The notes: a model not told the origin generated them from the sequence alone. Positions 1 through 64,000 are shown, counted from the first letter of the stretch. The stretch is DNA of 64,000 nucleotides from Balanoglossus misakiensis (GCA_040954595.2 CM082582.2:5316303-5380302), one strand, 5' to 3'. A program made the numbers and translations.

Positions 1-466
1 GCTGCCGATTTTTTGTGTGCGTGATCCAGTACCCATTGACAAGTTGTCAGGAACGTAGCCCCTTTGCAGAAATGACTGCTATTCCACCATTATGTCTTGT
101 AATGATATCCTAACCCATTTATCCAGCGGGGACTAAGGCATTGACTATGAATGATTTAATGTGTTTAATTAATTTGTTTAATTAATAACACAAATTGCCA
201 GTGACACAATTGTGTCCTTCACAAAGAGATGTTGTCAAAGCTTTGGATCCACACTTTAGTTATGTTCACCCTATCGTGTCGCAGTGTCGTTTTATTTAAC
301 AAGACGTAAATTCTCTTCAATTGGATGATTTCCCCCTGGTCTCCGTCATATTTTACCATGATTGTTCAAACACAGTTTTTATCGATTTCATTTCCACGCT
401 GCGGTGATTCTACACGTTCAAAATGTTTTCCCAGACCGCATGCTTATAGCTATATGTCTGTTTATT

Positions 467-1697
467 TTACTTACGGCGGACATCGCCTCTTCTGGTAATG
501 TCAGAGACAGACCAAGCGAATACATTGCCAGTCAAAGTGCCTTCTTTTACCCTGGTTATCTCGTTTCCGGTGAGTTTTGTGGACCATATGTTAAATTCCG
601 ACAGGGCACCAATGAACGCTTGCTTGTCGTCGAAACCCCCTCCAAAGCTATCTTGTTCCTGTCCGAAAATCAAAAAGCCGCCACCGCCTATGGTGGTTCC
701 TGCGTGGATACCAAGGCCGGACTCCGCCAAGAGCCCATTGTCGTAGCATTCCCACGCGCCGCCGTCTGATAACCACGACATGCACACGTGATGCCAGGTG
801 CCATCATTGATGACGATTTCTGTCGCCATCCTTGTATCCTTTACATGGAATGCCATTTTGGTTTCAGAATAACAGATCAGAAATTCGTTTGCAACACTTC
901 TGGTTGCATACGATATCACCGCAACCGTGGAAGCAGTTTGTGTGCCCTTTGACCAGATACAAGTAGTTATGGCATTTAGATCAGGGATATACATGTATTG
1001 TGTGATATTTACCATCGTATGCGGGCTGTCAAACTCAAGAATATCGCAATCTGTAAAAAAATAAATAAAAAAATTCATATAAAACATGAAGAAACGTGTT
1101 TCAATTATGCGTGAATTGTGATCGTTACAAGTGGTGTAATTGGAGTGACGAAAAATCATTAGGACTTTCTTGCCAAATATAGCAATACAACTCTATAGGG
1201 TAGTTCGTAGACTAGCCCACTAGTCGCTAAGTGATTTTTAAATCTCAATACTTTTTGTGTTTTCAGTGTTTGTATTGTCTTTATAAATAATTTCAATACT
1301 TTTTTGCGTGCATGCTTTCCATGAGCGTGTTTTTGGTAGTGAGGTGAGTTTCGAAGTTGGGACTGAGCTTGTGGTTTCGGGTAGCGTCGTTCCCTACACA
1401 TAATGAAGCCCTTAGACTTGGAGCAAGCCTAGGTAGTTCGCGAAAAGACACAGTGAAAAGTCACATAGTTATACCAGGAAACCATTCGTGCGGCCTGGAG
1501 AGGAGAAGGATGGCAAGGTGCATACAAAAGTTGAAACGCATAACTTGCAAAAAACGCTAGTATAGTTTCATACAATTCAACTAGTAGATTTATGCAATAC
1601 AATACGTAAAAAAGTTCGAATCGTGTTACCACATACCTGCTTTAGCGTTGCATACCACGGAGAGCCACAGGAACAAGGTGACCACCGGATGAAACAT
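467..1697 (-). CDS. Short pentraxin (CRP/SAP-like), secreted; coding exons 1697..1637 (signal peptide) and 1050..467
   Basis: Pentraxin signature WHHVCMSWLS (HxCxS/TWxS) and GGFLIFGQEQDSFGGGFD..AFIG.LSEFNIWS. Upstream exon MFHPVVTLFLWLSVVCNAKA ends G|gtatgt and splices in phase 1 to ttttacag|AT TGC GAT. In-frame upstream ATGs at 1736/1742. The stop at 467 overlaps a GTAAGT, so a further 3' exon is possible. Confidence 0.9.
1208..1432 (-). repeat. Dispersed repeat, reverse-complement copy of 24170..24406
   Basis: CGACGCTACCCGAAACCACAAGCTCAGTCCCAA...GCGACTAGTGGGCTAGTCTA at 24232-24406 matches this interval on the opposite strand. Confidence 0.8.
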
Positions 1698-3916
1698 TTT
1701 CCGTGACTTGCTGTCAATGTCCTTCACGAAAGGCATCGACATTCTTTAAGGATAAAGTTTCGAAATCCTAATGCGACACCGTGGAACCATCCGGTGTTAG
1801 TCGCCAGCAAATGTCTTTCTGCGTCACTCAAATCGTCCCTATACTACATCGCCAATCTAAGTAAATAATACTTGGAGGTCTATAATTGCGTTCAGTGTTG
1901 CCTTTAGAGTAATTCTAATTAGCTCCGACAAGCAATTATGAGAATGATAATTGATGTCACACTCGTATTTCGGATGTCGATCTGCATCGCCGCGTATTGG
2001 TCGATTAGTCTATAATTTGACATTAATAACATGTGAATATTTCACGAGGTTAACACAGAACACAACGCGAATATTTAAACATGATTAGAGGGAGTTGCTT
2101 TTTTACCTTTGTGTGACATCAACAATACATACAGTCTCTGGTTATCTGGTTCCGAAGGGGGGGGGGGGGGGCAGTGAACAAGACAGTGGGTTCTTGGTTT
2201 TTGATGTTTGTTTTGTGGCAGGTCCATTTTGATACTTGGATGAGAAATGAGAGTGTCTTTGAAAACGTGCAGCTGCACCATACATTGGTACTTACGCTTG
2301 ACAGGTAAGACACACTAAAACTAATCTTTACGGCCCTGATATACGGGGTTTGCGGACCGAGGTAGTTCGGCGGAAGCGCCCCGACGACCGCAGGAGGGCG
2401 CGAACACCGTACGACCGTAAATGTTTTATGATCATATACTAGTACCTTATGATCAACATAAATATCAGTAAAATGATTATTGTTGACATTTTCGACGAAA
2501 ATAAATCGTGATGTCACGAATCCATTGCCATATCTGCATCGTCATAAGCAAAATGCTAAAGCCAAATCACTGAGCGGCTTGATATCGCTATGACGCCATT
2601 CATCCAGGAGATTGTGTACGCGTCCAGACGACAATTTTTCATGTGCTGAAAAGATGCGCAGAACCAATAAACTGTCCCCAGCGGGCAACCCCCCCCCCTC
2701 ACTGCGCGCCGGGCCGTATCCCCTACCTACGGGCCATAGACTCTGTCAATCATGTAATATCACGTTTTTCCTATGTCACGTGGTACGGTCTCAGCCAATC
2801 AATAATACGGAATACAGCGTGTGGTGCAATAAATTGATACCTGAAATTTCTTTGGAGAGGCTTATTTATTTGTTAAAATATCACGTATTTCGAAATGTAC
2901 AAGCAAGAGTTTTTGGTAATAGACATGAAAGTCTAAGATTTAAATGCACATCTTTGAATAAGTTTTGTCGAAAGGAAGACGCATTTTACACACAGCAAGG
3001 CAGACGAATGAAAAGCTCGGTTGTACCTTGCTGACAGATTCCGCTGATATCGAGATAAAATTTAATGAATCCTCATTTCAGTATTTTGCGCTTTGCCGAC
3101 AAATGTGGTTCTTTCTAACCTGAATATGATTTTCTGAGAAATGAAGTACTCTAGCGAAAGGCAGGCAGCTAACGTTGGGGCCGCCATTCTGCTCGTGAAA
3201 ATGTAAAGGGCAATCTATGAAACGCACAACGATTTGAATACGTTCAGCCGAGAGACATACTATGTTTTGCTACAGAAACGGACAACTTTTCCTTCCACAT
3301 CAATTACGGGAGTGTTGTTATCAATAGCAGTTTTCTTCTATTGTCGACTAAGTTCATGGCTCTGTATTTCAACAACAAGCGCTGTGACCCCCTATATTTT
3401 ATCACGGATTTTCATTATACAAACAGTATCAATAACCATGTCAAGAAACGAAACTTACAGACAAATGAAACATATTCTATATTCAAATACCTTTTATTAA
3501 AGAAACATCAAAATATCAATATATATAAAGTTTTCAACAAACAACTAATTCTGCATTCATTCACCAGGCCAATATTACTCACTGTAACCGCTACTACACA
3601 TATTCCTAATATTGTTAAATAATCTAACATATGGAAACATATATCTATAATGTACACATTTAACTGCTAAAGCTGATATCAGCCTAATCTTAAACATTAC
3701 CTTCATAAACCGACAAACCAATTAATTGAATTTCTTCTCGGTTACGGATGTTACGCCACAGATTGTAATCTCTTAATTCTTTACACGTGTAACTCACATC
3801 AATAAAGTACACGATAATTATTTAATTGAATGCTACGAGTAAATTGGGGAAAATATAATCTTCAAAGACACCATCTTTACAGTAAATGTACAACTCAGTT
3901 ACATTTCCCGGGTTAA

Positions 3917-4032
3917 ATGAATGAATGAATGAATGAATGAATGAATGAATGAATGAATGAATGAATGAATGAATGAATGAATGAATGAATGGATGGATGG
4001 ATGGATTGATCGATGGATGGATGGATGAATGA
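3917..4032. repeat. (TGAA)n/(TGGA)n microsatellite
   Basis: Direct reading. Confidence 0.97.
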
Positions 4033-4407
4033 TCAAAAATTCTTATATTTCGTCTGTATTTAAATATATATTAATACATCCAAAATGTTATTTGTGTTAA
4101 TATGTTAATTCTGTCTACAAACGTAACTGAACGGAGCACTCGCCTTAATTGTGGGATACCAGGCAATGGTAACACTTCTTATATTAAATTGGTGTGAGAC
4201 AGGATATTCATCGAACCATTAGCTGATTTCATATTCCGGCGATATTAACAAAGTATGAATCTGAACACAATCATGTTGTCACCTCAATTATCAAAAATCA
4301 CTGACTACATTTTTTCGTAATAAGACATACCAAACGTACAGCAAATGTGAAGTACCTACATTACTCGTCTTGATCTTTGGCTAGTCTGTCCCGCAGGACG
4401 GATACAA

Positions 4408-5697
4408 TTATGGCGTACCGTTATTCGAACTATCGTATGAAGAGACGAAAGTTGGATTCTCAAAGCATGCGTGAAGCTGATCTGAGGAGCCAGGAGAATG
4501 GTTTCCTGTTTGAGTGGATATGCTTCGTCTTTCTACTTGCCTAGTAGTGTCTGCATCTCCGGTTCCGACCGAGAAAGTTGTCACCGCCTCGTTGATATTT
4601 TCCCTCTGGACAGCTTGGTTTTGGTCGTCTGTGGGTTGATCATTTCGTTTCTTAGCTCTCCCCTGGTCTCCGGCGTTTCTGGTCTTGGCTTGGCGCTTCT
4701 GGGCATTCTCTGCTCCTCCGGTTTGGAACCTGCATTTCAATAAGACGTTGGCAAACGCGTTTCGGAACTTGGTGCTGAACAGGGCGTAGATGCACGGGTT
4801 GACCCAGCTGTTTGCCAGGGCGAGAGGTTCAGCGATCTGCTTCATGATGGTGAGTTCTTTCTGCGTGACTAAACTTGGGACGTTCTTCACGATCAGTCGA
4901 TAAATTCTGACCGGACACCAGCTGATGGCGAACATCACCACCACCACCATGAGCATCTTGATGGCCTTTCGCTTTCTTCGTCGGGAGGCATCGCTTGGCG
5001 AATTTCCAAAAAACAACACTGCAATCATTCTGGTGTACAGAAGAGTTATCACCACTAACGGTACAAAATACAGCAACACGAAGTCGGTGATAGCGATGAC
5101 TCCGATGTTGTGTGAGTCTGAGGGCAAATAGTCACAGGTGAGTTTGGTGACATTCTGTCCGTCGGCTTCAATGGTCTTAGTGATGATACCGCTTATTACA
5201 ATGAAGTTGCTCGAGTAGGCGAACGACACCAGCCAGGTGAACAGGATCATCAGACGGGCCTGGGTGATTGAGATCCGTCGCTTCATCGGGGTGACGACGG
5301 CGCGATACCGATCGACGGCGATGGTGAAGAGCAGAAAAACTGTCGAGTTCATGCACGTCCACGATGTCGTCTTCACTGCGTCGCAGAGTAACTCGGTGAA
5401 GCGAAAGAATCGGCCGATGCCGAACACGCCCTTGTCGAGAAATGGGATGACCAGGACGCCGACCAGCAAGTCTGCTACGGAGAGAGACAAGATGAAATGG
5501 TTCGTGGCCGACCTTCGTAAACTGGACTGGCATAGAATAGCCAAGATGACCAATAGGTTCCCGCCAACAATTAAACTGATGTTGCAGACCATGAAGGAAT
5601 TCCGGATCCATTTTGCGCCAGCGTCTGCTTCTTCTGAATTCAAGTGTACATCAAAGTCGAGAAAAGTGTCGTTTCTCGTCTGATTCTCGACAAACAT
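4408..5697 (-). CDS. Rhodopsin-class (class A) GPCR, neuropeptide-receptor-like, ~429 aa, intronless CDS
   Basis: TM1 GNLLVI, TM2 LSVADLLVG, TM3 C...AVDRY, TM5 YFVPLVVI, TM6 FAISWCP, TM7 NSWVNPCIY, helix 8 FRNAF. First ATG at 5697 (MFVENQTRNDT, two N-glycosylation sequons); the track start at 5853 is a GTG. Ligand family not assignable. Confidence 0.93.
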   Translation of the reverse strand: MFVENQTRNDTFLDFDVHLNSEEADAGAKWIRNSFMVCNISLIVGGNLLVILAILCQSSLRRSATNHFILSLSVADLLVGVLVIPFLDKGVFGIGRFFRFTELLCDAVKTTSWTCMNSTVFLLFTIAVDRYRAVVTPMKRRISITQARLMILFTWLVSFAYSSNFIVISGIITKTIEADGQNVTKLTCDYLPSDSHNIGVIAITDFVLLYFVPLVVITLLYTRMIAVLFFGNSPSDASRRRKRKAIKMLMVVVVMFAISWCPVRIYRLIVKNVPSLVTQKELTIMKQIAEPLALANSWVNPCIYALFSTKFRNAFANVLLKCRFQTGGAENAQKRQAKTRNAGDQGRAKKRNDQPTDDQNQAVQRENINEAVTTFSVGTGDADTTRQVERRSISTQTGNHSPGSSDQLHACFENPTFVSSYDSSNNGTP

Positions 5698-6916
5698 ATT
5701 TGTTGGCGATACGCCAGTAAGTAAACTCAAATCTGTGAATATGAGGCGATCAGCAGACTTCGTCGGAATATATATACGGTATACCGACGCACCCGATTTT
5801 GTAAATACTATGGAAACGTTATCTTTACTGAAAGACCCCCTGACTGAGCACACAAAACTACTAAAAAGAGTAATTGTGAAATGTGAACAACAACCTATAG
5901 TACGGTAGGTTTATATTCAGGGCTCTGCAGGAGAAAGTCGATGTACGCATGCGCGTCACATCAATGCCGCGCATGGGAGAATTGTACTTCAAATTATCGC
6001 AGCACGGAACGAGAAAGAACCTTGAAGAGTAGCAGTATTGAACTTCCGAAGGTCTAAATTAAAAAGGATAGCATGGCGGGTAATTGTGTTAGTCACATCG
6101 ACATGTAATGGAGACCATTTACAGATTTAAACGGCAATAGTGTTGTGAAATAGTCAACAGGCATCTCGACTGAAAACTAGTCAAAAAGTAGGAAAATATG
6201 ATCCTTGAGTGAACTGTCCAACTAAAAAGTTCCTAGCTATGTTTTTAAAGTTCGTCTAAACGTTTAAGGTTTGATTTTGCGATGTTACTCCAAACAGCAC
6301 AACAGTCATCAATTAAAGATTGGATAAAAGCACTGTATATACTTAGTAAAATATAGCTCGTTGTTGTATAAAAGGACGTAGTTCGCGAAGAATACCAACT
6401 CTATAGTTAAGAGCCTCTGTATGGACTTTCTATAGGTATCAATATGGACGTGACAATTCAAAATAGAATCAATCTCAACGCACAAATGAGTGCACGAAAG
6501 GACAATACAGACATGTTTATCGTAAATACTGACATATACATGTACAATGTATAGACGAGTAACAGACAGAAACGCGTATAAAGTATTACATATTAGGATC
6601 ATGAGAATCTTTAAAAGTATACCCGAAATTACTTTGGATGTAGTTATTTATTTGTCAAGATCTCGTGTAGTTCAAAAAGTACAATTGTACAGCGAGTGTT
6701 TTTGCTGACAAAAAACGAGTCTAACCTTTATAAGTTCAGCTTTGAATAAGTTTTGTAAAGAGGCAGATAAATTTTACACACAGCAGGCGGACGAATAAAG
6801 GTAGTTTGTACCATGATGACAGATAATAGGATTTCATGCATTTGCCGCCTATATCGAGACAGACTTTAATGATCCCCATCACGTTCTTTGCGCTTTGCTG
6901 ACAAAAGTGATACTTT

Positions 6917-7157
6917 CTAATAACAGTGAGTTATTATATAGCGCACATATCCACAATAATTATTTCCCTTGGTCAATGAACAAAATTTAATTCCATTCAA
7001 CTCCCTGGGGAGCAAACAACAGCTCACATGGGCAGCCATATGCGCAGCAGAGCTAAACACACACATTGCAATCTCTGTCCTACCAGGTACATGTACCCAA
7101 TACTCCTGGGTGGGGAGAAGCAACGAGAAGTAAAGTGCCTTGCTCAAGGACACAACT
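6917..7157 (-). mobile_element. SINE 3' fragment
   Basis: Minus strand begins GTTGTGTCCTTGAGCAAGGCACTTTAC, a conserved body motif of many aquatic tRNA-derived SINEs, and ends GCGCTATATAA...TTATTA; it interrupts a repeat that is contiguous at ~2950-3300. Confidence 0.6.
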
Positions 7158-7856
7158 CCTCAGCTATATATGACTTTCCTGAGAAATTAAGTACTCTAGC
7201 CAAGGGCATGCAGTTATAATGTTGGGGCCGGCTGCCTTTCTTCTAGTGTAATCTATGGAGCGCAGAGAAATTCTAATACGTTTAGCCGGGGGACACGTGA
7301 TGTTTTGCCGCAGAAACAGAAAAGTTTGAATGCCACATCGAATTTGAGATTTTTTTAATCAATACATACCCCTTGCTCGTATTTGATAGCCCTCATTTAT
7401 ACGTGAGATATATATGTGGGATTTGCAGTCTGACTATATGTTAGCCAGAGGCATGCAAGGAAATTGTAAACACACACAGTACAGCACGCCGAATGATACC
7501 ATTCATATACACAAGGTGTACGCCATTTGTGGATATTTCCATTTCAGTGCGCACCTTTTGGTAACAAAGATACATGTATATGGTAAACACCTTGAATTGA
7601 TCATGTACTGAGGGACATTCAGTTAATTAAATGGGAGACCATCTGCAGCTGCTGATATACGTCTCATGAGACTCAGTTGCTCAGCTAGAAAGTCAACATA
7701 GGCGCAAAATATTACTGTTACTTCTCAAACAATGAGCATTTAGTTTTAACCACATTTTTATTTTTATTATACTAGGCGTAACTTTTATATGTCCTTTACA
7801 TTGGCTTGTTCGATAATCGGATGCAAGGCTGCCAAAACTGCCTACATGTACATATT

Positions 7857-8120
7857 GCCATCCATCCATCCATTCATCCATCCATCCATCCATCCGTTCA
7901 CTCACTCACTCACTCACTCACTCACTCACTCACTCACTCACTCACTCACTCACTCACTCACTCACTCACTCACTCACTCACTCACTCACTCACTCACTCA
8001 CTCACTCACTCACTCACTCACTCACTCACTCACTCACTCACTCACTCACTCACTCACTCACTCACTCACTCATTCGTTCTTTCGTTCACTCGTTCACTCG
8101 TTCATTCATTAATTCATTCA
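7857..8120. repeat. (CCAT)n/(CACT)n/(CATT)n microsatellite
   Basis: Direct reading. Confidence 0.97.
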
Positions 8121-8740
8121 AATGGTAAAATTGAAAGGGAGCCTTCATGACCGATATCGGACAGAGACGTGTATGTAATTTCAGCAGGATCTTGAGATTC
8201 TGAAATTATCTTGAATTTGGAAATAGTTGACAAACATGCGAATGTAGCCTTTAAACGCACGCTTTGAATACACTTGCCCGAGAGACAGACGATTTGTATA
8301 CACGGCAGCCGGATGAAGTAAATGAAAAACGTGCATTAAGCAAATGAAACAGACGGTTGTACCACTCCGATCATGTGACTTTATGCGGTGGATATATCCA
8401 GCTGGAATTGAATGATCCTCGGTACATTGTACATCCATTATGCTTTGCCTACGAAATGTGAGACTTGCTGCCTTTGAATATGTGTTTGCTTAGAAATGAA
8501 GTACTCTAGCCGAAGGCGGGCAATTTTACAGAGATGGGGGAGTTCGTCCCGTTTGTGGCTGCGCAGTCTGCATAGGTCACAGTCGTTTTAAAGTGTCATG
8601 CGCCAAGTGGAGATGTTTAAAAGCTTGTGACTTTGATATCACACTATACGCCATCGAATCGTATACTTGGTGTTGTTTCTAATACGGTCAGACACAACGT
8701 GAATAGTTCAGATGTGCCTTATGATTGCCCTAACAATTAA

Positions 8741-9025
8741 AGGGACAAAACCTCTCTCTCGCTGCTCTTTTTCCATTAATTATGTTTGATACAAGACACC
8801 ATTTATTTTATTCTACATGTGGATATATAGAGAATCAACATTTGAGCACACACAACTTCCATCCCGTTTGTAGGATATGAGAGTAAGTCTCGCCAAGGAT
8901 TGAAGTTGTGTGTGGTTAAACGTTGATTCACTTTACATGTATATCCACATGTAGAATAACATAAACAATGTCTTGTATCAAACATAATTAATGGAAAAGG
9001 GCAGCGAGATAGAGACTTTGTCCCT
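8741..9025. mobile_element. TTAA-flanked MITE with ~100-bp TIRs (Kolobok-like); partial copies ~24425-24617, ~34960-35070, ~41490-41797
   Basis: ttaa|AGGGACAAA...TTTGTCCCT|ttaa; long imperfect inverted arms. AGG...CCT ends with TTAA duplication fit Kolobok rather than piggyBac (CCC ends). Confidence 0.8.
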
Positions 9026-9947
9026 TTAAGGCTAACCTCCACCTCCTTTTTGTTTTTTCAATCAATTTTCACTCATTAAAATGACGTTTTTCACCCCACA
9101 CTTTCTGTTCTTATCCACAAGTATGTGTTACTTTTTGTTCTGTCTGAAAAGTGCAGGCTGTGATTTTTTCACTACTACGAAACACGGTTGCTTATTTGAT
9201 AGTTTTACATGGGCAGTGCTTTCCGTGTGCACAGGAGCGGATGATGTTAAGTCTGTCATTCTGCCAGTGAAATTTACGGTATAATCTATGAACCGCATAA
9301 AGATTCGAATACGTTTAGCCGAGAGACACACAACCACGGTTTTGCCACGGGCGGGCGGATGTAGCAAACGAAAAACTTGGTCTACCACACCGATTACAGG
9401 ATTGTCAAACAATTGATGACCTTCCTGGGGATTTAATGACCCTCATAATACCTCCATTTTGATTTGCCGACCATATATGAGATTCGCTGTCTTGAACATG
9501 ATTTTGCCTAGAAATTGGAGTAGCTGAAGGTAGGCAAGGAAATTGTGAGAAAAAAAAAACATCCTTATACAAAATATGTACGCCATTTGTGATTCATAAT
9601 TCGTACGCTTTTAATAAGAATGGTGGACATGTATGATAATCACCGAACTAAAAAGAGGATGTCGTTTAGTCTGCGGCTGCGCATATGACAGATGAATTTT
9701 ACTCCGGACTTGAATTCAAATTTGGCACAATAGCAATGATTAATGCACACAAACAAACTGTGTAGATATGGTAAATACAGGAAATTTCATAATATTTCAG
9801 GAATTTGAACAGGAACTGAACTTCAGTTACACAATGCTTAAAATCTACAGCTAATGGAGCTTTAACTAATGTTTGCATATATGTGAGCTTTCCTTCTTGA
9901 TATAACATTTTCATAGCGACATGTATGCCATTTTGAACAGTTGTTAA

Positions 9948-10627
9948 AGGGGAAATCCGGCGTGGCTGATTTCTACATAATTTGGTAGCTTTGAGGTCAC
10001 TCTTTCAGAAAAAAACACAATAATTTATTGCGTTTCAAGACCTCAGGTCCAAATGCATGGAGAACATCCAGTTCTCAAATAAAGTGATCCATCGCACAAA
10101 TGTCAATTTGAGTGCTAATTTCAGAATTACAGACAAAGTTAAACAATGTAATACACTCTATGAAGGACAGGTGGCTGTTCTCACAGCCATAGCTTTATAG
10201 ACATAGTGGCAAATGTTCAGCAATACCTGCATGGGCGACAGACTAGGCGTATTTTCATAGCTATTGGTTGTTATTTGCACCAGTTGATAAACAATCATCA
10301 GCAAAGTCGAAAATTTGTCATTTGTTGACAGTTTTCATGAGCTATAACCCATGAAAAATATGCAAATGCGCTTAGCCTGCGACGCAGTGACACCAATCGG
10401 AACATGGTATCACCCACACCAAGGTGGGCGGAAGTTGGTCCTGGCGCTTTTTTTCCTATGATTCAAATTACAGTAAACGCCATATTGGAAATTCTGCCAA
10501 CTTTCCCTCTCTATTTCGTAAAAAATCGCGCGACTTATACATGGCCAATATGTTTTTTTTTTTCTGGAGTGACCTCAAAGCTACCAATTTGAAATTGTGT
10601 AGAAATCAGCTACGCCGGATTTCCCCT
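9948..10627. mobile_element. Kolobok-like MITE inserted just 3' of the stop of methyltransferase copy A
   Basis: ttaa|AGGGGAAATCCGGCGT...ACGCCGGATTTCCCCT|ttaa. The paralogous sites in copy B (~34040) and copy C (~37612, ttgTTAAtctacg) carry a single TTAA (empty site). Confidence 0.9.
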
Positions 10628-10667
10628 TTAATCTACGATGCAGGAGGCCATATGAACTGAAATAAAA

Positions 10668-13600
10668 TCATGATAAGCACTCGGATAGCTTCTGAATTGA
10701 AAAGCCGGACGTCTGATAAAGGTAATCAAGCAGAAACACGGATATCATGTAATTGTCATAGAAGTCCGAGTCCAAACTCAAAATACCACCGGACGAATTG
10801 CGCAAACCGTCATGTATTAGTTTCAGCGCCTTGGGCACCTTCTCGACTTCACGGAATTGGTGGTAATTTTCAAATGTCAGCTCCGGCGATTTGGGATCTG
10901 AAAGAAACGTATTAAGTTATTGTTAGGGAAGTAGATGTACGTGACATGACTGTTGAATTAACAAGGCCCCAGACCGCAATAATTTGTGGCCGTCTTCTTG
11001 ACCCCTTAGTGACCTTACATCCTGGTTTTGTGTTGGTATGACATCATTCATCCTGCATGCAATGTTACATATACAACATCCATCTGTTTATAACAGAGAT
11101 AAATTATTTTTTTTGTTATAGAATGTTCACAAAGTCAATCGTATGGTTGACTGCTCCTAAGTTCAAAACTAAACATGGTAAACTTATACCAACGAAATCC
11201 CAGTTTGTAAAGGTCACGTTGGGGTCATTAAAGGTCATGGACTGTTGGTTTTAAGATAATCACTTGATTGGCTGTTTTTATGTTAAGCTTGTCTGACGTG
11301 AAAAACGTCGCCGCCGTTGAGTATATCCATCTTAAATTTTTTTATATTTACATAGTCAGTCGAAATGAGAGGTTGATAAAGTAATCAAAATGCTGCTGTT
11401 AGGGCTTTAATTACAGGTAAGTAATCGTTCGTTCATTCGGTCAGACAAGCAGATCGAGTGATTGGTTGATTGTTTGATTGATTAATTTTGTTGGTGTCAT
11501 CATTCATTTAACCATTAATGCATTATTTTTACCTTTTGGCGGGAAGGCTGCAGTTGGTTGTATAAGGCGTAACTCCGTTTGAGTAATGACCTTAGAGACT
11601 CTCGCACTCATCCCGGGAGGAAGAATATACCGAGCTTGGAGTCCAATATCTGACAGTCTTCTCTCTGCACTCACGACTGACAATCTTATCGAATTGTCAT
11701 ACTGATTTTCCCAATGACCCGGAGACATGGGCCCATCACATCGAATCCCAATCTCGTATTTTTCACTCCACTCTTTGACAAGACGTGGATATTCTTCCAC
11801 GAAGTCTCCAAACACAAATAGTGTCAGCGGAACGTCGGCCGGGTATGCCCCTATGGTACTGATCAGCTTCCGCGCCCTTTTGGCGTTCATTCCCACATCT
11901 ATGACAACAGACACGGCGGGCTTTCCTCGGTTTCTCCCGCAGCGGTTGATGACTTCTCCTACTTTACCGGGTGTTTTCTTTGGAATCTGAAAACAAAATC
12001 GCAATCAGGGATAATAAGTGTTTACACGTTGTCAGGGCGGTCAGCAAATCGACATAACCGTTCATATCCATGTACTAATATGCCTTATGAAATTCTAAAG
12101 TTTAATACCTTGGGTGCATGAATATTGTCAAAATCGCCATAAGCTTTCCTCTCTGCCGTCCAGCTGATCATTTTAGGCATTTTCTTGGCAACTTCGTCTT
12201 TGATTCTTGATTTTTCTTTTCTTGTTTCGCCAGTTGGGTGCCCCATATGATATTCTCCATAAAACCTTTATGAGACAAAACACAGCTGTATATTATCAAT
12301 TTCAACCCAGCAATCCGTTTTCGGACGCGGCAGCCTGCATTGCTCATTCTCATTGAAAACTGGGCAGGTTTTTACAAAATATCCAGACGATACCCCCCCC
12401 CCAAAAAAAAACCAAAAAAACAACAACAACAACAACAACAAAGAAACAAACAAAGAAACGAACAAAAAACTACAACAAAGAACTGACATAATACACGATC
12501 TCCAGTTTATAGACTGAGCATGTGCAGTCCAAATTGATCTTCCATATACTTAGAGACAAAGAAGCTAACTTTTGACATTGTTAAGGAGATTTTTTAGTCC
12601 TTTGGACCAACGCACTAATGTGATCACTATGTGTGCGCGTATGCCGTAGACAGTATTTATACGAAAACGCTTCAACCACTTTTCCTGAAATATTCTCCAA
12701 TGATGACTGTTACTTGGATTTTTTTTAATTGAAAAACCGAAGCCGGAAATTTGTGGGTTGATTGTCTGAAAAATACCAATAACAGTAAAAGCAAAAGACT
12801 ATAGCATTGAAGCGGATGTAGGTAATTACATATACCAAAAAGAACAAGAAGTAAACTTCACAAGTCGTAAAAACGAGCTTACTTGTCAATCCAGGCATAC
12901 GTGCCATCTTTGAGCATTTTCCGAAGGATGCCAAATTCAGCGCCCTCAACGTCGAGTTTAAAGATCACATAATCGTCCTTGTTGACGTTCATCTGTATCC
13001 AGGTTGACAAGTCCACAATGGGGATGACGTCATGGCGGGAAAGTTTTCTTACTCCACCATCTTCGTCATCCACACCTTCCTTACTGCTCACAAACAAGGA
13101 TCCGCCACCCCACTGCATGTCACGTTTTTTGTTGATTTTGCCAGGGAACCATGGCCCCTCGTTGTACGCTGTCATGTTCCCTGCCATAAAAAAACCAATA
13201 AACTTAGTTTCAATATATTTGTAATTACACTTGGTAATTTTCAAACTATTTTGGAGGGACGGGGTGGGATTTAACACTGATACAGGTATACTTTATCGAG
13301 GCGCAACTTTCAATCCCTAGTTCTCGCATTTGTAGGTGCTCCTCCTAGTCAAACAATTTAGGCTACTTGCAACAGCTTACCACCTGAGCTAATCTACATA
13401 GGGTAAAATTTGAGACACTATTTGCCTATGGTAAACACAGAGCATTAATCCTTTGAGTCGCTTGTATGGAAAGCCATGACTGTCTTCTGATGTGTGAAAA
13501 CTTTATGTAACCCAAATTAAACATTACATGAAGTTGAAATGCAATTATGTGGTGAGATTTTACCAATACCTGGTGAGGTCAAACCGATATATGGAGAGGT

Positions 13601-16600
13601 TTTATCATTACGTGATGACGAAATGCCACGATGTGGTGAGATTATTTCTTGAGAGGAGTCGTTTTAGACCGGCTCTCCTCAGCAAGTCGTCCATTTTGAC
13701 TTTTATCAATAGAAAAAGAGCGCCCTCTGTAACAGCGCCCTCGTCACATCATAAAGAAGTAACATCGCGTCAAGAAATAACCTCACCACATCGTGGCATT
13801 TCCTCATCACGTCAAGAAATAACCTCACCACATCGTGGCATTTCCTCATCACATCAAGAAATAACCTCACCACATCGTGGCATTTCCTCATCACGTCAAG
13901 AAATAACCTCACCACATCGTGGCATTTCCTCATCACGTCAAGAAATAACCTCACCACATCGTGGCATTTCCTCATCACGTCAAGAAATAACCTCACCACA
14001 TCGTGGCATTTCCTCATTACGTCAAGAAATAACCTGAAGTTATCTGATGAATATCAGCGGTTGAAGGATCGACAAAACCGAAAAAAAGTAAGTCAAGAAA
14101 TGGACAAATTGAAAACTAAGTTTACCGAAGCACAGAACCAAGCGCAGGACTATATACGAGCTAGAAAGGTGGACTCGTCAAGTACAGGATCAAGAAGTTC
14201 CAGCAAGGAGCATTTTCGACAGCAAAAGGAAAAGGAAGCCCGTCAGCAAGTAGAAAAGATCCAAGAAGAGGTCAGACGAAAAGAATCGGAACTCGAGTAT
14301 ATGAAGCAACAAGTGGAAAAAGAGAGTGCACGTCGCAAAAAGGAATTGGATGAACAAATGCGTTATGATTCTGAGCGTCTTCGAGCAGCTGAACAGGACC
14401 TGAAGGAAAGATATCGTGAACTAGAATATGAAATAGACACTGACATTGGACTAAAATGTAAGCCATCATCGGACATTGAAGCTTGTATCAGCGCGGGTAT
14501 GGGTGAGGTGACTCTTCATGGCAATACTCCACCACAGCAGGATCCGAAGGAAAAGCCTTTCCAAAGTAAAGGTATCGTACATTCTTCCAATACCACTTCA
14601 CATCAGGCATCAAATTCGGTTGCAATTGGTCAGGACTTGTGGAAACAACTTCAACGTGTATCAATTCCAATATTTTCGGGTGATAAGAGACTTTACGAAA
14701 GTTGGAAAGCAGCATTCTATGCATGCATCGACCAAGCCCCTGCAACGAAGACCAGGTTAATCTGTTGAAACACTGCGTGAATGGATAATTCAAGAAGCCG
14801 AATTCCAGACCATAGCAAGTGAAACAGTACAAGGACTTGCAAATGTTACCAGGAACGCGGAATATAGAAGAGGCAGGTCGAACACGCGGACATTCTTTGG
14901 AAGTGCTCAAGTGACTGAAAATGCCAAAAGCATGTCATTATACCAGTCGAAGGTCGTGTAAAGTGTGTGGAAAGCAATTTAAGAAGATGGCCATATCTCA
15001 AAGGTGGGAACTTACGAAACAACTTAGACTTTGTTATCGTTGCCTTGGAGATGACCACCAGGGGCGCCATGGATGTCGGGACACGCACAACAGACTACTG
15101 CACAGAAACTGGAATCAAAGTGGTCCACAAACACCAAGCCAAGGTAATAAAAACCAATATGTATCTTCTCAGAACAAAACAGCTGAACCCAATGCAACTT
15201 CGGACAATACAATCACTGATTCCAGAAGTGTGCCTCTACGTGTCACTGAGGGGGAGAATTGTGGTAATAGGGAGCGATTGCAGACAACGATGGTCTCCGA
15301 GTCGTCGGATGTACAACCTATAACATTGAGAACTGTAACTGTAATTCTGAAAACATGGCGGTCGTAAAATAAGAGCTAATGCTTTGCTTGATGGTGCCAG
15401 CACCGGAACTTATATAAACACTGATATTGCAGAAGACTTAGGACTACAGGCACATACCCAACTGATATATGTCAATGTGCTCAACGGACATGTGAAAACT
15501 TTTCAAACTACTCCATTAGAAGTTGGACTTGAGAGCATCAATGGAGACGTGGACACGAAGATCTGCACATTTACAACGGACAGAGTAACGGGTAACATGC
15601 GTGTGATAGACTGGAGATCTCGAAATGAAAAATGGTCTCATCTGAAAGGAATAGACTTTCCAAAGCTCGGCGCCAGGCCAATCGTTGATATTCTTATTGG
15701 TCTGGATTACGCTGACCTGCATTACTCCTTCAGGGACGTCAGAGGGAAACCAGGTGAGCCCATTGCACGACTTACACCATTGGGTTGGACTTGTATTGGC
15801 AATCCAGACGGTAACCAGGGACGTCCTCTACAAACGCACTTTTTAAGAACTTACTTTGTTCAAGACCAAACCAAGTTAGAAGACCTAAATTCTACTCTGA
15901 GGAAATTCTGGGAGATCGATAATCTACCTTGTCCAGCAAAAAAATTGAATGTGTCTCAGTCTAAGATCGAACTACACTAGAACTTGCCAACAGATCACTA
16001 AAGCTACAAAATGGCCGATACCAGGTGGGAATCCCATGGAGAGAAGATGCCCCAGAAGTGCCTGTTAACTATGATATGGCATTACGACGATTAGAGAACA
16101 CTGAGAAACGGTTAGTGAAGGATCCGCAAGTTGCCACAACATATTCATTGACAACTATACTTTGACTCGATACATTGAGAAGGGCTACATCCGAAAGGTT
16201 CCCCAAAGTGAGAGAAAACCAGAGAACAAATGGAGGTACGTGTCCGCAAAAGAAAACCCAGCTGACTTGGTTACTAGAGGGATAACGGCAATAGATGTAG
16301 CTCATGAAGATCTCTGGTGGAAAGGTCCAGAATTCCTTGCGAAATCTCCATCAGATTGGCCACAAAACCCTGTGACAAAAACAGCCGAGTCGGAAGACGC
16401 TGAGATGAAGAAAACTTATCAGCCAACAACCTTTGTTGTGAATAAACCCCAAATTAACAACCACTGTGGCCAATCAAAAGCCAAACCTGAGCAACACGCA
16501 AAAGATGAGCCAGCGGTTGTGGGTAAACTTGACACTGTACTACTGAGGCCCGACCAGTTTTCAAGTTGGACAAAACTGACGAGAACTCGAGCATGGATCT

Positions 16601-19600
16601 ATCAGTTTCTGAATAACTGTAGACATCCCAAAGAAGAACGAAGAAAAGGAGAATTACTTCCAGACGAAATAGAAGAAGCAGAAATAGTGATCATCAGGCG
16701 TATGCTGGCCGAATCATTTCCTGAAGAGTATTCATCACTCGTCCATAACAAGGAATTGCCAAAAAAGAGCAAGATACTCAGCCTTCGACCACGAATTGAT
16801 GAAGATGGTTTGATGAGATGTGACGACCGGTTAAGGTATGCGGACTACTTACCATATGATGTTCGTTATCCCGTCATTCTCCCTAGAAGAAACTGGGTCA
16901 CCAAACTGATAGTATAAAGCACTACCACGAACTTGGAGAACATACTGCTGGGACAAACCACACTCTATCAGCCTTATCGGCAAGATTTTGGGTCATCGCT
17001 GGACGTGAAGAAATCCGTCAGTGGGAGCATGAATGTGCGGAATGTCGACGACGCAAAGCCAAGGCAGCAAGTCAAGTTATGGCGCCACTACCTAGAATTC
17101 GATTGAAGATGCCTCTACGTGCATTTGCTAATGTAGCAGTGGATTATGCTGGTCCATTCATTACGATCCAGGGGCGTGGTAAACAAAGAACTAAACGTTA
17201 CTTGTGCTTATTTACCTGCTTGGCCACTAGAGCTGTTCATCTGGAAGTCGCGTATGGACTCGATACTGATTCATTTCTGAATGCCTTCTACAGGATGGTC
17301 AACCGTAGAGGACTTCCAAAGTGTGTGCTCTCTGATAATGGCACTAATTTCGTGGCTGCTGACAAGGAATTGAGAGAATTGGTCCAGCAAGTGGCTAAAG
17401 ACCAAGTCAGCAGATCAACAGCAAACCAAGGTATAAAGTGGAGCTTCAATCCTCCCTTAGCACCTCACTTTGGTGGCGTCCATGAGACCATGATCAAGGC
17501 AGCGAAGAGAGCAATCTATGCCATACTGAAGAATGCTGACATAACAGACGAGGAACTTTTAACGGCCGTGACAGGGGCGGAAGCACTCATTAATTCGAGA
17601 CCGATCACCTATCAATCTGCCAATCCAGATGACATTACACCTCTGACGCCAAACCACTTCCTACATGGTCAAGTTGGGGGACAGTTCGCTCCCGAATCCG
17701 TCGATACTACCGACTACACTCCCAGGAAAAGATGGCGAAGACTCCAAGAGCTGATGAAACACTTTTGGAAGAGGTGGATGGAGGAATGGTTACCTTCTCT
17801 AAATGTGCGTAAGAAGTGGTTCACCACCAAAAGGGACCTCCAAGTTGGTAACATTGTCCTTGTTATTTCACCGGGCACTCAACGTGGACACTGGCCCCTT
17901 GGACTTATAACGGACGTTCACCCTGGTCGCGATGGGCATGTACGCGTGGTAACCGTGAAGACCGGAGAAACGACGTTTCGGCGACCAATATCGAAAGTGT
18001 GCCCTCTGGAATTTTGACTTAAAGGTATACGGTCACCCATGGAAAATTAGCTATAGTTACCATAGCAAAATGATATCTAGCCAATCACAGATTTTCAGTG
18101 GGTGGCACACGCGAAAAAAAGAGCGCCACCGTATGTTCTTTAGAACGCTCAAATACTCCATTTCAGCCATATAAGGGTGTATGTACATTGGAGGTGACTG
18201 TATACCTTTAATACAGTTTTACAGACTTTCATGATAAGGACACTGAATTCTTTTTGCACAGGACTGATAGTGCTGAGTTTGTTTTTGAATTACTTTGGAC
18301 CAATGAAAAATACTTGGTTACTTTATGAAAACGTATTAACTGAACATTTTAAAACGTATGAAATTAAATTGACAGTTTTTGATTTAATTCAGTAAAAGTA
18401 AAAAAAATAATCAGTCTAAAAAAGTATAAAATAGTAAAATTCTCGAATCTTTTAAGGAATCAATATTTTCAACATTGATTGAGGGGGAGAATGGAGAAAA
18501 GAACTACTCCCGTCACTCTTAATTTGCATTTCAATACTTTATTTGAATATGAGAAAGGCCTGACAGTTTTGTCTCACTGTAGTTAAAGTTTTGGACTTAG
18601 AATTGTAAATAAGTTTGTGACTGAATGGGTCTATGGGTTCGTATTAGTTCGTTTTGGTTCGTATCCATGGTCTTATAAACCGTCGATTCGAGAGAAGACT
18701 GTGTTCTTTGTACTTCTTAGCAATATACACATTGGGTTAACATTTATTACATATAGGGTTAACATTTATTACATATAGGGTTAACGTTTATTACATATAG
18801 GGTTATCAAATAAAAAAGTTTTCATGTAGAATTAACGCTTTTTCATGTAGAATTAAAGTTTATTACATATAGGGTTAACGTTTATTACATGTAGGGTTAA
18901 TTAATAACGATTTTTTTCATGTAGAAGTAACGTTCTTTCATGTAGAATTAAAGTTTATTACATAGAGGGTTAACGTTTATTAGACAATGGGTTGCGAAGA
19001 GGTGTTAATCATTACACGAGCTCGGGTCTGGCCAGCAAAGTCGTCTCAAATCTGTGCCTGTGTGACCTCCATACTAGAGCTGGTCTCATCAACCCTTTTG
19101 ACAAGGTCGTTTTTAGCTCAGGTGTTCACACACACAAAGTTTAAACCCCGGTGCGGAAAGACCGGGGATTCGGATTAACGTGTGTTTGTATAGTTGTTTA
19201 TTTGGGAGTGGTCGTCGTGCAACTGTGTAATTGATCTCATGTACATAGAAAATATGGTAATTGAACACTTTACACCTCCACGCGATTGACAGCTGTTTGA
19301 ATGGCGTGGTTATTGTTTTCCAGGGACGCTTCTGAAAAGCACTGAAACCAGATTTCTCCCAAAATCATCGTTGTTTCAAAAGCTAGTGTACTTTTTCGTC
19401 GACAACTTTATGTTGTGTGTGTTTATAAAGCCAACTACTGTCGTTGTGTGGTGTAATTCTTTATGCTTGGACCAGTTTAGGCCGATTTTCATAGAGCCAA
19501 GATCGTTGGTGTTGTCTGTTGTCAGTCAAACGGCATTAAGATTCGCCACTGATTTGGGGGTCATTTAGGGACCATTCAGTTTTTACGGCTGGGGGGGGGG

Positions 19601-22600
19601 GGGTTGGCAAGTTTGTGTCATCGGTTTTCAAAATCAGGCCGACCCCCCCCCCTTCACCCAGGACCAAAAAATGATGACCCCCCTTTGACAGGCCAAAAAA
19701 TGTGATGACCCCCCCCCCCACGACGACGTGTCCCCCTCCCACATGAGAAAATTTTGTAAAATACGGTGCTCAAAGTTGCATTTTAATGAACTCAAAAGCA
19801 TATTAACTCAATGTTGGGGAGGACCAATTTTACTTTTGCCCCTCCCTTCAAAGTTAGCATCTGTGGGGGATGGAGTGGGCAAGTGCCATGCCCTGGTACA
19901 CTAGATGTGGCGAAGAATGAATGGGGTGGGTGTGACAAGTTTGTGTTATTGGTTTTCAAAATCATAAGAAAATTTTGTAAAATACAGTGCTAAAAGTTGC
20001 ATTTTAATGAACTCTAAAGCAAAATAACTCAATGTTGGGGAGGACCAATTTAACTTTTGCCACTCCACTCAAAGTAATCATCGGTGGGGTGGGGTAGTCT
20101 GCCCTGGTACACTAGACAAATCAGCCAATAAATGAAATGTGGCGAAGAATGAAGGGGGTGGGTTTGGGAGGGGGTGTCCCCCTCCCACATTAGAAAAAAT
20201 TGTAAAATAAAGGGCGCGAAACTGCAATTTTGTGGACTCAAAGCAAAAGTTCGGTGGCAAAAGTTTGTGACCCCCCTAAACGTTTAAAAAAACCAGATGA
20301 CCCCCTTTTGGAAACTATCGTCTAGCCAGCTAGCTACTTGAGGACAGCGAGAGGTCAATCGCTCTGACAGCTTCAACGCTCTATTCAGGACTGTGTTATT
20401 TATTGACTGTGCCTTCAAACGCGTGTAATTGGACTCGCCGATAGCAACGTTAACAGAGCCGTAACACGCGGCCGACTTGGCTAGCTCGTGACGGGTACAG
20501 TTTCCCAACATGACTTGAGAGGGGTTCCTCTGCCTGAAATATACGTAGATCAAACTTGGGCCCGCCGGTTATCGAGTTTACTGACCGACAGAAGGACGCA
20601 TGTCATAGAGCAAAAAAAAAAGCATTCCAAAAATGAACGACGGTTCACGGGGCTGTTAGGGACCGTTCAGTTTTTACGGCCGGGGGGGGGGCGGCAAAAT
20701 CCAGGGGGGGGGGGGCGTCACTTAAATTTTGAAGTCCAAAAGGGGGGGGGTCATCTGTTTTTTTTAAACGTTTAGGGGGGGGGTCACATACTTTTGCCAC
20801 CGAACTTTTGCTTTTGAGTCCACAAACTTGCAGTTTCGCGCCCTTTATTTTTCACACCCGCCCCCTCCATTTCATGTTTTGCTGGTTTGTCTAGTGTACC
20901 AGGGCAGAGTGCTTGCCACCCCAACCCCACCGATGATAATATTTAACAAAGTAAATACATAAAGGAGAATAATCGTTTAAACCATTTCGCATAACTGATA
21001 TATAGTTTCGCGCTGCATCTTCTATATACAAGAAGTTAAATATAAATGATGTCATGACGAAGATAACGCCAAATCTTCTAACTTTAAGTGGAGTGGCAAA
21101 AAGTAAAATTGATCCTCCCAAACATTGAGATAATTTGATTTTGAGTTCATTAAAATGCAAATTTGCGCTACATATTTTACAAAAAATTTTTTTTTTTTGG
21201 GGGGGGGGGTCATCATATTTTTGGGTCTGTCAAAGGGGGGATCGTCATTTTTTGCTCCTGGGTGAAGGGGGGTCGGCCTGATTTTGAAAACCGATGACAC
21301 AAACTTGCCACCCCCCCCCGGCCGTAAAAACTGAACGGTCCCTTATGTCTGTTTTCTAGTTTTTGTGCTTTCAATACTCAAAATGCTTGCTGTTGAAACA
21401 AGCGTCTCAGCCAATCACGACACTGTATCTGTGGCACTGCTGCACAGATATAAAAATGATAATACATCTTAGAAAGCGACATCAATTTTGGTGACGTAAT
21501 CTTTATACAAAAACAAATTTCTCCCAGCTACGTCAAGGCGCCAAAGTTGTCCGAGTTTCTCCCTTCAACCATAGACCCTGAAGGAAGGGGATCTTCCTCT
21601 AGGGTATACTAGCTTCAAGCACTGCATGCCTAGAGTATTTTTATGTCATCTTCCATAGCAATGATGATGAAATCACCCTTCAAGCAATCTTACCGTTTTT
21701 ATCCGAAACGCCCACAGGACAGTGAAGAGTATGACCTTTGTCGCCAAAGTAAGCAAAATAAGGCGCCAGCCCCGCATCTATCTCAAACGAGTGAATGATG
21801 TAATCGTCTGCATCCGGGTATGTTTCTCGAAAGAGATTGACAGTGGAAGCAACGTTGGCTCCACAATCCAGAAACATCTTTCTTGGTTTCCGAGTCCTAC
21901 AATGAAATTAATAATCCGAATAATAATAGGATCGATTTCAACGAAAAATTAGCAGCTGTCCTTAGTAGACAAGTAATATTCTAATTAAACTGTGACTTTT
22001 GTCTTGAAAAAAAATGTCCTTAATAGAGAGGTGTCCTGATTAGAGTGGTGTCCGTAATGACAGGTTTCACTGTGTATGTTTTGGTCGCAAAGAATGACTT
22101 TGGGTTATAATTTTCCGAATATACATTTATAAGTTGATTAAAATCGAGTTTCCTCGCAAGAAAAACAACCTGAGCATGCGCACACATCCGAATCTCACGA
22201 TATTTCTTACCCCTGGCAGTCATACTCATAATATGTCATAGCAAAGACAGTATTTAAAGAAAGAGAAGTTATTACAGGTCGATGCTTTATGTAATGATCC
22301 CGACTTTCGACCAGTTCCAAAATGTGTCCAATCAAATATGCGGATCCACACAGCAAAATCTTAACTGAATAGTGAATGTTAGCTGAGGCAATGCAATGCA
22401 CACACATACATGTACACAGTCCTCGATGTGTTGAACTTTGGTGGCCAGACGACATGGGGTTAATTAAATGTAAATTTGACAAGAAGGCGTCTAAACCATT
22501 TAAAAAAAAAATAATAAATTCATTAATTTTGAAATTTGACCTTTCAGAGGTTCCGAGTCGTAAATCCGGAAGGTGAAATAACGATGTCAAAAATACAAGA

Positions 22601-22997
22601 TTTATGAAAATTGAGCGAATCACGTGACGAAATTGCGCGCATCCCGCAATAACCGCGACGTCATTCTTCTACACTACGGCGGCCAGAGAAATAAAAATAT
22701 TGCAAAAAAAAAAAAACAAAAAAAAAACGTTCCCTATCTACCTACCCATTTAAAAAAAATATGCAATCGGAACAGCACGTACTATTTTTTTGGGCCCAAT
22801 GTCGAGATGAGCTTTGTTTTAGTTACTTACCCGTCATGCGCCGGCCTAGTAAGTGTGTTCTGGCAATCGGTAATGTCAACGGCAGCCTTATGTCGGTCTC
22901 TTGGGTTGTGCAGTACTTCTAAGTTAACCAGCATACAGCCCAGGGCAAAGCTTCCCAACATGGCGAAAATGGTGCACATCCGCCGACCTTTTGCCAT
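10668..22997 (-). CDS. FkbM-family methyltransferase + NodB-like fusion protein, copy A (~502 aa)
   Basis: Exons 22997-22831, 21896-21694, 13180-12883, 12265-12109, 11986-11533, 10897-10668; all GT-AG, phases match, no stops seen. Motifs FLDCGAN, HSFEID, KLDVEGAE, GEYH; C-terminal NodB-like fold. Intron 2 expanded to ~8.5 kb by TEs. Confidence 0.88.
13609..14036. repeat. 42-bp minisatellite (~6.4 units, 13767-14036) with one inverted unit at ~13611-13652
   Basis: Unit CGTCAAGAAATAACCTCACCACATCGTGGCATTTCCTCATCA. Confidence 0.95.
17079..18017 (+). pseudogene. BEL/Pao integrase core and C-terminal domain (open segment of a dead element)
   Basis: DDE residues in VDYAGP, SDNGTNF, GGVHETM; typical BEL tail HWPLGLITDVHPGRDGHVRVVTV. 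Confidence 0.92.
18023..18207. mobile_element. 185-bp TTAA-flanked MITE (Kolobok-like) nested in the BEL 3' region
   Basis: ttaa|AGGTATACGGTCACC...GGTGACTGTATACCT|ttaa; 15-bp TIR with 1 mismatch. Confidence 0.85.
18492..18731 (+). repeat. Probable 3' LTR of the BEL element
   Basis: Starts TG immediately after the purine tract; right end (CA) estimated, no second LTR in the window to confirm. Confidence 0.5.
18733..18982. repeat. ~22-bp AT-rich minisatellite (GGGTTAACRTTTATTACATATA / TTTTCATGTAGAATTAA variants)
   Basis: Direct reading. Confidence 0.9.
19568..20312 (-). mobile_element. PIF/Harbinger (Tourist-like) MITE, truncated, inverted relative to 20659..21342
   Basis: tta|GGGACCATTCAGTTTTTACGGC; body is the reverse complement of the next copy; last ~75 bp missing. 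Confidence 0.8.
20659..21342 (+). mobile_element. PIF/Harbinger (Tourist-like) MITE, complete, TTA TSD
   Basis: tta|GGGACCGTTCAGTTTTTACGGCCGGGG...CCCCGGCCGTAAAAACTGAACGGTCCC|tta; empty site GGGGCTGTTATGTCTG at ~27535 and ~40991. Confidence 0.92.
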
Positions 22998-23954
22998 TGC
23001 TGGTGACCTGCTGATTTCCTATCGGGGAAAAATGCACATACGCATAACATTATAGATATAATGGACAAAATGAGGTGGCTCAGGTGTTCACACACACAAA
23101 GTATATGTATAGGCGCTGAGGCTCGGCCCCATCATAGACAAAGGGTTGCGGAGAAGTGTTAATCCTTACACTGGCTCAGGTCTGGCCGGCAAAGCCGTCT
23201 CAAATCTGAGACGTTTCAGGACCACTTGTAACAATTTACGCCAGTATTTCATCTGAGACGCTTCAGAACCGTCTTAATGGTGTGTGTGTGACCCAATATT
23301 TTTTGAGGATAACTAAACGTTTTAAATAAAATGGGCAACATGACAAAACACAGGCTGATTAAAAAAAAAAACAATTTACATAGTGGTCAGGAATATCATT
23401 GAAATCGTTCAATTCCCGACAACTGATCGTTACGCAGAGATCTTAGTTTGTCTACTGAGTGAAAATATAGATAAAGAAAAAAATTGGTTGCTTTCCAGTG
23501 TGTATTCGTCAAGTTATGAACGATCGAACTTGTTTACATGTTGTCCATGAGAGTAACATTGTGCAGAACAGCGCGGCAGTATGGTGCGTCGTAAAGCAAG
23601 GCATCCCGACAGGTAGAAAACGGTGACAACTCAGAAAAAATGTGCACATGTTTGACTTACTTAAAAAAATCATACTAGAAGTTCAAAGACATGAAATAAA
23701 AGAAAATGTATATCGATGAGTTAAAGTGAAACCTACCTTTGAAGACAGGTGCTATGGTCAGATTTGAGTCAACAGAGTCTGTGTTACTGCTGCTCTGAAT
23801 ATGCAAACTGATGATGTATGCAGTATGGCCGCTGGTGTATGATGTCACGGTGGCCGGCTTGGCAAGCGAGGGGTCCGCCTACAAACGCAATGCAATCTAA
23901 ATGGACCTCTGGTATTAACGAGCAATTTGACTCAGTTTGTACAAAGCTTTCAGG

Positions 23955-24406
23955 AACGTGCTTGATCGGACCAGGATGGTGTGGGTCACGCGCAAAGCAC
24001 CATGGGAGTTCCAACGTGCTGGATCGGAGATATGCTTGGCGTGACGACAAATGTTTCTCAAAACCAACGGCTTAGGCCCTATGCAGGCTTTAATGACGTT
24101 GTTGTAACACGGCGCGAAGTTATGAGTGAATCCCCTCGTCCTATCTTGTATCTTGCCCGACCTGGATACTCTCCTTAGACTTGCTCCAAGTCAATGAGCT
24201 TCATTATATGTAGGGAACGCGTAGGCTTGGTCGACGCTACCCGAAACCACAAGCTCAGTCCCAAATTCGAAACTCACCTCACTACCAAAAACACACTCAA
24301 GGCATACACGCAAAAGTATTGAAATTATTTATTAAGACAAAAAACACCGAAAACACAAAAAGTATTGAGATTTTTAAAATCACCAAGCGACTAGTGGGCT
24401 AGTCTA
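23955..24406 (+). mobile_element. Unclassified dispersed element ending in a GACTAG-TGGG-CTAGTC hairpin
   Basis: Starts where homology to 28393 ends; 3' half shared with 1208-1432, with the same terminus in both copies. Confidence 0.55.
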
Positions 24407-24789
24407 TTGCCTTACAGGAAATGAATAAACGGTGTTTACCATTTATTCATTTTGGCGGGAGTTTTACTCTGAGACTCATATCCTACAAACGAAATGGAAG
24501 TTGTGTGTCGTTGAATATTGATTCTCTATATATCCACAAGTAGAATAACATAAACGGTGTCTTGGATCAAACATAATTAATGGGAAAGGCCAGCGAGAGA
24601 GAGACTTTGTCCTTTAAAGGGCGAACTCTTGGTAGGGCCCTATCGAGAAAAAATCAATAAAATGTGGGCGTGGCAAAAGCTCTGACGCCACTATATTGTT
24701 ACAGCAATTGACCTCTCACCTCCGAAATGGAACACGCACTCAAAATGTAAACATCTGCACGTGTGTACTTTCATTTCATACACGATACT

Positions 24790-25886
24790 TAGTCTGGTTC
24801 CCTGCCCCAATCCCACCGATGCCTGTGCTACGCTACAGGGAAAGGGTCAGGCACGGCCTATTGTAAACATGGCTCTCATTGGTCAATACACACGAACATT
24901 AAGTTGTTAAGTTGATAAGTTGTTGTAAGATACTCATTTCCCGTTCTCTCATTCACCTCCATGAATGTTTATCATTCGATTTCCAACTTTACAACAAACG
25001 AAACAAAATAAACAGCCTGGATGAATCTTGACTGGCGTACGGACATGCAGAAGGTAGAAGTTGCAACTGGAAAATGACCTGAGGGCAGCGCTGCCCCCAG
25101 GGCAGATTAATGGTAGATATGCAATGACATGTTTAAACATATGAAATGAATGTTTGCCCCGAGGGCAGCTGAGATATAGTGTTGCCCTCAGGGCAGATAC
25201 TATGCAATGACAAATATGCTAATTTTCACCCCAGAGGTCTTATATTCGAAACCAAATAGCCTCACTTGCCGTTTATAACCTCTTAATATTGCTACGATCA
25301 GAGCAGATTCATTATGCAACGAATTTCTAAAGAAGTTGTAATTTGTCTGTTATGTGTAATATATATGTCGCGTGCATGCATCGTGAGGGCCTGGCCAGCT
25401 GCGAACCATTAGATATTACTAACAAAATAACATCATTTGCAAATTTAATTGACCAACTCTGCTAATGTAGTCAGTGCGAACGTGTTGATATATTATGTAT
25501 TTTCAACATGTCTTCGGGAATTTAACTTTATACCTTCAGGCTTTCAAACAATGGTACGATCCCACACGAGGTGTAATCTGCAGCATGCAGGACTTGGCAG
25601 CCAACTTGCCGCGCCGCATGGGTTCTTACGCGCCCGCACGGGACTATTTTTTGTGACGTCATTGAATGTTGTGTACCCGTTTGCTCCACTGTGCGCTGCC
25701 CTGGGGGCAGCGCTGCCCTCAGGTCATTTTCCAGTTGCAACTTCTACCTTCTGCATTGGAGGCATCCATCTTGTTTATGATCACGTGGTCTTCCCAGGTT
25801 TCTGGGCATGAAATCAGGCCGTACCTGACCCCATTCCCTTTAGCGTAGCGCAACCAGCGGTGGGATTGGGGCAGGGAACCAGACTA
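24790..25886. mobile_element. Non-autonomous DNA transposon with TAG...CTA termini and a second internal inverted pair
   Basis: TAGTCTGGTTCCCTGCCCCAATCCCACCG...CGGTGGGATTGGGGCAGGGAACCAGACTA; internal ~60-bp inverted repeat 25045-25105 / 25696-25756. Superfamily uncertain (possibly Academ-like). Confidence 0.78.
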
Positions 25887-26129
25887 ACCACAGGGGACTC
25901 TCCCTCCGCGATGTTATTGTTCGTTTGTTTGTTTGTTTGTTTGTTGTTGTTGTTGTTGTTGATTGGCATAATAAACAAATACATATTTCTTTATTAATAA
26001 ATATGGTTTGTTGACACGTAAAGGTTAGGGTATATTCAACGGTTAGGGTTAGTGTTGGGATTTTTTTCGATCCACGGCCCCGGGCATCACTAAGCCATAA
26101 AGAGAGACAAGGGTGGAAACTAGCCCAGT

Positions 26130-26307
26130 ACGGCAAAACCTGAATGTCTCGTTTTGTAAGGATAAATGCGTCATTGAAATTCAAATTGGACCAATCAAAT
26201 AGCTTGTTAGTCCTTGCAAGGGGACGTTAACAAGCTATTTGATTGGTCCAATTTGAATTTCAATGACGCATTTATCCTTCCGAAACGAGACATTTAGGTT
26301 TTGCTGT
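26130..26307. repeat. Near-perfect palindrome (~80-bp arms, ~18-bp loop)
   Basis: AAGGATAAATGCGTCATTGAAATTCAAATTGGACCAATCAAATAGCTTGTTA mirrored exactly. Confidence 0.92.
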
Positions 26308-26645
26308 AACAACTGTACGGGTGTCAACGGAGAAGTTGAGAACGATGTGAAATATCGCCGATTTATACCTTTTCATTGAATTTCAGGATAGATATAGCAA
26401 GTATAGAGTATGTTGTCATTGCAAACGTAGTATTTCAATCGTCAGACATTTATTTGTTGTGTTATTCTGGACTTGAAAATACGGTGCTGGGACCCGGAAA
26501 TGGGCCCGGAAATTTGTGGGTTGACTGTCTGACAAATACCAATAACAGTAAAAGCAAAATACTATAGCATTGAAGCAGATGTAGGTAATTACATATACCA
26601 AAAAGAACAAGAAGTAAACTTCACAAGTCGTAAATACGAGCTTAC

Positions 26646-26943
26646 TTGTCAATCCAAGCATACGTGCCGTCTTTCAACATTTTCCGAAGGATACCGAATT
26701 CAGCGCCCTCAACGTCGAGTTTAAAGATCACATAATCGTCCTTGTTGACGTTCATCTGTATCCACGTTGACAAGTCCACAATGGGGATGACGTCATGGCG
26801 CGAAAGTTTTCTTTCTCCACCGTCTTCGTCATCCACACCTTCCTTACTGCTCACAAACAAGGATCCACCACCCCACTGCATGTCACGTTTTTTGTTGACT
26901 TTGCCAGGGAACCATGGCCCCTCGTTGTACGCTGTCATGGTCC
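26646..26943 (-). pseudogene. Orphan exon 3 of the methyltransferase gene (copy D) with a destroyed splice acceptor
   Basis: 298-bp exon, frame open, flanked by paralogous intron sequence (~26510-27905); acceptor reads atggcAT|GG versus atggcAG|GG in A/B/C; no other exons nearby. Confidence 0.88.
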
Positions 26944-27939
26944 ATGCCATAAAAATATCAATATATTTGTAATACACTGGGTAATTTTCAAACAAATTTG
27001 GAGGTACGGGGTGGGATTTAACACTGATACAGGTGTACTTTATCGAGACGCAACTTTCAATCCCTGGTTCTCACGTTTGTAGGTGCTCCTCCTAGTCAAA
27101 CAATTTAGGCTAACAGCTTACCACCTTAGCTAATATACCAGGTTCACATAGGGTAAACGTAAAATATCGTCTAGCCAGCTAGCTACATGAGTACTGTTTT
27201 TACAGGGAAATAGTAATTGTAGAGGACAGCGAGAGGTCAATCGCTCTGACAGCTTCGACGCTCGATTCAGGACTGTGTTATTTATTCACTGACACTGTGC
27301 CTTCAACCGCGTGTAATTGGACTCGCCGATAGCAACGTTAACAGAGCCGTAACACGCGGCCGACTTGGCTAGCTCGTGACGGGTACAATTTCCCTACATG
27401 ACTAGAGAGGGGTTCCTCTGCCTGAAATACACGTAGATCAAACTTGGGCCCGCCCGTCACCGAGTTCACTGATCGACAGAAGGACACATGCCATAGAGCC
27501 AACAAAAGCATTCCAAAAATGAACGACGGTTCACGGGGCTGTTATGTCTGTTTTCTAGTTTTTGTGCTTTCAATACTCAAAATGCTTGCTGTTGATATGC
27601 CTGTCATAGTAGATAGTATATTTTGATATTAAGTTCTTTGTTCATCGTTATGTTTTTCTTTTAGTATATACATCTTGTCCTCTATTTTGCTTTATCCTTT
27701 ATTTTTTTATTTTTGCCTGAGTCATTTTCTGTGTGTTTCGCCTGGGGGTGAGGCATGCAGATTCGGTCGACATGTTGTATAGACTTGGCTATAAATATTG
27801 GCGCCTTTGTTAGCGATCAATGCTGGTCACATTGACCCATGACCCCTGCCCGGCTCGGTCGACCTGTCTTAGAAAAAGCCTCAATAGCAGCTTGGCACCA
27901 TTTGGGCGTTTCAAGGTTATACCATAGTCTAGTCAATAT

Positions 27940-28380
27940 AGGGCTAGACCCGCCACAAATTGCAACAGAATTTTTTTCTTCAAAATGCATTTTGGAGAGG
28001 TGTCTAGAACAACATATTAAAAATGCACCCGAATATGTCTAATTTGCATAAATTTAATATTGGAGATTTTTGGGCCAAATACATGTATCAAGAAATGAAG
28101 GTTTTTTGTCACGATTTTAAAGTTTGAATGTGCGACAGCTTATCATACTCCGGCATATATAAAATGGTTCTTCATGCACATGAAATATGTTTAAACTTTA
28201 AAATCATGGAAAAAATAATGTGTATTTGGCCCAAAAATTTCCAATATTAAATTTATGCAAATTATAAATATTTCCACAAGGTGGATTCGGGTGCCTTTTG
28301 ATATGTTGTTCTAGACACCTCTCCAAAAGATATTCTGAAGAAAAATATTCTGTTGCAATTTGTGGTGGGTTAGGTGCCCA
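27940..28380. mobile_element. Foldback MITE with ~140-bp imperfect TIRs
   Basis: CCACAAATTGCAACAGAA...GGAGAGGTGTCTAGAACAACATAT mirrored at 28300-28365. Confidence 0.8.
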
Positions 28381-28479
28381 AATCTCGTAGTCTGAAAGCT
28401 TTGTATACAAACGGGGTCAAATGTCCATTTAGATTGAATTGCGTTTGTAGGCGGACTTCTCGCTTGCCAAGCCGGCCAC

Positions 28480-28592
28480 CGTGACATCATACACCAGCGG
28501 CCATACTGCATACATCATCAATTTGCATATTCAGAGCAGCAGTAACACAGACTCTGTTGACTCAAATCTGACCACAGCACCTGTCTTCAAAG
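28480..28592 (+). promoter_or_regulatory. Putative promoter and non-coding first exon of copy B (conserved at ~23735-23850 and ~44447-44555)
   Basis: Donor-like AG|GTAGGT at 28593 in all three upstream regions, acceptor ttttcag at 29338, octamer ATTTGCAT at 28521 and CRE-like GTGACATCA at 28481. No transcript evidence. Confidence 0.35.
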
Positions 28593-29035
28593 GTAGGTTT
28601 CACTTTAAATAATCGAATATACATTTTCTTTTATTTCATGTCTTTGAACTAAGCTTTTTTTTAAGTGATTCAAACTTGTGCACATTTTTTCTGAGTTGTT
28701 CATTATCTACCTGTAGGTGCGGCCTTGCTTTACGACGCACCATTCTTCCGCGCTGTTCTGCACAATGTTATTCTCATGGACAAAATGTAAACAAGTTCGA
28801 TCGTTCATAACTTGACGAATACACGCTGGAAAGCAACCGTTTTTTTCTTTATCTATATTTTCACTCAGTAGACAAACTAAGATCTCTGCGTAACGATCAG
28901 TTGTCGGGAATTGAACGACTTCAATGATATTCCTGACTACTATGTAATTTTTTTTTTAAACTCAGCCTGTGTTTTGTCATGTTGCCTATTTTATTTAAAA
29001 CGTTTAGTGATCTTCAAAAAATATTGGGTTCACAC

Positions 29036-29194
<159 letters not shown>

Positions 29195-29363
29195 ATTAAC
29201 ACTTCTCCGCAACCTTGAGCCACAGCGCCTATACATAAACTCTTTGGGCCTTCCCCTTGCCCATAAACAAACGTTAATGGTCAGGGCGTCGTCCATTATT
29301 TCTATATTATAATGCGTATGTGCAGTTTTTTTTTTCAGATAGGAAATAAGTAGTTCACCAGCA

Positions 29364-32195
29364 ATGGCAAAAGGGGGGCGGATTTGCATCATTTTCGCCA
29401 TGTTGGGAAGCTTTGCTCTGGGCTGTATGCTGGTTAACCTAGAAATACTGCGCTGTCCAAGAGACCGACGTAAGGCTGCCGTTGACATTACCGATCGCCA
29501 GAACACACTTACTATACCCCCGGCGCATGACAGGTAAAACACAGCTCATCTCGACATTGTGTGGACAGAAATTATCGTTTGCCCACGTCCTTGTGACGAC
29601 ACAAAAATTGCCCGCCCTTTGCCCACACTCTAACAAGGCTGATATATCATCCACTTGAAGGAGAATCAAAATTAATGAATTTATTATTATTTTAAAAAAT
29701 GGTTCAGACGTCTTCTTGTCAAATTTACTTTTAATAAACCCCATGTCGTCCGGCCACCAAAATTCAACACATCGAGGACAGTGTATGTGTGTGCATTGCA
29801 TTGCCTCAGCTAACATTCACTATTCAGTTAAAAAAACGCTAGATTTTGCTGTGTGGATCCCTATATTTGATTGAGCACATTTTGGAACTGGTCGAAAGTC
29901 GGTCGTTTTTCTTGCGAGGAAACTCGATTTTAATCAACTTATAAATGTACATTTGGAAAATTATAACCCAAAGTTATTTTTGCGACCAAAACATACACAG
30001 TGAAACCTGTCATTACGGACACCTCTCTATTAAGGGCAAATTTTTCAAGACAAAAGTCACAGTTTAAATAGAATATTACCTGTCTATTAAGGACAGCTGC
30101 TAATTTTTCGTTGAAATCGATCCTATTATTATTCGGATTATTAATTTCATTGTAGGACTCGGAAACCAAGAAAGATGTTTCTGGATTGTGGAGCCAACGT
30201 TGCTTCCACTGTCAATCTCTTTCGAGAAACATACCCGGATGCAGACGATTACATCATTCACTCGTTTGAGATAGATGCGGGGCTGGCGCCTTATTTTGCT
30301 TACTTTCGAGATAAAGGCCATACTCTTCACTGTCCTGTGGGCGTTTCGGATAAAAACGGTAAGATTGCTTGAAGGGTGATTTCATCATCATTGCTATGGA
30401 AGATGACATAAAAAATACTCTAGGCACGCAGTGCTTGAAGCTAGTATACCCTAGAGGAAGATCCCCTTCCTTCAGGGTCTATGGTTGAAGGGAGAAACTC
30501 GGCCAACTTTGGCGCTTTGACGTAGGTGGGAGAATTTTGTTTTTGTATAAAGATTACGTCACCAAAATCGATGTCGCTTTCTAAGATGTATTATAATTTT
30601 TATATCTGTGCAGCAGTGCCACAGATACAGTGACGTGATTGGCTGAGACGCCTTTTTTTAATTTATGCAAGCCATGGTTAAATTAAGCAGTAATAAAATT
30701 GGCTAATAAAATTGCTGGAATATCAGCATTACAGGTGTAATGAAAAATCTCATCAATCAAACGGATATAATCACCAATGTTTCTCCCCCGGACAAAGGCC
30801 GCTTGGGAGTCACCAATTAAGTAGGGCAAAACTTTCTCAATACGTTTAACAAGGCATCTTGAAGCAGGCTTCATGTCAACATTCATAAGGGAGATTGGTC
30901 TCCAATTTTTCAGATAGAGTTGATCCTTCCCAGGTTAAATCAATCAGAGTTATGACACTCTGTTTCTGAGAGTTTGAAAATTCCCCCGTTCTGTGATGTA
31001 ACCATGATTGAGAGAATTCAAAACTAAATTCCCCACCTGTGGCCAAAAAGCCACGTAAAATTATTTTGTAAGGCCATCATTGCCGGGGCTTTTGTTGTCT
31101 GGAAGGGAGAGAAGAACGTACAGAGAAAACTTCCCCAGGGGTCAAAGGACCCTCACACAAAACTTTATTATTCTCTGACAACATTGGTAAATTTTGCATC
31201 CAGGAAATAATGCACATCGTTGGAGTTTGTGGCGCGCCTTGAGTAAAGCTTGGCATAAAACTGCTTAATTCCACACAAAATATTCTTTGGGTTTTCTATA
31301 GTTGTATACTCATCTTTCTATACATATACTTTGTGTGTGTGGACGCAAGCGACTTTAAGGATTAATGCTCTGTTTTTACCATAGGAAAATAGTGTCTAAT
31401 TTTGTCCCCTGTCTGAACCTGGTATTATTAACAAACGCGCAAATGGTGCCAAGCTGCTAGTGAGGCTTTTTCTAAAACAGGTCGACCGAGTCGGCATGGG
31501 TCACTGGTCAACGTAACCAGCATTGGTCGCTTACAAAGGCGCCAATATATACAGCCAAGTCTATACAAAGTCGTACGCAGTATGTTCCATTCTTATCGAC
31601 AGGCACAGCAACTGCTATAGAGTCTAGTTTACAAACATCGCAACTGGCCTAAATTGTTTGGCTAGGAGAAGCACCTACTAATGCGAGAACCGGGGACTGA
31701 AAGTTACGTCTTTTAGTTTCCTCGATAAAGTACACATGTATCAGTGTTAAATCCTACCCCGTCCCTCCAAAATTGTTTGAAAATTACCGAGTGTTTGACA
31801 AATATATTGAGACTAAGTTTATTATTTTCATGGCAGGGACCATGACAGCGTACAACGAGGGGCCATGGTTCCCTGGCAAAGAAAACAAACAACGTGACAT
31901 GCAGTGGGGTGGTGGATCCTTGTTTGTGAGCAGTAAGGAAGGTGTGGATGACGAAGATGGCGGAAAAAGGAAACTTTCGCGCCATGACGTCATCCCCATT
32001 GTGGACTTGTCAACGTGGATACAGATGAACGTTAACAAGGACGATTATGTGATTTTTAAGCTCGACGTTGAGGGCGCTGAATTCGGTATCCTTCGGAAAA
32101 TGTTGAAAGACGGCACGTATGCTTGGATTGACAAGTAAGCTCGTATTTACGACTTGTGAATTTCCGTTCTTGTTCTTTTAGGTATATGTAATGTA

Positions 32196-32244
<49 letters not shown>

Positions 32245-34009
32245 GGGGGGGAGGGTATTGTCTGGATATTTTGTAAAAACCTGCCCAGTTTTCAATGAGT
32301 TGGGCAATGCAGGCTGCCTCGTCCGAAACCGGATTGCTCTGTTGAAATTGATAATATACAGTTGTGTATTGTCTCATAAAGGTTTTATGGAGAATATCAT
32401 TCGACGCACCCTACTGGCGAAACAAAAGAAGAAAAAATAAGAATCAAAGCCGAAGTTGCCAAGAAAATGCCTGGAATTATCAACTGGGCGGCAGAGAAGA
32501 AAGTTTATGGCGATTTTGACAATATTCATGCACCCAAGGTATTAAACTTTAGAATTTCATAAGGCATTTTAGTACATGGATTTGAACGGTTATGTCGATT
32601 TGCTGACTGCCCTGACAACGTGTAAACACTTATTATCCCTGATTGCGATTTTGTTTTCAGATTCCAAAGAAAACACCCGGTAAAGTAGGAGAAGTCATCA
32701 ACCGCTGCGGGAGAAACCGAGGAAAGCCCGCCGTGTCTGTTGTCATAGATGTGGGAATGAATGTCAAAAGGGCGCGGAAGTTGATCAGTAGCATAGGGGC
32801 ATACCCGGCTGACGTTCCGCTGACACTATTTGTGTTCGGAGACTTCGTGGAAGAATATCCGCGTCTTGTCAAAGAGTGGAGTGAAAAATACGAGATTGGG
32901 ATTCGATGTGATGGGCCCATGTCTCCGGGTCATTGGGAAAATCAGTATGACAATTCGATAAGATTGTCAGTCGTGAGTGCAGAGAGAAGACTGTCAGATA
33001 TTGGACTCCAAGCTCGGTATATTCTTCCCCCCGGGATGAGTGCGAGAGTTTCTGAGGTCATTACTCAAAGGGAGTTACGCCTTATACAACCAACTGCAGC
33101 CTTCCCGCCAAAAGGTAAAAATATTGAATGCAGTGAATGGTCGGATGGATGCATTAATGGTTAAATGAGTGATAACACCAACAAAATTAATCAATCAAAC
33201 AAATCAGCCAATCACTCGATCTGCTTGTCTGACCGAATGAACGAACGATTTCTTACCTGTAATTAAAGCCCTAACAGCTGCCATTTTGATTACTTTATCA
33301 ACCCCTCATTTCGGCTGACTATGTAAATATAAACAAGTTTTAAGATGGATATACTCAACGGCGGCGACGTTTTTCACGTCAGACAAGCTTAACATAAAAA
33401 CAGCCAATCAAGTGATTATCTTAAAACCAACAGTCCATGACCTTTAATGACCCCAACGTGACATTTACAAACTGGGATTTCGTTGGTATAAGTTTACCAT
33501 GTTCAGTTTTGAACTTAGGAGCAGTCAACCATATGATTGACTTTGTGAACATTCTATAACAAAAAAAAAAAAAATTATCTCCGGTATAAACAGATGGATG
33601 TTGTATATGTAACATTGCATGCAGGATGAATGATGTCATACCAACACAAAACCAGGATGTAAGGTCACTAAGGGGTCAAGAAGGCGGCCACAAATTATTG
33701 CGGGTTGGGGCCTTGTTAATTCAACAGTCATGTCACGTACATCTACTTCCCTAACAATAACTTAATACGTTTCTTTCAGATCCTAAATCGCCGGAGTTGA
33801 CATTTGAAAATTACCACCAATTCCGCGAAGTCGAGAAGGTGCCCAAGGCGCTGAAAATAATAGATGACGGTTTGCGCAATTCGACCGGTGGTATTTTGAG
33901 TTTGGACTCGGACTTCTATGACAATTACATGATATCCGTGTTTCTGCTTGATTACCTTTATCAGACGTCTGGCTTTTCAGTTCAAAAGCTATCCGAGTGC
34001 TTATCATGA
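29364..34009 (+). CDS. FkbM-family methyltransferase + NodB-like fusion protein, copy B (503 aa)
   Basis: Exons 29364-29533, 30156-30358, 31837-32134, 32382-32538, 32661-33114, 33780-34009 = 1512 nt, GT-AG, continuous frame from MAKGGRICIIFAMLGSFALGCMLV (signal anchor) to GFSVQKLSECLS*. Confidence 0.9.
30660..31215 (-). mobile_element. L1/Tx1-clade LINE reverse transcriptase fragment in intron 2 of copy B
   Basis: Frameshifted CEGPLT, KSPGNDGL, NWRPISLMNVDMK, LIGDSQAAFVRGRNIGDYIRLI; not seen in copies A or C. Confidence 0.85.
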
Positions 34010-35560
34010 TTTTTATTTCAGGTCATGTGGCCTCCGGCATAGATTAACAAACTGTTCAAAATGGCATACATGTCGCTATGCAAATGTTATATCAAGAAGG
34101 AAAGCTCACATATATGCAATCATTAGTTAAAGCTCCATCAGCTGTAGATTTTAAGCATTGTGTTACTGCAGTTCAGTTCTGTTGAAATTCCTGAAACATT
34201 ATGAAATTTCCCGTATTTACCATATCTACACAGTTTGTTTGTGTACATTAATCATTGCTATAGTGCCACATTTGAATTCAAGTCCGGAGTAAAATTCATC
34301 CGTCATATTCGCAGCCGCAGACTAAACGACATCCTCTTTTTAGTTAGGTGATTATCATACATCGATTGTCCACCATTCTTATTAAAAGCGTACGAATTAT
34401 GAATCACAAATGGCGTACATATTTTGTATAAGAGTGTTTTTTCACAATTTCCTTGCCTACCTTCAGCTACTCCAATTTCTCGGCAAAATCATGTTCAAGA
34501 CAGCGAATCTCATATATGGTCGGCAAATCAAAATGGAGGTTTTATGAGGGTCATTAAATCCCCAGGAATGTCATCAATTGTTTGACAATCCTGTAATCGG
34601 TGTGGTAGACCAAGAGTTTTTCGTTTGCTACAGCCGCCCGCCTGTGGCAAAACGTTGTGTGCCTCTCGGCTAAACGTATTCGAATCTTTATGCGGTTCAT
34701 AGATTATACCGTAAATTTCACTGGCAGAATGACAGACTTAACATCATCCGCTCATGTGCACACAGAAAGCACTGCACATGTTAAACTATCAAATATTAAG
34801 CAACCGTGTTCAGTGAAAAAAAAATCACAACTTGCACCTTTCAGACAGAACAAAAAGTAACACATACTTGTAGATAAGAACAGAAAATGTGGGGTGAATT
34901 GTGTCATTTGAATGAGTAAAAAGTGATTAAAAACACAAAAAGGGAGGGCGAGGTTAGCCTTAAAGGGACAAAGTCTCTCTCTCTCTGCCTTTTTTCCATT
35001 AATTATGTTTGATACAAGACACTGTTTATGTTATTCTACATGTGGATATATAGTGAATCAAGGTTCAACCACTTTCAAAATTAAAAATATTCACGGGGCC
35101 TCGATCGATACAAAATGGCGGCTCACTACGAAAATTTACAAAAGGTCAAAGTCCACCTCCCCCTCCCAAAGTTCTCGTAGATCCAGTACTTAAATCCGTA
35201 TTCCGCTAATAGCAGAAATTATAGATGACTTTTCAAAGCCTTCAATGATAGCACCACGATCATTTCGTAGTTTATCAAATGCTGATAAAAGCCAGTTTGC
35301 ATTAAGCGGTTTCAGTGTCGACAAAGCATTGTTATGCCACAACTAAATCTAGAAACTCCCCACACAACACATACATTTCACCATTGTTATACAAAACGGC
35401 CCATCCCAACCTACATTCCATCACTAGACTGTCGACAGTCCCTCGCGCCTAATGTGTATCTTTTTTGAGGGCCGAAGGCCCGATTCGGCGTTTCGTGCGA
35501 GGGCAGTAAGGCCCGTATCTTTTGAGGGCCGAAGGCCCGATTCGGCGTTTCGTGGTGCGT

Positions 35561-36422
35561 GGTAAGGTCCGGGGGACTGTTATAGCTTGTAACGCCCTCA
35601 CACGGCATTGTGGGGAAATTCACCTGTAACGCAACTGGCATGATTGACAGTTAAAGGGGAAATCCGCTGTAGCTGATTTCTACATAATTTGGTAGCTTTG
35701 ATGTCTCTCTTTCAGAAAAAAACATATTCGCCATGTATAGGTCGCGCGATTTTTTACAAAATCTAGGGAAAGTTGGCAGAATTTCCAATATGGCGTTTAC
35801 TGTAATTTGAATCATGGGAAAAAAAGCGCCAGGACCAACTTCCGCCCACCTTGGTGTGGGTGATACCATTTTCCGATTGGTGTCACTGTGTCACAAGCTA
35901 AGCGTATATGCATATTTTTCATGGGTTATAGCTCATGAAAACTGTCAATAGATCACAAATTTTCGACTTTGCTGATGATTGTTTATCAACTGATGCAACA
36001 AACAAACAATAGCTATGAAAATACGCCTAGTCTGTCGCCCAGTGACACCAATCGGAGAATGGTATCACCCACACCATGGTGGGCGGAAGTTGCTCCTGGC
36101 GCTTTTTTTCCCATGATTCAAATTACAGTAAACGCCATATTGGAAATTCTGGCAACTTTCCCTAGATTTTGTAAAAAATCGCGCGACCTATACATAGCGA
36201 ATATGTTTTTTTCTGAAAGAGTGACATCAAAGCTACCAAATTATGTAGAAATCAGCTACAGCGGATATACTCATTGACCAATCATATTGTCACGCAGTAT
36301 CGGGTCAACAGGTGACCTTTACGCCGCCCATATGCAAATTTTACTACGTCATTTTCTGCATGCATAATTATATCAAGGCAAGGCTTACAAGCTATAACAG
36401 TCCCTCGGGCCTTACGGCCCTC
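35561..36422. repeat. Outer inverted repeat pair enclosing the 35655 MITE
   Basis: GTAAGGTCCGGGGGACTGTTATAGCTTGTAA (35562) mirrored by TTACAAGCTATAACAGTCCCTCGGGCCTTAC (36385); GAGGGCCGAAGGCCCG motif tandemly duplicated at 35467/35524. Confidence 0.65.
35655..36266. mobile_element. Second copy of the 9948 Kolobok-like MITE family, ~235-bp TIRs, right tip lost
   Basis: ttaa|AGGGGAAATCCGCTGTAGCTG...; arm 35655-35890 mirrored at 36041-36266. Confidence 0.88.
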
Positions 36423-36434
36423 GCATACATACTG

Positions 36435-36435
<1 letters not shown>

Positions 36436-36465
<30 letters not shown>

Positions 36466-36507
36466 CATACATACATACATACATACATACATACATACAT
36501 ACATACA

Positions 36508-36539
<32 letters not shown>

Positions 36540-36610
36540 CATACATACATACATACATACATACATACATACATACATACATACATACATGCATACATGC
36601 ATACATACAT
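36436..36610. repeat. (TACA)n microsatellite
   Basis: Direct reading. Confidence 0.98.
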
Positions 36611-37653
36611 GTACAATGTTGTAATACACATGATATTTGCAAATGACCTCAATTTTATCAGTAGTACAAAATAGTTTTACAGCATTTGTTATGATCAAAT
36701 CGGTTTATGCATGGATCTGAAGGTTCGAAAACTGGGTTTACAATGACGAGCCCGAGCTACAGTAACTTTTTTCCCGTAGTTATCTCGATGTTTTCTATTC
36801 CTGAACTGGCAATGGGTTTCAAGCAAGCAATAAGACAACAAGGCATTGTATAAATTGATCCAACACATATGTAAATTTTATTTACTATCAGTTACCAACA
36901 GCAACACCACCACTACTACAAACATCATTTTTTGAACTCTAAAACGTAAAAATATTCTCCATTCTGCTTTTAAATATGCTGCTGAAAACTGATAGTTAAA
37001 ACCTGCTGTTGATTATACTACACATATACAGCAACGCATCAATTGTTGTTGTGGGACTAGTTAGATATACCAATTTAGTAGAAATATTTCGCAAAATCAT
37101 ATTTGAACCCGAGAGCTAAATGTATTCCCACTTTTTATTTTACCCTATACCAGTACAAATTCAAATTAAATGCACTTCTTTCATCTTATTCAATTATGTT
37201 TTTTCTATGAAAATTTGCTTAAAAAGGGGAATCAGCTGTGACTTTTGGCTTTATTTTCTGTATTTTTGTTCTGTGTACCAATTGCAATTTTTTGTTCTTC
37301 TTCAAACATCATAGTAACATACACAGTACTTTTCTTATCGACTTAGCCTGTGTGTGTGTAACGGCCACTGTTATTGTTGACAAATGAATTTCAAATTTGG
37401 CACAATAGCAATGCTGCATGTACACAAACTAACTGTGTAGATATGGTAAATACGGGAATTTGCATAATGTTTCAGGAATTTGAACAAGAACTGAATGGCA
37501 GTAACGCGACGCTAAAAACAGCAAACAAAGTATACAAATGTACACCTATAATGGAACTTTAACTAAGTATATTTGTATAGCGACCGTAGCTGTAGGCTAT
37601 TTTGAACAGTTTGTTAATCTACGATGCCGGAGGCCACATGAACTGAAATAAAA

Positions 37654-40600
37654 TCATGATAAGCATTCGGATAGCTTTTGAATTGAAAATTCGGACGTCT
37701 GATAAAGGTAATCAAAGAGAAAGACAGATATCGAGTAACTGTCACTGAAATCTGAGTCCAAACTCAAAATACCACCGGCCGAATTGCGTAAACTTTCATC
37801 TATTAGTTTCAGCGCCTTGGGCACCTTCTCGACTTCGCGGAATTGGTGGTAATTTTCAAATGTCAGCTTGGGTGATTTAGGATCTGAAAGAAACGTATTA
37901 AGTTATTGTTAGGGAAGTAGATGTACGTGACATGACTGTTGAATTAACAAGGCCCCAGACCGCAATAATTTGTGGCCGTCTTCTTGACCCCTTAGTGACC
38001 TTACATCCTGGTTTTGTGTTGGTATGACATCAATCCATCATGCATGCAATGTTACATATACAACATCCATCTGTTTATAACAGAGATAATTTATTTTTTG
38101 TTATAGAATGTTCACGAAGTTAACAATATGGTTGGCCACTCTTAAGCTTAAAACGAAAAATGATATACTCACAACAACGAAATCCCAGATTGTAAAGGTC
38201 ACGTTGGGGTCATTAAAGTGCATGGACTGTTGATTCTTAAGATAATCACAATATCGACTGCTATTATGTTTTGCTTGTCTGACGTGAAAAACGTCGCCTT
38301 TGAGTATAACCAGTTTCAAACTTGTTTATGTTTAAATAGTCAGCCGAAAAGAGTGGTTGATTATTAAATAATAACACATGATAGCGAGGGCAACACCACG
38401 ATTTGAAGCCTGCACGAGGGATGGTGATCTCTGACCATAATATTGATGATGCCCGAGTCCCAGGCGAGGATATCATCAATATTGTGGTCAGAGAGCACCA
38501 GCCCGAGGACAGGCTTCAAATCGTGATGTTGCCCGAGTAACAAACAAACAAACAAACAATCAAACAACCAGCCAAGTGATTGGCTGATTGTTTGATTGAT
38601 TAATTTTGTTGGTGTCATCATTCATTCAACCATTAATGCATTCATCTGTTCATTCACTGCATTTAAGTTTACCTTTTGGCGGGAAGGCTACAGTTGGTTG
38701 TATAAGGCGTAACTCCCTTTGAGTAATGACCTCAGAGACTCTCGCACTCATCCCGGGGGGAAGAATATACCGAGCTTGGAGTCCAATATCTGACAGTCTT
38801 CTCTCTGCACTCACGACTGACAACCTCAACGCATTCTCATACTGCATTTCCCAATGACCCGGAGGCATGGGCCCATCACATCGAATCCCGATCTCGTATT
38901 TTTCACTCCACTCTTTGACAAGACGTGGATATTCTTCCACGAAGTCTCCGAACACAAATAGTGTCAGCGGAACGTCAGCCGGGTATGCCCCTATGCTACT
39001 GATCAACTTCCGCGCCCTTTTGACATTCATTCCCACATCTATGACAACAGACACGACGGGCTTTCCTCGGTTTTTCCCGCAGCGGTTGATGACTTTTCCT
39101 ACTTTACCGGGTGTTTTCTTTGGAATCTGAAAACAAAATCGCAGACAGGGATAATAAGTGTTTACACGTTGTCAGGGCGGTCAGTAAATCGACATAATCG
39201 TTCATATCGATGTACTAAAATGTCTTATGAAATTTTAAACTTTCATACCTTGGGTGCGTGTACTTCGTCAAAATCGTCGTAAAGTTTTTTGTCTGCCTCC
39301 CAGTTGATGATGCCAGGCATTTTCTTGGCAACTTCGTCCATGATTCTTAATTTTTCTTCTTTTGTTTCGCCAGTAGGTTGCGACAAATGATAATCTCCAT
39401 AAAACCTTTATGAGACAAAACACAACACTGTGTGTTATCAATTTAAACCCAGCAATCCGTTTTCGGACGCGGCAGCCTGCATTGCTCATGCTCATTGAAA
39501 ACTGGGCAGGTTTGACAAAATATCCAGACAATACCCAACAATTAACAAACTATAAAATAAAGCTATAACATAATTTGGGATCATAATTGCTCAGCCCAGT
39601 AGCATACACACTCTATATATTTATCACTTTGTTTTGTTTTGATCGAATAATGACATAAATACCACGTTCTCCCAAAGTACAATGAATACTTATCTTTTTG
39701 TACGCATAATCGTGTTGTATTTGGATATTTTGTTATTGAAAAACCGAAGCGGGGAAAATTGGTAGGTTGACTGTCTGACAAATACCAATAACGGTAAAAT
39801 CGAAATAATATACGAATGAAGCGGTTGCAGGTAAATACATATGAATAAAAGAACAGGAGAAATTAACTAGTTGTAAATACTATAGTTCTTCGACACGACC
39901 GAGCTTACTTGTCAATCCAGGCACACGTGCCATCTTTCAGCATTTTCCGAAGGATGCCAAATTCAGCGCCCTCAACGTCGAGCTTAAAGATCACATAATC
40001 GTCCTTGTTAACGTTCATCTGTATCCACGTTGACAAGTCCACAATGGGGATGACGTCATGGCGGGAAAGTTTTCTGTTTCCACCATCTTCGTCATCAACA
40101 CCTTCCTTACTGCTCACAAACAAGGATCCACCACCCCACTGCATGTCACGATGATTGTTGATTTTGCCAGGGAACCATGGCCCCTCGTTGTACGCTGTCA
40201 TGGTCCCTGCCATGAAAATAATAAACTTAGTCTCAATATATTTGTCAAACACTCGGTAATTTTCAAACAATTTTGGAGGGACGGGGTAGGATTTAACACT
40301 GATACATGTGTACTTTATCGAGGAAACTAAAAGGCGCAACTTTCAATCCCTGGTTCTCGCACTAGTAGGTGCTTCTCCTAGCCAAACAATTTAGGCCAGT
40401 TGCGATGTTTGTAAACTAGACTCTATAGCAGTCGCTGTGCTATGTAACCCATGACCCATGCCGACTCGGTCGACCTTTTTTAGAAAAAGCCTCAATAGCA
40501 GCTTGGCACCATTTACGCGTTTGTTAAATAACACCAGGTTCAGACAGGGGACAAAATGAGACACTATTTCCCTATGGTAAAAACAGAGCATTAATCCTTA

Positions 40601-43307
40601 AAGTCGCTTGCGTCCACACACACAAAGTATATGTATAGAAAGATGAGTATACAACTATAGACAACCCAAAGAATATTTTGTGTGGAATTAAACTCACGAA
40701 TCGCAACAGTTTACCACGGTAGACCTTAGCTAATCTCGGAAATAGATCGGCAATTTGGCACATAGAGCCAACAAAAGCATTTCAAAACTGAACCATGTGA
40801 GAATGTCCGCTGTGTTTAGATGATTATCGCGATCGCGGCGTCGACAACGTTTTGCCGTGGCGTCGTAACCGTATAATTGCAACAGCCGATCGTTTGTGAT
40901 GGTTTGCTAAGACGATTGAAATGTGTCAAGCGCGTAGTAAAGTAAATCATTATGTATTACTAATAAACAGAATTCAGAACGACGGTTTACGGGGCTGTTA
41001 TGTCTGTTTTCTTTAGTTTTTGTGCTTTCAAGACTCAAAATGCTTGCTGTTGATATGCCTGTCATAGTAGATAGTATATTTTGATATTAAATTCTTCGTT
41101 CATCGTTATGTTTTTTCTATTAGTATACATCTTGTCCTCTATTTTGCTTTATCCTTTATTTTTTTATTTTTGCCTGAGTCAAGTTGTTTGTGTTTCGCCT
41201 GGGGGTGAGGCATGCCGGCCCGGTCGACATGTTTTTTTAAAAAAAAACTTTGTATAGACTTGGCTATATATATTGGCGCCTTTGTTAGCGATAAATGCTG
41301 GTCACATTGACCCATGACCCCTGCCGGCTCGGTTGACCTGTCTCGAAAAAGCCTCAATAGCAGCTTGGCACCATTTGCGCGTTTGTTATACCAGGTTCAG
41401 CCAGGGGACAAAATTAGACACAGAGCATTAATCTTTAGAGTCGCTTGCGCCCCTCCCCCCCCACACAAAGTATATTTATAGGCGCTGAGGCTGTGGATAT
41501 ATAGTGAATCAACGTTCAAATACACACAACATCCAACCAACTTGTAGGCACCAGAGTGAAAAACTCGCCAAAATGCATAATCGGTGTTTACCATTTATTC
41601 ATTTTGGTGGGATTTTTACTCTCATATCCTACAAACGGGAAGGAAGTTGTGTCGTTGAATGTTGATTCTCTATGTATCCACATGTAGAATAACATTAACG
41701 GTGTCTTGTATCAAACCATAGACCCTAGAGAAAGGGTCTATGATCAAACATAATTAATGGAAAAAGGCCTGCGAGAGAGAGGCTTTGTCCCTTTAAATGA
41801 AATAAGCCCTAGAACAAGCATTTTAAGACTCTCAAGAAATACTGTAGTCATACATTTTCCCTGCTGCATGCTAGTTCAGGGGCCCGTTTTACCACTGCCA
41901 GCAGTATTTTACCATCGCTCTCGTCCAATCAGAATGGCGGACGGTAGCATGATATAATATAATAACTCTAAGAAAGCGACATCAATTTTGGTGACGTAAT
42001 CAAAAACAAAATTCTCCCAGCTACGCCAAGGCGCCAAAGTTGTCCGAGTTTCTCCCTTCAACCATAGACCCTGAAGGAAGGGGATCTTCCTCTAGGGTAC
42101 TAGCTTCAAGCACTGCATGCCTAGAGTATTGTTTTATGTCATCTTCCATAGCAATGATGATGAAATCACTCTTCAAGCAAACTTACCGTTTTTATCCGAA
42201 ACGCCCACAGGACAGTGAAGAGTATGGCCTTTATCTCGAAAGTAAGCAAAATAAGGCGCCAGCCCCGCATCTATCTCAAACGAGTGAATGATGTAATCGT
42301 CTGCATCCGGGTATGTTTCTCGAAAGAGATTGACAGTGGAAGCAACGTTGGCTCCACAATCAAGAAACATCTTTCTTGGTTTCCGAGTCCTACAATGAAA
42401 TTAATAATCCTAATAATAATAGGATCGATTTCAACGAAAAATTTGCAGCTGTCCTTAATAGACAGGTAATATTCTATTTAAACTGTGACTTTTGTCTTGA
42501 AAATTTTGTCTTTAATAGAGAGGTGTCCGTAATGACAGGTTTCACTGTGTATGTTTTGGTCGCAAAGAATAACTTTGGGTTATAATTTTCCGAATATACA
42601 TTTATGAGTTGATTAAAATCGAGTTTACTCGCAAAAAAACAACAACCTGTGCATGCGCACACATCCGAATCTCACGATATTTCTTACCCCTGGCAGTTAT
42701 ACTCATAATATGTCATAGCAAAGACAGTATTTAAAGAAAGAGAAGTTATTACAGGTCGATGCTTTATGTAATGATCCCGACTTTCGACCAGTTCCAAAAT
42801 GGGTTCAATCAAATATACGGATCCACACAGCAAAATCTTAACTGAATAGTGAATGTTAGCTGAGGCAATGCAATGCACACACATACACTATCCTCGATGT
42901 GTTGAATTTTGGTGGCCGGACGACATGGGGTTTATTAAATGTAAATTTGACTAGAAGACGTCTAAATCATTTTTTAAACAATTAATAAATTCATCAATTT
43001 TGATTCTCCTTCAAGTGACTGATACATCAGCATTGTTAGTGAGTAGGCAAAGGGCGAGTAGTTCTTCAATTAGTGACGTCACAAGGACGTGGGCAAACGA
43101 TAATTTCTGTCCACACAAGGTCGAGGTCGTTACTTACCCGTCATGCGCCGGGGGTATAGTAAGGGTGTTCTGGCGATCGGTAATGTCAACGGCAGCCTTA
43201 TGTCGGTCTCTTGGGCTGTGCAGTATTTCTAAGTTAACCAGCATACAACCCAGGGCAAAGCTTCCCAACATGGCTAAAATGGTGCAAATCCGCCGTCCAT
43301 TTGCCAT
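37654..43307 (-). CDS. FkbM-family methyltransferase + NodB-like fusion protein, copy C (503 aa)
   Basis: Exons 43307-43138, 42389-42187, 40206-39909, 39405-39249, 39126-38673, 37883-37654; same exon lengths as copy B, GT-AG, no stops seen; GDYH instead of GEYH. Confidence 0.9.
38387..38534. repeat. ~150-bp hairpin insertion specific to intron 5 of copy C
   Basis: GGGCAACACCACGATTTGAAGCCTG...CAGGCTTCAAATCGTGATGTTGCCC; not seen in A or B. Confidence 0.8.
41717..41742. mobile_element. 26-bp transposon remnant with a perfect 7-bp TSD
   Basis: atcaaac|CATAGACCCTAGAGAAAGGGTCTATG|atcaaac; empty site CTTGTATCAAACATAATTAATGG in the sister MITE at ~8972. Confidence 0.88.
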
Positions 43308-45624
43308 TGCTGGTGACCTGCTGTATCTGAAAAAAAAACAGCACATGCGCATAATATTCAAATGGACGACGCCCTGACCATTAACGTTTGTTTATGGGTA
43401 AGGGCGAAGGGATAGCAAAACATTCATGGGCGAGGCTTCCTTCACAGATGAATCTGACAAAATTGATACAAAAAAGTACACAGTCGCCATTAAACTATAG
43501 ACTATTGGTGGACGAAGATGCAAAATAAGTCAAAATCCTCAATGACATTTCACCCGAAGGAATCTGTGAACGAGCGAGCGCGTTCATTTCACCCTTCATC
43601 GTCCAACAAGGTCGTCTCGCACAGGTAAGGTTAGTCATAAAATACCGGGAATTATGTCCGCGAACATAGCCTAAAACCTGTTTTTTTTTTGTAAGCAACC
43701 TTATAATGAAATGCATTTTAGCGGGCTAGATGAAACAACGCTTTACTTGCACAACGAACTGGGCGTTCACTTGGTCAGCGTTTTACCAGGTTCACACACA
43801 GAAAAAAAAATTGAGACTCTGTTTGCCTATGGTAAACACAGAGCATTAATCCTTTGAGTCGCGTTGTGTCCACACACAGAGTTTATGTATAGGCTCTGAG
43901 GCTCAAGGTTTGCGGAGAAGTGTTAATCCTTACACTGGCTCAGGTCTGGCCGGCAAAGCCGTCTCAAATCTGAGACGTTTCAGGACCACTTGTAACAATT
44001 TACGCCAGTATTTCATCTGAGACGCTTCAGAATCGTCTTAATGGTGTGTGTGTGACCCCAATATTTTTTGAAGATCACTAAACGGTTTAAATAAAATAGG
44101 CAACATGACAAAACACAGGCTGATTAAAAAAAAACAATTTACATAGTGGTCAGGAATATCATTGAAATCATTCAATTCCCGACAACTGATCGTTACGCAG
44201 AGATCTTAGTTTGTCTACTGATTGAAAATATAGATAAAGAAAAAAATTGGTTGCTTTCCAGTGTGTATTCGTCAAGTTATGAACGATCGAACTTGTTTAC
44301 ATTTTGTCCATGAGAGTAACATTGTGCAGAACAGCGCGGGAGAATGGTGCGTCGTAAAGCAAGGCACCCACAGGTAGATAATGAACAACTCTAAAAATGT
44401 GCACAAGTTTGACTTACTTAAAAAACATAGTTCAGGGGACACGAAACCTACCTATGAAGACAGGTGCTGAGGTGATTTGAGTCAACAGAGTCTGTGCTTC
44501 TGCTGCTCTGAATATGCAAACTGATGATGCATGGCCGCTGATGTGAGTCACGGTGGCCGGCTGACTCTCCTTCACCTTTTCAGTGTGACGAGCCAAATGA
44601 CCTTTTTAGGGTCACGCCATTATCCGAAAAGAGAATATACATGTACCTTTACAGTTCAGTTCAGGTGCACAACAGTGCATGTTTATTGATTTACGTACAT
44701 ATGTATGTTTGGAAGACGGTACGTGCGAGAGACGAGTGTCCTCGATTTATATATAACGCTCCTCACTTTTCGATTCATGCAAGCCATGCATAAATAGCCT
44801 TCGTCTTGGTCAGAGAATCTGTGAATGACAAAAGTTTTTTTTGTGTGATAGTAGTAGAATGCTTTGCATTTACACGTTGATTTTAAAATTTTAAGATTAT
44901 TTTTTTTAAACAATTCATCCATAACAAACACAGAAAGTATGTCTTCTTAGGATAGGATGACCTGGATAGGATACTGAAAAGCGGTTGATTGACAGCACGT
45001 TTGAAGGCTAGAGTTTCAACCGACGAGGTCCGAAAATCATGAACATCGCCCCCCCTGATTTTGCGTCCGTCTGGGGGAAATTACGCCGTAAATCGGTAGA
45101 ATGCATATGCATGGTGGCAATCTGTATGCTTTGTGGAGGATTTTGCGGTCGAAAAGGTCGGAAAATTATGCATAGTCGGGTACGTGTGTCATCGTGTTCC
45201 TCAATACAGAGTCAACTTCTCGATGAAAGCCCCACCCCACCCCGGACCGGCATAAATCAAGCGCCTTTGCCTGACAGGAAAATGGGTCATAGAAGTTAAC
45301 GTTATTTTAATACAAAATTAAACCTCGTCCACTTTGTTAATGAAGTTCACAACCGAATAGTATATACAAGAAGCCTAATCGTTGGTTTGACTTTTATTAT
45401 AAAATTTTCCCAACCTCCGCAAAAATAACACATTGCAAGCCCATATCATCCGTTGCTTTGGTGACTAAAATTCATAATATTTGCATTGATTTGATTATAT
45501 CTTACGTAAAATTCCAAGTGTATTTACATGCACATGTTTTCTTCGTGAACATACGGCCGCTTGGAATACTTTATAGTAATTCGTTTGATTTCGAGTCTAT
45601 ATGGCCGTCATTATTTTTTTTTCA

Positions 45625-47331
45625 TCACAGAATGACACAACAACATTTATCGTCATCACTGTGGTCGCTGCTGACGGTGGCTTGGTATTCAATCGCCCTG
45701 ACGCCAGTGTTGACTGTGGTGGCGCCGTCATCTTCTTCGGTCTCATCAACCAATGCTCGCAACATCGCCAAGGCCAGGAGTCCTCCAAGCAATTCACCTA
45801 CGTCATCGCCATCTTCATCTGCAACGGGAAATACGGCGAGAGTTCAGTGTAAAATATGTACGGATTGTCCTCAAGCCGGACAATAGATTGTCTACGTCAA
45901 ATTTTCTTTTAAAGATTTAGGTTAAGGTAAATCGACGTCATAAAATTAATATATACCTTGGTCTAATACCTGTACGTCGTTCTGCCCTTGTTTACATCTG
46001 TAATGGTTTTTCTTGCCGTTTGGCCAACGAACCTAAAATGGACATCAAGTAAAAATAACACTTTGAATTGGTAGTTAATACTACATGCGTACATACTTGG
46101 CCTAAGACCCCCCCACCCGATGACATTCCGTTAGGTTTAGCCCTAGACTGACAAAAACGCATTGTTTTCGATGGTACAGCGTCACCGACGCAAAGCTATT
46201 TACAATGGTACACATTCAGATCCAGAAGAAAAAAACAGTATGTGTACACTGTATATGCATGGCTATCATCATTACTGTCACTGTTAGTCGTGTAACTTGA
46301 ATTATCGTATTGAGTGTTCTGCGTCGTCCTCTTCTTTTGCAGAACTTCCTATATGCAAATTACGAGTTAACATTTCATTTATATACAATTTCTTCACAAT
46401 CTCCACGAATAAAATACGTACATGTACATTGAAATCTTCATCTGGCTCTACTTTGTACACGGCACCGACGTTCCCTTGGCCGCCATCTTGATCGCCCCAT
46501 TCCCAGTCGTTTCCTGCAAGTGTGCATTCAGAAAAAAATCTGTCATGTGCAGTGTGCAGGTCAAAAAAATTTGACATACAAGTACAGCTAGATAAATGTT
46601 ATGAATTATCTCGTTATCATATAATAAATCTTACAATGAAAATCGAAAAAGAGGAAACGTTTCAATCATTTTGTCGTTCGGTGTAATTTTTATGCTTTAA
46701 AGAACAGTCGGCGTTTCCTGTGTAGTAACATTTGAAGAAGTTTACCCCTGATGACGCGCATTCCAACTTGGACCCCCTGGCCACGGACCATCTTTCTTGG
46801 TTCGTCTACAACCTGTTGACATTCAAGCACAATGTCAGTTTCGTGCACAATACTTCTGCGGCCATTTTTGTCTGTTACATTTCAGGGTACATATTTAGAC
46901 ATTAATTTGGTACTACACCACCAATATCAAATGTACAGAATGTTTAATTATTAAATATGAATTACCCGCACGTCTCTGGCCCCTTCTGCGCCGTGGCGGT
47001 ACTCATTACACCGACCGGTGTCCCATTCCACTTTCACCACACCTTAAGGGTTGTGCGAATGTGCGGGTGTGTGAGACAGACAGACAGACAAGGACAGAGG
47101 GGGAAAGAGAGGGAGGGAGGAGGAGAGTGAAGGGTTAGAGACAGAGAGGGGTAGAGATAGAGATATAGAAAAAAAAGACGGAGACAGACAGACAAACAGG
47201 CAGAAAACAAACAAACAGACAGACAGACAGAGACATGCATACATACATACATACATACATACATACATACATACATACATACATACATACATACATACAT
47301 ACATACATACATACATACATACATACATACA

Positions 47332-47363
<32 letters not shown>

Positions 47364-47436
47364 CATACATACATACATACATACATACATACACATACAT
47401 ACATACATACATACATACATACATACATACATACAT

Positions 47437-47479
<43 letters not shown>

Positions 47480-50400
47480 AACAGACAAACAGACAAACAG
47501 ACAAGGGAAGAGTGAGTATAGAGGGGAAAGAAAGTGAGTGAGACACGGAGTGAAGGGTTAGAGACAGAGAGGGTTATACAGACAGAGACAAAGAGACAGA
47601 CATATAGTCAGACAAAGAATGAGAGACACGGAGTCAGCCGGATGAAGATATCCCTGACAGACCCAAATACTGATAGGTAGACAGGTGCAATTAACAAAAC
47701 AGGGATGGAAAAAAAGTATAATGGCGGCATTGTTAAGGAAAAACAGTATTAATATATCCAGGATAGCCGGGATCACTGTCACTCCTGTAGTTGGGAATCA
47801 CCGGCTGAGATATAGACACTGGTATGATAGCAACCCCATTTTTTACAGCATTGAACTTCGGGTGAAGAATATTGACCGAAATATGCATTTCTCGATTACC
47901 ACGGATCTGCTAGGCACGCAGCACACTAACAAGTGAACCCAAAGAATACTTTTTATAGGCTATTCTCAACTGAACTTTATTTCCTGCATGTTGCAATACT
48001 TACCTCCCTGTTTATGCTTGACCACTGTGCCAACACCATGGCCGTCTTGGTTTCCCCATTTCCAATCACGACCACGGCGGACGCGGACACCGAGTGGCGG
48101 ATATCCTTCGATTTCCTGTTTGACAAAAACAATCATAAACATTCCAATCAATCAATTTTGCCATACTTTACTTCAAGTGAACACCCAAACGTCGCATAGT
48201 TACTTGTGAGCGTGTTTTTATGTGTATATGCATCATGCGTGTGCCTGCGTGTGAATACAATGAACCTCGTACCCGGAATCGTTTTTTGTAGAAATGACAT
48301 TGAAAAACAATACGACGATGCATTCTGACCTGACAAAAAGGTCATATACGATCAATATCTATGCCATTGAGAAGACGTATTCAAGCCAAATACAAGCTAA
48401 GTCTTAGAAGCGATAAAAAGGAACAAGTCTTTAAAGATTTACCAAATCATCGTCGTCATCGTCTGAGTCAGAAAGGATCAGCATCGCCAACAGAAGCGTG
48501 AACAACCCTTGCTGAAATGGTAAACGGACACAAAGGTCTTTTTATTCAAGGAGCTCATTCCTGTGTTATTTTGTAACTACGGGAGGATATTGAAAAAAAA
48601 ACTTCACAGACAGAATCAGCCGTCATGCTATGTTGTATTTTTTGTTTTTGTTTCCGAGACCAGACCTGTGGTAGTTACGTATGCATGTAGACCCTAAGGA
48701 CTTTGGTTAATTCTACTGTTTAAAATGACGCTGAGACTGCCACCAAACAAGTACTTTGAAATTAAATTTATTCTGGATGAAAGGTTAAGATCATAGTATC
48801 ACACATACAAAGTACACAAATAAGAAGTATTGGAGACCCAACTCACCAACTCCTCCTCCTCGACCGCTTCTCCCATCTGCTGGAAAAACTGACGCAGCAA
48901 CAACAGGTTTCGCAACTGTTCAACATCTGTAGAAAGTCAATTATGCAAATGATCATCAGAATCAATCCGCCAGTACGTGAATGCATACACCGTAAAAGGT
49001 AAAACTCCGCATGCATGGTTTGCATTGAAATAATTTGGAACTATTTTGTGATAATAAGGAGATCTAAAATATGAATTCTGAATTCTGTGCCGGAAACTGC
49101 ATTTCTCGACATTCTTGCAATTTTTTCGTGTTTTCCAGTAAAAACAAATGAATTGCACTTTTTATTTCTTACAAAAATAACCTACGACCATGAATTGTTA
49201 ATTATCTTCAGGTTATTTTCCAGATTTTATTGTTACAAAGTAGTTCCAGTTGTGTTATATTTGTAAGTTATTGTGTTTACTATTGTAGGCAAGAGAACAG
49301 TCAAATCCATGCAGACTTTAAAATGTTACCAGAATGTCAGACCAATAGAGATTACACAGAAATGTAAACATGTAGGGTATTGGCATTTTGTAACATATAA
49401 CGATCGTCATGGCAACCTACCATGGGAAAACTTTGCAACAAACTGGATAAGCAGCACTTGCTTACGAAAGAAGTCACTCAGTTGACTGACGTCACCCAAA
49501 ACAAACATTCCACTTGTAAACTTAGCGATTGCAGCCAGTAGTTCCTTGCGAGAGTACATCAGAAAATTATAGTGCAAATTATGTTGAAAGCAAAAAAAAA
49601 TGTTTGCGTTTTAAGAGGTCAGACAATACTAAATAAACAGTAAAACGTTGAATCAATGGTAACTCTCAACAAACAGTTAATATGACTGTCTTGTTTACTT
49701 TTTTCCAAACTCAGTGGTTTTGTGGGTGTTTACGTCATGACGTTTATGATTATATCACGGGGCCTACAAGTTCGCTTGCTCCGTCGTTGTCCTTCTTCTG
49801 TTTAACCTTCGTTCATTCGAACTTCAAGTTCTCAAAAAAATAAAAATTGGAAGTTTTACTTTTTTAGACCTACCTTATCAACATCGCTCCCGCAACCAAC
49901 GCATGCTATCGGTATGGGATGAGGCAGCCCGACTGTTTTCCACAGTGGACCGTACGACAAGGCAACATTGACCACTTCGTTACGATTCTGTGAAACACGT
50001 TCAAAACGCTATACAGTCAAACCTGTGTTAGTTGTCACCTCTATAGTGGCCACCTCTATATAATGGCCACTTTGTTAAAGGTACATATGCAATTAACATG
50101 TGCATGTAGATCAATTGACCTGTCTATAAAGGCCATATGTCCATAATCAGTTTTAAAGGAAGTCCCTTGACTGGCCACTATAGACAGGTTCGACTGTATA
50201 TGTACTCTTAGACTCTCTCACAACCCCTCTCGTCATCCATGCAGGCTTATGGACTGATTGCATGTGTGCCCGGCTAGACAACACCATATGGGGCTTCTCC
50301 TTTGCTAAACAGTTGAGGGCGCATCAGTGAAGAGCCTGTAGCGAACCGTAGGCTGTGAGAGAGTCTAATGTACTCTGTACACATTCTGCAGTTACCCCCA

Positions 50401-52125
50401 ACATTGATATATAGGGGACGCTGTGGACCGATAGTGGCACTGGCGCGAAGAACAAAAAATATATATGGGCTTCTTTAATATGACGCACGGGAAACTCAGG
50501 ACCCTTCGTCGGTTCACTTGCAAGAATATGTAAATGGGTCAACATGATTTGCGAACAAAGCACAGCTGTCAGCAGAACTCTTGATAAGACCCACCCCGTG
50601 ACAACGAACGCTTGAGTTTTGAATTTATTGACCCTTTGCAAGCACTTCCACTCAGCACACTACCATATACAGGTATGCTGTTACATAAAGTGAAATTATA
50701 ACAGGGACGTGACGGTGTGCGCTTATTATTAAATTGTCAGTTGCGTGCGTGCATATGTTCACTCATACTTTTATGCGATGGCAAACACTGACTGCTGGTC
50801 ACAGGACCGATAGGAAAATGGAAAACAAAACAATACGTGTATAATTCTGTGAAATTGAGTTTTTAGTCTTTCAATTGGCGGGTCTGATTCTATCTCTGAA
50901 TATTGCAAGGAACTCGAATGAATAATGCAGCAACAGTGATTACTTACATCAGGCTGACCGTCGGTCATCATGATAATTCTTGGGGTCATCTTCCTGCCAC
51001 CAGGCAAGTTTAGAACTCCTCCTGTGTTATACAAGAAGGGATTTGAGGCTAGCCGTATGAATTAATGTTTATTCACTGACCATTTTCTATGCGGTGTGGT
51101 GTGGTGTGGTGTGGTGTGGTGTGGTTTGGTGCGGATGGGATGGGATGGGATGGGATGGGAGATAGGATCGCCGATGTGTTGCAATTGAGTTGTGAATCAA
51201 ATTCGAGAGTCACTGTGATTAATGCTCACCACGAGTGATGATTTCCTTCATCGCTTCCAACAGTCCATCGGACATTGGCGTCTTTCCACCCGCACGTAGG
51301 TTGTCTGGAAAAGTGAACCCGAATTTGCGTTAAGGGTCTATGATATTTCTAAGTCAGCGACCCCAAATAAATTTTCAGTTTTTCTCAGATGCTCTGAATT
51401 TTCACATCAAAATGAAATGTCCCATTTCACTCCGCTTTAGTCGCATCCGTCTGATACAGGATGGACATAATTTTTTTATGTGCTGTGTCCTGTTTACATT
51501 TTAAGCTGATCCAACATAAAACGTGAACACAAAACAACAAATGTCTAACAATTAATTCACTGTCGGAGAAGGAAATATATAAGCTTATCAAGCGTTGCAA
51601 TGGATGGCATTCTGTTTACGTACAATGTACATGTAGACATAGGCCTACACCGCTTTTTTTTATACATACAGGGTGTTTGAATAGAGAGAGACATTGCCAC
51701 TGCCCGTTCATCACGTGCCTTGTTCAAATCTGCCCACGCAATGTCAGACCTTGGTAATAATAATATGGCTTGCTCTCACACCCAATGCAGATTAACGCGA
51801 ACAATCAACGAGCGAGGCAAATTGAGGTTTGCGGACATTTTGATGTGATGAATTTGAGCTTTTTAAACGAAAGGTGTCAAAAACTGGACTGACGTGTATA
51901 CTAACCTATGGCTGTGTACACACGATTGTAATCATTGGTCAGTGGCTGGACGACACGAACGGAGAGGCCAAATTCCACAACGGCTACGTTCTCCTTGAGG
52001 TCAAACTGTTGAGCCGTTTGCTGAACACCAACCAGGAATTCTTTGCAGGCTTTCTTCAGCTCTGCTAAACCACGTCCCGCCATGGAACCCGAAGTGTCCA
52101 GGCAAAGCACTGTGTCCAATGGCAT
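45625..52125 (-). CDS. VWA + 2x MIB/HERC2 protein with acidic tail and C-terminal CaaX (gene E, ~457 aa, 13 coding exons)
   Basis: Exons 52125-51906, 51304-51230, 51021-50948, 49987-49874, 49544-49421, 48926-48847, 48511-48443, 48115-48004, 47042-46966, 46812-46746, 46513-46422, 46032-45957, 45818-45625 = 1374 nt, phases consistent. MIDAS DTSGS..T..TDG; GVRVRRGRDWKWGNQDG..VEWDTG..YRHGAEGARDV; ends DDDKCCCVIL*. Confidence 0.87.
47180..47502. repeat. (TACA)n/(CAGA)n compound microsatellite in an intron of gene E
   Basis: Direct reading. Confidence 0.97.
50014..50196. mobile_element. Tc1/mariner (pogo/Tigger-like) MITE, TA TSD
   Basis: ta|CAGTCAAACCTGT...ACAGGTTCGACTG|ta. A related single end (ACAGGTTTCACTG) lies in intron 1 of all three methyltransferase copies. 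Confidence 0.85.
51092..51160. repeat. (GGTGT)n/(GGGAT)n pentanucleotide repeat
   Basis: Direct reading. Confidence 0.93.
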
Positions 52126-52422
52126 TGTGAATCTTCGCTATTTTGAAATGATAATGGCATGAAAAATATTATAAAGAATAAATGCTAATATTCCGTAATG
52201 CAAAAACAAACATGGCATCTCACTGGCAGAATTTAAAGTTCTGGTTTATCAGTAGTATTGACTGTTTGTGGTGATTTGTCGTTTTTATCAACATATACAC
52301 CATGTTTTCAGATCTGGGGTTAAGAAAACGAAAATGTATGAGGAAACTTGTCTTTGCATTGGGTCTTTCTATAAATAAAATCACTGCTCCATTTCGGGTT
52401 AATTTAAAAAACACTAGCTTAC

Positions 52423-53262
52423 CTTCCAAGGCCCTTCGCCTTCCGCCTAACAAAAGTGCGACTATTCTAGACCAGTAGACGTAAACGCGATAACAGTTGA
52501 ACCCGCAGAAATGTCAAGAAGGTTGACCTCATTACGCATGTCCAAGACGGAACTAAAAGTGGCAATTGTCCGTCTCCGAATCAACCGTGCGTAGCGAAAT
52601 GTTATTCACATGGTTTTGGCGAATTTATCAAAGTTTTTGGCAAAGTTCAAGTCTTTTAACTGTATTTTAAAACGCTTTTAATTTAATTAGCCGCTGCTAA
52701 GTTATTTAGTGACATTGAATTTTCAAACCGATTTGTTTTTAATCAAAGGACAATATAACCATAGTGGATATTGGGGGTTCTGAAAAAATATTGACCCATT
52801 TTTAAATTAGCGAGTTCATAAATTAAATGAACTAAACAGCATTCTAGTAGTGAAACAGCATGTTTTGCAGTACGCTTTATCTATAAGCTTATACTTACAT
52901 TATTTCGAAACTGAAGATGATGACGATATTTTCAGACAAGAGCTCTAATATCACATCTATATGTGAAAACTCTTGTCAAAATATTTTTTTGAATATTTAT
53001 TTCATTACTAATTCCACTTTCATTTTCGTTTCCATTTTCATTAGCGGAGTGAGTGAATTCTCTGAATTTTGCGTCATACGATACACCGAATGGGGTTATA
53101 GGTCACCTGCGTCAACCAATCCATGTAACCACAAAGACGAACCAGGTAAACGCCGTCAATACAACAGCTTTCGCAATTTGAACTCCACGTCGCACCAAAT
53201 CCACCGGAATCAGATATTATGTAAGAGCCGAGGAGATCCTCCGAACCGTTTCCAGACACCAG
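52423..53262. promoter_or_regulatory. Putative bidirectional promoter with flanking 5'-UTR exons of genes E and F
   Basis: Minus-strand donor AG|GTAAGC at 52422 and plus-strand donor AG|GTAATG at 53263, with acceptors just before each ATG; ISRE-like GAAACGAAAATGAAAGT (- strand) at 53016-53032. Confidence 0.45.
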
Positions 53263-54322
53263 GTAATGACATGATAGTCTTGTAGGCGAGTGCGAATAGC
53301 AATAACATCCTAATGCGCAGTCGCTGTTGTTGCGCAGTAGAAATACACTGTGTTAATATTGTACTGCAAATATGCTGTCTCGTGATTGCAATATCTGTGC
53401 ATTGGTGGCCTACATAACATTTCAGTCTTTCATTTTGACAGTGAGTACGTGGTTTCGTGCCCTATTATTATGCTCACTAATTATCAATTTACGTCCAACA
53501 AATTCTATTTTTATCGAGCTAGAATTAAGAGCGTAAATATACACAACACCATGTTACTTCCGGGTATAGTGACAATGGGGTACGAATACAAGGAAGCGCA
53601 AGCCTAAAATCTATGCAGTCGGGAATTCACCTCTCTGTACAAGTCTACACTAAGTAGTTGATTAGCGGCAGACTACACATGTACATGCTGGTATCAAGTC
53701 CGTCGGCTTTATTCAGCACAGAAAGTACATATCTTAAAAGCCGGACACGTCCAGAGGTTATATGGGTTAAAGGTTGATTTGACCAAACAAATTCTGTCAT
53801 CACCCCTGTTGGGTTAAAGTTCACGATTATATTTCGTGCACACATTCAACACCCGCTCATTTTAGTTTGTATTTCTCAAAACAAGGACTTTCAAGTTGTT
53901 CTGTATTTGCGCTTTCGTCGGAACTTTATTATTCCATCATCATTTAAATGGACGTTTATTAACCCATGATACAAATTATATAAAGTTAATTTGGTTTACA
54001 TGATTTAAATTGTAAAGGTATTAAAAACAAGATAGTGACGTTCCATTCCTGACACGACCCGACAAATGTATATTTCTCTTAATTAGTGAAATATGAATGA
54101 TGTGCATTTTCACAGCCAATGTAGGCCTGATATGTTCTGAATTTCCCTTAGCATTATAAACAGTATATATTAGCGAATAAAGTGTGAGAAAAGTGAAACT
54201 TAATAATTCACGAGTTCTATAGTTTTCCACATCTCTAGTTAAAACTGCCTGTCTTATTAACATCCATCTTTCAGGCCAACGTTACACATAGAATATAACC
54301 TGTCTACCCAGCCAGTACCAGT

Positions 54323-57300
54323 ATGCCGCTGGACACGGTGCTTTGCTTGGACACGTCTGGCAGCATGGCCGGGCGTGGAATGAGAGAGCTGAAGATAGCA
54401 GTTGACAACTTTCTTAACGGTACGTTACAATGAGTTGGTTTATTTGTGAACTATTGAAGGCCAGTTTTCCGTCGAACAGTTTTCAGCAACTCCAATACAT
54501 TTTAGTATACAGCCGCGATTAACAAAACAGGTCTTTCACCTATGTACTATTCCATGCATTTTTGCATATCAGTTTTATCAAGAAATTTAGTATTTGGTAA
54601 TTAGTGACGGTAATTATTGAAAACCGATGAAAACAGATGCTGTATCTCTTGCAATTTTAGCTTTAAACCATATTTGTGCTGGAAACCAATCAATGTACAT
54701 CTAATATTTGATTTGTATAAGCCACCGCTTACTGTGCATCTATTGATTTGTCCTATAGGCGTGGAAGCCACGGTACGTGACTGCAGTCTTAAAGAAAACG
54801 TAGCAGTTGTGGAATTTGGTAAAAATGAACGAATCGTACAACCTTTAACAAACGAGTACGCCAAAGTGAAACGAGCAGTAGGTATGCATATATATTTCCG
54901 ATTACACACCAATGAGTTCAGTTCAACACGCATGCTCAACGTGATCGGACCATCTATGAATTCAATAACAAGTATATATAGGGGAAGTCCTATGTACACC
55001 GAGACTGAGATTTCTTTATTTTGGCCGCTTTGATGCAAATATGTTTTAATGGTACCACGGTGAAATACCCCAATTTCATCCCATTTTAACATTAGCCTCC
55101 CAAATAGATCCTGAATATAATCGTTGTCTTGAAATCATGACATGAATGGAATTCGAACACGCACTTATTGATCGATGGGCATGTAAATAATGTCGATTCC
55201 TCCATACTCTTCTCATTCGAAGTCTGAGTCATGTTCGACTTCAAAATTGGCATTCTGAATGAAACCGTTGATCATATGATTTGCTATATCATTTTATTAT
55301 CGCTATCTGCCACAGTGGGATTGCAACCAGGGGGACGCACTCCAATGTTTGCTGGATTGATGAAAGCAATGGAGGAAATACTTCAAAACGGTAGGTACTC
55401 ATGACTAAGTTTTCCCTTCAAATACGCTGCCACTGCAGGGAAGGTTACGTGGTGAGGTGTCATGCATCCTGTCACTTTGCTGATACGAGTTTACCATTTT
55501 TACCATCTTGAACGTTCAACCTGTTCAAGCTGACTCACCCTATGCAAAATTGAATGATGAATGATGCTTGCCAACGAAAACGCCAGGATGTAGGGTCATG
55601 TGTGGGTAATGAAAGTGGCCCGTTGGTCACTAACATACATTTGTATAGAAGATTCGTAGATTGACTATTTTGTGTTTTATCTTTTTACTTTCTGCTTGTG
55701 CATGCAGGCTAATATATTTTATTGCAATTTTGACATAACCAAAACTGATCCCTTCCTAGCTGAATGAATGAATTATGTTTGGTGTCCGCCAGCTTCAAGT
55801 TTTAAATTCAGTCGACTGTCTTTAGTTGATTCATATTAACGCCAGAAATTATGTTTTCCTTGGTCGGTAGGCGGCGTCCTCAAAATAGCGGGAAAGACCC
55901 TGACTCCGAGGGTGATCTTGATGACTGACGGTGTGCCAACAGACGAAAAGGGTGAATCTGATGAGGTAAGATCACAAAGTATGACGAAATGTGATTGATG
56001 AATGAAAACAGGTATACATGTACGTGTTTACAATGCTAATTATATAAGCGAGAGTTGTGTTTGAAGTATTTGTTGTACGGATCGTTTTTATTCGTGATGT
56101 CGGTCCTATTTGTCGCGCACAATTTCCACTTCAGGCAAAAATACAGGTCTTAAAAGCGGCTGCAGCATTTGGACCAGGATTTAAAGAAGTCGGACTTCCG
56201 CACCCGATACCTATCGCGTGTGTTGGATGTGGCGAATGTGATCCGGTAAGAGACAAACAAGGAACCTTTGTTTAAAATTTCCCATCGATTCGGCGAAACT
56301 CCTGTTAAGATACAAAGTAGTATCTTAGGGACAGATTTTCAACAACAAAAATTAAAGTTACTTAAAGCTTTCAATTCATTGCTATTAAAGTGTGAGGGGT
56401 ACGGTAATATTTTGAAAACAAAGAAGAAATCAAGGGGCTCACCGTCTACATTTAACAGCGCCCATTGTATGTTTTACCACCATTTTGTATTTCATACAGA
56501 GACGGTGCGAATTCAGTGGACGCTACGCCAATACTAAATGCTATACACTTTGTGTTGCACTCTGACGTAATTTTACACATTTTTCTTTCATATGCAAGGA
56601 ACTACTTGGAGCAATCGCCAAGCTAACCAACGGCATGTTCGTTGTTGTCGATAACGTCGAAGAGCTAAGCACCTTCTTCAAGCGACAGGTGGGTAATGTA
56701 GGTTGTCTCGGCTATGTATGCGAAGGTGCATTATGGTCATGAATGGCATTTTCTATCAATTAAATCCACAAAAATCAAACAAAAGAAAATTCACAAAAAC
56801 AACAGTTATCAATGAAATTGAAACCGTACCACCAATGAGCTTCTTCATCTAATCATGCGAAAATAACTTGAATATTTGGAAATTTTCGAATTGGGTTGAC
56901 TGAATACGTACCTTTTGCTACAGGTATTGCTAATCCGCTTTGCTGCCAAATTTGCAGATGGTAAGTGAAGTTAACTGAGTATACCACGAGGGTATCGTGA
57001 CTACTTTTAATATGATATCAACTTGCGATACATGGTCCGATCTACGCCGTGTACCACAGCAGACAATGAGCTATACGTATATCAAAACGGCGTGACGCAA
57101 TACACGAAAGGAATCTTGGGATTCTTGAAACTGCCTTGTTGTGTACCTTATGTGTTCAAGATACGCACTGTATCACGACCAACGGTTGCCATGCAATTTT
57201 CACACAGACATGGAAAACCTGTGCTCACTGCTGGTCCTCCGTGAATTCATGAAAGCCCTCGGCGAGGCCGTGGAAGAGGCGGAAGCGGAAGCCATGCTGG

Positions 57301-60300
57301 GGATGCTGATGGGAATGATGGGAATGGGAAATAAGGTAATGTGTGATTGTTTGTTGATTCTTATCACCCTATTCATAGACCCAAGGGAAACTAGGGTCTA
57401 TGCCCTATCATACTGCACCTGGGTCATAAACGTAGAACTCGGACAAATATTTCGATAAGGACACTCTGTGTCTGTTAAGGTATCTTCTCCGTACAGATAT
57501 TCTGCCTTCGTTGTTTCATGTTGCTAAACATGATTTGGAAAACAGAGAAGTTATTGTGTTACTTACTTAAATGTGATTATGCTTTGTTTTAGGAGTTGGA
57601 AGGTCTGCCGCCCCTGGGAAGTAGAGTAAGAAGAGGCAAAGACTGGATATACAAGGACCAGGATAAAAATGGAGTTGGAACCGTGATAGAACACGACAAA
57701 GACGGTAATGGAATCACCATGTGGTGTAAAACCATCTGATATTGCAAAACGGGGAACTTGATAACCTGCATCATATTCTCGATTTTCTCTCTAGTTGGTC
57801 ACAACCACACCAATATATTCAATATTTCGACAAGAGGTTTGTACTTAAGTATAAGTTTATAAAACGAGAATGAACAAGAATAACTTATTTACCACTCTTG
57901 CAGAATGGGTGCTTGTTGAATGGGACCACGGCGACTGTAACAAGTACCGATGGGGAGCAGAAGGCAAACGAGATCTAAAGGTAATACCACTCAGCCTGTT
58001 AAATATAATTGAAATAGGACAATGACTTTAAGTCTTTGACATGTATATATTCATGCACTCACCAGAACTCTTATATCTCAGTGACCTATTAGAAGAGTGA
58101 ATCACATTTCATTTTCCAGTATATAGATCCTAAGTCACAATTTGAGTGTAAGTGAAATATAGGATCTTTTACTTCATTTACGAGTAGATTGGTACATAAA
58201 ATACATGGTTTCCTATACTGTCAATGCAAGATTGCAGCAAGGACCGCACGACATGAACTGCTGAATTTGTTTGTTTGGTTTCTTTTTCAAAAGATTGTGG
58301 ATGAACCAAGAATGCTGAAGCCCGGTGAAAGCATCAACGTTGGCGTGCGAGTTAAGAGAGGTATTTACTTCTCAAATAATATTTTGCATATCTCATATCT
58401 ATAGCGTTGATAAATGTACACATGCATGCTTGTCTAGTTTAGTTTTTTCATACTTAATATAGGGCTTTTGTCAGAAAAAAAATCATCCGATTGTAAACCG
58501 CCACTACATTAAATAAATGTCTCAGGGATTTTCATAAAGGTCACCCCTGATTTAATTTATTTTATTTAGGCAAAGACTGGAAATGGGACAACCAGGATGG
58601 TGGTGCGGGAAACATAGGATTTGTATATAAAGTTCATAAAGGGACTCAACAGGGTTTGGTTCAGGTATGGTTCTGAATTAATTGATCTAACATTCATGAA
58701 GGTCTTTTCTTCGCATTTTTTAATTCACACTTCGCAAATATATTACAGCATGCATGGTTGAATTAAATCTTATTTGTAAACAAAAATAGCATATCAGATA
58801 GCAAACATTTCTCACAATTTTCATGGTCTATTTTAGGTGCGGTGGCCCAGTGGGGTGAAGGCGGATTATCGATTTGGAAGAGAAGGCTGCTATGACCTTA
58901 CAGTCATCAGGTAAATGTGTTTATCATCAATGAGCTATAGATAATGTACATATTGGAGCGAGTAGTGATTTAATGACTTTTTATAAAATTGCAGCCGATC
59001 ATCAATGACCATTTATCAGTTGCCTAATTCTAACACAGTGTGATGTTATTTGATGAAATAAAATTTGATTTCGCCGGTGTTGGCATTAATTGATAATGAT
59101 GAATCATGATATGTTACATTTTCTCGTGTAACAGTGGTGGTCGGGCTGCCCTCCCATCGACTGCCAAGACACCCGAGTTGGTTGAAATTGACGACGTCAG
59201 TAGTGGTCCAAAAATTACAGAAATTAAGGGACCTTCTGGTTTACTGGCTATTATGGGTGGAAGGAAGCCTCCCGCCGGGGCTGTGCAAGTACTACCGCCA
59301 CCAGTGGCAGCAGCGAAACGACCAGTGGCCGCAGCCAAGTTGAAAACGGAGAAAAATCGTGAAATACTCGCGCGTGGAACAGGTATATGTCCTGTAATTG
59401 TGGAGTTTTACGAAGTATGCCCCCAACGGCCGGCCGAGTGAAGCTTAGGGCATCTCTTATAAACAGTTGAGGGCGAATCAGTGGGTAACATGTAAAGAGG
59501 CCTGTAGAGAAACGTGGGCTGTGAGAGAGTATAAATCAGCACATTATTGTATGTGATAACGACAGTGTGAAAATATGGGACGTCGACCGAAGCACATTAC
59601 TTACGGAAGAGTCAAATTATAATGTATAAGCCTTGCACGAACTGGCATTTTTTCCGTGGGTGTCCACTGAGATGCGGGTATACTCCCTGTGGAACGGAAA
59701 TTTTAGTTTCGTGAAGAGTACATGTCTGTTTCTTACTGTCTGCTTTGAACACACCGTTTGGTCTTAACTATACATACATACTGATGTAATGATATTCCAA
59801 AACACAGCCACAACTTATAATGCTTATAATTGTATATACTGGTGTCTAGACGCTGAGGAGCCAAAAACAACTTCATCGAAGGGTGAGATTATGTGCTGGA
59901 GATGGGAAGATGATAGTCACCAATGGCGACTATTGGATGACACGGTCTGCAAACAATTAGAAGCCAGTTACAGCCAGAACCCAAATGGTTGCGTTGCTGT
60001 GAACATTGGTGATCACGGGTAAGATTGCCCTAATTTGATCTTCATATGGACAAAAATGAAGAGTGTATAGTTGTCTGTTAAATCATTGTTAATTTAACTA
60101 ACCGACAACACGATCAATGATTTATAAAGACTTCAACTGTGAAAATCTACCATGCAGACATTTTTTTTTGCATTATCACATACAGGTACAATTTTGATTT
60201 CAAAAAGATGCATCAAGTAAACCAGAAAACTGGGCGTGAAAGAAAAATTAAAAGAGAAGGTAAACTGACAGTGATTTTTCATTCCTGTTATCTTTGACAT

Positions 60301-60679
60301 CAATGAAAGTAAATGAGTGAGTGAGTGAGTGAGTGAGTGAGTGAGTGAGTGAGTGAGTGAGTGAGTGAGTGAGTGAGTGAGTGAATGAATGAATGAATGG
60401 ATGAATGAATGAATGAATGAATAAGTGAATGAATGAATGAATGAATGAATGAATGAATGAATGAATGAATGAATGAATGAATTTAAATTGCCTTTCACGT
60501 GAAAATTGTGCCAACAATAAAAACGTTTCCCTGTATTCCAATATTCACTTTATTTACGAGTCAGATTGCTATCTCATTGTTCCTGTCGTCAGCCAAAAGT
60601 AACCATTTCATCTCTTTTCGCAGCAATTGACCGTGAAGAATATGATGTCTTACTGGAGATTGAAAAAATGTTGCTATGA
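54323..60679 (+). CDS. VWA + 2x MIB/HERC2 + WWE domain protein (gene F, ~575 aa, 17 coding exons)
   Basis: Exons 54323-54419, 54759-54881, 55316-55390, 55871-55965, 56135-56245, 56599-56688, 56924-56960, 57208-57335, 57593-57704, 57904-57980, 58294-58360, 58570-58664, 58837-58910, 59135-59382, 59850-60018, 60186-60259, 60624-60679 = 1728 nt. Same N-terminus MPLDTVLCLDTSGSMAGRG as gene E; WWE pattern WRWEDDSHQWRL..LEASY..YNFDFKKMHQVNQKTGRERKIKR. Confidence 0.87.
57374..57402. mobile_element. 29-bp transposon remnant, 7-bp TSD (1 mismatch)
   Basis: ccctatt|CATAGACCCAAGGGAAACTAGGGTCTATG|ccctatc; same termini as 41717. Confidence 0.75.
60312..60482. repeat. (TGAG)n/(TGAA)n microsatellite
   Basis: Direct reading. 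Confidence 0.97.
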
Positions 60680-62229
60680 GTCACGGTAGTGTGGCAGATG
60701 TCAATCAGAATCGGAGGGCACAGGCCCTGATTGACACATTCTGGCTTTTCGACGTCCCTGGAGGCTATTACTAACACTGTATTCGCCTTGTAAAAAACCC
60801 TCAAAAGTAAATAATGTACTTTGAACAATTCAATAGCATTATTTTATATTACTGTTGGAGTAAGTAAAAATATATGGGACCACAGTTACAATAATTTCCG
60901 TCCTTTGTCCCATTGTTTTCTGGGATGCTGAACACCAACCTATGAATATATTTCAACCCGGAAATTTAAAACTCGTCTCGACAAACACTGTAATGTAGCT
61001 TGTAGAATAAATACTATCGTGGACAACTAATTACGCATGTTCTATACTTAGGTGATTGAGTTAACAAATATTTATAAGTGTCATTGAAGGGAGAGAGAAA
61101 TGGAAAGTACGTGTACTTTAATATAATGCGAGAACTAGAATGGTGTTATCATTTACTGAGATATTTTGAATCCAGTTCTGCTATAATCAAATAGCGATAT
61201 GAAAACTGCAATGGATTTTAAGTTTTAACCAACAGCAGTCAAGATATTCGCATAAATAAAAACAAGAGGAAACGAATAGTATGCTGAGCTGAGTCTGTTT
61301 ATTAAAATCATTGGTACTTGTATCTTCAAAAATTACTATCAAACAGCATGATGAACCCCATTCAATACAGAACCTTTCTCGCCAAGTTCACTCCGATTTT
61401 CAGTATTTTTTCCTACATTCTGGATGAAACGATGTCAAGAATTAGTCAACACTACACTGCAAATTCTGCAAAAACAAGCCGGTTTGTACTCAAGCCATTC
61501 GGGTTTGCTGGCAAGCCACCTCGTCATACTTGCCGAAACTTCGGTATTTCCACAAGCCGCTAAATTTTCTGGTGTGTGCCAGCAAGCCAGTCAATGTTAG
61601 AAAAATGGTTTGTAAATACGCCGCTGGACAACCTGTCTGGAATGGCTTATTATTAAGCCATTGAACAAAATCTCTGGTTTGCTCGCAAACTTTAGTGATA
61701 CTTATGTCTGGCTCGAATCTGTACCATATTTAACCTTGGCTGCATTTTAAGCCGTTGGAGTTAGTGGTCGCTTTTCAAACCATAAAAAGATGTAAGTATG
61801 GTTTGAAAACACGCCATGGAAAACTTTGCCGGGATGTGGTTCATATACACGCCACGCTGGGCACAATGTCTTGCGAAATACCCTGATTTGGCGCGCGAAT
61901 GCAGGGTCAAAGTTTATTTATTACACAACTACAACGTTTTGACGCGAGAGAAGACGGTCCACGGGTGAGGAAGCCGATCGAATCACGTCGTTCCCTTTAT
62001 AAAATTCGTTCAGCGATTTACAATGCACTCAACCTGTTCCTAAGGTAGAACCGAAATACCATATGCGTGGATAATTACTTTGGCACCGAGCATCGTCATG
62101 GAAGGATGACATCTAATGACTTAGCAGTTGACCGCCAGCATCTACGAGACCGTAACATAGAACAATGCCGGTTGGGGTAAGTCCTGCTTCCATTCCATTT
62201 TGTGACAGTAACTACATTTTTGCGAGCAG

Positions 62230-62930
62230 TGAAGATAATACAAAATTAACAGGCCCGAATCCTGTATATACTGACTTGATCATGTGTTGATGATAGCTGA
62301 AAAGCATGTGAGAAGAAGTAATGTCAAAAGTTTGACAGCATAAAATGATAAAGCAGGGAGTGGGGCCCCAAAGGAATTTCATTATTCTTGCTATTTTCAG
62401 CCTCCATCCCCGTTCATTTTTGTTTATGCATTTTTGTGAGCGAAGACGATGCAAAGTATGTCACTATTAACAGGCCCGAATCCTGTATATACTGACTTGA
62501 TCGTGTGTTGATGATAGCTGAAAAGCATGTGAGAAGAAGTAATGTCAAAAGTTTGACAGCATAAAGTAGGGAGTGGGGCCCCAAAGGAATTTCATTATTC
62601 TTGCTATTTTCAGCCTCCATCCCCGTTCATTTTTGTTTATGCATTTTTGTGAGCGAAGACGATGCAAGGTATGTCACTATTAAAAGGCCTGAATCCTTTA
62701 TATACTGCATTGATCATGTGTGGATGGTTACAAAAAAGTCTGAGCAAATCAAAAGAATTTTTTTAATGCAGCTCCGGAGTGGGGCCCTATAGCGCTATAG
62801 CCTAGGAATTTCACCATGCTTGCTATTGGCAGCCTACATCCCCATTCATGTTTGTTTATGCACTTTTACTAGTCAAGATAATTCAAAATATGTAATAATA
62901 TCTATACTGTATTGATCATTTGTAGATCGA
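62230..62930. repeat. ~220-bp tandem repeat, ~3 units with a decaying third copy
   Basis: ATTAACAGGCCCGAATCCTGTATATACTGACTTGATC at 62246 and 62466, degenerate at ~62679. Confidence 0.88.
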
Positions 62931-63682
62931 GAGATATTTCAAATATATGAAGCTTCGAGTGGGGCTAGTGGCAGTGGAAGTCAACATTGGGGGGGGGGGG
63001 GTAACCGCAATAAAAATGTTGTTTTGTGTTCCAATACTATATCAATGGATACCCATAATATTTAAATCATTGGCTGAATAATTTTTTTTTGATAAACCAT
63101 GATCTCGGACCACAGGATTATTTAACCCCTGCATGCCTGCGATTTGTAACAATAATGATTCCTACTTTAATTGAACCCCAGATATTTGCATAAGAATGAA
63201 ATAAATGATCTTGGTTTTGCAGGAGTGGTGATACTGGTTATGGGAAGGAGCAGTTGTTATTTTATTAGGCACCACAAAAATATGAAAAAGTCAACAAGTA
63301 GCATTTATGTTGAAGCATACACGGTATGTATAATTAAGTAGATTTTGTTATTTTTTAATATCCATTTTTGTCATCTAGTCATCTGTTTTCTTTACAGTTT
63401 AGTTTGTAGGGACTTCATTATAAAATACCAACCATGTGGTTATAATTTCAGTATTGCATTTGGGAAGAGATTTTACTATTTATGCCTAAAAACTAATTTT
63501 AAAGGAACATGCCTATCTGTATTTATTAATATAGTCCAGCTATCATGTATGTAACATGTATTCAGTTATAGTCAAAGGAAACAATTCACTAAACTCTAGG
63601 TGCGAAATTTCATGCATTGCTCATTGAATCAATTTCATCTTGTTTGTTACATGATGTGTATCTCATGGTTATGTTTGTGTTT

Positions 63683-64000
63683 CATGGTTGCTGCCTATAA
63701 CATTAGGATGGCACCATATTGTAGTGTTGTATCGATCAGTCTCATGTTCTCATATGGTTGCTGCCTATAACAGTAGGATGGCACCATATTGTAGTGTTGT
63801 ATCGGTCAGTCTCATGTTCTCATATGGTTGCTGCCTATAACAGTAGGATGGCACCATATTGTAGTGTTGTATCGGTCAGTCTCATGTTCTCATATGGTTG
63901 CTGCCTATAACAGTAGGATGGCACCATATCGTAGTGTTGTATCGGTCAGTCTCATGTTCTCATATGGTTGCAGCCTATAACAGTAGGATGGCACCATATC
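63683..64000. repeat. 70-bp tandem repeat (>=4.5 units, runs off the window)
   Basis: GTAGTGTTGTATCG at 63721, 63791, 63861, 63931. Confidence 0.96.

Follow-up and report, generated by a model that had tools for sequence, protein, structure and literature searches.

The window, the whole stretch of 64,000 nucleotides of Balanoglossus misakiensis DNA analysed here, carries three copies of one gene. Splicing at GT-AG junctions gives open six-exon paralogs of 502, 503 and 503 aa (copies A, B and C), with GT-AG at 15 of 15 introns, which bears out the three intact paralogs of about 503 aa proposed in the sequence-only reading. Exons 2-6 of all three copies were recovered independently by tblastn with a Ptychodera flava homolog as query. 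The features are as follows, counted from the first letter of the window, with residue numbers of copy B in the lines for that copy.

22997-10668, minus strand: copy A, whole gene, 502 aa
22831..22997, minus strand: copy A exon 1; ATG, basic N-terminus, hydrophobic anchor and stem; one codon shorter than in copies B and C
21694..21896, minus strand: copy A exon 2; FLDCGAN, HSFEID
12883..13180, minus strand: copy A exon 3; MQWGGG insert, KLDVEGAE
12109..12265, minus strand: copy A exon 4; GEYH, last methyltransferase helix and strand, linker
11533..11986, minus strand: copy A exon 5; first part of the CE4 barrel
10668..10897, minus strand: copy A exon 6; end of the CE4 barrel, stop
13755..18017, plus strand: broken BEL/Pao-type retroelement in copy A intron 2; protease-like, integrase and DUF5641 pieces in different frames
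26646..26943, minus strand: orphan copy of exon 3; acceptor AT, not AG; other exons absent nearby
29364-34009, plus strand: copy B, whole gene, 503 aa
29364..29533, plus strand: copy B exon 1; anchor residues 7-25, mean hydropathy 2.2
30156..30358, plus strand: copy B exon 2; D67, G69, N71, E95
31837..32134, plus strand: copy B exon 3; D201, E203, E206; the exon alone matches PF05050 at E 1.6e-4
32382..32538, plus strand: copy B exon 4; E228, H230, W259; most variable exon
32661..33114, plus strand: copy B exon 5; CE4 barrel, C292; V307 replaces the metal Asp, R358 and P362 the metal His pair; PF01522 E 0.014
33780..34009, plus strand: copy B exon 6; conserved R443-E446 insert; D470 replaces the catalytic His; D472, D475, C501, stop
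43307-37654, minus strand: copy C, whole gene, 503 aa
43138..43307, minus strand: copy C exon 1
42187..42389, minus strand: copy C exon 2
39909..40206, minus strand: copy C exon 3
39249..39405, minus strand: copy C exon 4; E228D at an otherwise invariant position
38673..39126, minus strand: copy C exon 5
37654..37883, minus strand: copy C exon 6; M478S at a well-conserved position

Pairwise identity among the copies is 89-93% and their dN/dS is 0.35-0.45; both the methyltransferase domain and the CE4 barrel are under purifying selection. The second intron of copy A, of 8,513 nt, contains the broken retroelement, and the orphan exon 3 appears to be a remnant of a partial duplication. Every motif quoted in the sequence-only reading is present in the window, but some are missing from individual copies: copy C reads GDYH (E228D, in a column that is E in 69/69 homologs) and PTVAF, and GFSVQKLSECL is exact in copy B only.

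The methyltransferase domain and its anchor

The FkbM domain claimed for these proteins was recovered in P. flava, where six of seven homologs pass the PF05050 cut-off of 22.7 bits with PF05050 as their best or second family. Five full-length proteins score 34.5-38.9 bits and homolog P0001 scores 24.3, and exon 3 of the window gene alone reaches 22.2 bits against the same cut-off. Homolog P0003, which is 80% identical to copy B over the methyltransferase domain (171/214), scores 36.6 bits with TIGR01444 and P0021 scores 31.2, both below the cut-off of 37.7. Models of close homologs indicate the folds of both domains. For the N-terminal one, Foldseek returned FkbM 2PY6 as top match (E 3.7e-4) and as the sole match at E<=0.001; VIA-align gave Z 8.6 for 2PY6 and 10.4 for DNMT2, and so does not single out FkbM among Rossmann folds. 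Sequence searching of the PDB gave no methyltransferase relative at E<1, and an alignment-free complex prediction with the two P0003 domains and SAM scored 0.00 in two runs, a value that gives no verdict. Among 69 full-length homologs, D82, G84, N86, E110, D216, E221, E243 and H245 (P0003 numbering) are invariant, and the SAM-type residues of this set (D82, G84, N86, E110, D216) are intact in copies A, B and C.

A type II-like anchor had also been claimed, and an N-terminal segment with hydropathy of at least 1.6 is present in 61/69 homologs, 49 of these 61 being more basic before the segment than after it. In the window proteins the anchor is single, at residues 7-25 after a short basic tail, and the predicted topology is type II, with a short basic cytosolic tail, one anchor and a stem. 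None of the 75 anchor and stem columns is conserved at 90%. Two indirect signs bear on a lumenal catalytic part, the conserved cysteine pair described below and a sequon at N141 in 49/69 homologs, but the overall sequon count is 2.25 against 1.98 in shuffled sequences. Hydropathy has no power to separate a cleaved signal peptide from an anchor.

That last point would suit a non-catalytic or secreted glycan-binding protein, in which the methyltransferase motifs are kept for structure or for SAM/SAH sensing, and so would the persistence in molluscs of a two-domain protein that has neither catalytic motif set. But the SAM-type and putative catalytic residues are invariant in 69/69 deuterostome and acoel-type members and are shared with microbial relatives, and exons 2-3 have a non-synonymous/synonymous ratio of 0.17 (p 1.5e-6), both of which argue against such a protein; we hold it to be highly unlikely.

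A CE4/NodB barrel without its catalytic residues

The C-terminal half was held to follow the NodB/CE4 fold, and the P0003 model (pLDDT 90) agrees, aligning with BA0150 4M1B at Z 23.0 and rmsd 2.1 over 192 residues. Foldseek (E 7e-9), a profile match to Bc1960 (E 3e-5) and hhalign against 11 bacterial CE4 sequences (96-98%) point the same way. Pfam annotation misses this half of the protein. The canonical catalytic residues are lost, also as claimed: the metal Asp column holds Asp in 0/69 homologs, the first metal His is missing from 69/69 and replaced by Arg in 68 of them, and the second is His in 7/69 and Pro in the window copies. The register of motif 2 is ambiguous by three residues, and either way the window copies have no His at either site. 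The motif-3 Arg and the motif-5 catalytic His are each found in 0/69 homologs, the latter being Asp in 63. VIDVG had been listed as a lost TFDD, which holds for the second, metal-binding Asp but not for the first, kept in the window copies as D306; since this base Asp of motif 1 is present in 0/69 homologs, its retention is not a feature of the family.

From acoels to amphioxus, the former active site keeps a set of polar residues (P0003 numbering: R373 in 68/69, D483 in 63/69, D485 in 67/69, D488 in 65/69 and D458 in 64/69). They are lost in the mollusc forms along with the SAM motifs, which ties the pocket to methyltransferase function. A pair of barrel cysteines, C307 and C514 in the same numbering, occurs in 69/69 and 68/69 homologs, and C307 also in 13/13 mollusc-type sequences.

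These residues speak against a reading that we consider to have close to an even chance, and that concerns only the "reader" step: a glycan O-methyltransferase whose barrel is a structural, oligomerisation or spacer module, the methyltransferase domain itself picking the acceptor. It would fit the microbial relatives, which are about 190 aa long and have no CE4 domain, a profile of the CE4 half finding no match in any of 239 loci. A conserved insert (W150 to G166) sets the animal methyltransferase domain apart from the stand-alone microbial relatives, which do not have it, and glycine, proline and hydrophobic residues make up many of the conserved barrel positions. In addition, the paralogs diverge most in exon 4, beside E228 and H230 (72% identity vs 97% and 93%; 29 non-synonymous against 6 synonymous changes). 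However, exon 4 is the most variable part in 5/5 paralog sets tested and positive selection on it is not supported (ratio 1.18, p 0.83 against neutrality), so this divergence may be plain relaxed constraint. That the dead barrel is a true glycan binder is possible, though we lean slightly against it, and that it binds N-acyl sugars and passes them to the methyltransferase as a "reader-writer" is pure conjecture.

Taxonomic range and microbial relatives

The family is present in hemichordates, starfish, crinoids, a brittle star, amphioxus and acoels. All 117 named matches listed are from hemichordates, starfish, crinoids, a brittle star or amphioxus, and a separate search adds an acoel; no sea urchin, sea cucumber, tunicate or vertebrate is among the named matches listed. 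Molluscs have a two-domain form without the motifs of either domain. In the Atlas, the family falls only in its own eukaryotic cluster of 80 members, and the C-terminal part alone leads to CE4 clusters. Database labels read "uncharacterized" or "FkbM domain-containing", and no characterised member was found in the literature searched. FkbM has no mention in the available portions of the main text and two supplements of Simakov 2015 (PMC4729200). An amphioxus gene "fkbmc" is named merely as an insertion site (PMC12905397) and a clam FkbM-domain gene is infection-responsive (PMC9125321), neither being tied to the window family.

At least seven members are found in Patiria among the matches listed, and such numbers of paralogs per genome suggest several acceptors, not one. 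A quick tree with a midpoint root places 15 starfish sequences in one clade, with the window and P. flava copies expanded separately. Tandem expansions of this kind are typical of chemical-defence genes, and one may think of an O-methyltransferase of the secretory pathway that acts on small metabolites used in defence or signalling, such as the sugars of starfish steroid glycosides or the halogenated phenols and indoles of acorn worms; FkbM itself acts on a small, carrier-bound substrate. But the family is common to acoels, amphioxus and echinoderms, for which we know of no such shared metabolite, its microbial relatives sit in glycan clusters, and it is fused to a carbohydrate-enzyme fold. 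We regard this explanation as improbable.

A glycan-related setting is borne out for the microbial relatives: the nearest stand-alone ones have glycosyltransferases, sulfotransferases and nucleotide-sugar enzymes as gene neighbours, or carry a fused GT2. Ordered by falling similarity to the animal domain, NeuB/NeuA-like genes occur within 4 kb in 5/10, 4/25, 1/21, 2/42 and 4/78 loci. With the closest relatives defined by an 80-bit threshold set after data inspection, this is 9/35 vs 7/141 loci (p 0.0008), or 6/25 vs 7/111 (p 0.015) when the metagenome loci that prompted the NeuB/NeuA idea are set aside. Epimerases are enriched equally near the closest relatives (18/35 vs 26/141, p 0.0001), so the NeuB/NeuA enrichment is not specific. 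Viral loci alone give no significant difference (NeuB/NeuA 6/24 vs 3/40, p 0.07; NeuB only 4/24 vs 3/40, p 0.41), 26/35 closest relatives have no NeuB/NeuA-like gene nearby, and the NeuB-like neighbours of the top loci score below the N-acetylneuraminate synthase cut-off.

The fusion could also be a relic of a NodB/NodS-like pair that deacetylates and then N-methylates, another deacetylase supplying the free sugar amine to be methylated. In human NDST1, too, a transferase is joined to a related deacetylase fold (Z 11.0). But the domain is FkbM-type, not NodS-type, the barrel is dead in 69/69 members, and no prokaryotic or viral FkbM-CE4 fusion is among the matches listed in the parts scanned, three of these scans covering 8, 13 and 2 of 64 parts; we give this origin very little credence.

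Proposed function and known systems

Taken together, we consider that these proteins are probably sugar or glycan O-methyltransferases of the Golgi lumen; the FkbM-type family is mainly O-methylating. The predicted lumenal protein would methylate a sugar hydroxyl of glycolipids or glycoproteins, with SAM as the donor. In copy B, SAM would be held by D67, G69, N71, E95 and D201, E228 and H230 may act at the acceptor hydroxyl, and a putative C292-C501 disulfide would close the barrel. In the most speculative step, the remodelled pocket (R358, D470, D472, D475 and the R443-E446 insert) might help to hold an anionic glycan acceptor.

For that acceptor, sialic acid, either as such or as KDN, is the leading candidate, and a tentative one, for which taxonomic range and gene neighbourhoods are circumstantial support. 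Passages of PMC6994554 describe starfish as having 8-O-methyl sialic acids together with an 8-O-methyltransferase activity, and Branchiostoma belcheri as having methylated KDN, and the family is present in both starfish and amphioxus. The same passages also name O-8 methylation in sea cucumbers, whereas for gangliosides part of PMC8228791 gives 8-O-methyl in starfish and 8-O-sulfo in sea cucumber; sea cucumbers are absent from the named matches listed. For hemichordates and acoels, the literature searched yielded no glycan data.

Asterias rubens has two family members, of 57.2 and 59.9 kDa (XP_033635769.1, XP_033628947.1). The SAM:sialate 8-O-methyltransferase of this species, reportedly described by Bergwerff in 1992 and Kelm in 1998, is said to have been purified as a membrane-bound enzyme with bands near 58 and 62 kDa; the match in mass is weak evidence. 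No gene for the starfish enzyme was found in the literature searched, and the accessible parts of PMC9382459, PMC11865545, PMC6724515 and PMC4393008 contain nothing on it.

Sugar O-methylation recurs in invertebrate glycans and its enzymes are poorly known; a 2023 paper, in the part available (PMC7614267), calls the C. elegans fucose methyltransferase still to be identified. The window family is a testable candidate for the starfish sialic-acid-methylating enzyme, with the two A. rubens sequences as specific candidate clones. The 8-O-methyl group has been proposed as a chain-stop signal (in part of PMC3509529) and a glycan of a starfish ganglioside is said to depend crucially on it for its neurite-promoting activity (in part of PMC4699235), so the enzyme would be a useful synthetic tool. 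A fuller scenario, which we find doubtful as a whole, would make the family the animal sialate O-methyltransferase, derived from an FkbM gene that an early bilaterian acquired from a microbial nonulosonic-acid cluster and that was then joined to a deacetylase barrel. The metal site of this barrel would have been remodelled into an Arg/Asp pocket that reads sialylated glycans. The gene would have been retained and multiplied in starfish, crinoids, acorn worms, amphioxus and acoels, molluscs would have been left with a doubly dead copy, and vertebrates would have lost it. If so, that loss would explain the near-disappearance of sialic-acid methylation in higher animals.

Among known systems, FkbM/Methyltransf_21 proteins (PF05050, TIGR01444; PDB 2PY6) share the DCGxN, SFE, KLDxEGAE and ExH motifs, to which the window family adds an N-terminal anchor, a conserved insert of 30 residues and the fused CE4 barrel, whereas its closest microbial counterparts are soluble proteins. 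CE4/NodB deacetylases and pseudoenzymes (4M1B, Bc1960 4L1G, Aspergillus CDA 2Y8U, and BA3943 7BKF, a structure titled "pseudoenzyme") have the same barrel (Z 20.6-23.0, rmsd 2.1-2.6 A, about 190 residues), whereas the window family replaces the metal Asp, both metal His, the motif-3 Arg and the catalytic His, and fuses the barrel to a methyltransferase in an animal membrane protein. Plant Golgi polysaccharide O-methyltransferases (GXM/DUF579) are lumenal type II enzymes whose substrates are acidic sugars of glycans, but they belong to another Pfam family and have no CE4 domain; DUF579 has no match in the Pfam scan of the P. flava homologs. NDST1 (9F6Z), a Golgi type II glycan enzyme, also fuses a deacetylase-type barrel to a group transferase; its fold match is distant, and the two NDST1 activities are those of a working deacetylase and a sulfotransferase. 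The A. rubens sialate 8-O-methyltransferase is likewise a SAM-dependent sugar O-methylating system, from a species with two members of the window family, and is known as an activity that this family may encode.

Gene copies and their surroundings in the window

Three paralogous genes in the window, copies A, B and C, each encode an N-terminal anchor, an FkbM methyltransferase domain and a CE4/NodB barrel. The motifs quoted in an earlier sequence-only reading lie where it had placed them, and the three intact paralogs of about 503 aa that it claimed are borne out, as joining at GT-AG sites (15/15 introns across the copies) gives three open six-exon genes. The lengths of exons 2-6 are identical between copies, and all of these exons were recovered by tblastn with a homolog.

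Features of the window (coordinates, strand, description)
467-1192, minus, pentraxin-domain exon (PF00354, E 2e-33)
4408-5910, minus, rhodopsin-type GPCR, single ORF (PF00001, E 2e-45)
22997-10668, minus, copy A, six exons, GT-AG joining, 502 aa
~13720-14056, tandem repeat of 21-nt period at the BEL/Pao-type remnant
13755-18017, plus, BEL/Pao-type retroelement remnant, antisense within copy A intron 2, several frames
26646-26943, orphan exon 3, acceptor lost
29364-34009, plus, copy B, six exons, GT-AG joining, 503 aa
43307-37654, minus, copy C, six exons, GT-AG joining, 503 aa
46305-46598 and 47969-48151, minus, and 57855-58022, plus, MIB/HERC2-domain exons
51904-52137, minus, vWA exon
54614-55030, plus, vWA look-alike piece
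59768-60019, plus, WWE exon
62245-62893, tandem repeat, period ~215 nt
63614-64000, tandem repeat, period ~70 nt

The copies share 89-93% protein identity, with dN/dS of 0.35-0.45. By exon, the ratio is 0.17 in exons 2-3 (p 1.5e-6), 0.37 in exons 5-6 (p 5e-4) and 1.18 in exon 4 (p 0.83). Copy C carries E228D, replacing a Glu that is invariant across 69 homologs. Intron 2 of copy A, 8,513 nt long, contains the broken BEL/Pao-type element, for which an LTR pair was searched and not found. Between copies B and C lies an inverted repeat (35650-36278; arms of 265 nt at 93%, spacing 99 nt), and related sequence occurs at 10232-10631. The MIB/HERC2, vWA and WWE exons at 46305-60019 probably make up another pair of genes that arose by duplication and lie inverted.

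Family membership and range

By Pfam, the family belongs to FkbM, as the sequence-only reading had assigned it: PF05050 gives 34.5-38.9 bits for the five full-length Ptychodera flava proteins, above its cut-off of 22.7, and the homolog P0003 falls narrowly under the TIGR01444 cut-off (36.6 vs 37.7). Models were made on homologs rather than on the spliced window proteins; P0003 is identical to copy B at 171/214 residues of the methyltransferase domain and 153/208 of the barrel. For the N-domain model of P0106, another homolog, Foldseek ranked the FkbM structure 2PY6 first (E 3.7e-4), and VIA-align did not set it apart from other Rossmann folds. Conservation at 90% holds for 65/215 methyltransferase columns.

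Exon 5 matched seven P. flava proteins at 68-73%, and a profile of these gave 129 matches. Among the 120 listed, all 117 with an organism name are hemichordate, starfish, crinoid, brittle star (one) or amphioxus; the other three cluster with a protein of the acoel Symsagittifera. Three environmental members (P0131, P0136, P0160) have intact motifs and 34-45% identity to all named animal groups. A wider profile search of 1.84 billion representatives found, in the best 150 of 4,790 matches, a distant two-domain form in the molluscs Haliotis, Gigantopelta, Argopecten, Potamilus and Pinctada. It lacks D82, N86, E110, E243 and H245 (P0003 numbering) as well as the barrel Arg/Asp residues (13 rows), and judged by its motifs it is a conserved double pseudoenzyme, the catalytic motifs of both domains being gone. 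The mollusc homologs P0177, P0180, P0187, P0200, P0209 and their relatives still show both domains and the paired cysteines. Since two-domain proteins of 492-508 aa are encoded on contigs of only 1.9-2.3 kb (P0257, P0209, P0267), the fusion does not depend on gene models alone. The named matches among those listed (120 of 129; best 150 of 4,790) include none from a sea urchin, sea cucumber, tunicate or vertebrate.

In a quick, midpoint-rooted tree built from 103 rows and 214 columns of the methyltransferase domain, animal and microbial rows split (100). Copies A, B and C fall into a single clade (99) whose sister group is a set of five P. flava paralogs (99); the window thus likely stems from an acorn worm close to Ptychodera in which the gene was triplicated recently and independently. 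The Branchiostoma belcheri gene models P0092 and P0118 join a galactose-3-O-sulfotransferase piece (PF06990) to the family, which suggests that the two genes adjoin in that species.

A barrel without deacetylase residues

The C-terminal half had been read as a NodB fold, and modelling agrees: in the P0003 model (69-row alignment, pLDDT 90, pTM 0.83), residues 302-516 match CE4 structures (Z 23.0, rmsd 2.1 A to BA0150; Foldseek E 7e-9). We mapped the CE4 motifs by aligning profiles against 11 bacterial CE4 proteins. The metal Asp column is V/I (Asp in 0/69 homologs), the first metal His is Arg in 68/69, the second is mostly Pro (His in 7/69), the motif-3 Arg is absent from all 69, and the motif-5 His is Asp in 63/69. 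The base Asp is missing from the 69 homologs yet kept in the window copies. Given these losses, the barrel is dead as a canonical deacetylase, and the family falls outside the active CE4 deacetylases.

The barrel is still conserved (36/208 columns at 90%), with new polar residues at the old active site and an insertion near D458-P463. In the mollusc forms the barrel's Arg/Asp residues and the SAM motifs are lost jointly, a link between barrel and methyltransferase; divergence among the paralogs, however, peaks in the methyltransferase domain itself, next to E228/H230. It could plausibly hold the acceptor, a reading we offer tentatively; it may instead have a structural role. An N-terminal hydrophobic segment, another earlier claim, is carried by 61/69 full-length homologs (a set that differs by three rows from the alignment used for folding), and the near-invariance of C307 and C514 suggests a lumenal disulfide.

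Acceptor and mechanism

The microbial proteins nearest to the animal domain stand alone, at ~190 aa, and have DCGxN, SFE, KLDxEGAE, ExH and the final Trp in common with it. Their neighbours include glycosyltransferases, sulfotransferases, other methyltransferases and nucleotide-sugar enzymes (94 ORFs, 19 loci), and in three loci (L007, L008, L016) a NeuB-family synthase or cytidylyltransferase adjoins the FkbM relative. From 239 loci, 230 had a domain match, 198 of these at least 2.5 kb of flank, and 176 remained without near-duplicates. At a threshold of 80 bits, chosen after the data were seen, a NeuB- or NeuA-like gene lay within 4 kb in 9/35 loci at or above it vs 7/141 below (p 0.0008); the counts were 6/25 vs 7/111 with the metagenome set removed (p 0.015) and 6/24 vs 3/40 for viral loci alone (p 0.07). 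The controls, epimerases (18/35 vs 26/141, p 0.0001) and GT2 (11/35 vs 60/141, p 0.25), weaken this case, and the neighbouring NeuB-like synthases score under curated cut-offs. On these grounds the support is good for a glycan as acceptor and modest for a nonulosonate. Five viral contigs (L083, L097, L100, L124, L148) carry NeuB-family synthases and FkbM genes in glycosylation clusters, with two synthases apiece in L097, L100 and L148.

The two Asterias rubens members are XP_033635769.1 and XP_033628947.1, and the masses computed for the pair are 57.2 and 59.9 kDa; the starfish sialate 8-O-methyltransferase reportedly runs as bands of 58 and 62 kDa. The literature records methylation at O-8 for starfish as well as sea cucumbers, sulfation for other echinoderms, an 8-O-methyltransferase activity and, for amphioxus, methylated KDN (PMC6994554), and 8-O-methyl sialic acids in starfish and 8-O-sulfo forms in sea-cucumber gangliosides (PMC8228791). 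Further papers describe 8-O-methylation as mostly echinoderm, almost gone in higher animals and a possible stop to chain elongation (PMC3509529), the C8 methyl as crucial to neuritogenic activity (PMC4699235), and nematode glycan methyltransferases as unidentified (PMC7614267). Sialic-acid genes of microbial affinity are described as novelties of deuterostomes, with no FkbM in the text searched (PMC4729200). The literature searched, which took in few subscription papers, yielded no gene for the starfish enzyme and, as the earlier reading had held, no characterised protein uniting FkbM with a dead CE4 domain.

On balance, we predict that the family is probably a lumenal SAM-dependent sugar O-methyltransferase. 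Sialic acid or KDN is the leading candidate acceptor, a possibility put forward with some doubt. We infer every functional step: the dead barrel may hold the acceptor, and a methyl group would pass from SAM to a sugar hydroxyl in the lumen. This candidate family opens the way to a direct test of which protein underlies a long-known sialate methyltransferase activity that has apparently never been cloned. The FkbM-CE4 architecture, not found described in the literature searched, differs from that of plant Golgi glycan O-methyltransferases, whose mode of action is like the one proposed here.
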